Source of the DNA: an uncultured virus (IMG/VR IMGVR_UViG_3300036800_000502)
Lineage: Duplodnaviria > Heunggongvirae > Uroviricota > Caudoviricetes
Virus record (IMG/VR): IMGVR_UViG_3300036800_000502
Strand: one strand, 5' to 3'
Length of the DNA stretch: 64,000 nt
In this document: positions 1 to 64,000 of the stretch, piece after piece
How positions within the stretch are numbered: position 1 is the first letter of the stretch
How the letters are laid out: each line of letters begins with the position of its first letter
Program-made: the position numbers and the translations under genes
The notes under the pieces: model-generated
What the model was told of the DNA's origin: nothing
Databases searched by the model: none
The model's input: only the letters and a program-made list of their open reading frames with translations

Positions 1-2817
1 CGGGATCACCTGGACCCCGGAGCCGAGGGACGGGCAGGCCGGCTCCGCGCACCCGGGCGGCAGGGTCGGGCCGTTGGCCTGGACGGTGGTCCCCTGAAGG
101 TAGATGCAGTTCCCGATGGCCAGGCCAGGCGACGGGTTGAGGCACAAGAAGTTGGTGTCGGAGCCCTGTTGGTAGGGCTGGAAGGCTACGGGGATCACGC
201 AGCTCTGGCCACGGCTGAGGGTGGTCCCAGCACAGGTGTCCCCGGGTTCTTGGATGAACTCGGTGCCGGCCGACAGCGGCCAGGCGGTGCCGGGGATGCC
301 GACCGACATGGAGTCGGTGCTGTCGTTGACCGGCATGTCGAAGGCGCCGAAGATCGCATCTGACGAGATGGTCTCGGGGCCGCTGGAGGTGTTGGTCACG
401 ATGTCAGAGATGGTCTGGCTGGTCTGGCTGACCGGGGCGGCGAACATGGAAAACGGCATGGCTTGGGAGAAGAGGCAGTTGTTCCCGTAGGTCGACACAC
501 AGGGGGGCGGGGGCGGGGGGATCACCCCGGAGTAGACGAAGGCGTCGGACTGGGTGCCAGATGAGTTCGACCCATCGCCGATAGCAAAACAGACGGTGGT
601 GTCCGGGCACGACACCCCGGTGATCCGGCCGGAGGTGTCGCCGGTTCCCAGGGCGGCCAACGGAATCGGGTTCCCAAGCCCATCTTGTACGGCGGCGCCG
701 CCGCCGGTGGATCCGCCCACCACACAGGACGTGATTGAAGTACACGAGATAGAGGTGGGCGAGAGCCCATTGGACCACGGCGCCCCGCTGTTGGTCCAGG
801 TAGTGCCTGACAGGGTGTATTTGGTGCCGCCGCCCACCGCCACGCAGGAGCCGGCGACGAAACAGGAGATCGAGGTGGCGGAAAAACCAGAGGGGGTGGT
901 GGATGTCCAGACCCCGCCCGAGAGGGTCCATGCTTCCTGGACGGTGGTGTACCCGTCGGGACTGTAAAGCCCGATAGCGACACAAAAGGTGGTGCCCGGG
1001 GCGCACGAGATGGAGTCCATGCCTATGGCTGACCCGCCGGGATTAGGCAGGGTGGCGCTGGTCCAGGTGGTGCCCGAGAGGGTGAACACCATGGGCGACG
1101 AGCTAGCTGCCCAGACCGCTACGCAGGAAGTGATTGACGAGCACGAGATCTCAACAGGCGACCCGACCTGAGCCGAGCTTGCCCCGGGGATGGTGGCGCT
1201 GGTCCAGGCTCCCCCGGAAAGGGTCCAGGTGATTCCGTTCCCGCCACCGGAGCTGCTGTTGTCTGTGAACCCCACCGCCACACAGAAGCCGGCCGCTGGG
1301 CAGGAGATTCCGGTCATTGCGTCGTAGTACGGGACCGCAAGGGTGGTCCAAGTCCCGTTCGTGAGAGCGGCGACGGCGCTGCCTTGGAGGCTGCCACCAT
1401 CAGGGCTGCCACCACCGATACCCCCAGTTGCCCCACAGAAGTCAGCGGTCGGACAGGAGATGGAATTGGGGACGAACGACAGGTTGGCCGGGGTCGGCAT
1501 GTTGGCACTGGTCCAGGCGCCAGCGGCCAGGGTCCAGGCCAGCGGGCCCCCGTTGGGAGTGTTGGCCCCGTTCCCGACCGCTATGCAGTCGGTGGCGGTG
1601 GTACAGGAGATGCCGTTGATCGGGTTGTTGCTCGGCGCTGCTGCTGCTGCCGGCCCCTGGGTCCAGGTACCACTCGAGAAGATGTCGGAGGCCGTCGCGT
1701 AGGTGACCGGCGGCCCGGTGTTCCGGTTCACCCCGGCAGCGACGCAGGCGGTGTCGGAGACGCACGCTATCGTCGTCGGCGAGCCGGGGATAGTGGTGAA
1801 CGCCGAGGTCCCAATCACCCCGACGACATTGCCGGCCACCGACCCACCACTGGCGATGGTGCCGATAGCCATGCAGACGGACGACCCACACGACACCCCG
1901 CTGAATCCGACGACGGTGGAGACCACCACGTCGGTCCAGGCGGTGCCGGCCAGAGTCCAGACAATCCCGTCATTGGTCGGAGAGGTCGGAGAGTAGGTCT
2001 GGGTATCCCCGACCGCATAACAGGAGGTGGCCGAGAGGCAAGAGACCGAACTGGCGGTCGGATGCACGCCGTAGCTCCCGCCGGGAAGGCCGGCGCCGGT
2101 CCAGGTGCCGCCCGAGAGGGTCCATTCGCCACCACCGGTGACCCCGACAGACCCGTTCGTGAGGGTCGCGACCGCTACGCAGGAGCCGGCCGCCGGGCAG
2201 GAGATCGAACTCGGGTAACCAGTGCCGATGTTCGGCAGCCAGGCGGGGGTCCAGGTGGTGCCCGACAGGGTGGTGACGAACGGCGTCGGGGGCTGCGCTC
2301 CCTGGCCGATCCCGAAAGTGGCCGTTGTCCCCCCGACAGCGACGCAGGAGGTGACCGAGGTACAGGAGATCCCGCCGAAGAACACCTGGTAGCCCTTGGT
2401 CTGGGCGGTGTCGGGCATCGTGGTCTGGGTCCAGGTGGTACCCGACAGGACCCAGGCGACCGAATGCTCGGCGGTGGACCAGGTGTAGCCCGCTCCGCCC
2501 GAAAACTCGTTGTCGCCCATGACGCCGACGGCCACACACGAGGTCGGCGACAGGCACGACACCCCCTGGACGGTGGTGCTATTTGGCACCTTCGGGAGGA
2601 TGGTGGCCGCCCACGGGGTCGGGCTGGTGGCGGCGGCCTTGGTGGCCGGGGTCAGCACCACCAGGCCGACCACGAGGGTGGAGACCAGCACCACCAGCGC
2701 CGCGAAGGCCGTGAGGGAGCGACGGAGGACACTGGGTCGGGTTGATTTAGGTGGTGCGGGCCTTCCGGGGTGCCTTCCAGGGGTGAATTTGTGCCTAGCC
2801 CAACCTCGCGCGTCCAT
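1..2817 (-). CDS. Large secreted/surface protein (partial, runs off left edge) with Cys-containing beta-propeller-type repeats and an Ig-like domain
   Basis: Manual translation: signal-peptide-like RRSLTAFAALVVLVSTLVVGLVVLTPATKAAA, many xSCxxxxxCxAVG...LSGTTWT repeats, Pro-rich linker, then CxxxxLxxGQSCVIPVAFQP. Absent from the ORF track because no stop falls in the window. Start at 2817 (after motif B) or 2829. Confidence 0.8.
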   Translation of the reverse strand, partial: MDARGWARHKFTPGRHPGRPAPPKSTRPSVLRRSLTAFAALVVLVSTLVVGLVVLTPATKAAATSPTPWAATILPKVPNSTTVQGVSCLSPTSCVAVGVMGDNEFSGGAGYTWSTAEHSVAWVLSGTTWTQTTMPDTAQTKGYQVFFGGISCTSVTSCVAVGGTTATFGIGQGAQPPTPFVTTLSGTTWTPAWLPNIGTGYPSSISCPAAGSCVAVATLTNGSVGVTGGGEWTLSGGTWTGAGLPGGSYGVHPTASSVSCLSATSCYAVGDTQTYSPTSPTNDGIVWTLAGTAWTDVVVSTVVGFSGVSCGSSVCMAIGTIASGGSVAGNVVGVIGTSAFTTIPGSPTTIACVSDTACVAAGVNRNTGPPVTYATASDIFSSGTWTQGPAAAAAPSNNPINGISCTTATDCIAVGNGANTPNGGPLAWTLAAGAWTSANMPTPANLSFVPNSISCPTADFCGATGGIGGGSPDGGSLQGSAVAALTNGTWTTLAVPYYDAMTGISCPAAGFCVAVGFTDNSSSGGGNGITWTLSGGAWTSATIPGASSAQVGSPVEISCSSITSCVAVWAASSSPMVFTLSGTTWTSATLPNPGGSAIGMDSISCAPGTTFCVAIGLYSPDGYTTVQEAWTLSGGVWTSTTPSGFSATSISCFVAGSCVAVGGGTKYTLSGTTWTNSGAPWSNGLSPTSISCTSITSCVVGGSTGGGAAVQDGLGNPIPLAALGTGDTSGRITGVSCPDTTVCFAIGDGSNSSGTQSDAFVYSGVIPPPPPPCVSTYGNNCLFSQAMPFSMFAAPVSQTSQTISDIVTNTSSGPETISSDAIFGAFDMPVNDSTDSMSVGIPGTAWPLSAGTEFIQEPGDTCAGTTLSRGQSCVIPVAFQPYQQGSDTNFLCLNPSPGLAIGNCIYLQGTTVQANGPTLPPGCAEPACPSLGSGVQVIP

Positions 2818-2857
2818 GCCCATCACCATGCGGCGGTTTCTGAGGTCAGGCGCCTGG

Positions 2858-2944
2858 CTAGAGAAGAACTGCCAGCTCGGATGACCATAGAAGCCTTATC
2901 GGCAGAAGAAGGGTTCCGGCATGAGCCGACCGAGATTCTCGGCC
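2858..2944 (-). pseudogene. Start-less 28-codon fragment homologous to part of the 20493-21518 gene
   Basis: Translates GRESRSAHAGTLLLPIRLLWSSELAVLL* versus GRKSRSAHGGSLLLPIRVIWSSELAVLL at 21314-21231 (23/28 identical). Confidence 0.75.
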
Positions 2945-2945
2945 T

Positions 2946-3494
2946 TCAGCCGTGAGTGAGGATGTTGAAGCGCAGGACCCCCAGCGCAGACAGGCTTTCG
3001 AGGTAGGTGAACTCGGTCTCCGGGTCGATCCAGACGATCCGGCCGGTCGGGGAGGGCCGGTCGGTGAACGGGGAGTAGTCGGTGGCCATCAGCACCAGGG
3101 GCACCTCGATCTGCCAGTCGAACGGATCGTCCTGGCTGGAAACGCCGGCGAACACTGCGCTCCGGTCCGCCATCAGGGCGGTCAGAGCGTCCTCGCCCAG
3201 GCCGGAAATGTCGATGAGCTCCCGGCGGGCGGCATCGTTGACCAGCCAGCGTTGGAATTTGTTGGCCAAGCTGACCAGATCGTCGTAGCGCATGACCAGG
3301 GCGCGGTCATGGCCGTCGTCGGTGTCGGGCAGGTCGACATAGCCGGGGATCCCGGCCGCCACCAGGTCGGTGAGGGAATCGGAGTACACGAGCTCGCCGC
3401 TCATCGGCACCACGCAGTAGGTCCACTCGCCACCATCAGGATGGGGCGGGGGAGCGGTGTCGGGGTTGCCGGCGGGGATGGTGTGGGTGGTCAT
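2946..3494 (-). CDS. Hypothetical protein
   Basis: 182-aa ORF with normal composition, coupled (1-nt overlap) to the upstream GNAT gene. Confidence 0.75.
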   Translation of the reverse strand: MTTHTIPAGNPDTAPPPHPDGGEWTYCVVPMSGELVYSDSLTDLVAAGIPGYVDLPDTDDGHDRALVMRYDDLVSLANKFQRWLVNDAARRELIDISGLGEDALTALMADRSAVFAGVSSQDDPFDWQIEVPLVLMATDYSPFTDRPSPTGRIVWIDPETEFTYLESLSALGVLRFNILTHG

Positions 3495-4033
3495 CAGTAC
3501 CTCGGTTCAGGGTGGGTGGAGGATGGCACGGGGCGTCTCATCAGCAGGACCGGCCGCCTGGTTGATTCAGCAAATGTCGACCCGAACACGTCGAATCCTG
3601 CCTTCGTGTAGAGGGCGAGAGCCCGGTCGCTCTGTTCCAACACTCCTAGCCATACGGGTCGGCGGAGGGCATCTGCTACCTCCAGCAGGTGGTCGACCAA
3701 TCGTCTGGCCACTCCGTGTCCGGCGTGATCGGGATGGACCATGACTCGGATCAGTTCCAGATCGTGTGCGGGGTCCGTTTCGACCCGAGGGTCCTCTCCT
3801 CCGTTGATGAGGCCGGCGAACCCGATGACCTGATTGGTTTGGGGATCCAGGGCTATCTGGCTAGAGACCCAAGGGCCGCCCAACAATCCAAGGGCTTCCG
3901 CCTCGGTGTCGATCACCCACCATCCGGGTGGCGCAAACGACTTCTCTACGGTCAGGAACAGCCGGGCAACGTCGATCCAGTCGTGTTCGCCCGGATCCGC
4001 CAGTCGGAAGGCGGTAGACAGACCGGTGAGCAT
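3494..4033 (-). CDS. GNAT-family N-acetyltransferase
   Basis: VHPDHAGHGVARRLV acetyl-CoA motif and ALALYTKAGF; start 4033 after motif B (ORF track gives 4045). Confidence 0.85.
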   Translation of the reverse strand: MLTGLSTAFRLADPGEHDWIDVARLFLTVEKSFAPPGWWVIDTEAEALGLLGGPWVSSQIALDPQTNQVIGFAGLINGGEDPRVETDPAHDLELIRVMVHPDHAGHGVARRLVDHLLEVADALRRPVWLGVLEQSDRALALYTKAGFDVFGSTFAESTRRPVLLMRRPVPSSTHPEPRY

Positions 4034-4038
4034 GTCGG

Positions 4039-4482
4039 TCACCATGCGGCGATCGCCCCGGCCAGATCCGCCGCCTGGAAGCTGTCCGGCTTGACGATCT
4101 TGCCGTCCTCCCGCCGGAGCGGCACGCCTCCCGGGCCCAGCTTGGACATGTTCGCCCGGTGGACCTCGGCGAAGACTGCATCGAACGGGATGCCGTAGGC
4201 GACGGCGGTTCCGATGGCCACGTACACCAGGTCAGCCAGTTCGCCGGCGAGGTTGGCGATGTCCTGCTTGTCGATCGCCTCGGAGACCTCGCCCAGCTCT
4301 TCGGTCATCAGTCGCATCCGCAGGGCGGCTTCCGCCCCGGGGATGGCGATGTCGGGTCGGCTCCGGACCGGCAGCCCGAAGGTCCGGTGGAACTCGGTGA
4401 CCATCCGGACCGCCGGTGAAGGTTGAGGGCGGCGTCGCTTAGCGGGGGTCGGGGCAGCCAACCAACGGCCCCACCCGCTCAT
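4039..4482 (-). CDS. MazG-like all-alpha nucleoside triphosphate pyrophosphohydrolase
   Basis: EFHRTFG...EELGE...ELADLVYV...EVHRANMSK...REDGKIVKP signature. Confidence 0.85.
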   Translation of the reverse strand: MSGWGRWLAAPTPAKRRRPQPSPAVRMVTEFHRTFGLPVRSRPDIAIPGAEAALRMRLMTEELGEVSEAIDKQDIANLAGELADLVYVAIGTAVAYGIPFDAVFAEVHRANMSKLGPGGVPLRREDGKIVKPDSFQAADLAGAIAAW

Positions 4483-6224
4483 CGGTCCACCCGGCCGTCG
4501 GCGGCGGCGTTGAGCTGACGGCGAGCCTCGTTGGCCCGCTCGTAGCCGTGGAGGACGTCGCCGGTCTCAGGATCTCGGATTGCCTCGGGACGTAGCCGAC
4601 CACTTGGGCTCCGGTCGCCGGCGGTGCCGGAGTTCTGTCCGGAGTTGGAGGAGGTGACCGGGCCGGCCGAGTCGTCCAGCGAGGGGGTGTGCCTGGCGAT
4701 GTCGGCGGCGGAAGGCCGGGCCGCTGTGGTGGTGGGCACCCCGAGCTTCTCCAGCCATGCGGCGTAGTCGGCCGGAGAAGCGAAATAGCTCTTGAAGACC
4801 CCCGGTTCGGTACCGTCGAACTCGAAGACCCCGACGCCCCGGAACGCCCCGCCGGCGTCGTTGACGATGTTGAGGGGAATCTTCGGCACGGCATCGGCAT
4901 CGTTCAGAGCCAGCCGGCGGTTGTTGTCGGTCGGCTTGGATCCGAGCAGGATCTTGGCTCCCAGGTTGGCCCGCAGTTCGGTGGGGATGCCGGTGGAGGT
5001 GGATGCCACCTGGGTGGCGATGACCAGGGCCAGTCCGGTGAACCGCTGCTCCCGGGCGATCTTGCCGATGGTCGAGAGGATGGTGGCCTTCAGTAGGTTC
5101 CGTTCGGCGACCTCGAGGACCAGCGGGTTGTCCTTGGCCACCCCCTTCGGGGTGGGTTCGGGGGCGATCAGCGAGGTGAGTTCGTCGACCACCACCATCA
5201 GCGGCCGCAGGTTGTCCGACGTCGGGAGCTGGGTCCACTTCAGCACCGAGCGGTCCTTGATGAGCTTCTTGCGCCGGACGCCTTCGGCATAGGCCATGTT
5301 CAGCACGCAGCAGGCGGTCCGGAGCTCGTCCCCCCACCCACCTGGGCGGACGAACTGCTCGAACTCAACGAAATCCACGCCGCCCTTGATGGCGTCGACG
5401 ATGGCCAACTCCCAGCCGCGGGCCAGGGCCCCGGAGATCAGGGCCATGGCCGAGACCCCCTTGCCGGAGCCGGTGAGGCCGTTGACCATCCCGTGCGGGT
5501 TGGCCACGAAGTCGGTTTCGAGCTCGGGGCCGTCCTCGCCGCCGGTCCGGCCGAGGATCCGGCCGAGGGGGAGCCGGGCCCAGTCGGTGCTCGTCGGGTC
5601 GAAGCGGGGTGGCTTGGCGAACGGGTAGGGGATCACCACCGGGAAGGTGGGCGGCTCGCCGGGGTTGATCGAGGCCGACAGCCCGGCCGGGTCGATGTCG
5701 ACGTACCAGCCCGCTTTCCCGACCACCTCGGTGGCCACCTCGTCGAGCTTGTCGTCATGCTTGGAGGGGACGTAGCGGTTGGGGAGGTCGAGGTCGAAGC
5801 CACCGTCGGGGCGAGGTGTCACACCCACCTCCCACGGCTTGGCCCCGAGAGCGACGGCCACCGCGCCCCGGCACCGGATCGTGGCTGGGTCCATCTTGGC
5901 CAGGACCGCCTTGCCCAGGAAGGGGTCGAAGCGGACCATCTGGTAGCCGTCGTACTGGTCGGCCATCTTGATGGCCACCCGCTCGCCGTCGGCCGGCTTG
6001 GTCCCTTTGACCAGTCGGACCTCGAAGCTCTCCTGTTCGTCGGTAGAGCTGATCTCGGTGATGGCGGCCTGGCGGGTGGCGAACGCCGTGCCGGCGGCGG
6101 GGTCGATGGAGTCGATCTCGAACCCAGACCCGTACTTGTCGGCGATCATCTTCTCCAGCGACTTGGAGTGGCGGGCGGGGTCGAACCCGTCGGGGAGCTT
6201 GATGGTGATGCGTTCAGTGGCCAC
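4479..6224 (-). CDS. FtsK/SpoIIIE-like P-loop ATPase
   Basis: Walker A GLTGSGKG, IVDAIKGG, Walker B VVVDE, AREQRFTG; start GTG 6224 after motif B (track 6236). Confidence 0.8.
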   Translation of the reverse strand: MATERITIKLPDGFDPARHSKSLEKMIADKYGSGFEIDSIDPAAGTAFATRQAAITEISSTDEQESFEVRLVKGTKPADGERVAIKMADQYDGYQMVRFDPFLGKAVLAKMDPATIRCRGAVAVALGAKPWEVGVTPRPDGGFDLDLPNRYVPSKHDDKLDEVATEVVGKAGWYVDIDPAGLSASINPGEPPTFPVVIPYPFAKPPRFDPTSTDWARLPLGRILGRTGGEDGPELETDFVANPHGMVNGLTGSGKGVSAMALISGALARGWELAIVDAIKGGVDFVEFEQFVRPGGWGDELRTACCVLNMAYAEGVRRKKLIKDRSVLKWTQLPTSDNLRPLMVVVDELTSLIAPEPTPKGVAKDNPLVLEVAERNLLKATILSTIGKIAREQRFTGLALVIATQVASTSTGIPTELRANLGAKILLGSKPTDNNRRLALNDADAVPKIPLNIVNDAGGAFRGVGVFEFDGTEPGVFKSYFASPADYAAWLEKLGVPTTTAARPSAADIARHTPSLDDSAGPVTSSNSGQNSGTAGDRSPSGRLRPEAIRDPETGDVLHGYERANEARRQLNAAADGRVDR

Positions 6225-6257
6225 GCCGATCACCATGCGGCAGCGGAGGCTGGGGTC

Positions 6258-9200
6258 TCACGCAAACGGATCATCAGGGTCACTGGGCGCCGGGGTGGTG
6301 ACAGGGATAGGGATAAGCGAGGCGAACGGGTCGTCGTCCACGGCGGGCACCACCCCGGGTACGGTCACCGGGACGGGTTGGCCCCCAGCTGCACCGCCGC
6401 CCCAGTCCGGGTTCCAGTCCACTTTGTCGGCGAGGCCCTGGCTGGCCCCGGCCGGCTCAGGCACCGGGGCGGGGGTGGTTTCGGCCGGAGGTGGTGGTCC
6501 ATCCGGGGAATCATCCGAGTTATTCGGATTATCCGGGGAACCATCTGGCTCCAGGTCGTCCAGGCTGAACTCCAGCTCGCCGAGGTCGACCAGTTCCGGT
6601 TCGGGCGCCTCGGCCAGGCTGCTCAGCGGCGGGTTCCCGTGGAGCTCGGCGAAGGTTGGCTTCGGGAGGAACGGAGCGAGGTCGGTCTTTTGGTCGGCGT
6701 CGAGTGTCGGCATCCGGATACTGAGTTGTTCGGCCAGCTCGCTTTGGGGGGCGTACCAGCACTGAACGACGACCCCGCTGCCGGCCGTTGTCTCCCAGAT
6801 CCCGCGCCCTCTGGGGATGCCGTCGCCGAGGTCGGGGGCATCGTCGGGGGATCGCAGCGCCACCAGCCGGTCACCGGACGATGCTTTGCCGATGAGCATT
6901 CGAGACAGGTTGGTGCGGAGGTCACTGGCCCCGGGGATGGAGTCCAGCATCTTCGCGTCGAGCCGCTGGGTGCAGAGGACCAGCACGGCCCCGGCCGAAC
7001 GGGCCTCCCGGGCGATCTTGCCGGCGAACACCCCGATCTCCTGGCGGGCGAGGTTGTCGGCGATGATTGCCTCCCGCTCCGCTTCCATGACCAGATCCTC
7101 CGACGGCTTGGGCACGATCGACCGACCGATCAGGGAGCTGAACTCGTCGATCAGTACCACCATGATCGGCGGCGGGTCGTCGAGTTCGCGGAAGGACCCG
7201 ACCCCGGCCGCCGAGTTGGCGTTCTTCCGTCTGACCACCTCGGCGTAGACCGCCTTCATGGCCGCGGCAGCTTCGGCGGGGTTGGTGGCGATTGCTTTGG
7301 CGTAGGGAGCGGCGAACTTGAAGTCAGCTGCCCCTTTCACCGGGTCGATTATGTAGAGGTCAGCCCCAGACGCCGCCGCCCCGTAGAGGATGGCCTGGGC
7401 CAGGACACTCTTCCCGCCACCGGAGAGACCGGCTATCAGCAGATGGGGGTCGAGCTTCGGGTCGAAGACCACCGGCTCACCCTCGATGCCGGTGGCACAG
7501 GCGATCCCGTCGGCCAGGTCGGCCGCATCGAAGTCGAACGGCACCATGTCGGGCAGCGGGCTCTCCCTCGAGACCAGCAGCCGGATCGACGATGCCCCCT
7601 CGGGGGAGTCGCGCAGCTCGATGAAGGAGTTGCCGGTGGCCGCCCCCAGCTTGGACAGCCCCATCCTGACCTTGGTCCGGTCGGCTCCCGCCGGCAAGGC
7701 GAAGTCCAGGACCTCGACTTGGGGGTTGGACGGGAGGGTCCCGGTGCCGGTGAGCTCGGGGACCGCTCCCGAGGTGCCGGTGACGCCAGAATCCTGCCAG
7801 GCGCGCTCCCAGTCAAGGGACACCAGCCGGAGGGCGTCCCGGTCGGTCGACTTCAGCCGGGCATCGGCCGGCGCGGCCCCGGCGAAGAGGACACAGCCGT
7901 TCGGGGCATCGGTCACCCGGAGCCACGGGACCCGGAGGGCTTTGCGGATCCGGTCCGCCCGGCTCCGCACGTCGGAGGAGGTGACGCCATCGTAGAGACG
8001 GAGGCTGATCTCCCACAGCACGGCGGGGGCGTCGTCGTCGGTGAGGGGCCGGGCGTCGATGATCTCGGGTCGGGCGAGCTTGGAGTCGTCGAAGGCGGCG
8101 TTGACCTGTCCGGCCAGGACCCACTGGGCCGCCGGCGCTGGGGGCAGAAGATCGGGGGAGGATGGCACCGCGGCATCGGCCCAGTAGACGGTGAACGCCT
8201 GGGGGTGGCGCTCGCCGTTGGTCACCCACCCGGTGACGGCCACGAACGGGGCCGAGTCCAAACTGGTGGCCAGTTTCTTTTCCAGACCTTGGTACTCACC
8301 GGGCTCGACCCCCAGGCGGGTGGCGAAGGCCAGCCGATTTACCACCACTCCGTTGGACAGAGGCTTCTCCGCCGACACCTGATGTTGGATGGTCGGGGGG
8401 TTGGCGCTCTGCTTCGAGACGTTCTCCCAGATGCTCGTCCACCTGTCTTCGAGGGCCAGGTGGGCGAAGAGGCTGGCCCAGTCGGTGCCCGACTCGCTCT
8501 CGAAGATGGCGGACTCGTCGCCGATTGCCCCGAAGTACAACGATGCGGTCTCCCGGTGGTCGATGGCCACCTGGGTGCCGAAGGCGGTCTCCATGTCACC
8601 GGTGAGGCAGCGGACCGCCTCGAGGTTGGGACCGGCGGGCCAGGCCCACTGAGACCGCCACACCTTGACCGGGGACTCCGGGGCGGTGATGGCGCTGGTG
8701 GTCAGCGGCACCGGCCGGCCGTAGCCACGGGGCTCCAGGGCCCAGACCATGGCGGAGTGGGCCAACAGCTCGGCGAGCTCGGGATCGGTGTCGGTCGCCG
8801 CCGGGTTGGGGATAGCCGCCAGCGGCCAGGACACCACCTCGAACCGGAGCGGATGGCGGGATCCAGGGACCGGGCCGTCGGCGTTGACGTCAGGAGACTC
8901 GAGGACGGCCACCTTCATCCCAGCCCCGAGGGTGGGAGCCAGTTTGGGGCCGAGAGTCCAAAAGGCCATGGCCCCGAGATTGGGTGGGGCGTCGAAGGTG
9001 TCGACGGTGGCCGGACCGACGACCCGGTGGCCGACCAGGGCGGGGGCTGGGTCGAACTTGAGCGACTCCCACCGTGGCCGCCAGATGTCGTTGGCTTCGG
9101 TCACTTCCCTCCACCGGGTGAGGGCCGTCCGTCGCCAGTGGCCGGTGATGGCGGCCATGGCGCCAAGCACCCCCAGCAACGGCCACAACAAGCCGGGGAC

Positions 9201-9881
9201 GGCGATCTTTATGCCGGGGTGGCGACCGGGAGTGGGGTGGTGGACCAGGGCGGGGGCTCCGAACCCGGTCCCGTATTTGGCCACCACGTTGATGACGACG
9301 CCGGCGAGGACCAACCCGAGCAGAGCCCCGACGACCGCGCTGGCCACCACCACGTTGGGAGAATCGGCCACCGTCTCGCCCAACGTGTCGGTCCGCGTCC
9401 CCGGGTGGTTGCCCGGGGCGGCATGGCGGATGACCGCCGCCACCTCGACGACGATGATGAATGCGGCCAGGGCGTTGAGGAGGTGGCCGGAGGGCGCCGG
9501 GAGGGACTTGACCCCGATGACGGGGACCAGGTAGCCGAGGCCCGCAGCCAGAGCGGCAGCGATCCAGGACTCCAGCACCGGGTAGCCGGGCATCCAATCG
9601 GCGCTGGGGACAATGAGCCCGGTCCGGAGTTCCTTCCACATCAACCAGTGCTGGCGAGCGAGCTGCTCGGCGGGGTTGGCCGCGGTCGGGTACCCGTAGG
9701 CGTCCTTCTTCCCGGTCAGGATCCCCGGCTCGGCGACCCAGGCCGCTACCACCAGTCCCAGCCACAGTGCCACCACGCCCGGATACCCGAACCAGGTGGC
9801 GGCGCCGAGGCCGACGACCCCGGCCGCAACGGCGATCGGGGCAAAGGGGAGCTGCGGGGCGGTGTTCTTACGCTGCGCCAT
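6258..9881 (-). CDS. Membrane-anchored FtsK/SpoIIIE-like ATPase
   Basis: N-terminal hydrophobic helices; PHLLIAGLSGGGKS, IIDPVKG, VLIDE, AREARSAG...CTQR; acidic Pro-rich tail. Confidence 0.85.
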   Translation of the reverse strand: MAQRKNTAPQLPFAPIAVAAGVVGLGAATWFGYPGVVALWLGLVVAAWVAEPGILTGKKDAYGYPTAANPAEQLARQHWLMWKELRTGLIVPSADWMPGYPVLESWIAAALAAGLGYLVPVIGVKSLPAPSGHLLNALAAFIIVVEVAAVIRHAAPGNHPGTRTDTLGETVADSPNVVVASAVVGALLGLVLAGVVINVVAKYGTGFGAPALVHHPTPGRHPGIKIAVPGLLWPLLGVLGAMAAITGHWRRTALTRWREVTEANDIWRPRWESLKFDPAPALVGHRVVGPATVDTFDAPPNLGAMAFWTLGPKLAPTLGAGMKVAVLESPDVNADGPVPGSRHPLRFEVVSWPLAAIPNPAATDTDPELAELLAHSAMVWALEPRGYGRPVPLTTSAITAPESPVKVWRSQWAWPAGPNLEAVRCLTGDMETAFGTQVAIDHRETASLYFGAIGDESAIFESESGTDWASLFAHLALEDRWTSIWENVSKQSANPPTIQHQVSAEKPLSNGVVVNRLAFATRLGVEPGEYQGLEKKLATSLDSAPFVAVTGWVTNGERHPQAFTVYWADAAVPSSPDLLPPAPAAQWVLAGQVNAAFDDSKLARPEIIDARPLTDDDAPAVLWEISLRLYDGVTSSDVRSRADRIRKALRVPWLRVTDAPNGCVLFAGAAPADARLKSTDRDALRLVSLDWERAWQDSGVTGTSGAVPELTGTGTLPSNPQVEVLDFALPAGADRTKVRMGLSKLGAATGNSFIELRDSPEGASSIRLLVSRESPLPDMVPFDFDAADLADGIACATGIEGEPVVFDPKLDPHLLIAGLSGGGKSVLAQAILYGAAASGADLYIIDPVKGAADFKFAAPYAKAIATNPAEAAAAMKAVYAEVVRRKNANSAAGVGSFRELDDPPPIMVVLIDEFSSLIGRSIVPKPSEDLVMEAEREAIIADNLARQEIGVFAGKIAREARSAGAVLVLCTQRLDAKMLDSIPGASDLRTNLSRMLIGKASSGDRLVALRSPDDAPDLGDGIPRGRGIWETTAGSGVVVQCWYAPQSELAEQLSIRMPTLDADQKTDLAPFLPKPTFAELHGNPPLSSLAEAPEPELVDLGELEFSLDDLEPDGSPDNPNNSDDSPDGPPPPAETTPAPVPEPAGASQGLADKVDWNPDWGGGAAGGQPVPVTVPGVVPAVDDDPFASLIPIPVTTPAPSDPDDPFA

Positions 9882-9907
9882 CGCTGGTCACCATGCGGCG
9901 CAGCGGG

Positions 9908-10882
9908 TCATTTGGGCTGCTGTTTGGCAATGTGGAGCTTCAGGGCCAGCGATTGACCTTTTCCTGCCCGACGAAGGTGGAAGCACTCAGGGCAGTTGCC
10001 ACCCAACGTGCGGTTGAAGACCTTGGCCTTCCATCGGTGACCGAACTCACACTCCCACTCGAATCTGGCGTTGCTGCCGAAGCTCACCGTCTCGGGGGAC
10101 CGGCCCTTCCCCTCGGCGTCGGCCACGAACTGGCGGGCGATGTCGGGGTACAGCTCAGCGAGGGATCGGCACTGCCGGCACCCGCCACCGATGCGACGGG
10201 TGCGGCTGCGGATAGCCTCATCCCATCGGTGGCCGCGCTCGCACTCCCAAGTAAACGTGACCTTGCTGCCACCCACCACCGTCTCGGGGGTCCGGCCCTT
10301 CCCCTCGGCGTCGGCCACGAACTGGCGGGCGATGTCGGGGTACAACTCGGCCAGGGATTGACCTGGCTCCGGCACCCACCGGCACTGAGGGCAACCGTGG
10401 TCGCTGCGGCGAGTGCGGTCATTGACCTCAGCGTCCCATCGGTGGCCGCTCTCGCACTCCCAAGTGAACCTGGCGGCGCTCATGCCCATCACCGTCTCGG
10501 GGGTCCGGCCCTTCTCCTCGGCGTCGGCCACGAACTGGCGGGCGATGTCGGGGTACAACTCGGCCAGGGATTGGCACTGCCGGCACTCACCACCGACCTT
10601 GTAGCGAGTGCGGGCGTCAACAGCCTCATCCCATCGGTGACCGCGCTCACACTCCCAGGTGAACACCGCGCTACTGCCATGGCTCACCGTCTCGGGGGTT
10701 TGGCCCATTCCTTCGGTGTCGGCCACGAACTGGTGGGCGATGTCGGGGTACAGCTCAGCGAGGGATTGACCTGGCTTCGGTTGGCGGCGCCTTGGACCAG
10801 ACACCTTCGCCAGCTCAGAAATCGTCAGACCGGTACGGGTCCGACAACGGGTGGCTGGTCTGCGCAGCCGGGGCCGGGGCAC
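9908..10882 (-). CDS. Zinc-ribbon repeat protein (DUF4379-like), four tandem units
   Basis: Four SLAELYPDIAxQF...PETV...FxWECExGHRW...CxxC repeats. Confidence 0.85.
   Translation of the reverse strand: MPRPRLRRPATRCRTRTGLTISELAKVSGPRRRQPKPGQSLAELYPDIAHQFVADTEGMGQTPETVSHGSSAVFTWECERGHRWDEAVDARTRYKVGGECRQCQSLAELYPDIARQFVADAEEKGRTPETVMGMSAARFTWECESGHRWDAEVNDRTRRSDHGCPQCRWVPEPGQSLAELYPDIARQFVADAEGKGRTPETVVGGSKVTFTWECERGHRWDEAIRSRTRRIGGGCRQCRSLAELYPDIARQFVADAEGKGRSPETVSFGSNARFEWECEFGHRWKAKVFNRTLGGNCPECFHLRRAGKGQSLALKLHIAKQQPK
9985..10775. repeat. Four ~180-bp near-identical coding tandem repeats
   Basis: Recurring ggccacgaactggcgggcgatgtcggggtaca core (one copy with a substitution) inside the zinc-ribbon gene. 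Confidence 0.85.
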
Positions 10883-11528
10883 TGTGAACCTTCGGTGCCG
10901 AGCGGGCGGCCTTAGCCGCGGCTTGGCTGGATGCCACCAAAGGCATCAGCGCGGCGATCACCTCGGGGCTGCCGGGCTTCGATCCGAACATCTTGGCCAG
11001 GCGCCGGGGATCGAGGCGCTCGCCGTTGAAGGCGGTACCAGCCGCCGGCCGATACCAGAAGAGGTTGGGGAAGTTGGTCTGCCGGGAGGACCACACCACC
11101 AGCAGCGGCCGGTGGAGCTTGGCCAGAACCCGGTTGTTGCGGAGGTAGCCGGCGATCGACAGCTGGGCTATCTCCATCGTCTTCTTGTCCCCGGACGGGA
11201 AGGCCGACCATCCCCGACGGGTCTTTCCCCCGAGTGTCCAGATGCGCCCAGGCTTCCACACCTTGGTGTCGATCAGGTAGATGTTGTGGCCGGAAACGAC
11301 GGCGTGGTCCACGTTGGCGGTGATCGACGCCATCGGCAGCATGAGGTCGTGGATCACCGTGGGGCCACCGGGGACCGCCAGGGCCCCGAGGAGCTTGGCC
11401 GTCCGGACCTCTCCCGCCTGACCGATCTTGGCCACCTCGCTGTTAGCCGCCCAGCCGGCGTGGTCCAGCCCACCGCCAGCCACGCCGATGATCTGCGGGT
11501 AAGAAGATGGGGCCGGGTTGATCGCCAT
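10815..11528 (-). CDS. NERD-domain (PD-(D/E)XK-like) nuclease
   Basis: GQAGEVRTA...VIHDL...NVDHAVV...LIDTKVW; start ATG 11528 after motif B. Confidence 0.8.
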   Translation of the reverse strand: MAINPAPSSYPQIIGVAGGGLDHAGWAANSEVAKIGQAGEVRTAKLLGALAVPGGPTVIHDLMLPMASITANVDHAVVSGHNIYLIDTKVWKPGRIWTLGGKTRRGWSAFPSGDKKTMEIAQLSIAGYLRNNRVLAKLHRPLLVVWSSRQTNFPNLFWYRPAAGTAFNGERLDPRRLAKMFGSKPGSPEVIAALMPLVASSQAAAKAARSAPKVHSAPAPAAQTSHPLSDPYRSDDF

Positions 11529-11609
11529 GCTCTCTCTGTGCGGCGAAGGTTTGGCCGGGGGTGGATCAGCCCACCGGGGACCGCCGTCATCGCCGCCCTC
11601 ATACTTGGT

Positions 11610-11771
11610 ATGGACACCACCACCAGAGAGCAGCTCCGCTTCCCGATCAGTGTCGGCGAGGTTGTCCTGGCCCCCACCCCCATCCGGCCCCGGCCGGTGG
11701 CCGTGGTCCAGGACTGGGAAGAGGCCAGGTTGTTCGACCCCGATCGGTACCCGTTCACGGCTGTCGCCTGA
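11610..11771 (+). CDS. Small hypothetical protein (53 aa)
   Basis: ATG exactly 9 nt after GCCGCCCTC (11592-11600). Confidence 0.5.
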   Translation: MDTTTREQLRFPISVGEVVLAPTPIRPRPVAVVQDWEEARLFDPDRYPFTAVA

Positions 11772-11841
11772 CGGCCTGGTCTGGCTCCGGGAAGAACCGG
11801 CGCCCAGGCGTAGGCTCGGGCGTTTACAGAACCGAGGTCGC

Positions 11842-12117
11842 ATGTCGACATCCCACCAGGCCCAGGTACCGCCCGCCGCTCGGCGCTACTTCAAGACGAT
11901 CAGCGTCCCCACCGACAGCTACAAGGACCACCCGGTCATCACGGCCGAGTTCCCCCGCAGACGTCAAGACGGTGCTGTCGGTTGGGCCCGACAGACCTAC
12001 CGGAAGCGCATCAGCGCAAGCTGGGCCCGGAAGCTCCGGGCCGATGGCGTCACCCACGTCGAGCTCGCCGCCGGTGGCCACACCGCTGACTTCAGGATCG
12101 AAGAGTTGGTCCGCTGA
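11842..12117 (+). CDS. Small hypothetical protein
   Basis: GAGG RBS before ATG; MSTSHQAQ... plausible composition. Confidence 0.6.
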   Translation: MSTSHQAQVPPAARRYFKTISVPTDSYKDHPVITAEFPRRRQDGAVGWARQTYRKRISASWARKLRADGVTHVELAAGGHTADFRIEELVR

Positions 12118-12167
12118 ACCGACCCTGGGTCCAGGGAGGCCCTGGCGATGCCGCCCTCATCTGACGT

Positions 12168-12836
12168 ATGGACGCCGCCGACCACGAAGAGACCGACCTA
12201 CGAGTCTGGAACCCGGAGACGGGAGATTGGGTAGTTGTGTCGGTGGCGGCCAAGGGCGTCGTCATGGAGGTCGACGGAGACGACGGCCTCATCCAGATCG
12301 GAGCAGGTGCCGACGGGACGCTGCGGGCTTCGAGCTACGCGGGGGCTGTTGGTCGTTACTCGCCGGCCTTCTCGGTTGACTTGAGGCACCTGCCAACCGC
12401 CGACCAAGCGGCCGAGGCCGCGGCCGAGTTGTCGACGGGGGACCGGCCCTCCGAACCACCGATGACGGCGGTGCTCTGGCGCGCTGAGCGGCGAGAGCCC
12501 CCGCCCGACGTCGCCCGTGGCTACCGCGAGATGGTGGCGTTCGACGACAGCGCGTGTGTCGATGTCATCGCCCCCGATGGCCGGCGGGTCCAGGTGGTGT
12601 TCCACCCGGACGGGCACACCTTGGTCCGGGGCTGGTCGGGGTTCTACGAGAACATCAAGACCGAAGAGGAGACCAACTCCCACCTTCGGGAGATGGGCCC
12701 CGGCGACGAGGTGGCCTCCATGAGCATGGTGATCCCCCGGGTCCCGGAGAACATCCGACAGGCGCGGGACCAACGCCACGCAGATCTCGTCCGGCGCCGG
12801 GCGGCAGCTCCGGGGTGGTCTCTGGGCAATGACTGA
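12168..12836 (+). CDS. Hypothetical protein
   Basis: ATG 9 nt after motif A; overlaps the next gene. Confidence 0.75.
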   Translation: MDAADHEETDLRVWNPETGDWVVVSVAAKGVVMEVDGDDGLIQIGAGADGTLRASSYAGAVGRYSPAFSVDLRHLPTADQAAEAAAELSTGDRPSEPPMTAVLWRAERREPPPDVARGYREMVAFDDSACVDVIAPDGRRVQVVFHPDGHTLVRGWSGFYENIKTEEETNSHLREMGPGDEVASMSMVIPRVPENIRQARDQRHADLVRRRAAAPGWSLGND

Positions 12837-13464
12837 GGTGCTGGGCGGCCAACGGCTCCCTCTCTACACCAGCGACCTCCACCTGGGGCACGTCAACATC
12901 ATCGGGTACGAGAACCGGCCGTTCGATTCGGTCGAGGAGATGAACGCCGGGATCATCGACCGGTGGAATACCCAAGTCGACGACGAAGACGATGTGGTCA
13001 TCCTCGGCGACTTCGCCATGGGGCACATCGCCGAGACCTTGCCGTTGGCCGCCCAGCTCCGGGGCCGCAAATGGCTCCTGTGCGGAAACCACGATCGGCC
13101 ATGGGCGGGTCACGGCAAAAAGGCGCAAGGGTGGAGAGACCGGTACCTCGAGGCCGGGTTCTTCGAGGTCGGCGACGGCGGTACCGGTCTCCGATACTTC
13201 TATCCGATCGGCGAGCGGGTGAACATCCAGGGCGACCATTTCCCCTATGAGTCGATCGACCGGCACGGGGATCGGTTCACCGGTTGGATGCCCCCGGACC
13301 GGGGAGAGTGGCTCCTCCATGGCCATGTCCACAGCGCGTGGCGGCAACGGGGACGGCAGCTGAATGTTGGGTTTGACGCTTGGGGTGGTCATCTCGTGAC
13401 GGCCGCAGAGCTTTCCGAGCTGGTTCGCCAGGGGCCACAAAATCTGGACGCCATCCCCTGGTGA
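12829..13464 (+). CDS. Calcineurin-like metallophosphoesterase
   Basis: SDLHLGH, LGDFA, GNHD, LHGHVH, NVGFD motifs. Confidence 0.9.
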   Translation: MTEVLGGQRLPLYTSDLHLGHVNIIGYENRPFDSVEEMNAGIIDRWNTQVDDEDDVVILGDFAMGHIAETLPLAAQLRGRKWLLCGNHDRPWAGHGKKAQGWRDRYLEAGFFEVGDGGTGLRYFYPIGERVNIQGDHFPYESIDRHGDRFTGWMPPDRGEWLLHGHVHSAWRQRGRQLNVGFDAWGGHLVTAAELSELVRQGPQNLDAIPW

Positions 13465-13536
13465 TGTCGGAGCGGGGCTGGCTGACCGGGGGTTGATCTT
13501 CAGGCGACAACCTCGATCGCCGCCCTCTTACTGGGT

Positions 13537-14496
13537 ATGAGCCCAGCCAATCCCAACCGCCAGCCCCCTGGCACCCCCGTCGGGGGCCAGTTCGCCGCCA
13601 GGGCCAGCTCCGAGGCCGCCCACCTGGCCCTGGTCCCCGACGAGCGGGCCGAGTCATCCAGAGCCGAACTCCACAAAACCCTGGAGGCCGCCTGTGCCAG
13701 GGTGGAGGCGCGGACCGCCGAGGCGACCACGGACAAGGAGACATTCCCGCTGCCCTGGGCGTTCGGCGCATTGCCGCCGGCCGAAGTCGCTGCGGCGCAG
13801 TCCGTCGGTCTCGACCCCGGCAACTACCAGGTCTTCCGCAAGTCAGGTGCCACCCACGACGAGTTGCGGGCTGCCCACCTGGCCGGGATCGACCCCTACG
13901 TCTACGGAGCCGCTCGCTGGCGGCGGGCGACCAACCATGAGGAGCTGATGGCGGCCCACCAGGCCGGGGTGAACAATCTCATCGGGTTCGCCGACGCCCG
14001 CACCAACGGAGCCACCGCGGCCGAGGTGATGGAGGCCCACGCCGGCGGAGCAAACCTGCACGACTATGCCGTCGCCCGTAACTTTTCGGAGTACGAGGAC
14101 GGGGCCACCCACCAAGAGGCGATGGAGGCCCACGCCGCCGGAATCGACCTCGACAACTACGCCAGAGAGCTCCACCACGGATCTACCCACGAAGAGATCG
14201 TCGCCGACGCGGCTGATAAGTGCGTTAGGGAGTTTGAGAATCAGCCAGTGTTGGCGCCTGGCGAGGTGGGGTGGCGGAAGGTGTGGGGCGCCAATGTCTC
14301 CCATATCCGCGCCGGAGACATTGTGCTAACCAGGTCGGGCGATGCGGTAGAGACCTCCTACGTTGCCGATACGTTTGAGTCCAAGTCGGCACCGATGCGC
14401 CGTGGCTTCGTGGATGGCGGAGGGAAGCGGTTTACCCTGGGGGCCATGAACGCTGTGATTGTGGTTCGCAAGGGAACGCACAACACGTTGGCCTAG
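13537..14496 (+). CDS. GGQFA-tagged protein with ~26-aa helical repeats
   Basis: N-term MSPANPNRQPPGTPVGGQFAARASSEA; GATHxExxxAHxAG repeats; motif A upstream. Confidence 0.85.
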   Translation: MSPANPNRQPPGTPVGGQFAARASSEAAHLALVPDERAESSRAELHKTLEAACARVEARTAEATTDKETFPLPWAFGALPPAEVAAAQSVGLDPGNYQVFRKSGATHDELRAAHLAGIDPYVYGAARWRRATNHEELMAAHQAGVNNLIGFADARTNGATAAEVMEAHAGGANLHDYAVARNFSEYEDGATHQEAMEAHAAGIDLDNYARELHHGSTHEEIVADAADKCVREFENQPVLAPGEVGWRKVWGANVSHIRAGDIVLTRSGDAVETSYVADTFESKSAPMRRGFVDGGGKRFTLGAMNAVIVVRKGTHNTLA

Positions 14497-14582
14497 TGCC
14501 CCTCCTCGTAGTCCTCACTGGGCATGGGCCTCTCTTCTCTAGTTTCTAGCGTCTAGTCAGTACGGCGCGTGAGGGAGCCGGT

Positions 14583-15902
14583 TCACGCCACCTTCATCCG
14601 ACTCGTCGATCGTCCTTTGGGCCGGATGGCGGCCAGGTGCGCCCGCCGCTCGGGGGACATGGGAGTGGCGGGCGGCATCCCGGCCCGGGCCAGCACCACG
14701 GCGTCGAGGTCGGGCCCGGGTCCGGTCTTCAGCCAATGTGGCACCCCGTACAGCAGGTTGGCGTTGTCGAGCACGGCTAGGGCCGCGGCGGGGTCCGCCG
14801 GCGAGAACGGGACAGCGTACGGGTCGAGGAGGTCGACCGGCCGCCAACGGGCTGCGGGCGGGCCGGTCGGGAGTTCGGCCCGTAGCCCGATAAACGCTGG
14901 ATCCACCATGTCCAGGGCGGGGAACCAGTCGCCCCAGCGGGCGAACGCCATCCGCTCCGCCACCCTGGCCAGGTTCCTGTCCATCGTCGAGTTCGCCTCT
15001 TCGGCCAAGATCTTCTTGGTGACGGCCCCGTTGTCTCTTTGGGTACCAGGTGGGGACACGTCGACGAAGATCACCATTAGCGATTTGGTTCTATCGGCGA
15101 CCAGGGCCGAGGCCCATCTGGCCACTTTCTCCCGCAGTTTGGTCGAGGTCGACGCCGTGGCCTCGACCGCAATTCGGAATCCATCGGGGCGGACCCACAC
15201 TGCATCGGCCGCCCGTTTGGAGTTCTGCTCCACCGCCCGGGTCTCGCCGAACAACAGCGGAAACCCACCGAGCTGCTCGCCGAAGACCGATCCGATCGGG
15301 CAGAACTCAGCCACCCGGAGCGACAGCTCCGTGGTCAAGAGATTGTGACGGTCAAACTGGCTGCCGACGGTTAGATCTTGGCCGGCGGTGACGCCTACCC
15401 ATTCGGCGTAGGTCAGTCGGTGCCCGAGGTCGGTCGACTTTGCCTGGGGATCCAGGCGATACAGCTGGGGGAGGGGTGAGGAGGCGGGCATCATTCCGTT
15501 GACGATGGTCCCTTTTTGGATGAGCTCGGCCGCCCACAGCAGCTCGAGGTCGGAGATGGCGCTGCGGCCCTTCCTCCCGGTGATAGCGGTGAGTTGAGGC
15601 CCGGTGGCTGTTCTCCACAACTCGGTGGCCGCCAGTTGAGCCAACCGTCCGGGTTTAGTGACGAGGAGATCGAGGGCCTCTTTGGGTTCCCACTTCTTTT
15701 CCGACACCCGCATCCGCCCGGCGCCGGCGGCTTCACCTCGACGGAAGGAAGACCGGGACGCCCAAGCAACCGACACCCCACCGACACCCGACGCCCACAG
15801 GTTCGCCCAGAAAGGGTCGATCCGATTGGCGGCGTCGACCCCTTCGGTCGGACAAGCCGAATCCAGTTCGGACATCGGGAGGGGGTCAGATCGAGTCACC
15901 AT
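14583..15902 (-). CDS. Replication-relaxation family-like protein (putative relaxase)
   Basis: N-terminal HTH-like segment, DRHNL, ADAVW...IAVEAT...REKVARW PD-(D/E)XK-type motif; directly downstream of the coupling protein. Confidence 0.6.
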   Translation of the reverse strand: MVTRSDPLPMSELDSACPTEGVDAANRIDPFWANLWASGVGGVSVAWASRSSFRRGEAAGAGRMRVSEKKWEPKEALDLLVTKPGRLAQLAATELWRTATGPQLTAITGRKGRSAISDLELLWAAELIQKGTIVNGMMPASSPLPQLYRLDPQAKSTDLGHRLTYAEWVGVTAGQDLTVGSQFDRHNLLTTELSLRVAEFCPIGSVFGEQLGGFPLLFGETRAVEQNSKRAADAVWVRPDGFRIAVEATASTSTKLREKVARWASALVADRTKSLMVIFVDVSPPGTQRDNGAVTKKILAEEANSTMDRNLARVAERMAFARWGDWFPALDMVDPAFIGLRAELPTGPPAARWRPVDLLDPYAVPFSPADPAAALAVLDNANLLYGVPHWLKTGPGPDLDAVVLARAGMPPATPMSPERRAHLAAIRPKGRSTSRMKVA

Positions 15903-18382
15903 GTCTCGAAGGCCTCGGAGGACGACTGGTAGGGATCGGCCGCCGGTGCCAGGCGGAGCACGTCAACCGGGCCCGGCCCTACGTCCAGGGGGATGGGCAA
16001 TCCGGACCCGATGGGATACCCCTGGTCGGGAGCGAACTCGTCGGGGTGGTCACCCCACCACCCCATCCGGATCGGCACCGGAGGTTGGAGCCGCCCGCCG
16101 GCGGTGGCCCGGAGGATGGCGTGGAACTTCTCGAGGTTCCCGATGTCCGACTTCGACCAGTCGCCGCCACCGATGGTGAGCTGGGCCAGAGCCTCGTCGA
16201 TGACCTGGGGATCGGACTGTTGGAACCAGAAGACGGTGGCGAAGCCGCGGAGGGCGGACCGCACCAGGGGAAGGAGCTGTTCAGGGCTCTGGGTGGCGAA
16301 CACCAGCCGGACCCCGTAGGACCGGCCCTGGTTCCGGAGCCAGTCGACCACCTCGGCCGACGTCTTGGCCAACAGCGAGAGCTCGTCGGAGAAGATGGAG
16401 ACCGACCGACCGGCGTCCTTCCACCCCGAGCAAGTCCGCATGATGGCTTCTCGCAGCGAGTAGGCCAGCATGGCGGAGATGACGTTGGCCAGCCGTTCGT
16501 CGGTGATGGCCCCGGTCTGGGTGACCCCGGAGTTGAAAATAACCGCCTGGTGACCCTCCAGGATGTCCGCCCAGTTGAGTTTCCTCCGGCCGGGTGACCA
16601 CCAGCTCTTCTCCAGCACCAGCACCAGCATCTTGTTCCGGGCCGACTCGGTGATGGTCCGGCGCTGGGCCGGGGTCACCTTCTCCCCGTAGAAAGGGGCA
16701 AGGAGACGGACGGCTTGGGCGAGCTCGTCGTAGGTGGGGTCGGTCGGGTCCATATGTTCCGCGTGGCTGCCGATGTCTCCGGCCAGGGCGACCCCCACTT
16801 CGTCTCCCATCCCTCCCAAGAGGATGTGGGCGAGGCCGACCGGTGACACCTCGCCGGGGATGACCGACGTGGCGGTGGCCGCCACCATCGGGGGGCAGGC
16901 GAACGCAGCGGTCAGGGTGGCCGACAGCGCCTCGAAACTCCGGCCCTGGATCTGGTCGGCGCCGAACGCATAGGTCATGGCTGCAATGAAAAAACTGGCT
17001 CGCTGGGTGGCGCTCCCGGGGATGTCCAGCATGTCGATCGCCGGGGTGTCGGGGTTGCCCAGCTCGACCAGGGTGGCGGTGTCGCCAACCCGGTCGGACC
17101 ACTGCTGGTAGGTGGCCGCTCCCTCGCCTTTGTTCTCGAACGCGATCAGGGTGTTCCTCGCCCCCGGCCGGTCCGGTCTGCCGGACGGGGCGACCCGCTC
17201 AAGGCAGTTCCACGCCCACAGGTTCGACACCAGCACCGACTTGCCGGAGTCGGGGATCCCCATGGCGGAGACCCCTCCGAATGCCTCGGCCGCATCTATG
17301 TGGACGGGGGTGTCCCCACCGAACCCGACCACCGGCCCGATGTCGTCGAGGAGGGCGGCGGGGGCCGACCGGATCTGGGTCGACGCCACGTCCGATGCGG
17401 TGCCGGCGTGGGGTGACACCAGCCCGATCACCATGGCTGGCCCCATGAGGAAAGTGGTCCTGGCCAACGGATAGTCGCCGTCGGTCGCCGGTCGCTCTCG
17501 ACCGTTGGCGACGGGCCTGGATCGACGGGGCCGGCGCGGTGGGATTGTCCGGCGGGCGGGGGAAGGGAACTGGCCGCCAGCCAGCTGGGCCTCGAGCCGT
17601 TTGGCCCCGGTCGGGATCCAGCCTTTGCCGGCGACAAACCCGGCCAGGGCGACCACACTCCCGGCCAGCGAAGACAGCAGCCAGTGGTGGGTCTCGATGC
17701 CTCCGGCCAGCCACGCCCCGAGGCCCAGCCCGTAGAGGATGAGATCGACCGGCGGCGTCCGGTTGGTGCGGATCACGGTGTCGATGTCGAAGCCAGGGAT
17801 GGCTGAGCTCAACTGGTGCAGCAGGTTGGACACGTCGTCGGGGGAGGACGCCCCGGCGTAGATGGAAGCGACCAGAGATTCGCCGTCGTTGCTGTAGTGG
17901 GTGACGGCCCCGTCCAGGCGGTGGTGGAACCATCGGCGGGTGACCCGCATCTCGTTCCGGGTCGGCGGCCGTAGCGAAATTGCCACCCAGTTACCTGGCT
18001 CCAGGATGTGGCTGAGAAGGAGGGCCACTTCGGACGGATCGCCGCCGGCCTGGGTGTCCCGGGAGGCGTACTCGGTGGGTGCTGCCACCAGCCAGCCAAC
18101 GCTCGGGGTTGACGAGAGATCGGGGAGTGAGTCGGCCGGTTCGCTCTGGGCGCCGAGGGCGGAAGTCAGGCTGGTGATGACGTGGCCGCCGGCGCCGCCC
18201 TGGTTGGTAACAGCGAAGCTCAACATGCCCCGGTCGTTGCGAGTGGCCACCAGAACCGCTCCCCTGGAGGTGCCGACCGCGGCTCCGAACGGCTTGGCTC
18301 GCTGAACCACCACGTCCCGAAGCGGTGGGTCGCCGCCGGATCGGGTGAGGCGGAAGACGTGCTGGGGATTTGCTCGGGCCAC
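15896..18382 (-). CDS. TraD/VirD4-like type IV coupling ATPase
   Basis: Two TM helices, Walker A GIPDSGKS, IFSDEL, RNQGRSYGV...ATQSPEQL; start GTG 18382 after motif B. Confidence 0.75.
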   Translation of the reverse strand: MARANPQHVFRLTRSGGDPPLRDVVVQRAKPFGAAVGTSRGAVLVATRNDRGMLSFAVTNQGGAGGHVITSLTSALGAQSEPADSLPDLSSTPSVGWLVAAPTEYASRDTQAGGDPSEVALLLSHILEPGNWVAISLRPPTRNEMRVTRRWFHHRLDGAVTHYSNDGESLVASIYAGASSPDDVSNLLHQLSSAIPGFDIDTVIRTNRTPPVDLILYGLGLGAWLAGGIETHHWLLSSLAGSVVALAGFVAGKGWIPTGAKRLEAQLAGGQFPSPARRTIPPRRPRRSRPVANGRERPATDGDYPLARTTFLMGPAMVIGLVSPHAGTASDVASTQIRSAPAALLDDIGPVVGFGGDTPVHIDAAEAFGGVSAMGIPDSGKSVLVSNLWAWNCLERVAPSGRPDRPGARNTLIAFENKGEGAATYQQWSDRVGDTATLVELGNPDTPAIDMLDIPGSATQRASFFIAAMTYAFGADQIQGRSFEALSATLTAAFACPPMVAATATSVIPGEVSPVGLAHILLGGMGDEVGVALAGDIGSHAEHMDPTDPTYDELAQAVRLLAPFYGEKVTPAQRRTITESARNKMLVLVLEKSWWSPGRRKLNWADILEGHQAVIFNSGVTQTGAITDERLANVISAMLAYSLREAIMRTCSGWKDAGRSVSIFSDELSLLAKTSAEVVDWLRNQGRSYGVRLVFATQSPEQLLPLVRSALRGFATVFWFQQSDPQVIDEALAQLTIGGGDWSKSDIGNLEKFHAILRATAGGRLQPPVPIRMGWWGDHPDEFAPDQGYPIGSGLPIPLDVGPGPVDVLRLAPAADPYQSSSEAFETW

Positions 18383-19204
18383 GCTTCCCACCATGCGGCG
18401 ACTGGTCAGGCTCGGTGGAGCTGGGTGATCTTCCCGCAATATGGGGAAAATATGCGGTCGACCGCGTAGTTATGCAAGGTGGCAATTCCCCGGATGGCTG
18501 CCCCACAAATCGCCGCCTGGTTCTCCCCCTTCTCTCCGGTCCCCTCCGTTACGTGGTCGAAGACGTGGCCGACGGCAGGTTGGGATCAAAAAATCGGGTC
18601 GTGGACCTAAGCCAACAGCCGTGACTCAAGTTGTGGTGGATGAAGAAAGAAACCGGTGGATCAGGTCATGGGACGAGGTGTACGAGGCGGGGCATGGTGT
18701 CACGAAGTGACGTGGCCTGCGGCCGGCTGCGATGGATGGAAGTTAGGGAACTGGACGTGGGCGAAGCCGGGTGGCGCGGAGCGGATGAAATGGACGAGTT
18801 GACCGGTGGTGGTGCAGGGCACGAAGTGGATCTCTCGGTGGGACGTTGCGTCGGTGACGTGGTGGTGCGGAACGGTGTACTGGACGGAGCGAGATGGTGC
18901 GCCGGGGGCTGGTCGTTGCGGAGCAAGAAGATGGCGTGGTGGACCGAGGAGAAAGCGGGATGGGCCAGGAGGGAGCTCAATGGGACTGGGGGAACAAGGC
19001 GGTCCTCGATGAGTCGCAACGGTCGCTTTGATGCGAGCCCCGGAGGGGTGAGCATCTTAAGGTCCCCACTGGTCCGAGACCCCCTGTCATTCCGGCTAGC
19101 GCCAGGGCGGCCCGCCGGGCCTGGGTGAGATCGGAAGAGGTTGGTTGGTTGCTGTCCCACACCCCTACAGAGGGCGGCGGTTTTGCCGATCCGCCGGCCG
19201 TGCC

Positions 19205-20056
19205 TTAGCTGGCTTGGGATTCGCTGACCAGCCCGGCAGCGATGGCTTGTTCGACCATGACTTCGTGGATGTGCTCGGTGCAGGTCTTGACCGTCGAGGA
19301 CGGGATCCCGGTCCGGCGGGAGATCTCCGCCTGGGAGAGCATTTCCCCGTCCGGGAACCACTCGAGCGAGATCTCCGCGATCCGCCCCCACCTCGGGTCG
19401 GTCTCGTGGCAGACCTCGATGATCCGCTTCACCAAGTCGGCGGCCGCCGATGTGGTGACGAGATCATCCTCGGTGGCCGGGCGGCTGTACTCGGGGAAGG
19501 AGTCCGGGTCGTGAGGGGAGAGGGAGATACCGATGAAGTCCTCTTCAGTGGCGATGGCAGCCTGTTTGGTCGGGTTCGCCCGCTTGGATGCCACCTTGTT
19601 GTACTCCTCGACCACCTCGGCGTTGCTGACCGGATGGCCAGCCGCCATCTCCATCCTCTGGGCAGTGGTGTAGAGCCCCCGGCGCCGGCGATTGACCGTG
19701 GTGTACCCGGCGATTCCGGACACAGCGGACGACTCGGCGTAGTCCCGGATAGCCGACCGCGAGCGGGTCCAGAGCTGGGCTTCCCAGGCCACCGACGGCT
19801 TGGAAAACGGGCCCTGCCCCAGCGCAGTGAGCATGTTCGAGTGGGTCTCCATGACGAGTGCGGTGAGGTCGTCCAGCACCGCCTCGGAGTTGGCGTCGAG
19901 CCCCGGATACCGGGCTAGGCGCCGGGCCAAAGACTCGTGCCAGGACTGGTTCCGGGCCAGGAAAACCTCGATCAGAACCTTCCGGCGTTCGGGGGTGGCC
20001 TCGCAGATTCCAGCCAGGTCCTCCATTAGGTCTTCGTGGCTGAACTGGACTCCCAT
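19205..20056 (-). CDS. Divergent sigma-70-like / HTH transcription factor
   Basis: Region-2-like helices (WEAQLWTRSRSAIRDYAE), region-3-like PVSNAEVVEE, C-terminal HTH LSQAEISRRTGIPSSTVK. Confidence 0.55.
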   Translation of the reverse strand: MGVQFSHEDLMEDLAGICEATPERRKVLIEVFLARNQSWHESLARRLARYPGLDANSEAVLDDLTALVMETHSNMLTALGQGPFSKPSVAWEAQLWTRSRSAIRDYAESSAVSGIAGYTTVNRRRRGLYTTAQRMEMAAGHPVSNAEVVEEYNKVASKRANPTKQAAIATEEDFIGISLSPHDPDSFPEYSRPATEDDLVTTSAAADLVKRIIEVCHETDPRWGRIAEISLEWFPDGEMLSQAEISRRTGIPSSTVKTCTEHIHEVMVEQAIAAGLVSESQAS

Positions 20057-20496
20057 TATTGGCCTATTTCACCAGGTGGGTGTGACAATTTGATGTCAAC
20101 CGGGGTATAGGGGAACCCGGCTGAAGGGGCCGATCGGGGGTCATTGGTGAGCTGGTCGCAAAGGGCGATGCGCCGCCAGCCGGAGGACCTCCGATCGACC
20201 AGCCAGCCGACGGTTAGCCGGTAGTCGGGGGTGGTCCCCGGAACCCCAAGACGGCGGCGGAGGGTCTCCATGGCCACCCGGGTCCGGCGGCGACCCCAGC
20301 CCGGTTGAGTCCGGAGGATCTCGGCGAGGTGGATGGCTCGAAGAGGGGCTCCCTCCTCGGTGGTTGCGTGGGAAACCAGTTCGGCGACGCCCAGCACCCC
20401 CGCCTCCATCGCCAGCAGCCATTCGGCCCGGACCCGACGAGATGCGGCCAGCGCCGAGTTGAGCTCGGGGATAGGTGTGGGTGTGATCGGGCTCAT
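20056..20496 (-). CDS. Actinobacterial integration host factor (mIHF/sIHF)-like H2TH protein
   Basis: AASRRVRAEW...LRAIHLAEILRTQPGWGRRRTRVAM resembles the mIHF pattern; ATG overlaps the upstream stop. Confidence 0.6.
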   Translation of the reverse strand: MSPITPTPIPELNSALAASRRVRAEWLLAMEAGVLGVAELVSHATTEEGAPLRAIHLAEILRTQPGWGRRRTRVAMETLRRRLGVPGTTPDYRLTVGWLVDRRSSGWRRIALCDQLTNDPRSAPSAGFPYTPVDIKLSHPPGEIGQ

Positions 20497-21518
20497 GGCT
20501 GTGAATGGTCGTGGAGAGCCTCGGCGTGACGCGGGTCGGAGAGGGAACATGGGGTCGGCGGGGTACCCTGGGACAGGAGCATGGCGGTGGCCGCCCGGCG
20601 GGAGGAAAGGTGGTCGGACGGGAACGCTTCCCGGTATCCCTTGACCAACTCTTCGAGGTCCTGCGGGGAGTGCTGCCGGGCGAATTCTCTGACCTTCCGG
20701 CCGATGTGGGGGTCGCCGACACTCCGCCTGATGGCGGTCTCGGCGGCGGGGCGGAGGGTCGACATCACGTATTTCTGGGGGTCGACCCGGGCGAAGGTGG
20801 TCGGTAGGAGGCACCGCTCCAGCATCCGGATGACGGCCCCGTCTTTGTCGTCGCCCAGGAGGAGGGAGGTGATGATGGATTCCTTGTCGCCCTCGTCGAG
20901 GACTGGGCTTATCCGGCCCCCGTTGATTTCGGCGGAGACCGCGGTGTGTGCCCGTTCCAGTACCCAGCGGAGGTGGGACTCCATGGCAGAGATCAGCTCC
21001 CACATGGCTGCCTTGCCGTCGGCCTCGAGCTCGGCTAGCCGGCGGTTGAGCTGAGGGCGGTTCAGAACGTGGAACGACAGCGAGGGGGGCACCAGTTCGT
21101 CCCCCTCGGTGGCCTGGGCCCGACTACCGGGCTCGGCGAGGCTGCGGTCGGAGACGAGAGTCGTCTCTCCGGACTCCGAATAGCCGGAGCCGATAAGGGT
21201 CCAGCCCACTACCCGCTGGTCGCCGGGCTTGAGGAGAACCGCCAGCTCGGATGACCATATGACCCTTATCGGCAGGAGAAGGCTCCCGCCATGAGCCGAT
21301 CGGGACTTCCGGCCCATCTCTACCCTGGGTTCGGCCCACATCCAGGCAGGCAGGGTGGCCAGGGAGTGGGAGGTCTTGGGTTTTCCACCGGCGAGGACCT
21401 CGGTGGCGGCCCGGCCGAGAAGGACCCGCTCGAGCCTGCTGCACATGGTGTCGTTCCACGGGTGCCGGTCGCCGTCCTCGGTTTTCTGTCGTGGAGCCAG
21501 GTCGGCTTCGGCGATCAT
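20493..21518 (-). CDS. Hypothetical helical protein, possible sigma-like regulator
   Basis: 341-aa ORF with motif B 8 nt before ATG; operonic with the mIHF-like and sigma-like genes. Confidence 0.7.
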   Translation of the reverse strand: MIAEADLAPRQKTEDGDRHPWNDTMCSRLERVLLGRAATEVLAGGKPKTSHSLATLPAWMWAEPRVEMGRKSRSAHGGSLLLPIRVIWSSELAVLLKPGDQRVVGWTLIGSGYSESGETTLVSDRSLAEPGSRAQATEGDELVPPSLSFHVLNRPQLNRRLAELEADGKAAMWELISAMESHLRWVLERAHTAVSAEINGGRISPVLDEGDKESIITSLLLGDDKDGAVIRMLERCLLPTTFARVDPQKYVMSTLRPAAETAIRRSVGDPHIGRKVREFARQHSPQDLEELVKGYREAFPSDHLSSRRAATAMLLSQGTPPTPCSLSDPRHAEALHDHSQP

Positions 21519-21579
21519 GCTTGCCTCTGTGCGGTGGGTGGGCTGGCCGGGTTCTTATCGACCAACCCAGGCTGGACGT

Positions 21580-22035
21580 TTAGGGGCTCGGCCACCGGGT
21601 GGCGAGGAGGCAGGCTGCTACCACCAGTGGGGTGGAGGCGAGATCGAAGAGGGCCACCAGAGCCACCACCAGGATGATGGTGGCTCGTCGGGCACCGGCT
21701 AAGAACACCCCGGTAGCGATGGCGGCTTCAACAAATGCAAGCGCCAACAACACCCCGGATCCACCTATCAACACCACCAGATGGGGGAACAGGTGTTGGA
21801 CCGCCACCCGGGTGGCTACCCCGCCGAGCCCGGCAAGAATCCCCACCGAGATGGCGGAACGAAGTCGACCCGACCCCACCGGATCTAGCGAGACGACTGA
21901 GGTGACCGGGGAACTGGTGGTGGCCCTGTGGCCTCTCTTGGGACGGACCCGTTCCCGCCCGGCAATGAACTCATGGGGAGCGATGGGGAACACGAGGTCG
22001 ATGGTGGCGTTTGGATCGAACTCGTCGGGGGTCAT
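21580..22035 (-). CDS. Membrane protein
   Basis: Three hydrophobic segments; ATGA overlap with upstream gene. Confidence 0.65.
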   Translation of the reverse strand: MTPDEFDPNATIDLVFPIAPHEFIAGRERVRPKRGHRATTSSPVTSVVSLDPVGSGRLRSAISVGILAGLGGVATRVAVQHLFPHLVVLIGGSGVLLALAFVEAAIATGVFLAGARRATIILVVALVALFDLASTPLVVAACLLATRWPSP

Positions 22036-23516
22036 GCTGGACTTGCTCCTGATCCGTGGAAGCCGGCGTTGCCGAAGGCGAAGATCCCGCCGTCGGAGGC
22101 GACCATCCAGTAGCCGGCCCCGCTCGGTGTCGGAGCCATTCCCACGATCGGGGAGTTGAGGTGGAGCGCCCCGGTCGAGCCGTAGAAGGGTGCTCCGAAG
22201 CTGAAGATGCCACCGTCGGAGGCGACCAGCCGGTAGCCGGAGCCACTCGAGCTTGAGGACATACCCACCACCGGACGGTTGAGGGCCATTGAACCAGTGG
22301 ACCCAAAGAATCCGGCGTCGCCGAAGGCGAAGATCCCGCCGTCGGAAGCGACCAGCCAGTAGCCATTGCCGGTCGGGGTGGTCGCCATCCCCACCACCGG
22401 GCGGTTGAGGGAGAACGCTCCGGTCGACCCATGGAAGCCGGCGTCGCCGAAGGCGAAGATCCCGCCGTCGGAAGCGACCAGCCAGTAGCCGCGCCCGTCG
22501 TGGGTCCGGGCGATGCCGACGATGGGCTTGTTGAGACGCAGTGCGCCGGTGGATCCATAAAACCCAGCGTCGCCGAAGGCGAAGATCCCGCCGTCGGAAG
22601 CGACCAGCCAGTAGCCGCGCCCGTCGGGCGTCGAGGCCATCCCAACGATCGGGGCGGCTAGCGGAGCGGCGGGGACCAAGGGGCTGTAGGTGCCGGCGTC
22701 GCCGAGGGGCAACACCCCACCAATATCGGTGGCGATCCAGTAACCCCCTCCATCAGGAGTCGAGGCCATCGCCATGGCGTGGGCGGGCCAGATCTTGGAT
22801 GGCGTTGGGGGTGGCCCCATTTCTGGCGAGGCGGGGCAGCCGGCCGGGACGGGGTAGGCCGGAGCGTTGTTGGCGGACGCAGTGGCGTCGATCGTCTGGC
22901 CAGACATGGTGGTGGCAGTGGCAGTCATCCAGTGGACCGGGGCGCAAGCCGGCGGTGATCCGGGCTGGACTTCGACCTCGAACTCGGCCCGGGCATCTTG
23001 GGCCGGCAAACTATCTGGCCAGGACTCGGACAGTGACACGGATGTTCCTTGGGTCGCATCGGACAGGACGACCGACCACTGATTCGAGCCCGTCCGAGCG
23101 AGGGATGCGGAGACGAGATCGCCAGCGTTCGGGGTCGGGAGAGGGGCTCCAATGGCTCCAGGCTCCGTCGGCCAGTTCTCGGTCCAAAACTGGGGCGTCG
23201 TCGCCCCGATCAGACCGGTTCCGGCCTGGACCAGATTGGAGGTGTAGGTGTTGTTCTGGATCCCCGGCCACACCGACACATGGGCCCCCGGCGGGAAGGC
23301 TGGCTCGATCCAGCTGGCCGAGACGGCGCTGAACCCGGTGGGGCTGGAGACCGACGTCAAACTCCATCCGGTTATGTGGCTGGTGGCGGCCTGAGCAGTT
23401 GTCGGAGCAAGAGCTCCTCCGGCAATGAGCCCGGGGACGGAAAGCAACGCTCCGGCAAGAAGGCTGGTGGCTGCCCGATGCCGAACGGACTCGCGGACCC
23501 GGCGGGCGGGTGTCAT
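22032..23516 (-). CDS. Secreted protein: peptidase G1/A4 (glutamic peptidase)-like domain plus GYWLVASDGGIFAFG repeats
   Basis: Signal peptide; VSASW..P, WPGI, LVQAGT, AEFEVE; about six 41-aa repeats common in Acidimicrobiia surface proteins. Confidence 0.75.
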   Translation of the reverse strand: MTPARRVRESVRHRAATSLLAGALLSVPGLIAGGALAPTTAQAATSHITGWSLTSVSSPTGFSAVSASWIEPAFPPGAHVSVWPGIQNNTYTSNLVQAGTGLIGATTPQFWTENWPTEPGAIGAPLPTPNAGDLVSASLARTGSNQWSVVLSDATQGTSVSLSESWPDSLPAQDARAEFEVEVQPGSPPACAPVHWMTATATTMSGQTIDATASANNAPAYPVPAGCPASPEMGPPPTPSKIWPAHAMAMASTPDGGGYWIATDIGGVLPLGDAGTYSPLVPAAPLAAPIVGMASTPDGRGYWLVASDGGIFAFGDAGFYGSTGALRLNKPIVGIARTHDGRGYWLVASDGGIFAFGDAGFHGSTGAFSLNRPVVGMATTPTGNGYWLVASDGGIFAFGDAGFFGSTGSMALNRPVVGMSSSSSGSGYRLVASDGGIFSFGAPFYGSTGALHLNSPIVGMAPTPSGAGYWMVASDGGIFAFGNAGFHGSGASPA

Positions 23517-25225
23517 CGGGACGCCTTGGGGGTTTTTGGTCGCCGGCTGAAGATCCCCGACTTCTTGGGCGCCTGGCTAATCGAGGGGATCGTCGGCGTG
23601 TAGGCGAATCCCGGCAGCCCGGTGACTTGGCCCAGCACGTTGTCGAGCAGGGCAGTGAGTTGGGGTGCTTCCGGCGCTCCGGGAGCACCGGGGATCCTCC
23701 CGGTCTCGAAGGTGTTGGCCACCGCCGGGTCGTTCGGGACCGATCCCATCCAGGACCCGTACTGGGCAATGACCTTCTGCATCTGCTCGGAGTTGAGCCC
23801 GGACTCGGGGGATGCCCGGTTGAGGGCGCACAGCATCCGGGTGTTGGGTACGCCGTTGTCGGCGAAGTGGTTGAGCCGGTGGATCAGGTTGTCGACCCCG
23901 GGCATTGACGAGTCGGAGATGGCGAGTCCCCAAGCTCCGTTGCGGAGCAGCGGGATCACGATTTCGTCGATCAACCCCGAGGTGTCGGATGCCTCCACGA
24001 TCTGGGTGTCGACGATGACGAGATCGGAAACTGACCGAGCGAGGTCGATCGCAGCTCCGTAGATCTCGGAGGTGACAACGGTCGGATCCGCCTGGGTGTC
24101 AGACGGGGCGAGGATGACGCCGATGTTGAGCCCGGGGAGGCTCGGGTCGCGCTTGGTGTTGATGACGGTCGGAGTGACGATGGCCCGACGGATGTCGCCA
24201 GAGATGGCGGCGTCGTAGATGGAGGGCAGTCCGGATCTGGCCACCCGGAGGTACTTCCGCAGGTCTCCCTGCCCCCGGTTCATGTCGACGACGACCACCC
24301 GGCCGAGTCCGCCGACCTGCACGGCCCGTTGCCCGAGGGCGATGGCCATGGTCGACTTCCCCACCCCGCCTTTGCCGGCGAAGGTGACGATGATGGGTGA
24401 TGGCGGCCGGACTACCGTCCGGGCGACCGAGGCCTCCTCCGGTGGCCACCGTCGGTCGACGATCGGTGGGGTGATGTCGGTGGGTGGTGTCGGTGGCGGT
24501 GGAGTGTTCTCCATGGGGGACCCGCTGTCTGTTTGGTGATCGTCACCTCGGCTCGAAGAGCTGAAGTCCTCGGTGGTGCGGTAGATGGAAGTTGGCGCGG
24601 CCGGCTTGTTGTCGGCATCATCGGTATCGGCAACAAACGTCGGAACCGGGAGAGGGGTGGGGGCGGGCAAGGCCTCCTCGAGAAACTCGTCCTGATTCGA
24701 TTCGCTCTCGGTGACCACAGCCAGATCGGGGTCGGCTGGACCGAATGCTGGTGTGGCGAACGGGTCGACCAGCGGCTCGGGAGCCAGCGACACCTCGTCG
24801 GCCGCAGCCGGCTCGAGCTCAGAAGACGGAAGCGTGACCGACCCGTCGGCCTCGATGATGGCGTTCCCGATGTCGCCGCCTCTGGCCGGGGCCCCGAAGG
24901 TGGCCATAACCTCGTCGACGGTAGCCGGCAGTTCGCAGGTCCGGGTGCCCGGGACCGGCGCCCCGAAGACCAGCTGGTCGGATTCGAGGACCAGGACTGG
25001 CCGGCCGCTGGCCACCTGGACGCTGACCCAGGCCCGCAATGACGGATCCGAACCGGCGATGATGGCGATGTAGGTGCCGCCTTCGGCCGATGTGGCCCGT
25101 ACCGCAGTGGCGACCGTCACCGCATCGGTAGCCCCGTCGGCCAACACGGAGTACCCAGCGGCTCGAAGCGCGACCGGTACGTGGGGGAGTCCGATGACGG
25201 CGATGGATGGAGAATTGGGTGCCAT
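23513..25225 (-). CDS. ParA/MinD/CpaE-like ATPase with long acidic N-terminal region
   Basis: Deviant Walker A GKGGVGKST, VVVDMN, VIVDT; start 25225 after motif B (track 25279). Confidence 0.8.
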   Translation of the reverse strand: MAPNSPSIAVIGLPHVPVALRAAGYSVLADGATDAVTVATAVRATSAEGGTYIAIIAGSDPSLRAWVSVQVASGRPVLVLESDQLVFGAPVPGTRTCELPATVDEVMATFGAPARGGDIGNAIIEADGSVTLPSSELEPAAADEVSLAPEPLVDPFATPAFGPADPDLAVVTESESNQDEFLEEALPAPTPLPVPTFVADTDDADNKPAAPTSIYRTTEDFSSSSRGDDHQTDSGSPMENTPPPPTPPTDITPPIVDRRWPPEEASVARTVVRPPSPIIVTFAGKGGVGKSTMAIALGQRAVQVGGLGRVVVVDMNRGQGDLRKYLRVARSGLPSIYDAAISGDIRRAIVTPTVINTKRDPSLPGLNIGVILAPSDTQADPTVVTSEIYGAAIDLARSVSDLVIVDTQIVEASDTSGLIDEIVIPLLRNGAWGLAISDSSMPGVDNLIHRLNHFADNGVPNTRMLCALNRASPESGLNSEQMQKVIAQYGSWMGSVPNDPAVANTFETGRIPGAPGAPEAPQLTALLDNVLGQVTGLPGFAYTPTIPSISQAPKKSGIFSRRPKTPKASR

Positions 25226-25318
25226 GAACCGCTCTATGCGGCGCTCGCCGGGGCGGGTGTGTTTTTGGCTGCCAGCCATCCAGGGACAGCCGCATTGGAT
25301 GAGGGCGGCAAGGGGTGA

Positions 25319-26125
25319 TTACCCCGAGTCAGTGCCGGTGAGTCCAGGCCACTCTGGTGGTGGGTCAGGGAGGAGGGCTAAAGGGTGGCTCTTGACTCGT
25401 TCTTGCCGGATCGCCCTGTCGATTTCGGACTCGTCGACCGGGTTGCCGGCCACCACATCGTTGGCCCGCCAGGCCCAGGCGATGAATGACTCGACCATCC
25501 AGGGGTCGTTGTTCGGAAACCCGTAGCTCCGGCGCCGGTGGGCCACCCACCGGATGGCCGAGACGGCAATCTGGTGGAACTCACCGGCGGATGCGTTCTC
25601 GGCGGCGGCAGCGGCGACTTCCCGGCAGGTCTTCCACCCGTACATGGACGCCACCACCAGCGCGGCGGCCGCGGGGAGGAGCCCCTCGGACAAGGCGGTG
25701 AGTTCTGGGTCGGTCTCCGGGGGCCCGAAGATGCTGTCGATCACGTCGAGGGAATCCCGCCAGGAGCCCCAGGGTCTCCCGTCCTTACCGACCGCCCCGT
25801 CGGTGGTTGGTGCTTTCGGGCCGACGGTTGTCTGGCCGATCCGAGCTGAAGCCCCCCGCCAATCGTCGTCGGAGGGGAGCGTCCCACCAAGATCGGAGAG
25901 CAGCCCAGCGAAAAAGACTCTGACCCAGGCCGGATCAGCCCGGCCAAGCTCCACCATGGCCTGCTCATCGGCCACCCGCCGGTCGATACTCAGCAATGGG
26001 TCGACCAGGCCGGCGCCCCATTGGATGGCTATGGCCGACGGGGTGTTCTCGAGCTCAGGCATGGGGTCCCTCCACGCTGTCGATGGAGATGTTCCTGCGA
26101 CATGGGCCATGGTAACCCTATCCAA
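25319..26125 (-). CDS. Hypothetical protein
   Basis: 268-aa ORF; start uncertain. Confidence 0.7.
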   Translation of the reverse strand: MDRVTMAHVAGTSPSTAWRDPMPELENTPSAIAIQWGAGLVDPLLSIDRRVADEQAMVELGRADPAWVRVFFAGLLSDLGGTLPSDDDWRGASARIGQTTVGPKAPTTDGAVGKDGRPWGSWRDSLDVIDSIFGPPETDPELTALSEGLLPAAAALVVASMYGWKTCREVAAAAAENASAGEFHQIAVSAIRWVAHRRRSYGFPNNDPWMVESFIAWAWRANDVVAGNPVDESEIDRAIRQERVKSHPLALLPDPPPEWPGLTGTDSG

Positions 26126-26199
26126 CCGGATTTGGGAGGGGCGGTGGCGGATGGTGGTGAAGAACAGCGGTCATGCCTGACACCATGCGGCGATGGCGA

Positions 26200-26535
26200 G
26201 CCAACCGGACGCAATTCTCCACCTGAACTGGGGCTTTGGATGACTTCCAACCTCGCCAACCCGGGCCAACCTCACCGAGGTTGGAACAAGAAAACGCATC
26301 TGAGCTGGGTTTATGGTGAGAAAAGGAGCTCAACCAACCCCGTATATATATTAAAGACACTAATTACTCTTTATATATATATATAAGAGGGTAATTGAAG
26401 ATATACATATGCCCCCTCTTATAGGCACATTGTTTTGCGACCCCCAAATAGGTTGGTTCGGCTTAAAAGGGCTTCCCGACTGGACTTATCGACGGAATTC
26501 CCAGGTTGGTTCACCCCGCAGACCAACCTGAATCG
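26200..26535. other. Candidate replication origin (AT-rich core flanked by CCAACC repeats)
   Basis: Most AT-rich stretch in the window (26343-26435, TA run); CCAACC/GGTTGG copies on both sides; lies at the strand switch, just upstream of the primase-helicase. Confidence 0.6.
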
Positions 26536-26591
26536 GGTCGATGCCCGGAAAAACCCACCCCCGGCTCCGATCGGCGCTGCATAGAGGGGCC

Positions 26592-29500
26592 ATGAACACC
26601 GCCCCGGCCGCCTACGGCCCTGCCGTCACCGACTCGGGGGCGGAAAAGCTCTCCACCAGTCAGGTGGCCCCCGTGGTGGCAGCCGGGCGGGGGTACGAGA
26701 CCATCCTTGGCACCGAGGCCGACCCCGACTCCGCCGCAAATCTCTGCAAGAAGCTGGCGGTCGACCTCCGGTCCAAAGGCGGCATCCAGATCAAGCGGAT
26801 CCTCGCCACCTCGCCAGACACCTTGCTCATGCCCTGGTACAAGTCCGAGGATGTGAGCTACGCCCGCCAGCACGGACGCGACCCCAGCGTGGCTTCCCGC
26901 CAGCTCCGGCCCAACCCCTCCCACCTCCAGCTCGACGAGGACGGCCGGGCCAACAAGTACGTCCTGTTGGCCAACAATCGCAATGTGCTGGGCGTCCACC
27001 CCTCGACGCCGCACTCCTGGCTGACCGACCCCGGCTCGTTTTTCATCACCGAAGGGATGTTGAAAGGCGACTCAGCCCTGTCGGCACTGCTGGCCCATCT
27101 CGGAGTCACCGACACCGAGCTCGACAGCTCGGATCCGACGCTCCTAACCCAGATCATGGAGAGGGTCACCCCCGAGGACCGGGTGCTGATCGTCTCGGTC
27201 GTCGGGGTGAGCTCGTGGCACCAGAATCCTGAGTGGGACTCCTTCAACTTCCGGGACAAGGAAGTCTGGGTGGCCTTCGACGGTGACATCGGCGCCAACA
27301 TCCAGGTCTGGAACCAGGCCCGGAAAATGGAGCAGAAGATCTCCTCGAAGTACGGCACCTCGAGGTTCTTAGTCATCCCCGACCCGACCGGCGACAAGCT
27401 CGGGGTCGACGACTTCTTTGCCGCCGGCAACTCCTGGGCCGATCTCGCCGGCTACCTCGACCCGGTACTGCCCGACAAGCCGGTGGGGGATGACCATGAG
27501 CCGGGGGAGTGGTCGATCGACGACCACACCCGCCAGACCTTGGAGTGGGTAGCCAACCCGGCGTCGCCGGGCGTCCACTCCAAGCCGGTCTACGAGTTCG
27601 CTGGCCGGGTGGTCTCGACGCTGACCAAGCGTTCGGCGACCGAGGAGGAGATGGGGACGGGGGTCCTGGACGAGGAACAGTGGGACCTGAACCCCGCCAC
27701 TGTCCAGATCGAAGTGACATGGATCGACGCCGACTACACCGATCAGAAGGGGTCCATCGTCGGGAGCTCCGACATGCTCTGCGAGCCGCCAGATCGGTGG
27801 ACGAAATCGAAGGGAAGCCTGGTCTCTCCCAACATCTCCTTGATCCCCGCCTGGCCGCCCAAACCCAAGTGGGCGGAGGCGATCAAGGACCACCGGCGCG
27901 AGGACATCGAGCAACGCGCCGTGTGGGACCACATGGGATGGGTCCCGACCAAGACCGGAAAGCCGGTGTTCATCGTCGGCAAACAGGTCATCGGTTCCGA
28001 CGGTGAGTTCCCCGCCAAAATTGTCGGGCCCAACGGGAAGCTCACCACCAATCCCGACCGCCCCGCCGACCCTGGGGTAGACGAGAACACCATCCACGGG
28101 GCGGAGAAGTTCGGAGTCCACGTCCCCGAGAGCCCGGATGAGGTCCTCGACGCCCTCGAAGCGATGCTCAATGCCTACGAGGCCACTTGGACCGACCCCC
28201 GGGTGGCAGCGTTGGTGATCGCCACCGCCATGCGGCCAGTAGTCCCGATCCCGTCCCGGAGCCCGATCTTCATTTCCGGCGGCCAGGGCACCGGGAAGAG
28301 CTGGACGGCGACCGCGATCATGGGGTTCTGGCAGGCCTACCCCGGGGCCTGGAAGATCGACGACCTCCCCGGCGGGTCGGCCGACACCATGTACGCCACC
28401 GAGAACGCCGTCAGCCGTGTCCCGATCTGGGTTAGCGATGACCTGGCCCCGTCGGCATCGCGCCAACAGGCTGAAGCTGCCGAGGCGAAGCTGTCCGACA
28501 TCATCCGGCTGGTCTTCAATGGGTCGGCCAAGGCCCGGATGTTCGCCGACGGCACTGCTCGAAAGGCTCTCTCACCCCGAGCACTCTTCATCGCCACCGC
28601 CGAGAACCCGCTATCAGTGAACTCGGTGATGTCCCGGGTCGTCCACCTCCGGACCACCAAGAACTACCTGGGCAACATCGACGCCGTGGACACGCTGTTG
28701 ACCATGACGAACACCCTCTCCACTATCACCGCTTTCGCCATTCTTGATGCAGCCGAAATGGTGGAGACGAATGGCTGGAAGTCTGAGTGCGATCGCTGGA
28801 AGGCGTTGACCGAACACGCCAAGGGCGAAGCTAAAAAAGTCTTCTCCACCGACGACCACGCCAAGCGCCACACGAAGATTGCCGCCGACATTGCGCTCGG
28901 ATTGTTCACCCTGATTTCGTCGGTAGAGGGCCTTCGCACCGACTTCCCGGAGCGGGCCGCTGCCATCCTTGCCCGGTTAGCTCCGATGGAGAAGGGCATC
29001 TACTCGTTGGTCGCCGAGTCCTACCAGGACCAACTCCAGAAGTCCCCGGGCCAAAACCTCCTCCGGGCCCTCCAAACGCTGCTGAAGTCAGGACAGGCCC
29101 ATCTCTCCACCCCCGGGGAAGGTGGGGTGCCGATCCTCGACACCGACGACCTGGACGGAGCGTCGCCCAAGGTGGCCAACCAAGCCCTCGGGTGGCAACT
29201 GCCGACCGACGCCCACTCTGACCCTCGGCCCAGCGGCACCGCCATTGGCCACGTCGTCCGGCCCCGGGGTGGGGGAGAACCCCACGCTCTCTTCGACCCC
29301 GAAGCCGCCTTCGACCTAGCCAAGAAGAACAACCCGACGCTGATCCCACCGGGGATGGGCCCATCATCATCCTGGTCCTCGATGTGGGACGAGGGTCTAG
29401 CCAAGGGCACCTGGGCCCGGAAAGGCGGAGGTCAGGGCGGGCACCTGAAGCCGACGGTGTTAGTCACTGTCCTCGGCACCAACCTGATCGGAGTCCCAGT

Positions 29501-29627
29501 GCCACTGTCGGTACTGCTGGGCCAGGCGGGAGAGGAGTCCGGCGGCAACGACACAGACACTTCCGCCGGCGACGGCGATGACGGGTGGGACGACGAGGAC
29601 ATCGAGGACATCGAGGCAACGGGATGA
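26592..29627 (+). CDS. Primase-helicase fusion (DUF3854-like TOPRIM plus P-loop helicase)
   Basis: FITEGMLKGDS, VAFDGD, LGVDDFF; Walker A GGQGTGKS, WVSDD; start ATG 26592 after a motif B variant. Confidence 0.8.
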   Translation: MNTAPAAYGPAVTDSGAEKLSTSQVAPVVAAGRGYETILGTEADPDSAANLCKKLAVDLRSKGGIQIKRILATSPDTLLMPWYKSEDVSYARQHGRDPSVASRQLRPNPSHLQLDEDGRANKYVLLANNRNVLGVHPSTPHSWLTDPGSFFITEGMLKGDSALSALLAHLGVTDTELDSSDPTLLTQIMERVTPEDRVLIVSVVGVSSWHQNPEWDSFNFRDKEVWVAFDGDIGANIQVWNQARKMEQKISSKYGTSRFLVIPDPTGDKLGVDDFFAAGNSWADLAGYLDPVLPDKPVGDDHEPGEWSIDDHTRQTLEWVANPASPGVHSKPVYEFAGRVVSTLTKRSATEEEMGTGVLDEEQWDLNPATVQIEVTWIDADYTDQKGSIVGSSDMLCEPPDRWTKSKGSLVSPNISLIPAWPPKPKWAEAIKDHRREDIEQRAVWDHMGWVPTKTGKPVFIVGKQVIGSDGEFPAKIVGPNGKLTTNPDRPADPGVDENTIHGAEKFGVHVPESPDEVLDALEAMLNAYEATWTDPRVAALVIATAMRPVVPIPSRSPIFISGGQGTGKSWTATAIMGFWQAYPGAWKIDDLPGGSADTMYATENAVSRVPIWVSDDLAPSASRQQAEAAEAKLSDIIRLVFNGSAKARMFADGTARKALSPRALFIATAENPLSVNSVMSRVVHLRTTKNYLGNIDAVDTLLTMTNTLSTITAFAILDAAEMVETNGWKSECDRWKALTEHAKGEAKKVFSTDDHAKRHTKIAADIALGLFTLISSVEGLRTDFPERAAAILARLAPMEKGIYSLVAESYQDQLQKSPGQNLLRALQTLLKSGQAHLSTPGEGGVPILDTDDLDGASPKVANQALGWQLPTDAHSDPRPSGTAIGHVVRPRGGGEPHALFDPEAAFDLAKKNNPTLIPPGMGPSSSWSSMWDEGLAKGTWARKGGGQGGHLKPTVLVTVLGTNLIGVPVPLSVLLGQAGEESGGNDTDTSAGDGDDGWDDEDIEDIEATG

Positions 29628-29887
29628 CCGTCGACACCGGAAGACTCCGCCACTCTGCCCAGAAGTTTCCCGTCGACCCTTTCGGACTACCGAAGATGAA
29701 AATCTACCGAAACGATGTCATCGCTCTGGTCGACGAGCTCGATGCCGCCCGGCTGGTTGTGGCGGCCGTCGGGGATCTCGTTGCTCTTGTCGGAACTGAG
29801 GGGCGGCTAGCGGCCGCAACCAAAGAGTGGGGTCGGCTTATCGCCGCCCTCAATACCTTTGAGGAAGTAGCGAAGGAGGGGACGTGA
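29624..29887 (+). CDS. Small hypothetical protein
   Basis: Overlap-coupled to both neighbours. Confidence 0.6.
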   Translation: MTVDTGRLRHSAQKFPVDPFGLPKMKIYRNDVIALVDELDAARLVVAAVGDLVALVGTEGRLAAATKEWGRLIAALNTFEEVAKEGT

Positions 29888-30255
29888 CCGAGCCGATCAG
29901 CGACGAGCACCTGGCTCGAGTTCAGCGGGGAATTGGCGCTGCCCGAGATCGCGCAGAGCGCAGAGGGACACAAGGGGAGATGAGACTCACTCCCGCAACG
30001 GTCGACGCCATGGTGGCCCGCATTTCCGAACAGACCGAGGAGTACGACGCAGTGCGTGTTCGCGTGCATGAGCTAACAGGGGGGCTGGCCAAGTCCGGCC
30101 TTCGCATCGCCGAACTGACCGATGCGCTGAGAGAGGCATCCACCGCCCTGCACTCAGTCATCGAGCTCCGACCAGACTCACCGCTCGGAGAGGACCCAGC
30201 GGTCGACATCTGCGTGGACACCCTCGCGACTATCGACAAGGTGCTTGGACCATGA
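29884..30255 (+). CDS. Hypothetical protein (paralog of next gene)
   Basis: Shares MTEPISD start and C-terminal ~46 aa with 30252-30539. Confidence 0.75.
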   Translation: MTEPISDEHLARVQRGIGAARDRAERRGTQGEMRLTPATVDAMVARISEQTEEYDAVRVRVHELTGGLAKSGLRIAELTDALREASTALHSVIELRPDSPLGEDPAVDICVDTLATIDKVLGP

Positions 30256-30539
30256 CCGAGCCGATCAGCGATGCCACCCTGCGAGCCAAACATGGCAATG
30301 CCTACCCCGACGACGACCCCTACTGTCGAGTGTGCGGAACGTCCTGGCCCTGCGTGGTCATCCGAACACTGAATGTTTCGGCAACCCGTATCGACGAACT
30401 AACTGACGCAGTGAAGGCGGCGTCTACCGCCATGCACTCGATCACCGAGCGCCACCCGGACTCTCCCCGGGGAGAACACCCAGCCGTCGACATCTGCGCC
30501 GATGCCTTGCCCGCCGTCGACAAGGTGTTACGACCATGA
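30252..30539 (+). CDS. Hypothetical protein with CxxC-WPC insert (paralog of previous gene)
   Basis: MTEPISD...YCRVCGTSWPC...PAVDICADAL. Confidence 0.75.
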   Translation: MTEPISDATLRAKHGNAYPDDDPYCRVCGTSWPCVVIRTLNVSATRIDELTDAVKAASTAMHSITERHPDSPRGEHPAVDICADALPAVDKVLRP

Positions 30540-31048
30540 GTGACCGGATGCGGCTACGCCGAGCTGACGGTGAGGTCTACCTCGACAGGCGCGGGTTCAC
30601 CCTCCCCAGCACTTGGGGGATCTTCCTTCATCGGATGGATGCTCCCGACCCCGGCCTCGATCTCCACGACCACCCATGGTGGTTCGTTTCGTTCATCATC
30701 GCTGGCGGCTACACCGAGGAACGAGCACCGGTCCGTGACGCCCCGTCCTACGCCGAGTGGGCCGAGCGGTTCCCGGGCGTCTGCACCCGGGGCTTTGTCG
30801 AGCGCCGCCGGCGTTGGTCCTTCAAGGTCATGCGCCTCGACGAGTGTCATCGCATCACCGAGCTCGCCGGCCGTCACTGCTGGACCCTGGTCCTTCACGG
30901 GCCCCGCCGACAGAAGTGGGGGTTCTACCTCCCCAACGGCTGGATGTTCAAGGACAAATACGACCAGACGGTCAGAGCCGAACGCCGCGATCTCTTCCCC
31001 GAGGCCTCCAACGTCGACGACCCACGAGCGAAGGTGAAGAACCGATGA
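30536..31048 (+). CDS. Cupin-fold protein
   Basis: LHDHPWWFVSFII.GGYTEE, HRI, WTLV..GPR..KWGF. Confidence 0.75.
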   Translation: MSDRMRLRRADGEVYLDRRGFTLPSTWGIFLHRMDAPDPGLDLHDHPWWFVSFIIAGGYTEERAPVRDAPSYAEWAERFPGVCTRGFVERRRRWSFKVMRLDECHRITELAGRHCWTLVLHGPRRQKWGFYLPNGWMFKDKYDQTVRAERRDLFPEASNVDDPRAKVKNR

Positions 31049-31199
31049 CCAGAGACGAAGCCATAGCCGCCTGCGAGGCGGCGTCAGGCATGTTGTGGCA
31101 AGCAGCTGCGGGCAACCGCTTGGTCATGGACAGGGAGAAGCTGAGGAGCCAATCGCTGCTGCTGGGAGATGTGGCCCGGTACCTGACCGAGAGCAAGCC

Positions 31200-32033
31200 A
31201 TGAAGACACCAGAGATGACCCAGCTCACTGTCTCCATCGGCAAAATCTCCGCGGACCCGGAGAGCCCCCGGGACGACGACACCCCCGACGAAGGACTGGT
31301 CGCCTCGATCAAAGAGCTGGGGACACTCGCACCGATCCTCGTACGAGGGACCCGAACCGGGCACTACCAGATCATCGTCGGCGGCCGCCGGTGGCGGGCG
31401 GCCCAAGAGGCCGGCCTGGTCGAGATCCCCTGCCTCGTAGTCAAGGGTTGGGACCACGCCTGGATCCTTGCCGCGCAGATCGCTGAGAACACCCACCGCA
31501 AGGGGCTCAACCCCATCGAGAAGGCGAAGGGACTCGAGCGGCTGCGGAAGCTGGTCGGCAACAAGCCTGCCGTCATGGTGGCCATGACCGGGCTCAGCCA
31601 GTCCGACGCCTACCGCTACCTGGCGCTACTGAAGTTGCCGCCGGAGAAGCAGGCCCTCGTCGCCGACGGCACGATCACCGTGTCGAAAGCCCTCGCCTAC
31701 GACCGGTCGCCGAGCCAGCGGATCAGGGGCTCCACGGTGGAGCCCCACTTCGACGAGCTCATGGGGTTCATCGTGGCCCTGGGGCGGGCGATCATCCAGG
31801 ACGACCCCGACGCCCAGCACGCCAACGCCTTCGCCGCCAAGACCGCCCTGGACCGGTGGGCGGGGGAGGGAGCGTCCAGCGGGCCGACCATCAGCTGCCC
31901 CTACTGCCCGGCCAAACTGCCAGTGGCGACACCTCCCGACGCCGAGCACCGCCGGGCCGCCCTGGTCCGGCACCTGAACACCAGCGACACCTGCAAGGCG
32001 AAGCACGCCAAGGCGCTCCGTCAGGCCGCCTGA
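31200..32033 (+). CDS. ParB/RepB/Spo0J family protein
   Basis: LVASIKELGTLAPILVR, GGRRWRAA, ENTHRKGLNPIEKA, HTH. Confidence 0.9.
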   Translation: MKTPEMTQLTVSIGKISADPESPRDDDTPDEGLVASIKELGTLAPILVRGTRTGHYQIIVGGRRWRAAQEAGLVEIPCLVVKGWDHAWILAAQIAENTHRKGLNPIEKAKGLERLRKLVGNKPAVMVAMTGLSQSDAYRYLALLKLPPEKQALVADGTITVSKALAYDRSPSQRIRGSTVEPHFDELMGFIVALGRAIIQDDPDAQHANAFAAKTALDRWAGEGASSGPTISCPYCPAKLPVATPPDAEHRRAALVRHLNTSDTCKAKHAKALRQAA

Positions 32034-32041
32034 ACGAGACT

Positions 32042-32112
32042 CTCAAACTTTGAGCCCCGATTGAGAAATTGAGCCGACTATCTCCCTCAACCAGCTCAAT
32101 TGAGCCGCTCAA
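32042..32112. promoter_or_regulatory. Array of TTGAG/CTCAA half-sites
   Basis: Eight half-sites in 71 bp, including CTCAAA-C-TTTGAG and GCTCAATTGAGC palindromes. Confidence 0.55.
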
Positions 32113-32154
32113 ACCAGGGCGGACCCGGCTGGGATCTCGTTGCACAGAGAAGGT

Positions 32155-33978
32155 GTGGCACAAACCGACACCGCACCAGATACCCAAATCCATGAGGAGT
32201 CGGTTGGCCCCCTCACCGGCCTGGCGGCCTGGGATGGAGAAGGCCGATCGCGCCGTCTCAAGCTCACGTCTCAAGCCGTCGGCCGGGTGAGCAAGAAGGC
32301 CCTTTCCCCCTCCACCGCCGACAGCATCCGGTCCTGCCCGGCCCGATGGGCCATCGAGCAGCTCCTTCCCCGGACCACCGATCCATTCGGGCCCGCCGAA
32401 CTCGGCACCGCCACCCATCAGCTCTTCGAGGACCTCTTCGACCGCCCCGCCGGAGAGCGAGGCCTCGCCGCCGCCGCCGAGATCCTCGAGGAGCTCGCCA
32501 CCAAGCACCCCGAGCTCGAGGCCCCCACCGATCCCGACGAGCTGGCCCGGTGGAAGAACGAGGTCCACCGACGGATGATCGGGCTCTGGGACATCGAGGA
32601 CCCTAACGCCGTCACGGTGGTGGAGTCGGAGATGCACCTCAAGACCAGCGTGTTCGGCATCCCCTTCAACGGCTACATCGACCGGGTGGACCGGATGCCC
32701 GACGGCAGCCTCAAGATCGTCGACTACAAAGCCGGCCAGGGCAAAATGAAGTCGGAGAACGCCAAGTACGGCGATGCCCACGGGGACCAGCTCCGGCTCT
32801 ATGTCGAGGCACTCAAGCAGTCCAACCCCGAGTTGGCGGCCGAAGCCGCCGAGGTGTTTTACGTCTTCCACAAACGGTCTCGAACCGTTGACCTGTCGGC
32901 GAAGGCGATGGCCGGTACCCAGACACGGTACGAGAAGTCGTGGGATCTCCTGAACGGGTGTACCGACTCGGGGAAGTTCGCCATGAAGACGTCCCCGCTG
33001 TGCGGGTGGTGTCCTGCCGTCACGGTGTGCCCGTCAGCCCTTTCCGCCAACAAGGTCCCGAAGGTGGAGATGGCTGAGCACGGTGAGCTTCTTGGCATCG
33101 GAACGCCCGTCACGATCTCTACCAAGGCAACGTCCTCCAATACAGAGTCGACCAACGGAGCAGGGCAGCCCGAGTCCTCCCCCGATGAGCTCGCCGCCTT
33201 CCTCACAGACCTCGACACCGGAGTCGAGTCCGGTTATGACCCGGCTACTGACTTCGACTTCGACCCAGTGACCGACGACGCCGGCGGAATCGACGCCCTC
33301 ACCGGCCTCCCCGTCACCAACTTCGATGGCATTGAGCCCACCCATTCCCCAGCCGACCCCAGCGACTCCCCGGAGCCATGCGTCCAGTGTGGTGCCGCCC
33401 TTACCACGACCGGCATCTGTGCCAGTTGCGCGGAGGAGGTAGCCACCGGCTCCGGCCCGCCCTCGGAGCAGGAGAATATGCCGCCCTCATCAGTAGCAGA
33501 GAACACGACAGCTATCACCGATGGAGGTGTGAGCATGTACGAAGACAAGCCCTGGGAAGAGACCACCGGAGACGGGACTCTCAACCTCAACTCCTACGCC
33601 GCCACCGCGGTGTTCGGCATCGTGGAGCTGGCCGTCGAGGCCCTTCACGCCCATGACCAGAAAGTGTCGGGCAAGAGTGTCGATGCCCTGGCCGAGACCT
33701 TCGCCACCATCGTCGAGAGGGCACAGGCCGGACTCGGGGGCACCCCCTCGATGCAGGCCGGGAGCCACACCCGGCTCCGCGGCGCTCTCCGTACCTCGCT
33801 GGAGACCATCCCACCCCCGTTCGGCGAAGACGCCGACGAGTGGGAGCTGTGGGTCGCCAAGTCGGAGAATCGGGTCAAGGCCATCACCAAGGCAGCCGTC
33901 CGGCTGTGGGAGGGCGGGGACTCCAACGAGAAGCCCTGGACCGTCCTGGCCGCCCCGGCGTTGCGGGCGGTGAACTGA
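32155..33978 (+). CDS. RecB/Cas4-like PD-(D/E)XK nuclease with Fe-S-type Cys, acidic linker and C-terminal helical domain
   Basis: LSPS...SCPARW, LGTATH, GYIDRVD, IVDYKAG, QLRLY, CGWCPAVTVC. Confidence 0.85.
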   Translation: MAQTDTAPDTQIHEESVGPLTGLAAWDGEGRSRRLKLTSQAVGRVSKKALSPSTADSIRSCPARWAIEQLLPRTTDPFGPAELGTATHQLFEDLFDRPAGERGLAAAAEILEELATKHPELEAPTDPDELARWKNEVHRRMIGLWDIEDPNAVTVVESEMHLKTSVFGIPFNGYIDRVDRMPDGSLKIVDYKAGQGKMKSENAKYGDAHGDQLRLYVEALKQSNPELAAEAAEVFYVFHKRSRTVDLSAKAMAGTQTRYEKSWDLLNGCTDSGKFAMKTSPLCGWCPAVTVCPSALSANKVPKVEMAEHGELLGIGTPVTISTKATSSNTESTNGAGQPESSPDELAAFLTDLDTGVESGYDPATDFDFDPVTDDAGGIDALTGLPVTNFDGIEPTHSPADPSDSPEPCVQCGAALTTTGICASCAEEVATGSGPPSEQENMPPSSVAENTTAITDGGVSMYEDKPWEETTGDGTLNLNSYAATAVFGIVELAVEALHAHDQKVSGKSVDALAETFATIVERAQAGLGGTPSMQAGSHTRLRGALRTSLETIPPPFGEDADEWELWVAKSENRVKAITKAAVRLWEGGDSNEKPWTVLAAPALRAVN

Positions 33979-33979
33979 C

Positions 33980-34369
33980 ATGGGAAGCGTCACCATCGAG
34001 GGGAACCTCACCCGGGACCCGGAGATCCGCTACACCCGGGACGGTAAAGCGGTGACTCAGCTGGGGGTGGCCGTCAACCGGAGGTGGCGGGACGGACCGA
34101 ACGATGTGTGGGAAGAATCCACCTCGTTCTTCGACGTGGTGTGCTGGAGCGAGCTGGCCGAGAACTGCGCCCTCAGCCTCGCCCGGGGCATGAGAGTCAT
34201 CGTCACCGGCCGGTTGGAGCAGCGCAGTTGGGAGACCGAGGAGGGCGACCGCCGATGGAAGGTCGAGATTTCCGCCTCCGACGTCGGCCCCTCCCTGCGG
34301 CTCGCCACCGCCGATGTCCAACGGGTCGAACGCCACACCAGCGAGCCCGACAAGGTGTTCTACGAATGA
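33980..34369 (+). CDS. ssb: Single-stranded DNA-binding protein
   Basis: GNLTRDPEIRYT...FFDVVCW..LAEN...GRLEQRSWE actinobacterial SSB pattern. Confidence 0.95.
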   Translation: MGSVTIEGNLTRDPEIRYTRDGKAVTQLGVAVNRRWRDGPNDVWEESTSFFDVVCWSELAENCALSLARGMRVIVTGRLEQRSWETEEGDRRWKVEISASDVGPSLRLATADVQRVERHTSEPDKVFYE

Positions 34370-35419
34370 TGAAGGACCTCCCAACCCCCGAGCAGTACCG
34401 GGCGGCGTGTGACACCGCCGTGAAACTGGACACCGCCCCAGCCCACGAGTGCCTGGGCGACTTCTGCCCTTCCTGCGGCCAGCCCTGGGACCCACCGATG
34501 CCGGGAGGCCCTGAGTGCCACTGTCCCGAGTACCTGGTCCACGCTGACCTCACGACGGGATGGATCGGAGTGGCAACGGTCAAGCAGATCCAGGCCAGAC
34601 CGAGAGCGGCCTGACCGATGGCCGGGACAGTGACAGCGCAGAGGCGATCCCGCTTCGACTGTGTGCTCCGTCCGATGGTGGCGGTGGCCTGTGGCTACGA
34701 AGTCGCCGCCCTGCTCCCCAAGTCGCGGCTCCCGACCATCTCGTCGGTGTGCGGTCGTCACCGGTGGCTGGCCCCGATCATCGTGAGCGGGCTCGCCGTC
34801 CACCTGCGTCACTGACACCACCCAACCAGGAGAACCCATGAAGACCCTCCGACTCACTGTTACCGATTTCTGGCCCGCCGCCGACGGCTACATGGAATAC
34901 ATCGGCGAGGTCAATCTGGAAACCCGATTCGATGGCAACGTCGAAATCGACGGAGGGCTCGGCCCGGTGCGGTTCAATACGTCGCTGAACGTGAAGGGCC
35001 GGTTGCGTGTCTACTCCGGCACCAGCATTCGCGTGGAGGGCATCGTCGAAGCCGGCGGATACATCGAAGCAGAGGGGGAAGTTGCTGCGTGCCGGGGCAT
35101 TTTCGGGGGCCAGGATCTCGAAAACCCCCTGGCTCCGGCACCGACATGAGCTGGGCGAAGATCCTCGAGCTGGCCTGCGACACCGACATCTGCGACAGCA
35201 CGCTGATGGCTGAGGGCAACGCCGCGACCATAACGAAGCTCACGGCCTACGCCCGATCCCAGGGCTGGAAGTTCAGGCGGAGCGGCTACGCCACCTGCCA
35301 GGAGTGCAACTACACCGGCCAGGACCTCATCGCCCTGAACCCCGCCCCCAAGCCGGTCGGGACTCTCACCGCACAGAGGGTGTCGAGTCACACCCACCGA
35401 TCACTATGAACCGACAGCC

Positions 35420-35866
35420 ATGACCACCACAACTGAGACCGAGACGAGCGACCCACAACCGGTGCTGAGCCTGCTGGCCGGCATTGGCAGTGAGGTAGGC
35501 GACGGACAGGACATGTCGTGGTGGCAGGACGCTGAGTGTCGAGGTACCGACCCCGACCTGTTCTTCCCGGAACGGGGTGCTTCGCTCGTAGCAGCCAAAG
35601 CCGTCTGCGCCGACTGTTCGGTGGCCGACGAGTGCCTCGCCTTCGGGCTGTACGAGAAGTTCGGCATCTGGGGCGGGCTCTCGGAGCGGGAGCGCCGGGT
35701 CCTCCGGCGCCGGCTACCGAAGACACCCAGGCCCCGCCAAGCTGCTGCCTGCGGGACACTGGCCGGCTACCGGCGGCACCTCCGCGAGGGCACCCCAACC
35801 TGTGTGGGGTGTCGGCGAGCCAACGTCCTGAACAGCCAGCTCCGCAAAGAACGGCGATCGGCATGA
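35420..35866 (+). CDS. WhiB-family Fe-S transcription regulator with extra C-terminal Cys/His domain
   Basis: WWQDAEC..DPDLFFP...AKAVCADC..EC...GIWGGLSERER; CGT..GY..H...C..C tail. Confidence 0.9.
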   Translation: MTTTTETETSDPQPVLSLLAGIGSEVGDGQDMSWWQDAECRGTDPDLFFPERGASLVAAKAVCADCSVADECLAFGLYEKFGIWGGLSERERRVLRRRLPKTPRPRQAAACGTLAGYRRHLREGTPTCVGCRRANVLNSQLRKERRSA

Positions 35867-38331
35867 CCATGACCGCGCAATCCGAGATGAGTTCCGCCGA
35901 GAAGGCAAGATCAGAGAGAACCACCCCCATCCTCCGGGCCCAGACGCCGTGTTGCGGGAACTCGCCGGAGTTCCCAGACGACGACCCGGTGGGTACCGTC
36001 TACGAGCGGGTCTGTGGGTCGTGCAAGGCCAAGTACCGCATTACCCGCCGCCAAGGCCTGATGACCAAGTTGACCTACCACGCCCTCGAATGGGAGATCG
36101 TGAAACCACCCAAGCTCCCGGCGAAGATCGAGAAGGTGAACGTCCCACCGCCGCCGAGACGACGGACACGGTGACTACGAACCCCATGGACCGAGTGGCT
36201 GACCTCGACCCGGTGCGCCCAGCCACTCTCCTTGACGGCACTTGGACCGACGACGGGCTGACCCTGACCACCCGCTGGAGTTGCCCCATCGGGACGGTGA
36301 CCCAAGTTGCTCGCTGGACGGACACACCGTCTCCGGATGAGGTCGACGCCGCTCTCACCATCCCTCCAGTGTGGTCGGAGAACGGTGCGGCAGGTCAGAG
36401 ATCCCGCCTGATGCGGAAGGGTCCGTTCTTTGTTGTCGTGTCTACGGGGCCCCCGACCTGGTGGGTTCCCAAGTTCAGGGTGGCTCGTCGGTATGTACGG
36501 TTTGGCTGGCTGAACCTCGCTGTGGAGATCTCCCGACGGATGAGAAAGTGACCCTGCCCGTCAAGGCCGAGACCACCGGGGAGATCGTGGCACCGGAGAC
36601 ACAAGGGCCGCATCCACCGAAACGGAGCCCACACCATGGCTGACACCATCGACCTCGCCGCCCTCCGGCAGATCGCCGAGACGGCCAAGGTGTGCGCCGA
36701 CGCCATCACCGCATTTGACTCGGCGGGCGCTGAGGATGACAGCCCTGAGCAAAACCGCCTGGTCTGGGCGCTGACCGACGCTCACAACGAGTTCACCGCG
36801 GCGATTGGATTCGGCTTTGCGTGCGATGAACAACAGGTTGCCCCGCTGGTCGCATCCTTCCTCCCGCTGTTCGACAAGATCACCGAGCTCGAAGAACTGC
36901 TCCGGGTGTTGGGCAATCGCCAGATCGCCAGAGACCACCAGTTGGCCGAATCCCAGGCCGGGCTCGCCGCCTCCAAGGAGAGGGAACGGGTGTTATTGGG
37001 CCGCATCGGCACCGCTATCCAGTCCCTAGAAGGTAGCGATGACCGGGAGGCTGTAATCGACCTGCTGTGGCCTCCCGACGAAGAGAAAGGGTGGGAAGAT
37101 GGCCGATGATGACTACCCACCGCTGACGGTGGCGCAACTGGTCGCGCAGATCAAGCGGCAGGAGCCCGACCCGGGGGCCATCGTCCATCTCCGAGTTCAG
37201 ACGAGCGTCGGCCCGCCTGGCTCCGGGGTGATCTATACCGAGGATGCCCTTCTCCGCCACATTTACAACAGCGCCCAACACGGGGAGACACCGTGGGTCG
37301 AGCTGGAGGGCCGGGTCGAGTGGAGTCCGCAAACCGAGCGGAATGCAGCAGTGGAGGCCGTGGTGTCGGCGGTACGGCGGCTACAAAGTGCAGACACCGA
37401 GGACGACGGGTCTGCGGTCTGGCTCGCCCGGAACGCTCTGGACGATGCCATCGACCGCCTCGACGCTCTGGAAGCGACGGTAACACCGTGAGCCAAGGCG
37501 CTCGAAACATCCACGCCCTCGCCGGCACCTTGCGCCGATCGGAACGGGAGGCTGCCGAGGGTCCGTGTGCTCTGCATCCCAGCCGCCCATCGGTCGGGTT
37601 CATATCGGGCCCGCTCGGGGTAACGCCCAAGGGGTGTTGCGAGGCGTGCGCCCAGTACGCGGCAGCCAATGGGTACACCGTCCACCAGGGTGTGGCCGTG
37701 GCACCCGTCGAGTGGGACACCATCGGGGCGAAGGTCGTCGGGACCGCCGACAGCCCGAGTGCCATCGCCCAGCGGTTCGATGTGCCCGAGGACGATGTGG
37801 AGCACGAGCTGTCGCTCGCCGGCATCGAGACATGTCCGATCTGCGGATGGTGGGTGGCGGCCAGCGAGATCCGCGACGAAGGATGCGAGGGATGCCGTGG
37901 GTGAGTCCACATGACCGCCCGGACCGAGACCGAGCGGATGGTCGTGGCTTTTATCAACAGAAGGAACGGCGCCTACCTGGTGTCCATGATCGACCCTTCG
38001 CCCGGCGAGAAGTTTCCCGACGAGCTCTACGACTGTGCCTCGTCGGTGGTGGTGGCCAAACGGCTGGCCCGGGAGTCAGCTATCGAGTTCGGCTACACCG
38101 GACCGTTCCGGTGGAAGACGGACGACTCATCCGTGCTCTTGCTGGAGGCCACCCTTACCTTCACCTGGGGCGATAACGACGAGGACGGGTAAGGGCCGCC
38201 AGCTCGGGACACTCCTAGCCTGCCGCCCTCATCAGAGGCACAACCCCGGTAGCACCCGGGTGAGATCCTCGTTGCACAGAGGGAAGTAAGAACCAAAAGC
38301 CCAGATGGGCAAGAACCAACGGAGGCACATC

Positions 38332-38805
38332 ATGGAGCAGTCAGAAGTCAACCAGATCATCTTGGCCAGCCTCGCCGCCACCGGCCCGGTGGGCGATGAC
38401 TTCGCCGAGTGGAACGCCCAGGTGACTGACATGGCCGCCAGGATCACAGCAATGTGCTCCCCGAACTCGTCCGTGGCCAAGGCCATCGCCGGCGTTGCCA
38501 ACTCCAAGGTGTTCACCGCCACCGTCATGGCCATCACCAAAGAGACCTCCTCCACCCGTGGGGTGGTCACCCTGAAGACCCGCCCGTCGAAGTTCCACGA
38601 GGACGGGATCGAACAGGCTCGCACCGAGCGGACCGACAGCCCCGAGGGCCTCATCATGGCCAAGCGGCTTCGGAGCCTGGTCGGCAACCGGGTCGCCATC
38701 TGGGTCGAGGTCGAAGAGACTGGCGACGGTGACCGCAAGGTCCGGGTCGTGCGCCATGTCGAGGACCTGGGTCCGGACACCAGCACCGCCGAGCAGGCTG
38801 CCTGA
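38332..38805 (+). CDS. Hypothetical protein with both promoter-like motifs upstream
   Basis: GGAGG RBS; motif A at 38222 and motif B variant at 38271. Confidence 0.8.
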   Translation: MEQSEVNQIILASLAATGPVGDDFAEWNAQVTDMAARITAMCSPNSSVAKAIAGVANSKVFTATVMAITKETSSTRGVVTLKTRPSKFHEDGIEQARTERTDSPEGLIMAKRLRSLVGNRVAIWVEVEETGDGDRKVRVVRHVEDLGPDTSTAEQAA

Positions 38806-40699
38806 ACTTCTGCTCCTGGCGGGAGCGAGGGGTGCGAACCGATGAACTCGAACAACGAACCCGATCGCCACTGCCGACGGTTGGCTATCCACGAGCCACA
38901 CGACTACCAGATCCCGGGCGCCGCCTGGTCGAGCACGGTCCGACGCTGCCCAGGGAACGAGCACAACCACGAGAAGTATTGCTGCCGTGAACATGGCACC
39001 CACGTCTCCCCACACGTCGGGTGCATCCTTCGATGACCGGCGACCGACTCGACGACAGCGGTGCGTTCATTCTGGAGGGCGACACCGTGGAGAGTCGGTA
39101 CGTCGACCCCAGCCGGCGGCGCCATGATGTGGATGACCGAGGGCATTGTGATCGGCTTCGGCCCCAACCGGGTCAAGGTCAGGTGGGCCAACGGACGGGT
39201 GGCGTCGGTAGGCAACGAGTGTTTGCGGGTCCTGACCTCTCCCGGGCCCGCCAAACGGGCGGGAGATTCGTGATGGACCCGTACCGAAGCGACGGGGCCA
39301 ATCTCCACCCGAGCGGCAGAAGGCGAGAACTCGCCGCCGCAGAGGCCCGCATTGCCGAACTGGAGGCGCAAGCCGAGACCCGGCGAAAGGTCATGGAGGC
39401 GGCGCGGGCAGTAGTCAGCACATGGCGGGAGAGCGCGAATCTGTATGCCAATCACCAACTGCGGCTTCTTGGTGAAGTAATCCACGAACTCGATATGGCG
39501 GGTGAGTTCAGCTTGTTCGCTCAGACGTGTAAACGCTCCGATGCCCTACAAGCCAAGGAGGGAACGTGAACGTCAGCGATGAAGTGGCACTGATCCGTAC
39601 CCTGCGCGAAGAACGGTCGGCACTGTACGTACGGGTTCGCGACCTCCAAGCTCAACTCGCCGCCGCCCTAGAGAGGGAGCGGCTGCTGCGAGAAACGAAC
39701 GACATTCTCCATGCCAACACCGAGAAGGTTGCTGCGGCTTTGGCTGGGAACGCGGTCAACATGTTGGAAGCAGCCCGAGCCAAAATCTCGGCGATGGAGG
39801 CCGTGGTGTCGGCGGCACAAGAGCGTCATCAGAAGATTCCCGACTTCACCCAAGACCTGCCCGGCGGTGGCACGAATGTTCACATGTGCTCATGCGGCCG
39901 TCAGTTCTGCAAAGAACTCGCGGCTCTCGCCACCATCGACCACGACCTCGGCGGTTCTGGTGCCGACCCCGAACCGCAACCGTCCGACGGTCCCGACTAC
40001 CACGCCGAACATTCCGCCTGGCAATCGCGTCAACCAGCCAATGGGCCAGAAGGAGGGTCCTAAAGTGAGCAACACGATCCTGGCAACGAAAGTCCACGTC
40101 GAGCGCAAAGTGACGTTCTGGTTGAGCGAGGACGAGCAGGTTGTGGTCCCGGCCCGAGGTCATAACCGCTACGTCAAGCTGGACACCGTGGTGGTGGATC
40201 TCGACCGCCGGCTCGGTCCGACCCTCTTTGCGATGGGGACACACGTCCGAAAGGACGGAATCATCTCGCCTCGCTGGGGTATCACCACGGAGTCGGTGGA
40301 CCTGGAGCGAGAGGTCGAGGCCACCTGGATCGAACGGGCACGTATCGAAGCCGAGCGCCACCGCATCGCCCGCTCCTTCGGGGAGGGGAGCGCGGTCCAG
40401 CCCGAGCCGGAGACCAACGAAGTGACCGGCTTGAGAACGCTCCAGTTCCACAACGGTGGTCTATTCGATCCGAGCCCCGTCGACGGCTACGCCGTGCATC
40501 TGGTGTTATCCACCGCCAGGGGGACGCCGGGCCCGACCCTGTGCGGTATCGACCGGTTCGCCGAGGACTGCCCCGGCTGGTCGGTGGGTGGTGGCGTCAG
40601 CCGCCCCGGCATCACTCACACGGCGTGCCCTGGTTGCGCTGAGCAGCGGTCCGCGGTTCCGGAGCTCCCGGTCACCGGACTGGGTTCGGAGGCGTTCTC

Positions 40700-40990
40700 G
40701 TGAGCGCCGCCGGCTGGGTCGAGAAGCTGGACACCATCGCCGACGCAGCAACGATTGGTCCTTGGCAAGCATTCATCCGCAACGACGTCGGGCAGATGTT
40801 GGGGTCGGTAGGGGGCCCCGATCGCCTGACCGCCTGGGGACATATCCGCCCCGCCGACGCCACCTTCATCGCCACCTTCGACCCTCCCACCGTGAAGGCG
40901 ATGCTGGCGGTCGTACAAGCCGCCGACGTGATGGATCTGGACGAACTCGAGCGGGCCGTGGTGGCACTCCGAGAGGCGGTGGGCGGATGA
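40700..40990 (+). CDS. Ead/Ea22-like phage protein
   Basis: ATIGPW...ADATFIATFDPPTVKAML pattern. Confidence 0.55.
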   Translation: MSAAGWVEKLDTIADAATIGPWQAFIRNDVGQMLGSVGGPDRLTAWGHIRPADATFIATFDPPTVKAMLAVVQAADVMDLDELERAVVALREAVGG

Positions 40991-43292
40991 AACCGTCCGA
41001 GTGCGGGTTCGCCACTCCTCCGGCTGACGGCACCCGCAACCGGGAGATCATGGACCGGTTCGCCGACTTCCTCCGAGCTGCCGGCCCGCCCGCCCCCACG
41101 GCCCGGTCGGGCGTCATTGCCCATGGTCGCCGTCGGACACCGGCGGAGCGGTATCGGGTCAAGTTCCTCATGTGGCGGGTGGGGCAGGTGCCGAAGTGAG
41201 CGACGACGAGAGGATGGTGGAGATGCTGGCCAGAGCGGATCGCGAGCCGTGGAACCAGAGCCCACCTCCAACCTGGCTTGACCGACTCACCGAGGTGGCC
41301 AGCGAGGCGACATGCTGGCAATCGACTTTCGCCACCCGGAGGTTCATCGAGGACTGGACTCCAGGCACTCGGGTAGCGGTACTGCGCGTGGTTATCGCTG
41401 CGGAGCGGGTCCAGTGGCTCCGAGACAACGTGCGGTGGGGTGCTCTGTGCCCTGACGAGGACCGTGGCGACCCGGGCGGCCACGACCGGCTGCGGGACGC
41501 CCTCAAGACCCTCATGGTGCAGGCGGCCGAGCCGTGAAGTTCACGCTCCCAGCCCGAGAAGGCGAACCAAGAGCCGAGTTCTTCTCCCAGTACGGCCACG
41601 ATCTCGACACCTCCAGTGTCAAGGCGTGCTGGGCGATGTCCGGTCCGCAGAACCGAGAGGACTTACCCAACGGAATCGCAGAGGTTTTCAACGATCCGGC
41701 CGTGGTCGAAGTGATCGTCAAACGCCAGACGGAGACGGGCGTGGGTGGTCAAGTGGTTCAGCGATACAAAGCAGGGACAGACGATGCCGACTGATCCCGA
41801 GAGGCGGCCCGGCCCGCCGAAGAGAGTCCCGGCTGACCCGGAGACCTACCCCGGTCGGGGGAAGCGAAGGCCGATCAAGCAGTGCCCCAACCGCACCCGC
41901 CACTGGTTCACCGTCTACGGGATGGTCGGGATGCGCCGGCCGGATTGTTCGTCGTGCGGCGAGCCGAACCCGAAGTTCACCGAACAGGACCGCATCGAAT
42001 GGGAGGCCTACATGGAAGACCCAGTGTTCCGGGCCCGAGTGGGGCACATGGACAACCCAGTGTTCCGGGAGAGGGTCGGCGTTCACGACCGCCGTGGTCG
42101 GCAATGAGCTACGAGGGAGAGGTGATCGGCCACGTCGAAGGGATTGAAGTCCGGCAACTGACCGCAGAGGAGCGGACCCGCCGCGGCGAGCAACGGTATT
42201 GCGTCGTCGGGTACTCGCACTGGAACCCGGCCAGCTTCTTTGCTGACCATGCCGTCCAGCTCGAGCACCAAGCATCCATTTTGAGAGCCGCCGGGGCCCT
42301 GATCCAGTCCGACCCGACCCCAGGTGACCGACCGAGTGTGCCGGCGCTGTCCCCGGCCGAGACCCGCATTGCCGACTTGGAGGATGCACTCCGGGTGGCG
42401 AGGACGGAGATCGACCGGTGGGGCTTCGGCGACTTCCGCTTCGGGAACACGCCGCGGGACCCGAAGACCCTGGCCGCCCTGGCGCTCATCGACAAGGTGG
42501 TTCCCCAATGACCGACTGGGTAGAGCGACTCGGGACCAAAGCCGACGTGCAGTTGACCAACTTCGACCTCCCCCTGGTGGAGCTGATGTTGGCGGTGATC
42601 TCCGCCGCTGACGCCCTCGGGCCCCGGAGCTGCCAGCAGATCCCCGAGAAGGTGGCGTTCACCAGCGAGGAATGGGAGGCGATGAAGTGCCACGAGTGCC
42701 CGCCGTGCCGGCTGAACGCAGCCCTGGCTGCCCTCCGAGAGGCGGTAGAAAATGCCGGTTGACCCGATCACCGACGAGTACGTCGAGTACGTCCGGCACA
42801 CGCTGAAGACCCGGGAGGGCCAGCACACACCCCTGGAGTTGGTCGCAGCTCACTTGCTGGCCCGTCTCGACCTGGCCGAGGCCGTTGTCCGGGCCGCCGA
42901 GGTGATCCATACCAACATGGGGCCTTACCGTCCACCTCTTGAGTGGGACGAGTTCGAGGAGTCCTTTGCGGAGTGGCAGGGGGCGGTCATCGGCAAAGTT
43001 GGAGCTGACGGTGGCTGACCCAATCACCGACGATGATCTGGCTGGCTGGCGCGAGCCGGGAGGCGAGTACGAAGCGGTCTATGCCATCATCGCCCGGCTC
43101 GACCTAGCTGAGGCCGAAGTAGGCGAGTTTCGGGAGGCAGCGACCTTGGCCCTGGAGAGGTTCGCTGTCGTCGACGACGAGATCCGGTTCGACCCCGCCG
43201 TGTGGGAGGCCCTGGAACCGTTGCGCCAGGTGGTGGGCACACCGCCAGCCGACCCGAGGTAAACCAGCCGGATCGCCGCCCTCTATAGGGGC

Positions 43293-44360
43293 ATGAGTCC
43301 GAAGACCAGCCCCAACCGAGTCCACGCCGGCGTTCCCACCGGCGGCCAGTTCGCCACCCAGACCCGGCCCGAAGCTGTCGAGCTTCTAATTTCCGCCGAC
43401 GGGGCAGTCGCATCGGTCAGGGAGCTAGGGGATGTGTCCAATATCCACGAGGGCTCACGTACCCCGTGGGGGTCGGCCCAGTGGGTGAGCCACACCGCTC
43501 CGGGCATCGTCCAGGTCAGCACCGCCGGCCACGGCGGGGTCAAGCTGTCGCCGGAGCGGAACCGGGCCATCCCCGTCGCATTGCGGGTCTCGTCGGGCTG
43601 GTACGAGGAGGACTGCGAGGCCGGCATCGCCGTCATGTACCACCCGGAGGGGTTCCCCAACGGGTCCGACGACATGGACACCATCCGAGACCGGGCCCGA
43701 CAGTCGGTCATCGACTGGTTCCCGGGGAAGTACGAGACGGCGTTCGGAGTCGAGCTCGATACCGGGGTGTCACATCAGAAGGACCAGTGGACCTGGGGCC
43801 AGCTCCATGCCGACGACGAGAGCGTCATCTCCGCCCGGGGGTTCGGCGACGACCTGCCGGAGGGGATGGTCGCCGTCACTGTCGCCAGGGGAGGCCGCCT
43901 GGGAAGCGGCAACGCTGACGACGAGCGGGTCCTGCTGGTCCCGGGGGAGGACTACGACGACGACGCCAACAAGCACCCGCTGGGGAAGCACCACGGGTCC
44001 TTCGTCGTCGACCCGTCGAAGGACTACCAGGACATCACCCCGTCGCCGAAGCCGCCGCTTCCGCCCCGCCCCCGGTACCGTGGCATCGACACCTCCCAGC
44101 TGACCGAGAGCCAGCGGTACCGGGCCGAGCGCGACCTGGCCAAGCAGTGGCGTTTCGGCGACGGACAGGTCAAGTCGACCCGCCAGGTCATCGAGGAGGG
44201 CGGCATCAGCGGCAAGTTCTCGACTTCCCAAGGCAACGGCCGGCGGAAGTTTTACCTGTCGAAGCCCGAGGAGGCAGAGGGCGATCCCGGCCTCGGCTTC
44301 ACCTACGCCCTGGAGGTGCCGAAGGCGGTCTGGGACGCGGTGGACGCCCCAGATAAATAG
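43293..44360 (+). CDS. GGQFA-tagged protein with DUF7007-like domain
   Basis: MSPKTSPNRVHAGVPTGGQFATQTRPEA; TPWG...STAGHGG...GWYEEDCE. Confidence 0.8.
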   Translation: MSPKTSPNRVHAGVPTGGQFATQTRPEAVELLISADGAVASVRELGDVSNIHEGSRTPWGSAQWVSHTAPGIVQVSTAGHGGVKLSPERNRAIPVALRVSSGWYEEDCEAGIAVMYHPEGFPNGSDDMDTIRDRARQSVIDWFPGKYETAFGVELDTGVSHQKDQWTWGQLHADDESVISARGFGDDLPEGMVAVTVARGGRLGSGNADDERVLLVPGEDYDDDANKHPLGKHHGSFVVDPSKDYQDITPSPKPPLPPRPRYRGIDTSQLTESQRYRAERDLAKQWRFGDGQVKSTRQVIEEGGISGKFSTSQGNGRRKFYLSKPEEAEGDPGLGFTYALEVPKAVWDAVDAPDK

Positions 44361-44466
44361 CTGAACCGAGGCTGCGGGGAGGGACTTCTTACCACTTCCT
44401 GCCACTTCTTACCGCGGCCCGTCGGGACAACCGGGCGGGGTCCAGAACGCCGCCCTCATTCCCAGC

Positions 44467-45066
44467 ATGGGGCAACAGCGCCAGCGAATCATCGTGGTCG
44501 CGGGGACCGGGGTTGCCGGGTTCATGGCCGGGACCGTCTATGCCCCGCTCGCCAACGCCCTCGAAGCCGAGGTGGAGACCCTGAACGGACTCGGCTTCGC
44601 TCACACCATGCGCTCGGTGGAGACCCTGACCAAACACATCGAGCGAGGCGGTGTCCAGGTGACGCTGGTGGGGCACTCCCAGGGCGGGCTCGTCGCCGCC
44701 CTCATCGCCTCCCAACGCCCCGAGCTGGTCTCGACCGTCGTCACCCTGGGTGCTCCGCTGGCCGGGACGACCCTGTGCTCCCTCGTAGACCCGTTGTCCG
44801 GACTCCGCTGCATGAGCCGGGGATCGAGGTTGCTCGGGAAGCTCCGGCCATCGGCTCGGATGCACAACGTCGTAGGGACCGCTGACCACCTGGTGGTCCC
44901 GTACCAGTCCGGCCTTCTGCCTGGCGCCCACCACTACGTGATGGACGGGGTGAGTCACACCGGGCTGATCTACAACCACGAGACCATCCAGCTGGTGTCC
45001 GAGATCACTCAGGCCCGGACCGACACCCCTGCGGCTCCGGGCGCCCGCCACCTCGTGGCCGCCTGA
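44467..45066 (+). CDS. Alpha/beta hydrolase (lipase/esterase-like)
   Basis: GHSQGG nucleophile elbow, LGAPLAGT, DHLVVP, SHTGL. Confidence 0.85.
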   Translation: MGQQRQRIIVVAGTGVAGFMAGTVYAPLANALEAEVETLNGLGFAHTMRSVETLTKHIERGGVQVTLVGHSQGGLVAALIASQRPELVSTVVTLGAPLAGTTLCSLVDPLSGLRCMSRGSRLLGKLRPSARMHNVVGTADHLVVPYQSGLLPGAHHYVMDGVSHTGLIYNHETIQLVSEITQARTDTPAAPGARHLVAA

Positions 45067-45114
45067 CCTTCTCGCCTCCGGCGAGCCGTCCGATCCGCCG
45101 CCCTCTCTCTAGGC

Positions 45115-46635
45115 GTGAATCCCAACCGCCAGCCCCCAGGCATACCGACCGGTGGCCAGTTCGCCGGGAGGTGCAACCCGGAATCCGACATCCAGCTCTC
45201 CGCCTGCGCCCGTCCCCAACGAACCCGCTACCCGGGGCTGGTCAGGTTGGACACCGACGTCTCGGCCACCCTCGACGCCATCCGCTCCGTAGGCGGCCGA
45301 CCTATGCTCGTCGGCGGCTGCGTCCGCGACCCGCTCATCGACCCCCAGATCTCATCGAAGGACATCGACATCGAGGTCTACGGATGCTCCGACTTCGACG
45401 CACTTTCCACCGCGCTCGAGTCCGTCGGCGAGGTGGACGAGGTGGGCAAGAGCTTCGGGGTGCTGAAGGTGACCGTCGGCAACCAAGACCTGGACGTCTC
45501 GCTGCCCCGACGGGACTCCAAGGTCGGAGAGGGCCATAAGGGGTTCGACGTGCAGCCGGACGCTGACCTGTCCGAGGTCGAAGCCTCCGGGCGCCGTGAC
45601 TTCACCATCAACTCACTGATGTGGGACCCCGAGACCGAAGAGGTCGTCGACTGCTGGGGCGGCCTGGAGGACCTCGAAGCCGGGGTGCTCCGGCACACCA
45701 CCGACGCCTTCTCCGAGGATCCGCTCCGGGTGCTGCGCGGGGTGCAGTTCGCCGCCCGGTTCGGCTTCCGCCTGGCGCCCGAGACCGCCGAGCTGTGCCG
45801 GGGCCTGGCTGGCTCCTTCGCCGAGCTCCCCACCGAGCGGGTCTGGGGTGAGATCGAGAAGATCGGCAGCAAGGGGGTCCACATCACCGCCGGCCTGGCC
45901 ACCCTCCGGCAGTCCGGCTGGGACCACCACTTCCCCCAGATCACCGCCACCTACGGCGTCGAGCAGGACCCGCACTGGCACCCCGAAGGCGACGTGGCCA
46001 TCCACACCGGCCTGTCCGCCGACGCCGCGGCCGTCCTGGCCGACCAAGCCGGCCTGACCGGAGAGGACCGGTTCGTCATCGTGATGGGGACCCTGGTCCA
46101 CGACTTCGGCAAGCCGGACCACACCCAGCACGTCACCCACCCCGACGGCTCGGTGAAGATCACCTCCCACGGACACGCCGCCGGCGGCGTCCAACCGGCA
46201 GCCGACTTCTTGTCCAGCGTCGGCTGTCCCCGGCACCTGGTCGAGCGAATCACCCCGATCGTCCGAGAGCACATGTGTACGGCGTCTTCGGACCCCACCC
46301 CCGCCGCGGCACGCCGGTTAGCCCGCCGGCTGGTGCCGGCCACCCTGACCGAGTGGGCGCTGGTGGTCGGTGCCGACCACGCCGGGCGAGGACCCGCCAG
46401 CGGACCCAACCCGGCCGACGCCTGGATGGCGCTGGCACGGAAATCGGGCGTCACCGAGCGGCCGGCCAAGGGGCTGCTCACCGGGGACCACCTGATCGCA
46501 GCCGGCATGGCCCCGGGCCCGGAGTTCAGGCCGATCCTGGCCTCAGCCCTGGCCGCTCAGGACGACGGCGTGTTCGAGGACGAGGCGGGAGCTCTCGCCT
46601 GGATGGGACGAAGGTTCTCCAGCTCGTCGGCGTGA
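45115..46635 (+). CDS. GGQFA-tagged CCA tRNA nucleotidyltransferase with HD domain
   Basis: LVGGCVRD, DIDIE, RRDFTIN, EDPLRVLRGVQFAARF, ERVWGE, HPEGDV..H, HDFGK. Confidence 0.92.
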   Translation: MNPNRQPPGIPTGGQFAGRCNPESDIQLSACARPQRTRYPGLVRLDTDVSATLDAIRSVGGRPMLVGGCVRDPLIDPQISSKDIDIEVYGCSDFDALSTALESVGEVDEVGKSFGVLKVTVGNQDLDVSLPRRDSKVGEGHKGFDVQPDADLSEVEASGRRDFTINSLMWDPETEEVVDCWGGLEDLEAGVLRHTTDAFSEDPLRVLRGVQFAARFGFRLAPETAELCRGLAGSFAELPTERVWGEIEKIGSKGVHITAGLATLRQSGWDHHFPQITATYGVEQDPHWHPEGDVAIHTGLSADAAAVLADQAGLTGEDRFVIVMGTLVHDFGKPDHTQHVTHPDGSVKITSHGHAAGGVQPAADFLSSVGCPRHLVERITPIVREHMCTASSDPTPAAARRLARRLVPATLTEWALVVGADHAGRGPASGPNPADAWMALARKSGVTERPAKGLLTGDHLIAAGMAPGPEFRPILASALAAQDDGVFEDEAGALAWMGRRFSSSSA

Positions 46636-46976
46636 CCCTCGCAGGAATCCAGTCGATACCGCTTCCTCCCGATCATGGTGTTGCCGGTCCAGCGGACAGG
46701 CTCCGGACATCCCGTCGGTGACCCCTTGCGGTAGCCGTCACCCATGCTCACCATCCGCCAGCAGACACCCCGCTCGATCTGCTTGGCGTTGGCGTAATAG
46801 GGGGCCATGGGCCGAGCGTATTCGGGGGAAGCCACCGGCGCCGCCCTCATAGATGATTGCCGCTGCACCAACCGGCCACCCGAAATCACCCCTGACAGAC
46901 CCACCCGCTGGTGAGGAAATCCGGGCCCCGAGGCTCCTTTTGGGGGAACTGGCGCGATGCCGCCCTCATGGAGGGT

Positions 46977-48161
46977 ATGAGCTCTTCACCCACCCTCCGC
47001 ACCTGGGCCCCGTCGGCCTCCGACGACACCCACGACCGCATCGACGCCCAGGCGTCCCTGATCGCCAACCAGGCCGTCAGCGGTACCGTCACCCCCGAGG
47101 CCGCCCGCTGGGAGATCGCCGCCCTGGTCACCATGTCCGACATCCCCACCGACGTGGCCAACCGATTCTGCAACAGCACCCAGTACCAGGAGAAGGTGGA
47201 CATCGGCCAGTACCTCGCCGAGCTGCTGGAGACCAAGATCGTCGGCCCCAACCCCTCTCTCGACCTCGCCATCGTGGCCGGGGGAGGCTCGGTGTCCGGC
47301 TGGGCCCGAATGCTGGCCAGCTCGCAGCCCGCCATCACCTCCGCCCGCCGGTCGGTCCACAACCGTACGTTCCGTCAGATCCCTACCGACCCCCACAGCT
47401 ACCAGCACCCCGACGCCATTGCCGACCTCGACGGCTCGGAGTACGTCGGAGCCGACAGCTGGGGAGAAGACGCTATCGACGAGGATATGTCCAGCGAAGT
47501 CTGGGATGCCCTGGCTGCGTCCTACACCGAGAAGAGCCACAACATGCGGCCCAACGGCGCCGTCCACCAAATCGCCGAGACACTCTGCGGCATCTACCAA
47601 CTGCCGACCCCGGCCCGGGCCATCAACCTCACCAACCGGAAGCAGATGATTGCCAACGTCGAATCGGATCAGTTCGCTGTCCGGGACGATCTCCGGGCCT
47701 CGGCCGCCACCCAGTGGTCGGAGCACATCGGGCTGGCGGCGGTGTTCGCTGACTGGACCATCGAAGACCTCAACCGGCTGGCCATCCAGCACCCCTTGGT
47801 CAGCCAGGCCCTCGCCATCTCCGCCCTGACCCCTCTGCCCCCGGCCCGGCGAGCTGAAGTCAAGGCTCTGGGCGAGTCCCTGGCCGACCAGCTCGGCAAG
47901 CTCACCGCCAACCGGGTGGCCAAGGCCTGGGCCGAGGTCCACGCCGAGCTGACCGGTTCGGAGTACGACAACACCCGACCGGCCCCGAAGATGAAGACCA
48001 AAGCCCAGCGCAACAGCGCCCGGCGCGCTTGGGAGTCCGAGGTGTCCGCCCTGGTCGGGAAAGGCATCACCCTGCTCGGCACCACCCCCGAGGAGGTCAC
48101 CCGGTCGCTCGGGAAGGCCCTGGACGCCATCCGCCACGACGGCGACAGCCAAGCCGCCTGA
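46977..48161 (+). CDS. Hypothetical helical protein
   Basis: ATG 9 nt after motif A; 394 aa. Confidence 0.75.
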   Translation: MSSSPTLRTWAPSASDDTHDRIDAQASLIANQAVSGTVTPEAARWEIAALVTMSDIPTDVANRFCNSTQYQEKVDIGQYLAELLETKIVGPNPSLDLAIVAGGGSVSGWARMLASSQPAITSARRSVHNRTFRQIPTDPHSYQHPDAIADLDGSEYVGADSWGEDAIDEDMSSEVWDALAASYTEKSHNMRPNGAVHQIAETLCGIYQLPTPARAINLTNRKQMIANVESDQFAVRDDLRASAATQWSEHIGLAAVFADWTIEDLNRLAIQHPLVSQALAISALTPLPPARRAEVKALGESLADQLGKLTANRVAKAWAEVHAELTGSEYDNTRPAPKMKTKAQRNSARRAWESEVSALVGKGITLLGTTPEEVTRSLGKALDAIRHDGDSQAA

Positions 48162-48224
48162 ACCCGGAGCAACCCCCTCTGCCGCCCTCATCCTGGGTGA
48201 ACCAGTCGAAGGGAACGAAGACCC

Positions 48225-48719
48225 ATGTCTGATAGATCGCCAGTGGAAGTCACCCTGTACGGCGTCGCCGGCCACGAGCAAGAGATCGTCGAGCTGTTCG
48301 AGGGCTTCGGTGTCGAGTGGTCCGGCGAGCTCACTACCGAAGATGTGGTCGATGGGGTCAACGTCACCGACGACGAGTACGCCCTCGGTTGCCTGCCCAG
48401 CGAGTTCGGCCCCGCCCTCGAAGCGATGGGAGTCAGCTACTACGGCGAGCAGTCGTCTCGCTACGAGTACGCCGCCGAGGTCCGGATGTTCACCCCCGAG
48501 CTTGGGGTCTTCTGTTCCGACAGTAACGGCGAGGGCGTCCCGCTGGTCAACTCCACCTCGATCGACGACGCCATCGCCACTTACGAGGCGGCGCCGGTGG
48601 GACTCAGCTTCCTAGCGATGGTGGAGTCGACGACCAAGCTCGTGCTCCGGCTCGAAGAACTATCCGGCAAGCGCCACCGCGTCGTGTTCGATAGGTTGCA
48701 GAAGGAAGCGTCGGCGTGA
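48225..48719 (+). CDS. Acidic hypothetical protein
   Basis: Motif A at 48181, short leader; coupled to the 48716-48922 ORF. Confidence 0.7.
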   Translation: MSDRSPVEVTLYGVAGHEQEIVELFEGFGVEWSGELTTEDVVDGVNVTDDEYALGCLPSEFGPALEAMGVSYYGEQSSRYEYAAEVRMFTPELGVFCSDSNGEGVPLVNSTSIDDAIATYEAAPVGLSFLAMVESTTKLVLRLEELSGKRHRVVFDRLQKEASA

Positions 48720-48961
48720 CGGCACAGACCTACCCCCGGGTCGTCATCCGGCCCTCCACCTACCGGCGAGCGGCCGGCTTCACCGTGACCCTCTACACCG
48801 GTCCGGGGCAGTCCTGTCACCACCAGCCGAGTGTCTTCGTGGAGACTCGGCAAGCCGCCGACAAGTGCAAGATCCGGTTCCTGACCGGTGAAGAGATCAC
48901 CGCCGGCGACATGGCCGCCTGAAACCGGCCGGCGAGCGGATCCGCCGCCCTCTTCCTGGGT

Positions 48962-50023
48962 ATGGCCACCACCCAACGCCCCAACCGGGTCCACGCCGGC
49001 ATCCCGACCGGCGGGCAGTTCGCCACCGACCCTCACCCCGAGGCCGAGCTGGTGCTGGAGGATCCGGCTCCCGAGGTGCCAACGCCCCTGCGTAATCAGC
49101 ACGGTCCCGTCATCAACCCGAGCGACCCAGAGCTGGTCAGACAACTCGGTTCGGCTCTGGCTCCGCATGGAGGTGAGTCGTTTGTCACGCCCGACGTGGC
49201 GGATGATGCCGATACCAACCGCCTGGTTGTATCCGGTCATATTTGGCCGCAGAAAGTAGTCCGGGCCAAAGCCGCCGAGCACAACGCCTGTCACGAAGTT
49301 GCAGCCGACATCCATTCTCAAGACCCTTCTCGGTTCACCCATATCTACGGGTACGCCCTCACTGCCGACGACGGGATGTGGAGATCCCACAGCTGGGTCC
49401 ATGACCGCCGAACAGATCAGCTGATTGAACCAACACCTTCAAGTCGAGCAAAGTATTTTGGCGTAGCTTTGTCGGACCCCAACCGAAGCCACGAGCCACC
49501 CGAGCCGGGCCCCATGTCATCGAACAGCCCCGAAGTCCAGGCGGGCAAGGTCTACGACCGGGTGGTGGTCGAAAGCGACGGTTACTCCACCACCTTTCAC
49601 CGGCGGCGTGAGGACGTGTTCGCGGAGTGGCCCTACGCAATGCGTTTCCAGGCCAACCGGCCACTGACCGACGACGAGGCCGTCCACTTCGCTGGACTGG
49701 TTGGCTACGCCTACCGGTCCACGATCGCCGGCGAGCCCATCGGCATGGGGGAGCGGGACACCCCCTACTCGCTGGTCGTGTCCTCCGACATGACCAAAAC
49801 CCGGCGGGACGACCTCGGTATGGCTCTCGAAGAGTTCGAGGACACCCTGCCCGTCGTCGTCCGCGACGGCTCACCGGTCCGCAAGACCGACCGGGCGGGC
49901 GCCGGCACCAAGGGAACCCGGCTCATCGAAGGGATGGGCAAAGACCTCCGATTCGAGATCTACTACGACCAGGCCACCGGACACCCAGCGAGTTGGTCTC
50001 TGAAGGATGGCGTGGCAGCCTGA
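48962..50023 (+). CDS. GGQFA-tagged two-domain hypothetical protein
   Basis: MATTQRPNRVHAGIPTGGQFATDPHPEAE; ACH...GYAL...WRSHSW...IEPT...YFGV domain. Confidence 0.8.
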   Translation: MATTQRPNRVHAGIPTGGQFATDPHPEAELVLEDPAPEVPTPLRNQHGPVINPSDPELVRQLGSALAPHGGESFVTPDVADDADTNRLVVSGHIWPQKVVRAKAAEHNACHEVAADIHSQDPSRFTHIYGYALTADDGMWRSHSWVHDRRTDQLIEPTPSSRAKYFGVALSDPNRSHEPPEPGPMSSNSPEVQAGKVYDRVVVESDGYSTTFHRRREDVFAEWPYAMRFQANRPLTDDEAVHFAGLVGYAYRSTIAGEPIGMGERDTPYSLVVSSDMTKTRRDDLGMALEEFEDTLPVVVRDGSPVRKTDRAGAGTKGTRLIEGMGKDLRFEIYYDQATGHPASWSLKDGVAA

Positions 50024-50077
50024 GCTCGTAGACAGACAACTTGGGCGATCGGCGGGATCGCCGCCCTCTCTATCTGC

Positions 50078-50422
50078 ATGAGCCGCGATCAACACCCGAG
50101 CCGGGTCCAGGCCGGAGTCCCCACCGGTGGCCAGTTCGCCCCCAGCTCCCACCCTGAGTCGACAGTCGAACTGTCCGCACCACCCGCCGGGAGGTCGTCC
50201 TACGACCCGTACCGCCGGCTGGTTGGCGCCCCGTCGCCCCAGAACGAGCCGGACCAGTTCTCCAACGAGGACATCCGGGCCGAGGTCAAGTACCTGATGG
50301 CCCTGGACCGCCGGCACGGCTCCCACCCACTCCGGACCTCTGCGTGTCTGCGGCTGCTGTCGGTCATCGACGAACGGCAGACCGGGCGACCGGCCGGGTT
50401 GCCGCCCTCCATAGGGACATGA
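50078..50422 (+). CDS. GGQFA-tagged small protein
   Basis: MSRDQHPSRVQAGVPTGGQFAPSSHPES; motif A upstream. Confidence 0.8.
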   Translation: MSRDQHPSRVQAGVPTGGQFAPSSHPESTVELSAPPAGRSSYDPYRRLVGAPSPQNEPDQFSNEDIRAEVKYLMALDRRHGSHPLRTSACLRLLSVIDERQTGRPAGLPPSIGT

Positions 50423-51222
50423 GCCCCACCAACCCCAACCGGGTCCAAGCCGGGACCCCTGCCGGCGGCCAGTTCGCCGCCAAGACCAACCCCGAAGCCG
50501 GTCCGCTTTCCCGAGTGCTGTCTGAGCAACTCGAGACGGCGAAAGGTGAGGGGCTGGTGTTCTGCGCCGACTGCGAGGCCTGGTTGCAGCCATACGAGGC
50601 CGAAGCGTGCGTGCATCCGAAATCGGAAGTCGAGTTGGACCCAGCGAGCGACAGCTCCGCGCCCGACGACGGCCGGCTCCTCCCGCCTCAGAGAATCCAG
50701 GAGATCTGGGACTCGCTCCGGGGGCGCACCCGCTACGGCCCCGACTACGACCGAGGCGTGGCTTCCGCCGTGGCCGACAGTCTTCTCTTTCTCGAGCGGG
50801 AAAACGCCGCCGCAGCAACCCACTACGCCCAGCTCGCCCGCTGCCGGGCCGGCGAGATCACCTGGGACGAGTTCTGCCAGGTCGACCCCTACCGGGCCGG
50901 GACTGAAAAGGGCCAAGCCGCCCGGCAAATAGAAACCGCTGCCATCACCGCTGATGTGGGGGACGAAGTGAGCTGGGAGGTGGCCAGGGCCCTCCCCGTC
51001 CACACCGAGGTGAGCGCCGAGTTCTCGGCTACCCCCGGGCGCCACTACCGGCTGATGGCCCGAGACCTGCCCCAGATCGGCACCAAACAGGACCGTCGGT
51101 TCACCAACCTCGACACCGGATTCGAGGTGTTCCTCCCCGCCGATGGCCTGCGGCCACTGGTAGGCCGGGAGGCCGGCATCGAGCCGATGTTCACCCGCCT
51201 GGTCATCACCAAAACCACCTGA
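50419..51222 (+). CDS. GGQFA-tagged hypothetical protein
   Basis: MSPTNPNRVQAGTPAGGQFAAKTNPEA; motif A upstream. Confidence 0.8.
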   Translation: MSPTNPNRVQAGTPAGGQFAAKTNPEAGPLSRVLSEQLETAKGEGLVFCADCEAWLQPYEAEACVHPKSEVELDPASDSSAPDDGRLLPPQRIQEIWDSLRGRTRYGPDYDRGVASAVADSLLFLERENAAAATHYAQLARCRAGEITWDEFCQVDPYRAGTEKGQAARQIETAAITADVGDEVSWEVARALPVHTEVSAEFSATPGRHYRLMARDLPQIGTKQDRRFTNLDTGFEVFLPADGLRPLVGREAGIEPMFTRLVITKTT

Positions 51223-51370
51223 ACCCGGTCCGCCCTATTCGGGCAAACAAATCCGGATTTATTTGGAGAAATCCGGTGGTTTACCGACCGATCGGCGGAT
51301 TCGCCGCCCTCTACCTCATTACAACAATCCGCACCGCCTAACACCAACCTCGCACCCCAGGAGACCCACC

Positions 51371-53584
51371 ATGGCTATCACCGAACGCGCCCTTACCCCT
51401 TTGCTCCCCGAAACCCGTACGGAGGCCCCTGACACCGCCCAGCCCGGGCTGGACGACCACACCATTCGGGCCTTCCTGGCCGGCGAGATCGACCACCGCC
51501 AGATCCCGGCTCCGCAATGGGGCCCGATCGGACAAGAGGTGTTCGAGCGGACCTACGCCCGCCCGGTGGCCACCGCTCTCACCGGTGATGACGGCCAACC
51601 CATCCTCCGCAAGGAGTCCTGGGCCGAGACGGTCCGCCGAGTGGTGAACGGCAGCCTGTCCTACCTCGACCGGTCCCACTGGGTCCCCGACGAGGACATC
51701 GAGCTCTTCCGGTTGTTCTACGCGTTCAAGGCCCTTCCCGCCGGCCGCCATCTCTGGGTCACCGGCACCACCTCTGCCCACATGTCTAAGAACTGTTGGG
51801 TCAGCGGGTTCTCCGCCCGGACCTCGGACCACTTCAGCTACGCCGCCGCCCGGCTGTTCGAGGGTGGGGGAGTCGGGGGCAACTACAGCGCCGATCTGAG
51901 GAAGCCCACCCAGCCGATCCTCGGCACCATCGGGTTGCAGTTCACCTGCATCGACCTCCATCCCGACGTCACCGAGATCCGGACCGCCGCCGGTTCGGCC
52001 TGGTCCCCGAGCGCCTGGGCCGCCACCGAGTGGGCGGTCGCCCATCCCGAGGCCGCCCCCGGCGTCGAGACCATCCGGGTCGAGGACACCCGGGAAGGGT
52101 GGGTGGACACCTGGGTCCGGCTGATCGACCTGTCCACCACCGACGGCCACCACCCGGTGATGATCGACGTGTCCGACATCCGCCCCCACGGAGCGGTGCT
52201 GAAGACGTTTGGTGGGACCGCTTCGGGCCCATCCCCGCTCGTTGCCGCCATCGTCGGGGTGGTCGAGGTGCTGAACCAGGCCGCGACCCAACGCCGGCGG
52301 ATCGGCGGGCTGGAATCCATGCAGATGGACCACGAGATCGCCGCCTCGGTGGTGGCCGGTGGGGCGAGGCGCTCCGCCCGCATGTCCATCATGTCCTGGA
52401 GAGACCCGGAGATCTTCGACTTCATCTCCTGCAAGGCCGACCAGATGCACCACTGGTCCACCAACATCTCCGTCGAGATCGACGAGGACTTCCACGACGC
52501 GCTGGCCGCCGGCGACCCCCACGCCGAGGCGGTGCTGGAAGCGGTGGTGGCCGGCATGGTGGCCAACGGCGAGCCCGGGTTCGTCGACACCCACGCCCAC
52601 TCAGCCGACGAGCCCGACGCCATCCGGATTACCAACCCCTGTGGTGAGGCGTCGCTCAATTTCGACCCGACCGACGCCGCCGGCGAGTCGTGCAATCTGG
52701 GCTCGGTGGACCTGGCCGCCTTCGGCAGCGACCACCACGGGGCTCTCCGGGCCTTCTCCCTCATGGCCAGGTTCCTCTACCGGGCCACCCTGAACCCCCA
52801 CCACCAGGAAGCCCCCCGTCGGATCGAGACGCACAACCGCCGGATCGGGGTCGGAATCATGGGGCTTCAGGGCTGGGTCGCCGCCCACGGGGCCAAGTTG
52901 AGCTCGCTGGCCGACCGGGCCGACCTGCTCGACCACCTGACCGCCTTCCGGTCGGCGGCTCGGACCAGTGCCGACCACCTGGCCTCTGGGCTCGGGTTGC
53001 CTCGACCCGTCAAGGTGACCGCAGTGGCCCCGACCGGCAGCATCGCCCAGATGCGGGGCACCACCCCGTCGATCAACGCGGTGATGGCCAAATACTTCAT
53101 CCGTCGGGTCCGCTACACCGACACCGACCCGTCACTGGTCACCCTGGAGGCCGAAGGCCACACCGTGGTCGACGACATCTACGCCGCCAACACCAAGTGC
53201 GTGGAGTTCGTGGTCCGGGATGGGATCCTCGATCACTACCCAGCGGGGCTGATCGAGCAGTCCGACGAGATCTCTGCCAAGCAGTTCTTCTCGGTCATCG
53301 CCGCCGTCCAGCAGAGCTTCTGCGGGTGGGGCGACGGTCAGGCCGTCTCGGCCACCGCTCAGATCCCCTCCGACATGGACCCGAGCGAGCTGGTGGCGGC
53401 CATGCGGCCCTACCTGGGCAAGGTCAAGGGGCTGACGGTGTTCCCGAACATCTCCCGGGATCTCTCCCCCTACGAAACTCTCACCGAAACCGAGTACAAC
53501 GCCCGCACCCTCGCCGGCCCAGTGATGTCAGCCGGGGACTCCAACTCCGGGGAGTGCGTCGGTGGGGCCTGTCCGGTCCGGTGA
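51371..53584 (+). CDS. nrdJ: Class II (B12-dependent) ribonucleotide reductase
   Basis: VFERTY, LPAGRHLW, NCW, GGARRSA, TNPCGE, SCNLG, APTGS, C-terminal ECVGGACPVR; AGGAG RBS. Confidence 0.9.
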   Translation: MAITERALTPLLPETRTEAPDTAQPGLDDHTIRAFLAGEIDHRQIPAPQWGPIGQEVFERTYARPVATALTGDDGQPILRKESWAETVRRVVNGSLSYLDRSHWVPDEDIELFRLFYAFKALPAGRHLWVTGTTSAHMSKNCWVSGFSARTSDHFSYAAARLFEGGGVGGNYSADLRKPTQPILGTIGLQFTCIDLHPDVTEIRTAAGSAWSPSAWAATEWAVAHPEAAPGVETIRVEDTREGWVDTWVRLIDLSTTDGHHPVMIDVSDIRPHGAVLKTFGGTASGPSPLVAAIVGVVEVLNQAATQRRRIGGLESMQMDHEIAASVVAGGARRSARMSIMSWRDPEIFDFISCKADQMHHWSTNISVEIDEDFHDALAAGDPHAEAVLEAVVAGMVANGEPGFVDTHAHSADEPDAIRITNPCGEASLNFDPTDAAGESCNLGSVDLAAFGSDHHGALRAFSLMARFLYRATLNPHHQEAPRRIETHNRRIGVGIMGLQGWVAAHGAKLSSLADRADLLDHLTAFRSAARTSADHLASGLGLPRPVKVTAVAPTGSIAQMRGTTPSINAVMAKYFIRRVRYTDTDPSLVTLEAEGHTVVDDIYAANTKCVEFVVRDGILDHYPAGLIEQSDEISAKQFFSVIAAVQQSFCGWGDGQAVSATAQIPSDMDPSELVAAMRPYLGKVKGLTVFPNISRDLSPYETLTETEYNARTLAGPVMSAGDSNSGECVGGACPVR

Positions 53585-53648
53585 CCGCTGGGCCGGGGCA
53601 CCCGTGCCGCCCTCATCACCGGTGAGAACCCGAAAGAGGAGCCTTGCC

Positions 53649-54026
53649 GTGCCGACCGACCCGACACCGATGGACGACGAGAGACTGGCTTTCTGGCAAG
53701 AGATCGCCGACCAGGGAAGCGCCTACGGCGAGTGCTCGGGCCAAGACCTCCGAGAGCTCCTGGCCCGACTCAACCTGGAGCGGAGCCGGGCCGACGCGTT
53801 CGGGCTGCGGCTGGCTGATGTCTTGTGGGCACACAACCGCATCATTGCGGCCTACCAAAACGGTGGGCGCCCCAAGCCCGAAGACGTCGAGGCCATGAAC
53901 GCTGTGTTTGAGGCCACGGCCCCGATGATCTCGGTTACGCCTCCGGACGGAACCGACCGAGGACGTGAAGTCGGCCGGGCACTCCTCGCCAACGCCAGAA
54001 AACGGATAGCCGACCGACCCTGTTGA
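53649..54026 (+). CDS. Hypothetical protein
   Basis: GAGGAG RBS; motif A upstream at about 53606. Confidence 0.65.
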   Translation: MPTDPTPMDDERLAFWQEIADQGSAYGECSGQDLRELLARLNLERSRADAFGLRLADVLWAHNRIIAAYQNGGRPKPEDVEAMNAVFEATAPMISVTPPDGTDRGREVGRALLANARKRIADRPC

Positions 54027-54098
54027 CCTGACCGCCCTTCTCGCCCGCCATCAAGAAGAGATCGGTGGATTGGGAATTTCGCCGCCCTCTACTTAGGC

Positions 54099-54689
54099 AT
54101 GACCAACCGTGTCCACAAAGGCGTCCCCACTGGAGGCCAGTTCGCGGGCGATACCCACCCGGAAGCCGGCTCACTTGCCCTCGACGGGGCGGCCGTCCGA
54201 GCTGACCATACCGACCTGATCGTCGGCCTTGTCCGGCACACCAACCCTGACGGTTCGCTCGGGGGGAGGGTGGCCGTCACTGCCCAGGTCTCCGACTCCG
54301 CCACCGTCGGACCCAAGGCCCGGGTATTGGGACACGCCGTCGTCAAGGACTCCGCCACCATCACCGGGCACGCCACCGTGGCCGGTAACGCAGTTATCTC
54401 CGGGAAGGCCACCGTCTCCGGCGAGTCGGTGGTGAGTGGTTCCGCCCAGATCACCGACCACGCCCTCATCTCGGGCAGCGCCCACGTCACCGACCACGCC
54501 ACGGTCGACCAGTGTGCCTTCGTCGGGGAGCACGCCTTTGTGGGCGGTGGTGTGAAGGTCACCGGGCTGGCCATCGTCGGCGGTGACTCATCTATCCGGG
54601 ACAACGCCCTGATCTCTGGAGCCGCCATCGTCGGTGGTGAGACCAACATCCACCTGGACATGGTGCTCGCCGGGGTGGATGTTCGATGA
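54099..54689 (+). CDS. GGQFA-tagged left-handed beta-helix (hexapeptide repeat) protein
   Basis: MTNRVHKGVPTGGQFAGDTHPEA; (A)xVxxxA hexapeptide repeats. Confidence 0.85.
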   Translation: MTNRVHKGVPTGGQFAGDTHPEAGSLALDGAAVRADHTDLIVGLVRHTNPDGSLGGRVAVTAQVSDSATVGPKARVLGHAVVKDSATITGHATVAGNAVISGKATVSGESVVSGSAQITDHALISGSAHVTDHATVDQCAFVGEHAFVGGGVKVTGLAIVGGDSSIRDNALISGAAIVGGETNIHLDMVLAGVDVR

Positions 54690-54858
54690 GAGCCATGAGC
54701 GCCCAACACCCCAACACGGACTCACATGTGGACCGTGCCGAGCGGTATGACTTCCTTCGGCAGCTTGAGGCTGCCGAGAGGTCCGCTGCCGGGTCGGCGC
54801 TACCCCTCCCTCGCACGCCCCGGACATCATCGACCCGACAGTCCGCAAGGGTTCTTGT

Positions 54859-55404
54859 ATGAGCAACCCCAACCCCAACCGGCAACCCCCGGGAGTCCCG
54901 ACCGGTGGGCAGTTCGCTCCCAGCTCCCACCCGGAGTCGGAGGTCGAGCTCTCCACCGGACCCGACACGATTTTCCAAACTGCCAACGGGTACCTGCTGT
55001 GCGTCCGGCACGCTGAGGAGTGGCGGAGCGGTGGGAACAACGTGGCTATGTGGCCAGCCGGCGCCCATGAGTTGGCTGAAGGCGGCTACCTGTGTATCGA
55101 CTGCGCCAACGATCTCATGGAGCGCACCGACGATGTGGACGCACCGAGAGACGAGCCGGTGGCGGATGGCGATGAGTCAGCCACCCCCGGGCCCGAACTC
55201 GTCGAGCTGGTCAGCCGGACAGGAGAGTCGTTACAAAGCTGGAGTGGAGAGACGGTCGAGGAGATCGGGTCCAAGCTGACCTGTGACGAAATGGAAGAGC
55301 TGGCGGGGTTGTTCACCAGTGTCGGACGTGAGGACCTCACCATTGCGCTCACCGAGGCGCACGCCGCCGCGGACGAACCGGAAGACAGGCACTTCCGTGG
55401 GTAG
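54859..55404 (+). CDS. GGQFA-tagged hypothetical protein
   Basis: MSNPNPNRQPPGVPTGGQFAPSSHPESE. Confidence 0.8.
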   Translation: MSNPNPNRQPPGVPTGGQFAPSSHPESEVELSTGPDTIFQTANGYLLCVRHAEEWRSGGNNVAMWPAGAHELAEGGYLCIDCANDLMERTDDVDAPRDEPVADGDESATPGPELVELVSRTGESLQSWSGETVEEIGSKLTCDEMEELAGLFTSVGREDLTIALTEAHAAADEPEDRHFRG

Positions 55405-55705
55405 CCAGAGCCCAGCCAACCGCCGGCCCCAAGGCACCTCCGCCGGCGGCCAGTTCGCCGCCAAGACCAGCCCCGAGTCAGAAGTCGATCTGGTTGAGAT
55501 GGAATGCGAATGGTTCGTCGGATGCCGCAACGAATCGGTCGGCATGGTTGAGCACCCCACCTTGGGCGACGTCGAGATTTGCCAGGAGCACGTCGTCTGG
55601 CTGGAGACCGACTTCTCCCCCACGAAGATGATCCCGCCGATGGCAGCCAGAGCGGCCCAGCCGAGAGGATCCCGTCGATCGGCGGAAGCGCCGCCCTCTT
55701 TGTAG
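55397..55705 (+). CDS. GGQFA-tagged small Cys/His protein
   Basis: GTG start; SQSPANRRPQGTSAGGQFAAKTSPESE; CEWFVGC...HP...CQEH. Confidence 0.75.
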   Translation: MGSQSPANRRPQGTSAGGQFAAKTSPESEVDLVEMECEWFVGCRNESVGMVEHPTLGDVEICQEHVVWLETDFSPTKMIPPMAARAAQPRGSRRSAEAPPSL

Positions 55706-55707
55706 AT

Positions 55708-56346
55708 ATGAGCTCAACCAATCCCAACCGTCAGCCCCAGGGGATACCCGCCGGAGGCCAGTTCGCCGCCAAAACCAGCGCCGAGTCCGAAGTCGAACTG
55801 GCCCTGCCGACGGTCGAGACCAAAGCCAACGCCTTCGACGCCATTCATGCGGTCCTGAACGGGACGGAGTGGCACGCCGAAACGATCGAGCGGGTGGCCG
55901 AGATCGTCACCGCCGCCGGGAGCCCGATCGCAGAGCCCGGCGATGACGACAAGGAGGGGCCGGTCTACTCCGGAGGCGAAGCCTGCATGGAAACCCACGA
56001 TTCCTACGAGCGGGCCGCTGCCGCCGTCCAACCCGAATCTCCCGCGACACGGCCGGATCCCATCCCGATCCGACTCGACATCCCCGAGGACCGGTGGGAG
56101 GCGCACGGAGACGAAGCCGACGAACGCTCGTTCCTCCATTGCGTTGTCCAGGTCTGCGGCACCGACTTCGTGGCCGATGCCTACGGCGTCCACGAGGACG
56201 AGAACGGTCTCCAGACCGCCGACTGGGAAGAGTTCGGCGATGAGCAGCTCGACAACATCTACAACGTCGCCCGGGCCGAGGGACAGCTCGAGACGGTGAC
56301 GATCGGTGGCCGGGAGTACGTCCTGGTCATCACGCCTCTCGGCTAA
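55708..56346 (+). CDS. GGQFA-tagged acidic protein
   Basis: MSSTNPNRQPQGIPAGGQFAAKTSAESE; motif A upstream. Confidence 0.8.
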   Translation: MSSTNPNRQPQGIPAGGQFAAKTSAESEVELALPTVETKANAFDAIHAVLNGTEWHAETIERVAEIVTAAGSPIAEPGDDDKEGPVYSGGEACMETHDSYERAAAAVQPESPATRPDPIPIRLDIPEDRWEAHGDEADERSFLHCVVQVCGTDFVADAYGVHEDENGLQTADWEEFGDEQLDNIYNVARAEGQLETVTIGGREYVLVITPLG

Positions 56347-56387
56347 CACCGCCCGGACCGCCAGGCGATGCCGCCCTCATCGGTTGT

Positions 56388-56570
56388 ATGACCGAGGCCA
56401 AGAAGACACTGGTCCATCTCCAGAAGACGCCCTCGACCGTGGCCTGCGGAGCCCCGATGGGCCACTGGAAGACGCAGCCAGACGGCTGGGACCTCAGCAC
56501 GGCCACGACCGAAGCCAGCAAGGTGACGTGCGACAAATGCGTCGCCACATTCTCCCGGTCCGTCCGGTGA
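56388..56570 (+). CDS. Small putative zinc-binding protein
   Basis: VH...ACG...VTCDKC; ATG 9 nt after motif A. Confidence 0.65.
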   Translation: MTEAKKTLVHLQKTPSTVACGAPMGHWKTQPDGWDLSTATTEASKVTCDKCVATFSRSVR

Positions 56571-57658
56571 GGATCAGCTACGTCCCCAGGAAGTTCGGCC
56601 CCGCCAGCCTGGACATCATCTCCATGGCCAACACCATCTGTGCGGAGTACCAGGCTCAAGGGCTCGACATCACCCTTCGGCAGCTCTACTACCAGTTCGT
56701 TGCCCGTGGCTACATCCCCAACAAGCAGTCCGAGTACAAGCGCCTCGGCGGCATTGTCAACGACGCCCGTCTGGCCGGTCTCATCGACTGGGACTACATC
56801 GTGGACCGGACCCGCAACATCAGGTCGATGTCCCACTGGGAGAACCCAGCCGACATCATCAAGGCCGTCTCCCACCAGTTCCGCCACGACAAATGGGCCG
56901 CTCAGCCCACGATGGTCGAGGTCTGGGTGGAGAAAGACGCCCTGGTCGGCGTGCTCGACTCGGTGTGCCCCGACCTGGACGTGGCGTACTTCTCTTGCCG
57001 CGGCTACACCAGCCAGTCAGAAGTCTGGGGAGCCGCCCAGCGGCTCGGTGCCTACATGGAGCGGGGCCAGGATGTGGTCGTCGTCCACCTCGGCGACCAT
57101 GATCCGTCGGGCATCGACATGAGCCGGGACATCGAGGACCGCATCCGGCTGTTCACCGACTCGGACATCCGCAAGGCAGCGGCCGCTGCGGTCCATAAGG
57201 CCATCGAACTGGGCGACATGAAGCCGCTGCCCGAAGACGACACAGATCACTCCGGTCCCGAGTGGGAGGCGGCGGTCGAGTACGTCAGGAACTACCGGGC
57301 CGATCGCGGGAACTTCACCCTCAACCGAATCGCTCTGAACATGGACCAGGTGGAGGAGTATGACCCGCCGCCCAATCCCGCCAAGCTGACCGACAGCCGG
57401 GCAGCCAACTACGTGATCGAGCACGGGGACTCGTCCTGGGAGCTGGACGCGCTCGATCCCACCACGCTGGTCAACCTCATCACCGAGGCCGTCGCCGAGC
57501 ACCGGGACGAGGACCTATGGGAGCAGGCGGTGGAAGACGAGGAGACAGCCCGGGAGCAACTCACCGCCGTCTCCAACGACTGGGAGACCGTGGTCCAGCG
57601 CACCATGACCCTCGCGCCCCCAGAGGACGATTCGCCGCCGCCCTCTATAGGGACATGA
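56567..57658 (+). CDS. TOPRIM-domain protein (Topo VI-A/Spo11-like, phage-type)
   Basis: TLRQLYYQFV, EVWVEKDAL, GDHDPSG, WELDAL. Confidence 0.8.
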   Translation: MRISYVPRKFGPASLDIISMANTICAEYQAQGLDITLRQLYYQFVARGYIPNKQSEYKRLGGIVNDARLAGLIDWDYIVDRTRNIRSMSHWENPADIIKAVSHQFRHDKWAAQPTMVEVWVEKDALVGVLDSVCPDLDVAYFSCRGYTSQSEVWGAAQRLGAYMERGQDVVVVHLGDHDPSGIDMSRDIEDRIRLFTDSDIRKAAAAAVHKAIELGDMKPLPEDDTDHSGPEWEAAVEYVRNYRADRGNFTLNRIALNMDQVEEYDPPPNPAKLTDSRAANYVIEHGDSSWELDALDPTTLVNLITEAVAEHRDEDLWEQAVEDEETAREQLTAVSNDWETVVQRTMTLAPPEDDSPPPSIGT

Positions 57659-59595
57659 GCATCGGCGTGGTGACGCGATTGGGGACGACCGTCGATGCTG
57701 TCGACCTGTTCTGCGGGTACGGCGGCACGTCGGGGGCCGTGCGGGCAGCAGGGGCGGAGATCACGGTCGCCGCCAACCACTCGCAGCTGGCCATCGAGTG
57801 CCACGCGGCGAACTTCCCGGGCGTAGATCATCGCCGGGCGGACTTGTCGGACCCCCACAGCGCCGACTACATCGACCCGGCCGACCTGCCGGCAGCGACC
57901 CTGTTGGTGGCAAGCCCCAGTTGCAAATTCCACTCCATGGCGAACGCCAAAAAGGTCTACGCCCGTGGTCCCCAGTCGGCGCTCGCCGACGAGGACTTCG
58001 ATGAGGTGGCCTACGCCAACTCCGAGCGGTCCCGGGTCACGATGCTGTGCCCGCTCCGCTATGCCGCCAAGCACCGGCCCGAGCTGGTGTTGGTGGAGAA
58101 CGTCGTCGAAGCAGCGAAGTGGGGTCCGGACCGGGACGGGAGCACGTTCCGGTGGTGGTTGGCTGAGTGGGAGAAGCTCGGCTACGAGCACGAGACGCTG
58201 TTCTTCAACTCGATGTTCTTCCCACCGTGCCCGCAGAGCCGGGACCGCATGTACGTGGTCTGTTGGCGACGAGGGAACCGTCAGCCCGACCTCGACTACC
58301 GACCCAGAGCTCAGTGTACGAGCGACCGGTGTCAGGGGACGCTCGTCGATGCGGTCCAGACCTGGAAAACGCCGACGGCTGCGTGGCCCGTGGCCCGGTG
58401 GGGCAAGTACGACCAGCAGTACACCTACAACTGTCCTGTGTGCCATAGCCGGGTACACCCGGTGGCGTGGCCGGCGTACAGCGCCATCGACTGGAGCAAC
58501 CTCGGACCCCGCATCGACGAGCGGGACGGGTTGGGAATGAACCCGCTGGCCCCAGCCACGATCGAGCGGATCCGGCGGGGCGTGACCAAGTTCCGGGGAG
58601 GCCCACCGCTGCTCATCCCGGCGAAGGCGACGTGGGGCGTCGACCGGCCTGTCTCCGGCGTGTTCCCCACCCAGACGAGTGAAGGAGAGCGGGGCCTCGT
58701 CATCGACGGCGCCGTGGTGCCGCTTCGCACCAACGGCAAAGCTGCCGGGGGCGGCGATTCGATGCGAACGGTGGTGGCGGGCAACGTCGGACATGCAGTG
58801 ATCGGTCGCCCGTTCGTAGTCAAGAACAACGGTGCGATCGACGAGGCGAAGTACCGGGCACACCCGATCACCGACCCTCTCGGAGCACTGACCGCCCACC
58901 CGTCCCAGCAGCTCGCCATCGACGGTGTGACCGTGGTGGCTGCCGGGCACACGTTCGAGCGAGCGGGGTCGGCGTGCCGGACCCGGCCCCTGGCAGAGCC
59001 TCTCTTTACCCAACACGGATCGGAGGCGCTCGGGTTCGCCCATAGCCCCTTCGTCACGCCACTGCGGGGTGGCGGTTCGGTCGACGGTCAGTCGGCGGTG
59101 GCGGACGCCCTCGGGACCATCTCGGCCGGTGGTCTCCATCACGGACTCACCTCACCGGCGCTGTTCGAGAAGCTGAACGGCGGCCCGGGCGACACCGCCT
59201 GGCATACCATGGCCGACCCCCTGAACACGGTGACCTCCCGGGACACGCACGGGATGATCGTGTTGCCCTGGCTCGAGCAGTGGCGCTCGAACCCGGTGGC
59301 GATCACCGAGCAACTGGCGACGGTTATGAGCCGCCTGCGGCACTCACTGGGCTCGATGAAGGCAGACCTCGAGCCGGTCACCGACGAGCAGCTCGGGGCG
59401 ATCCGGTTCCGGATGCTGAGCCCGGACCCCGAGCTGCGCCGGGCGATGGCGTTCGCCGACGACTACATCCTGCTCGGAAACAAGACCCAGGTGACCAGTG
59501 GCCTTGGGAACGCAGTGACGCCACCGGTGGCCACTTGGATCACGGAACGGTGCCTGGCAACGCTGGGGGGAGCGGCAACAGAGAGGGTTGCATGA
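57655..59595 (+). CDS. DNA (cytosine-5)-methyltransferase with long variable region
   Basis: DLFCGYGG, SPSC, VENV, PQSRDR, FRML, GNAVTP; ATG 9 nt after motif A. Confidence 0.92.
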   Translation: MSIGVVTRLGTTVDAVDLFCGYGGTSGAVRAAGAEITVAANHSQLAIECHAANFPGVDHRRADLSDPHSADYIDPADLPAATLLVASPSCKFHSMANAKKVYARGPQSALADEDFDEVAYANSERSRVTMLCPLRYAAKHRPELVLVENVVEAAKWGPDRDGSTFRWWLAEWEKLGYEHETLFFNSMFFPPCPQSRDRMYVVCWRRGNRQPDLDYRPRAQCTSDRCQGTLVDAVQTWKTPTAAWPVARWGKYDQQYTYNCPVCHSRVHPVAWPAYSAIDWSNLGPRIDERDGLGMNPLAPATIERIRRGVTKFRGGPPLLIPAKATWGVDRPVSGVFPTQTSEGERGLVIDGAVVPLRTNGKAAGGGDSMRTVVAGNVGHAVIGRPFVVKNNGAIDEAKYRAHPITDPLGALTAHPSQQLAIDGVTVVAAGHTFERAGSACRTRPLAEPLFTQHGSEALGFAHSPFVTPLRGGGSVDGQSAVADALGTISAGGLHHGLTSPALFEKLNGGPGDTAWHTMADPLNTVTSRDTHGMIVLPWLEQWRSNPVAITEQLATVMSRLRHSLGSMKADLEPVTDEQLGAIRFRMLSPDPELRRAMAFADDYILLGNKTQVTSGLGNAVTPPVATWITERCLATLGGAATERVA

Positions 59596-59670
59596 TGCCA
59601 GGCAGGGACTCCGACCGGCGGCCAGTTCGCCGGCAAGACCAACCCCGAGGCCGCCGTCATCGCCGGATGG
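59596..59670 (+). pseudogene. Start-less relic of the GGQFA tag
   Basis: CQAGTPTGGQFAGKTNPEAAV immediately after the methyltransferase TGA, in the DinG reading frame. Confidence 0.7.
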
Positions 59671-59757
59671 TTGAGGAAGAGACCAACGCGGAAGCCTGCG
59701 GCCACGACCCTCTCGTCTGACCGAGCCCCGGTTGAGATCCCGCCGCACAGAGAAGAT

Positions 59758-61977
59758 GTGCATTTCAAGAACCCCCGGCTCGACCAGCTCCTCGACGCCG
59801 CCATCCAGCTCATCACCGGGGACAGCTCCGCCCAGGCCCGAGGCGGCCAGCGCCAGCTCTCCCATGATGTGGGCGGCACCATGCTCAGGAGCTCACGGCT
59901 GGCCGGCGAGGCACCCACCGGGTCGGGAAAGGGGGTCGCCTATCTGGCCCCCGCCATGCTCAATGCCGTCACCCACGCCCAGCGGACCCTGATCTCCACC
60001 GAGTCGCTGGCCCTCCAATCCCAACTCGTCGACAAGGACGCCCCCGTGGTGGCCGAGGCGGTGGCGGCTGTTACCGGGGCACCGGCCCCGACCGTGGCGG
60101 TGCTGAAAGGCTGGGGCAACTACGTGTGCTCGCTGGCAACAGTGGCCACCGCCGGCGAGCTGACCAGCCGGGCCTCCAAGTCGATAGCTGTCCTGTCGAA
60201 GGAAGTGGCCGAGACCATCCCCGACGCCGGACCGACCGATGTGGCCGATTCACCCACCGACCAGCTCGCCCGGGTGGTCCAGTGGTCACTCGCCCAGGTC
60301 ACCGAAGCCAACTCCGGCGACCGGGCCACCTATGACGGGGTGATGTCCCACGAGGACTGGCAGGCAGTGTCCACCACCCCGGCCGAGTGCCCAGGAGTGA
60401 CGGCCTGCCCGTTCGGGGAAACCTGCCTCCCGGCCGCCGCCAAGGCCGCCGCCGCCGAAGCCGACATCGTGGTCACCAACCACTCGATGCTGGCCGTCCA
60501 GGCCGCCATCGGAGTCCCGGTGGTGATCGGTAACCCGACATTGGGCGGCTTCCACCACCTTGTGGTCGACGAGGCGCACGCCCTGGCCAGTTCGGTCCGC
60601 CAGCAAGGGGCGGTGTCGATCAACGCCTTCCGGATCAACGATGCCCTGCGGGTAGTCGAGCGCCTACAAACCCGACCGGCCACCACCCGGAAGCTGCGGG
60701 AAGACGCCATGAACATCGCCACCAATCTCGACCAGATCTTCACCGGCGTCCTTCAGGCCAGTTCCCACAAGGAGAAGGAGGTGAAGGTCGAACCGGGTAG
60801 TGGGGTGTTCGACGGCTTCGAGGTGGTCATCGCCAAGTGGGTCAACGACGCCCGGCGGCTGGTGCCGAAGCCGGCCGACACCAAAGTCCTCAAGGAGATG
60901 GTGGCCCGCTACCGGGCCCTCGGCCGGCTCAGTGGGTTGAGCTCCGATGTCTCCGAGGCGGCCGGCGACAACGACAGCGTGGCCCGCTGGGTCGAATCGG
61001 GCACCGCGAAGCCTCTCGGCACCAAGAGCTCCTCGGGCTGGACCGGCGCCACCCTGAAGCTCGCCCCCATCGACGTGGGCGGGATGCTCCGGGCCAACCT
61101 CTACACCCGGCAAGAGGCCGCCGCCACCGGTATCCCCGCCCCGGAGGATGCCGAGGGGATCATCACCATGTCGGTGTCTATGGTGTCGGCCACCCTCCCC
61201 AACGGGTTCACCGTCGATCTTGGCCTCGACTGCGCCAAGACTGAATACCCCAGCCCGTTCGACGCCGCCTACGACGCCAGCCTGCTGTTCGTCCCGAGGG
61301 GGAGCGTGGCCGACCTGGCCGCCCCCGGGGGCGGGAAGCCCCGCTTCGACACCGGGAGGCACCCGGCCTGGGCCGCACCCCAGATCTGCGACCTGGTGGG
61401 GGCCAACGATGGCTCCGCTCTGGTGCTGTCGGCCACTACCGCCGCCGGTCATCTCTACGCCGAGAAGATCCGGGCCGCCCACCCCCACCTCACCGTCCAT
61501 TCGCAGTGGGACGGCCCCCCGATCCGCCGGCTGATCGCCGAGTGGCGAGAAGACCACGGCTCGGTCCTGGTCGGGACCAAGACGCTTATGACCGGCGTCG
61601 ATGCAGTAGGGGGGACCTGTTCTCTGGTCATCGTGGATCGGGTCCCGCGGGCCCGGGGAAACCCGGTCGACGACGCCCGGGTGGAGCAGATCACCAAGCG
61701 GTCGGAGATCGAACGGTGGTCAGCCGACCGGATGGTCTATGGGGCCGACGCCGCCCTCCTGCTCGAGCAGGCCGCCGGCCGACTGATCCGCAGCCCCTCC
61801 GATTCCGGGATGGTCGCCGTTTTGGATCCGAGGCTGCTGAAGGTCGGCGAGTTCTGCCAGCCGGCCCAGACCCGGAAGCTCTACCTCTCGGCTCTCGGCC
61901 GGTTCACCCACCGGACCTCGAGCTCGGAGAAGGCTCTGGGATTCCTGGTCGCCCAGAAGCGGAGCCAGGCCGCCTGA
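59758..61977 (+). CDS. DinG-family ATP-dependent helicase
   Basis: EAPTGSGKG, LQSQLVDKD, LKGWGNYVC, Fe-S-type Cys, VTNH, VDEAH, SATL, QAAGRLIR. Confidence 0.92.
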   Translation: MHFKNPRLDQLLDAAIQLITGDSSAQARGGQRQLSHDVGGTMLRSSRLAGEAPTGSGKGVAYLAPAMLNAVTHAQRTLISTESLALQSQLVDKDAPVVAEAVAAVTGAPAPTVAVLKGWGNYVCSLATVATAGELTSRASKSIAVLSKEVAETIPDAGPTDVADSPTDQLARVVQWSLAQVTEANSGDRATYDGVMSHEDWQAVSTTPAECPGVTACPFGETCLPAAAKAAAAEADIVVTNHSMLAVQAAIGVPVVIGNPTLGGFHHLVVDEAHALASSVRQQGAVSINAFRINDALRVVERLQTRPATTRKLREDAMNIATNLDQIFTGVLQASSHKEKEVKVEPGSGVFDGFEVVIAKWVNDARRLVPKPADTKVLKEMVARYRALGRLSGLSSDVSEAAGDNDSVARWVESGTAKPLGTKSSSGWTGATLKLAPIDVGGMLRANLYTRQEAAATGIPAPEDAEGIITMSVSMVSATLPNGFTVDLGLDCAKTEYPSPFDAAYDASLLFVPRGSVADLAAPGGGKPRFDTGRHPAWAAPQICDLVGANDGSALVLSATTAAGHLYAEKIRAAHPHLTVHSQWDGPPIRRLIAEWREDHGSVLVGTKTLMTGVDAVGGTCSLVIVDRVPRARGNPVDDARVEQITKRSEIERWSADRMVYGADAALLLEQAAGRLIRSPSDSGMVAVLDPRLLKVGEFCQPAQTRKLYLSALGRFTHRTSSSEKALGFLVAQKRSQAA

Positions 61978-62091
61978 TTTCCCCCGGGACCAGGCCAGTT
62001 CCCCGTATTAGTTGGGTTGCCGGCCAATTGTGCCGACACAGAAGGTGTGGCCGTTATCGGACGAAGCACCACCGGGTTTGCACACAGAGGC

Positions 62092-62116
62092 TTACGCGTA
62101 ACCTTACGCGTAAGGT
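62092..62116. promoter_or_regulatory. Tandem palindromic site TTACGCGTAA x2
   Basis: Copies at 62092-62101 and 62104-62113; the second lies within the 16-bp perfect palindrome ACCTTACGCGTAAGGT. Confidence 0.6.
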
Positions 62117-62178
62117 GCGTTAGACCTGGTCAGAGCCCTGTCCGCCCCCGGGTGTGGATGTCGCCGCACAGAGAAGAC

Positions 62179-64000
62179 GTGGGACAAACCGCTGGGGTCA
62201 GTCGATTGGGGTACCGGGCCGTGCTCACCGGCGCCGGCGTCGATCCGGTGATCGAGCTGGTCTTTCCCTACGACGCCACCCACGCCCACACCGGCCAGTG
62301 CCTTCGCGAGTGGGTCAAGGGCCTCGATGACCGACGGTGGGACGCCGCCAACAAAGTCTGGCTGCTCCTCGATCCCGCCTCTCTGCCCAAGGGGGTCCTG
62401 AAGGAAGCCGGGTTCTCGGTGGTGGGGGAGGACGGTCAGCCGATCAAACGAGGCGACGTCATCGTTCCCCGACGAGTCAGGCCGAAGCTGGACGAGGCCG
62501 ACCTCGCCATCCCCGAGTGGTTCGGGCTCGAGCTCTACGACTACCAGCACACCGGGGCGATCATGGTGGCGGCCGGGCGGAGCGCCCTCTGTGATGTCCC
62601 CGGGCTCGGGAAGACCCGCCAGGGCCTTGCCGCCGCTGCGGCCCTCGGGGCCAGGCGCACCTTGATCCTCTGCCCACCGGTGGTCGTCACCCACTGGGAG
62701 CGGGAGGTCACCCAATCAGGTCTGGGGGTGGAAAGGGCGGCTCTCGCCGCTACCGCCCCCGCCGGCGGTAGCGAGAAAGAGGAGCCGGCGGCGCTTCCGA
62801 ACCTCGCACCACCGGAGCCCACAGGGGTCGCCGGCTCCACATCCATTCTATCGGACGCCATAGTCCCGAACGTGAGCACCTTCCGTTCGGGACGCAAAGC
62901 TCCAGCACTACCGGACGCTGGCGTAGTGGTGGTGCCAGACACCCTGGTCGCCGCCCGCCCGTCGCTGGCCAGCCAACTGGTGGCCTGGTGCCCAGACGTG
63001 ATGATCTACGACGAGGCTCATCGGGCCAAGACTTGGGACTCGAGGCGGTCGCGGGTGGCCCGGCGGTTGGCAGCGGTCTCCACCCATGTGATCTGCGCCT
63101 CGGGGACCCCACTGTTTGCCAACCCCACCGAGCTCGCCCCGCTGCTGGCCATGACCGGCCACCTCGATGAGGTTTTCGGTGGGAAGGCCGAGTTCTGCGA
63201 ACGGTACGCCAAGCAGAACAAATACAAGGCGTGGAAGCCCCGGCGCGATCGCCTCCCCGAGCTGCGGCGGAAGCTGGACGCATCGGTGTGGGTCCAGCGA
63301 AACAAGGACCAGGTGGCGACCGACCTGCCAGCGAAGTCTCGCCGGGCGGACTGGGTGGATGTCGACACCTCCGATTACAACGCCGCCTACCAAGAGGTCG
63401 TCGCCCAGGTCGACCAGTGGTTGGACAGCTACGCCGGACGGCCGGACGACGAAGCCATCGAGGAGTGGTGCGGTGGCCAGTTGGGCCTGATCTCCGTGCT
63501 GCGGCGGGCCGCCGGCCTGGCCAAGGTGGAGTACGCCACCGAAATGGTCGCCGAATGGGTGGCGGCCAACACCGAGATCGACTCCAACGGCCGGGCCGTT
63601 TGTACCCGGCCACTGGTCGTCTGGACCCACCATCGGGTGGTCACCGAAGCGATGGCGGCGTCAGTCCCCCTGGCGGTCGGGGGAGCGGGAGTCATTGCCG
63701 GGGGCACGTCACACAACGAGCGGGCCCGGCTGGTCGACGACTTCCAGGCCGGTCTGATCCCGGTGCTGGTCTGCTCTATCGCCGCCGCCGGAGTCGGGAT
63801 CACCCTGACCAGAGCGTCGGACATGGTGTTTGTGGAGACCGACTGGACACCCGCCCTCATAACTCAGGCAGAGGACAGATGCCACCGAATCGGCCAGGAG
63901 AACCATGTGACCGCCACCACGTTGATTGCACCGGGAACTCTGGATGAGCACATCCAGTCCGTGCTCCGGAAAAAGGCCATCACCCTCGATGCGGTGATGA
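62179..64000 (+). CDS. SNF2-family helicase (partial, runs off right edge)
   Basis: Manual translation: LYDYQ, DVPGLGKT, YDEAH, SGTP, GVGITLT, QAEDRCHRIGQ; GTG 7 nt after motif B. Confidence 0.9.
   Translation, partial: MGQTAGVSRLGYRAVLTGAGVDPVIELVFPYDATHAHTGQCLREWVKGLDDRRWDAANKVWLLLDPASLPKGVLKEAGFSVVGEDGQPIKRGDVIVPRRVRPKLDEADLAIPEWFGLELYDYQHTGAIMVAAGRSALCDVPGLGKTRQGLAAAAALGARRTLILCPPVVVTHWEREVTQSGLGVERAALAATAPAGGSEKEEPAALPNLAPPEPTGVAGSTSILSDAIVPNVSTFRSGRKAPALPDAGVVVVPDTLVAARPSLASQLVAWCPDVMIYDEAHRAKTWDSRRSRVARRLAAVSTHVICASGTPLFANPTELAPLLAMTGHLDEVFGGKAEFCERYAKQNKYKAWKPRRDRLPELRRKLDASVWVQRNKDQVATDLPAKSRRADWVDVDTSDYNAAYQEVVAQVDQWLDSYAGRPDDEAIEEWCGGQLGLISVLRRAAGLAKVEYATEMVAEWVAANTEIDSNGRAVCTRPLVVWTHHRVVTEAMAASVPLAVGGAGVIAGGTSHNERARLVDDFQAGLIPVLVCSIAAAGVGITLTRASDMVFVETDWTPALITQAEDRCHRIGQENHVTATTLIAPGTLDEHIQSVLRKKAITLDAVM

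What the first reader, a model, noticed from the sequence alone, without database searches (positions are those of the whole stretch)
13537..59670. Shared N-terminal 'GGQFA' peptide tag on ten unrelated proteins: candidate cargo-targeting system
Seen: ORFs starting at 13537, 43293, 45115, 48962, 50078, 50419, 54099, 54859, 55397 and 55708 all begin with [N/S]R[V/Q/R]xxG[V/I/T][P/S]xGGQFAxxxx[P/S/A]E[A/S]. After the tag they are unrelated: CCA-adding enzyme, DUF7007-like domain, beta-helix, helical repeats and Cys/His mini-proteins. The Gly codons vary synonymously (ggg ggc, ggc ggc, ggt ggc, ggc ggg, gga ggc, ggt ggg), so selection acts on the peptide rather than the DNA. The tag is not hydrophobic, so it is not Sec/Tat-like, and it ends at a fixed-position Glu. 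Established: T4 internal proteins use an N-terminal capsid-targeting sequence removed by a Glu-specific prohead protease, and conjugative coupling ATPases recognise substrate signals. Inference: this is a portable address label that loads cargo into a particle or transfer machine for delivery to a new host.
Basis: partly seen in the sequence, partly recalled or inferred. Interest (0 to 1): 0.92.

Follow-up and report, generated by a model that had tools for sequence, protein, structure and literature searches.

The report
Shared start tag on plasmid proteins
Ten unrelated proteins of this actinobacterial plasmid-like element begin with the same floppy 30-residue peptide, which also heads well over a thousand other mobile-element proteins and most likely labels them for a common fate, possibly delivery into a new host cell.

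Summary
Ten plus-strand genes start with M..NRxxxGxPxGGQFAxxxxPE[AS] (10 regex matches against 0 in 50 codon shuffles). The proteins behind the tag are unrelated to each other, and the invariant residues use mixed synonymous codons.

An eleventh copy at 59596-59670 is an intergenic fossil.

The tag is a large family with no Pfam, NCBIfam or PHROG model. A profile of it finds 1774 cluster representatives among 1.84 billion proteins, and the match lies at the very N-terminus in 147 of the best 150.

It sits only on mobile elements of Actinomycetota: megaplasmids such as pYJN5-1 (37 copies) and chromosomal islands. It heads soluble, acidic and mostly unknown proteins. The few with a recognisable domain look like establishment or counter-defence functions.

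AlphaFold models the tag as coil.

The capsid/prohead-protease reading is not supported: the tag is almost absent from viral collections, and no capsid or encapsulin gene lies on a tag contig.

The transfer-machine reading is the best available but unproven. Tag arrays lie directly downstream of a TrwB/HerA-like ATPase and a membrane FtsK-like ATPase in three elements. However, machine and tags each also occur without the other.

Two earlier notes of this scan describe the same or a related tag on other DNA.

The parts
13537..14496 (+). Tagged gene 1 (319 aa). Tag covers residues 1-~32; passenger has no family.
43293..44360 (+). Tagged gene 2 (355 aa), passenger DUF7007. This is the only family shared by all six tag-bearing elements compared.
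45115..46635 (+). Tagged gene 3 (506 aa, GTG start), passenger a CCA-adding enzyme/poly(A) polymerase head plus HD domain.
48962..50023 (+). Tagged gene 4 (353 aa). Passenger unknown; its C-terminal half resembles a tagged pYJN5-1 gene.
50078..50422 (+). Tagged gene 5 (114 aa). AlphaFold gives coil for residues 1-43, then three helices.
50419..51222 (+). Tagged gene 6 (267 aa), passenger unknown.
54099..54689 (+). Tagged gene 7 (196 aa), passenger a left-handed beta-helix (hexapeptide repeats).
54859..55404 (+). Tagged gene 8 (181 aa), passenger unknown. No upstream GCCGCCCTC word.
55397..55705 (+). Tagged gene 9 (102 aa, GTG start overlapping gene 8), Cys-rich small passenger. No upstream word.
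55708..56346 (+). Tagged gene 10 (212 aa), passenger unknown.
59596..59670 (+). Fossil tag (CQAGTPTGGQFAGKTNPEA) with no start codon, lying between the methylase stop and the DinG start.
15896..18439 (-). TrwB/HerA-class ATPase (847-aa ORF; the database gene call is 776 aa). It has Walker A GIPDSGKS and two membrane-like helices around residues 240-290 of the ORF. This is the candidate coupling protein of the element.
14583..15902 (-). 439-aa protein whose gene overlaps the end of the ATPase gene. It accompanies the ATPase in every relative examined and belongs to no family.
6258..9881 (-). Membrane FtsK/SpoIIIE-like ATPase (1207 aa, six membrane-like segments, Walker A GLSGGGKS).
4479..6236 (-). 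Second, soluble FtsK-like protein (585 aa). Its best weak matches are TcpA (PDB 6o1w) and Streptomyces plasmid TraB.
13518..13527 (+). Example of the upstream word [CT]GCCGCCCTC, which begins 19 nt before the start codon. It also occurs at 43274, 45096, 48943, 50059, 50400, 54080 and 55689 (8 of 10 tagged genes), and before six untagged genes.

Best explanation
The tag is an intrinsically disordered N-terminal short linear motif of about 30 residues: M-x3-5-[NA]-R-x3-G-x-P-x-G-G-Q-F-A-x5-[ED]-x3-L, followed by a flexible acidic linker. A family of actinobacterial conjugative megaplasmids and integrated elements attaches it to an arsenal of soluble accessory proteins.

I think it is most likely an address label read by the element's own DNA-transfer apparatus: a TrwB/HerA-like ATPase with its 439-aa partner, and the membrane FtsK-like ATPases. 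On this reading, establishment and counter-defence proteins are handed N-terminus first to the mating channel and reach the recipient with, or just ahead of, the DNA.

Shown here:
- The tag exists and is selected as a peptide.
- It is strictly N-terminal and modelled as coil.
- It is confined to mobile elements and fused to very many unrelated soluble proteins.
- It is clustered beside the ATPase genes in several elements.

Inferred, not shown:
- That any of these ATPases binds it.
- That tagged proteins leave the donor.
- That they act in the recipient.
For: 1. Selection is on the peptide. Invariant R, G, G, G and E use 2-4 synonymous codons at about background frequencies, in 10 window copies and 29 pYJN5-1 copies.

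2. Position is strict. In the best 150 of 1774 profile hits, 147 matches begin at residue 23 or earlier. The other three (P0060, P0166, P0122) have an internal Met or Val just before the tag, or are two genes read as one. On pYJN5-1 a start codon lies 6-11 codons upstream of the tag core in 28 of 29 copies.

3. AlphaFold with a 66-row alignment gives no secondary structure for residues 1-43.

4. The tag occurs only in mobile DNA:
- 37 hits with E<0.01 on the 440-kb plasmid pYJN5-1.
- In five genomes, all matches fall in islands or on one or two contigs, for example 16 within about 85 kb in G004 and 9 within about 36 kb in G003.
- 388 of 401 sampled Micrococcaceae genomes have none.

5. The cargo is soluble. 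2 of 224 tagged proteins have a membrane-like segment, against 107 of 428 untagged ORFs of pYJN5-1. The median pI of the passengers is 4.65.

6. The few recognisable passengers are of the kind that plasmids deploy on entry: SSB, DUF262/ParB-like nuclease, DUF2958, DUF7007, HD_4, AbiEii-like nucleotidyltransferase, Fic and a CCA-adding enzyme.

7. Context. In pYJN5-1, G156:C45 and G276:C3 the order is ATPase, 439-aa gene, NERD, FtsK-like gene, then an array of 13-17 tagged genes, all on one strand.
- The ATPase homologue is present in 4 of 5 tag-bearing genomes outside that sample, as is the FtsK-like protein.
- In 401 Micrococcaceae genomes, 7 hold both tags (13 genomes) and the ATPase (15 genomes), where about 0.5 would be expected by chance.

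8. The ATPase model (pLDDT 88) matches HerA (E 9e-10) and the coupling protein TrwB (E 1e-8, TM by target 0.55-0.60). NCBI names its homologues type IV secretory system conjugative DNA transfer family protein.

9. Precedent. An F-type T4SS transfers plasmid-encoded ParA, ParB, SSB, PsiB and PsiA to recipients (PMC8406263, abstract in the listing). Proteins delivered with mobile DNA are a general theme (PMC5512222, passages read).
Against: The coupling to the machine is loose.
- Five genomes hold a full-length ATPase homologue but no tag, even when up to 150 candidates per genome were scored.
- Six of the 13 tag-bearing Micrococcaceae genomes show no ATPase homologue. These include G047 (13 tags) and the complete chromosome G003 (9 intact tagged genes).
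- Strong FtsK-like homologues occur in 9 genomes, of which only 3 have tags.
- The co-occurrence could therefore reflect shared ancestry of one element family rather than function.

Other points against:
- A single tagged gene sits on a 71-kb plasmid with a different, classical actinobacterial T4SS.
- Known T4SS signals are C-terminal or internal (recalled), so an N-terminal one would be without precedent.
- If the soluble FtsK-like protein is a TraB-type double-strand DNA pump (weak NCBIfam match), no protein transfer is known for that route (recalled).
- No relaxase or mating-pore gene was recognised in the window, and PLSDB types pYJN5-1 as non-mobilizable.
- The function of most passengers is unknown: 125 of 138 have no Pfam domain.
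Confidence: 0.4

Rival explanations
1. Cytoplasmic docking motif without transport. The tag tethers many accessory enzymes to one hub, so that they act together on or near the element's DNA. The hub could be encoded by the element (for example its ParA-like ATPase, replication or partition complex, or plasmid nucleoprotein) or by the host.
For: - The tag is a disordered linear motif followed by a linker, which is the usual form of docking peptides.
- Tags persist in islands that lack the ATPases (G003) and on a plasmid with another T4SS. That fits a reader that is not the transfer machine.
- Several passengers act on DNA or RNA: SSB, a ParB-like nuclease and a CCA-adding enzyme.
Against: - No untagged protein family is shared by all six tag-bearing elements compared. 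The only universal family, DUF7007, is itself tagged.
- No host protein carries the motif in 388 of 401 sampled genomes, so it does not copy a host motif.
- Strict N-terminal placement is not needed for simple docking.
Confidence: 0.25
2. Stability or processing tag. It would be an N-terminal degron, or a site cut by a protease, that limits these proteins to a short time window after entry, or activates them.
For: - Terminal, disordered and conserved peptides are the usual form of degrons (recalled).
- Placement is strictly N-terminal.
- pYJN5-1 encodes two Clp-N-domain proteins near the ATPase cluster and an S8 peptidase. The window encodes a protein with a peptidase A4 domain.
- The F after GGQ would become a destabilising N-terminal residue if cut there; this is an inference of mine and is untested.
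Against: - None of the peptidase or Clp-N genes is conserved between the window and pYJN5-1.
- The fixed acid is followed by Pro in 24 of 29 pYJN5-1 copies and preceded by Pro in 8 of 10 window copies, which is a poor context for cleavage at that residue.
- No host proteins share the motif.
Confidence: 0.12
3. The tag would be a capsid- or compartment-targeting sequence that loads cargo into a phage head, gene-transfer-agent-like particle or encapsulin, and is removed by a Glu-specific protease.
For: - There is formal likeness to T4 internal-protein targeting sequences (recalled): a short N-terminal leader with a fixed Glu on unrelated cargo.
- Two earlier notes of this scan state that the core of a related tag occurs in phage head proteins. 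I could not reproduce this.
Against: - 1 confirmed locus among 2.9 million viral contigs.
- 0 matches in 50,697 phage records for two different tags.
- 0 of 11 tags match any PHROG at E<=1.
- PF05065 capsid: none in pYJN5-1, G004 or G156, and only on other contigs in G276 and G001.
- Encapsulin PF04454: found only on another contig of G156.
- No structural phage family among 66 window proteins.
Confidence: 0.03
4. By-product of gene expression or of descent. The conserved 5' coding stretch would be kept because it belongs to a shared promoter or leaderless-translation cassette, or would simply be the inherited constant end of one diversifying gene family, with no reader.
For: - 8 of 10 tagged window genes, and 16 tagged pYJN5-1 genes, carry a fixed-distance upstream word.
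- Tagged genes form tandem arrays that look like cassette turnover: the fossil at 59596, and partial internal duplications in P0154 and P0179.
Against: - The same upstream word drives 6 untagged window genes and 87 untagged pYJN5-1 ORFs, so expression does not need the tag.
- Codons vary while residues stay fixed.
- The tag is kept across classes (Actinomycetes and Acidimicrobiia) while the upstream word changes completely and the passengers are unrelated.
Confidence: 0.07

Closest known systems
Plasmid-encoded proteins transferred through conjugative T4SSs (pED208: ParA, ParB1, SSB, ParB2, PsiB, PsiA; PMC8406263 and PMC11288057, of which I saw only the search listing and the start of the abstracts)
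   Same: Establishment-type proteins of a conjugative element, SSB among them, that may travel with the DNA. An ATPase of the TrwB/HerA class is encoded next to them.
   Different: Those substrates share no common sequence tag as far as I recall, and known T4SS signals are C-terminal or internal. Here a conserved N-terminal peptide marks up to 37 proteins per element, and transfer is untested.
Capsid-targeting sequence of T4 internal proteins with prohead protease gp21 (recalled)
   Same: A short N-terminal leader with a fixed Glu on unrelated cargo proteins.
   Different: There is no phage context. The tag is three times longer. The Glu is flanked by Pro. No prohead protease was found among the window's families.
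Polyvalent proteins and their solo-domain versions in phages and conjugative elements (Iyer et al. 2017, PMC5512222; passages read)
   Same: A diverse set of enzymes thought to be delivered with invading DNA. The methylase, DinG and SNF2 genes in the same window recall the methylase-helicase theme.
   Different: Here each activity is a separate small protein with its own copy of one tag. I searched the paper for 12 words about signals, leaders, linkers and processing, and the 24 passages shown (of 55 places with a hit) mention no such tag.
N-terminal signals of type III secretion substrates (recalled)
   Same: N-terminal, about 20-30 residues, disordered, on soluble effectors of many folds, and threaded N-terminus first.
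   Different: T3SS signals have no conserved sequence, whereas this tag has seven invariant residues. No injectisome is known in these bacteria; I did not search for one.
Type VII secretion: the signal of EsxB bound by an FtsK/SpoIIIE-type domain of EccC (recalled)
   Same: It is a precedent that FtsK/SpoIIIE-class ATPases read short peptide signals. This element encodes two such proteins, one with six membrane segments.
   Different: T7SS signals are C-terminal on helical WXG-type proteins. NCBIfam matches to EccC/EssC are far below cut-off (21-23 bits against 346-509).
Anti-defence islands in plasmid leading regions (PMC11541004; I saw only the listing and the start of the abstract)
   Same: One-strand block with ssb, parB, an orphan methylase, helicases and many small unknown genes.
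   Different: The origin of transfer is unknown here, so 'leading' is not established. As far as I recall, no shared peptide tag is described for those islands.

Membership tests
T4-type capsid-targeting sequence / prohead-protease system | Encoded by a phage that also encodes capsid, portal and prohead protease | tested here: not met
   No such family among 66 window proteins. PF05065 is absent from pYJN5-1, G004 and G156, and lies on other contigs in G276 and G001. 1 locus in 2.9 million viral contigs. 0 phage records.
T4-type capsid-targeting sequence / prohead-protease system | Leader ends at a protease site after Glu | tested here: inconclusive
   The Glu is fixed (10 of 10 in the window; 25 Glu and 4 Asp in 29 pYJN5-1 copies). 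However, it is followed by Pro in 24 of 29 pYJN5-1 copies. Cleavage itself cannot be tested here.
Type IV secretion substrate signals | C-terminal or internal signal (charged tail, BID, XVIPCD, relaxase TS domains) | tested here: not met
   The tag is N-terminal in 147 of the best 150 hits.
Type IV secretion substrate signals | Occurs together with a type IV coupling protein | tested here: inconclusive
   - Present: a TrwB/HerA-like ATPase in the window, pYJN5-1, 4 of 5 further genomes, and 7 (one of them partial) of 13 tag-bearing Micrococcaceae genomes.
- Against: 5 genomes have the ATPase but no tag, and 6 have tags but no ATPase.
Type IV secretion substrate signals | Transfer to a recipient that depends on the signal | not testable with these tools
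   Needs a mating assay with reporter fusions.
Type IV coupling protein (TrwB/VirD4), for the 847-aa ORF | Nucleotide-binding domain of the HerA/FtsK/TrwB fold with an all-alpha insertion and N-proximal membrane helices | tested here: inconclusive
   - Foldseek gives HerA E 9e-10, TrwB E 1e-8 with TM by target 0.55-0.60, and Cag-beta 7e-8.
- Walker A and membrane-like helices are present.
- No Pfam or NCBIfam model matches the window protein.
- The T4CP name comes from NCBI's annotation of homologues.
Type VII secretion signal | WXG100-type helical hairpin with a C-terminal YxxxD/E-type signal | tested here: not met
   The tag is N-terminal coil. No WXG family appears among the window proteins.
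Sec or Tat signal peptide | Hydrophobic core (Sec) or twin-arginine motif plus hydrophobic core (Tat) | tested here: not met
   The alignment shows a single Arg and no hydrophobic run.
Polymorphic-toxin cassette (constant N-terminal trafficking part, variable C-terminal toxin, immunity gene) | Each variable gene is followed by a small immunity gene | tested here: not met
   Tagged genes follow each other directly, for example G276:C3 47175-48134, 48139-48867, 49654-50310, 50307-50822 and 50829-51581, and window 54859/55397/55708.
Any curated protein family covering the tag | A Pfam, NCBIfam or PHROG model that matches residues 1-35 | tested here: not met
   - Pfam at E<=0.01 and NCBIfam at E<=1 on the full proteins: no family covers the tag.
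- PHROGs at E<=1 on the 11 tags alone: 0 families.

The most novel reading that the evidence does not exclude
The tag is the export signal of an unrecognised protein-delivery branch of actinobacterial conjugation. A set of HerA/FtsK-class ATPases (a TrwB-like ATPase with its 439-aa partner, plus a six-helix membrane FtsK-like protein and a soluble one) would thread up to about 37 different soluble effectors per element, N-terminus first, into the recipient, to disarm its defences before or while the DNA enters. This would be the first sequence-defined N-terminal translocation signal of a conjugation system, and it would name more than a thousand candidate anti-defence effectors at once.
Probability: 0.3. 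Interest if true: 0.9.

Novelty: new variant of a known kind. Interest (0 to 1): 0.76.

Why it matters
If the tag is a delivery or sorting signal, its profile becomes a simple search key. It would pull out an entire repertoire of proteins that actinobacterial plasmids and integrated elements deploy together: at least 1774 clusters, more than 90% of them without any known domain.

It would also make an open question directly testable in culturable soil bacteria such as Paenarthrobacter sp. YJN-5 with pYJN5-1: do Gram-positive, high-GC conjugation systems inject proteins, and how are those proteins recognised?

Tried and rejected
- Complex prediction. TrwB-like ATPase (776 aa, 64-row alignment) with the tag (11-row alignment): no answer, score 0.01 against a mark of 0.32, and controls not run. 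This is not evidence either way.
- Whole-genome search of the window's own genome: none is held.
- DNA-level relatives among plasmids for 26541-46000: none.
- Short-peptide tblastn found only 4 plasmid records. This was too insensitive, so profile searches replaced it.
- The idea that the tag also occurs on Agrobacterium/Rhizobium DUF7007 proteins, because tblastn alignments began at residue 17: rejected. The Agrobacterium protein has no tag.
- The idea that the methylase, the fossil tag and DinG form one read-through fusion protein: rejected. 0 of 120 DinG homologues carry a tag, the long homologues contain inteins instead, and the database gene call starts at about 59758.
- The idea that the 585-aa FtsK-like protein has a degenerate P-loop like EccC's substrate-binding domain: dropped. 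It reads GSGKG in the window but GAGKS in pYJN5-1.
- Search for a reader by co-occurrence. The TrwB-like ATPase, the FtsK-like protein and DUF7007 were each searched in the same 401 genomes, and none tracks the tag strictly.
- Search for a different recurrent N-terminal peptide in two tag-free relatives (80 kb each of G242 and G296): none.
The claim could therefore not be examined this way.
- ESM Atlas look-up of the tag: only unnamed actinobacterial clusters, with scores under 0.9.
- Sequencing runs: one DNA holder, probably the source soil metagenome, and no RNA holder listed.
- Literature. 'GGQF' anywhere: 162 papers, and none of the 25 listed is relevant by title. 'DUF7007': 0 papers. Arthrobacter/megaplasmid/conjugative/N-terminal motif: none of the 12 listed holds 'N-terminal motif'.

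Full report
**The observation**

Translating the ten named starts gives ten proteins that begin M-x(2-6)-[NS]-R-x3-G-x-[PS]-x-G-G-Q-F-A-x5-E-[AS].
- In an alignment of these ten plus one further copy, G12, G16, G17, Q18, F19, A20 and E26 are invariant. R8, P14 and L30 are kept in at least 90% of rows.
- A strict regular expression for the motif matches 10 times in the six-frame translation and 0 times in each of 50 codon shuffles.
- Behind residue 36 no two of the ten proteins resemble each other (no BLASTP pair with E<0.1).
- Pfam recognises DUF7007 (43293), a CCA-adding/poly(A) polymerase head with HD domain (45115) and a left-handed beta-helix (54099). The other seven get nothing. NCBIfam adds nothing that covers the tag.
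- The invariant residues use mixed synonymous codons at about the window's background frequencies. Arg uses 4 codons, the three Gly use 2-4 and Glu uses 2. The same is true of 29 copies on a related plasmid.

An eleventh copy at 59596-59670 lacks a start codon and follows the methylase stop directly. The database gene call for DinG has 739 aa, which puts its start at about 59758, and 0 of 120 DinG homologues carry a tag. This copy is an intergenic fossil of a lost tagged gene.

**What the window is**

The window is 66% G+C. It is 64 kb of an 82.6-kb contig. The only sequencing run that holds it is a soil metagenome. No whole genome is held for it.

Its genes are those of a large actinobacterial plasmid-like element:
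- two FtsK/SpoIIIE-like proteins;
- a ParA-like ATPase, ParB, a PD-(D/E)XK nuclease, SSB and WhiB;
- a class II ribonucleotide reductase;
- a C5 methylase, and DinG and SNF2 helicases.

A 1028-aa protein has a weak PHROG match to primase.

The nearest named records:
- The 440-kb plasmid pYJN5-1 of Paenarthrobacter sp. YJN-5 and similar 400-600-kb plasmids of Pseudarthrobacter and Curtobacterium.
- pYJN5-1 shares about 25 proteins with the window at 28-51% identity.
- For the ATPase and DinG, the closest relatives include contigs of Acidimicrobiales MAGs.

**How large the tag family is**

- A profile of the eleven window tags finds 38 places on pYJN5-1, 37 of them with E<0.01.
- Against 1.84 billion cluster representatives it finds 1774 proteins at E<=0.001.
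- A word-indexed search of 5.8 billion proteins found 444 among the 8000 candidates it scored.
- In the best 150 the match begins at residue 23 or earlier in 147. The three exceptions have an internal Met or Val just before the tag (P0060, P0166) or are two neighbouring genes read as one (P0122).
- On pYJN5-1 a start codon lies 6-11 codons before the tag core in 28 of 29 regex copies.

I scanned 138 of the 150 against Pfam. I left out the four window proteins and eight proteins of 44-79 aa. Only 13 had a domain at E<=1e-5: DUF7007 three times, DUF2958 twice, HD_4 twice, and SSB, MORN_2, an HTH, DUF7226, LRV and hexapeptide repeats once each.

Other passengers seen:
- DUF262, an AbiEii-like nucleotidyltransferase and another CCA-adding enzyme.
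- On pYJN5-1, a Fic domain. There 4 of 26 proteins scanned had any domain; of the 29 regex copies I left out two genes that span locus borders and one short fragment.

Tagged proteins are soluble and acidic.
- 2 of 224 have a membrane-like segment, against 107 of 428 untagged ORFs of pYJN5-1.
- The median passenger pI is 4.65 and lengths run from 63 to 500 aa (the ORFs come from my own crude gene caller).

AlphaFold, given a 66-row alignment whose only shared part is the tag, models residues 1-43 as coil with pLDDT about 70-77. The tag is therefore a linear motif and not a small domain.

**Where it occurs**

A pattern scan of one genome per species found 33 loci.
- Named genera: Arthrobacter, Pseudarthrobacter, Oerskovia, Cellulomonas, Nocardioides, Nakamurella and Nostocoides.
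- Also Acidimicrobiaceae and unnamed Actinomycetes MAGs.
- Two stray MAG contigs are labelled Cyanobium and Rhodospirillales.

Within genomes the copies are clustered:

| Genome | Copies | Where |
|---|---|---|
| Nakamurella MAG | 33 | on two contigs |
| Acidimicrobiaceae chromosome | 16 | within about 85 kb |
| Arthrobacter chromosome | 9 | within about 36 kb |

In an even sample of 401 Micrococcaceae genomes, 13 have the tag at E<=1e-5. Only 19 candidates per genome were scored, and one of the 13, G136, is an unpublished genome. The Agrobacterium DUF7007 protein has no tag, and the window's own SSB is untagged while a relative's SSB is tagged. The tag is therefore an add-on that the domains do not need.

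**Testing the particle reading**

| Test | Result |
|---|---|
| tblastn of one window tag against 50,697 phage records | 0 records |
| tblastn of a GGRF variant tag against the same records | 0 records |
| Tag alignment against 2.9 million viral contigs | 1 confirmed locus, covering only the 11-residue core |
| 11 tags against PHROGs at E<=1 | no family |
| HK97-type capsid PF05065 | absent from pYJN5-1, G004 and G156; on other contigs in G276 and G001 |
| Encapsulin PF04454 | only on another contig of G156 |

In addition, the fixed acid is followed by Pro in 24 of 29 pYJN5-1 copies and preceded by Pro in 8 of 10 window copies. I regard this branch as not supported.

**Testing the transfer-machine reading**

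The 847-aa ORF at 15896-18439 has a Walker A motif and membrane-like helices. Its AlphaFold model (pLDDT 88) matches HerA, the coupling protein TrwB (TM by target 0.55-0.60) and Cag-beta. NCBI names its homologues as type IV conjugative DNA transfer proteins. No Pfam or NCBIfam model reaches it in the window.

It is always followed by a 439-aa protein of no family. The 1207-aa FtsK-like protein has six membrane-like segments. The 585-aa one weakly resembles TcpA and Streptomyces TraB.

In pYJN5-1, G156:C45 and G276:C3 the order is ATPase, 439-aa gene, NERD gene, FtsK-like gene, then 13-17 tagged genes. All lie on one strand.

Co-occurrence counts:
- The ATPase is found in 4 of 5 other tag-bearing genomes, and so is the FtsK-like protein.
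- In the 401 Micrococcaceae genomes the ATPase occurs in 15. Seven of these also have tags (one of them, G222, has only a 177-residue piece), where 13x15/401, about 0.5, would be expected by chance.

The coupling is not strict:
- Five genomes with the ATPase had no tag when re-searched with up to 150 candidates scored.
- G003, G047, G051, G302 and G309 have tags but no ATPase.
- Strong FtsK-like homologues occur in nine genomes, of which three have tags.
- DUF7007 occurs in five genomes, four of them tag-rich, as expected for a cargo.

Among six elements compared protein by protein, the only family present in all is DUF7007, which is itself tagged. I therefore found no conserved candidate reader outside the ATPase set, and the ATPase set is shared with tag-free relatives. 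Two such relatives showed no alternative recurrent N-terminal peptide in 80 kb each.

**Reading**

The tag has four properties that argue for a sorting or delivery label over a by-product:
- It is strictly terminal, disordered and followed by an acidic linker.
- It sits on soluble proteins of many folds.
- It is present in tens of copies per element, in arrays that turn over.
- It is absent from host proteins.

The gene neighbourhood and the kinds of passenger point to the conjugation apparatus and to functions needed on entry into a new cell. There is precedent for plasmid proteins, including SSB, being transferred by a conjugative T4SS (PMC8406263, abstract only), and for proteins delivered with mobile DNA in general (PMC5512222, passages).

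The loose coupling, the survival of intact tagged genes in an island without the ATPases, and the lack of any binding evidence keep my confidence near 0.4. A cytoplasmic docking motif (0.25) and a stability or processing tag (0.12) remain live alternatives.

The expression-artefact reading is weak. The element's fixed upstream word also precedes untagged genes, and it changes completely between lineages while the peptide stays the same.

**Earlier notes of this scan**

Two notes (e1-5753117, e1-5753139) describe a shared N-terminal R..G(G/x)xF tag on giant actinobacterial plasmid-like elements. They say it heads more than a thousand proteins, is linked to a dedicated promoter, and has a core present in phage head proteins. 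I treated these as leads.
- Size of the family: I confirm it independently.
- The promoter-like word: I had found it before reading the notes. I add that it is not exclusive to tagged genes.
- The link to phage head proteins: I could not reproduce it with the full-length tag.

The scan has thus met this tag before on other DNA. I found nothing on it in the searchable literature.

Noticed in passing
window 13518, 43274, 44448, 45096, 46958, 48943, 50059, 50400, 54080, 55689, 56369, 57636, 12149 (+ strand): A fixed word, [CT]GCCGCCCTC, begins 19 nt before start codons.
- 14 exact cases with an ORF of at least 50 aa: 8 tagged and 6 untagged.
- Counting one mismatch, there are 58 matches in the window against 22.6 +/- 4.6 expected.
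- On pYJN5-1 the same position holds GCCGCACACA at 103 ORF starts (93 at identical spacing; 3-4 in reversed-sequence controls). It is often preceded by a terminator-like hairpin.
- Oerskovia and Acidimicrobiaceae islands have yet other words.

It looks like an element-specific compact promoter that gives near-leaderless mRNAs, read by an element-encoded factor.
   Followed up: partly
window 57517-59595 and 46911-48161: The upstream word suggests later true starts than the longest ORFs: 57655 for the methylase (646 aa) and 46977 for the 416-aa ORF (394 aa). An exact copy of the word at 51302 lies 39 nt inside the ribonucleotide reductase ORF that begins at 51263.
   Followed up: no
relatives: G276:C3 13525-17556; pYJN5-1 9154-12717; G004 island; G001:C2 and G002:C3 FtsK-like genes: Inteins interrupt the machinery genes of related elements.
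- TrwB-like ATPase homologues of 1343-1415 aa carry LAGLIDADG or Hom_end domains.
- DinG homologues carry a Hint/LAGLIDADG insert in the P-loop region.
- FtsK-like matches in G001 and G002 are split in the same way.
   Followed up: no
L001 (pYJN5-1 59045-90040) and L094 (270000-314000): The 440-kb plasmid encodes its own SecY and SecG, thymidylate synthase, DHFR, NrdF, a tRNA-dihydrouridine synthase, a GatB/YqeY protein, HU, a J-domain protein, a replicative helicase, an A24 prepilin peptidase, and Sir2, macro and NUDIX proteins. PLSDB nevertheless types it as non-mobilizable.
   Followed up: no
window 45115-46635; L062 3739-5223 (Arthrobacter island): There is a tRNA-repair theme in tag-bearing elements: a tagged CCA-adding enzyme in the window and on pYJN5-1, and an untagged RtcB ligase in the Arthrobacter island. 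This could be a counter to defence systems that cut tRNA.
   Followed up: no
window 35420-35866 and homologues in all five other elements: A WhiB-like gene is present in every tag-bearing element compared. It is a candidate factor for the element-specific upstream word, as is the 283-aa protein at 19205-20056, which has a weak sigma-70 region 4 match.
   Followed up: no
proteins P0154 and P0179 (metagenomic relatives): Partial tandem duplications inside the tag (the GGQFAP core twice; the FAxxxNPES half twice) suggest that the tag consists of two separable halves.
   Followed up: no
window 17578 region (- strand), residue about 287 of the 847-aa ORF: The TrwB-like ATPase itself contains AGGQFPSP just after its membrane helices. 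The stretch is not conserved in 64 homologues, so it is probably chance.
   Followed up: yes
L003 (Glutamicibacter plasmid pR912A) 27984-28349: A single tagged gene lies between IS elements on a 71-kb MOBF plasmid with a classical actinobacterial T4SS and several resistance genes. It shows that tagged genes move between unrelated plasmid backbones.
   Followed up: partly
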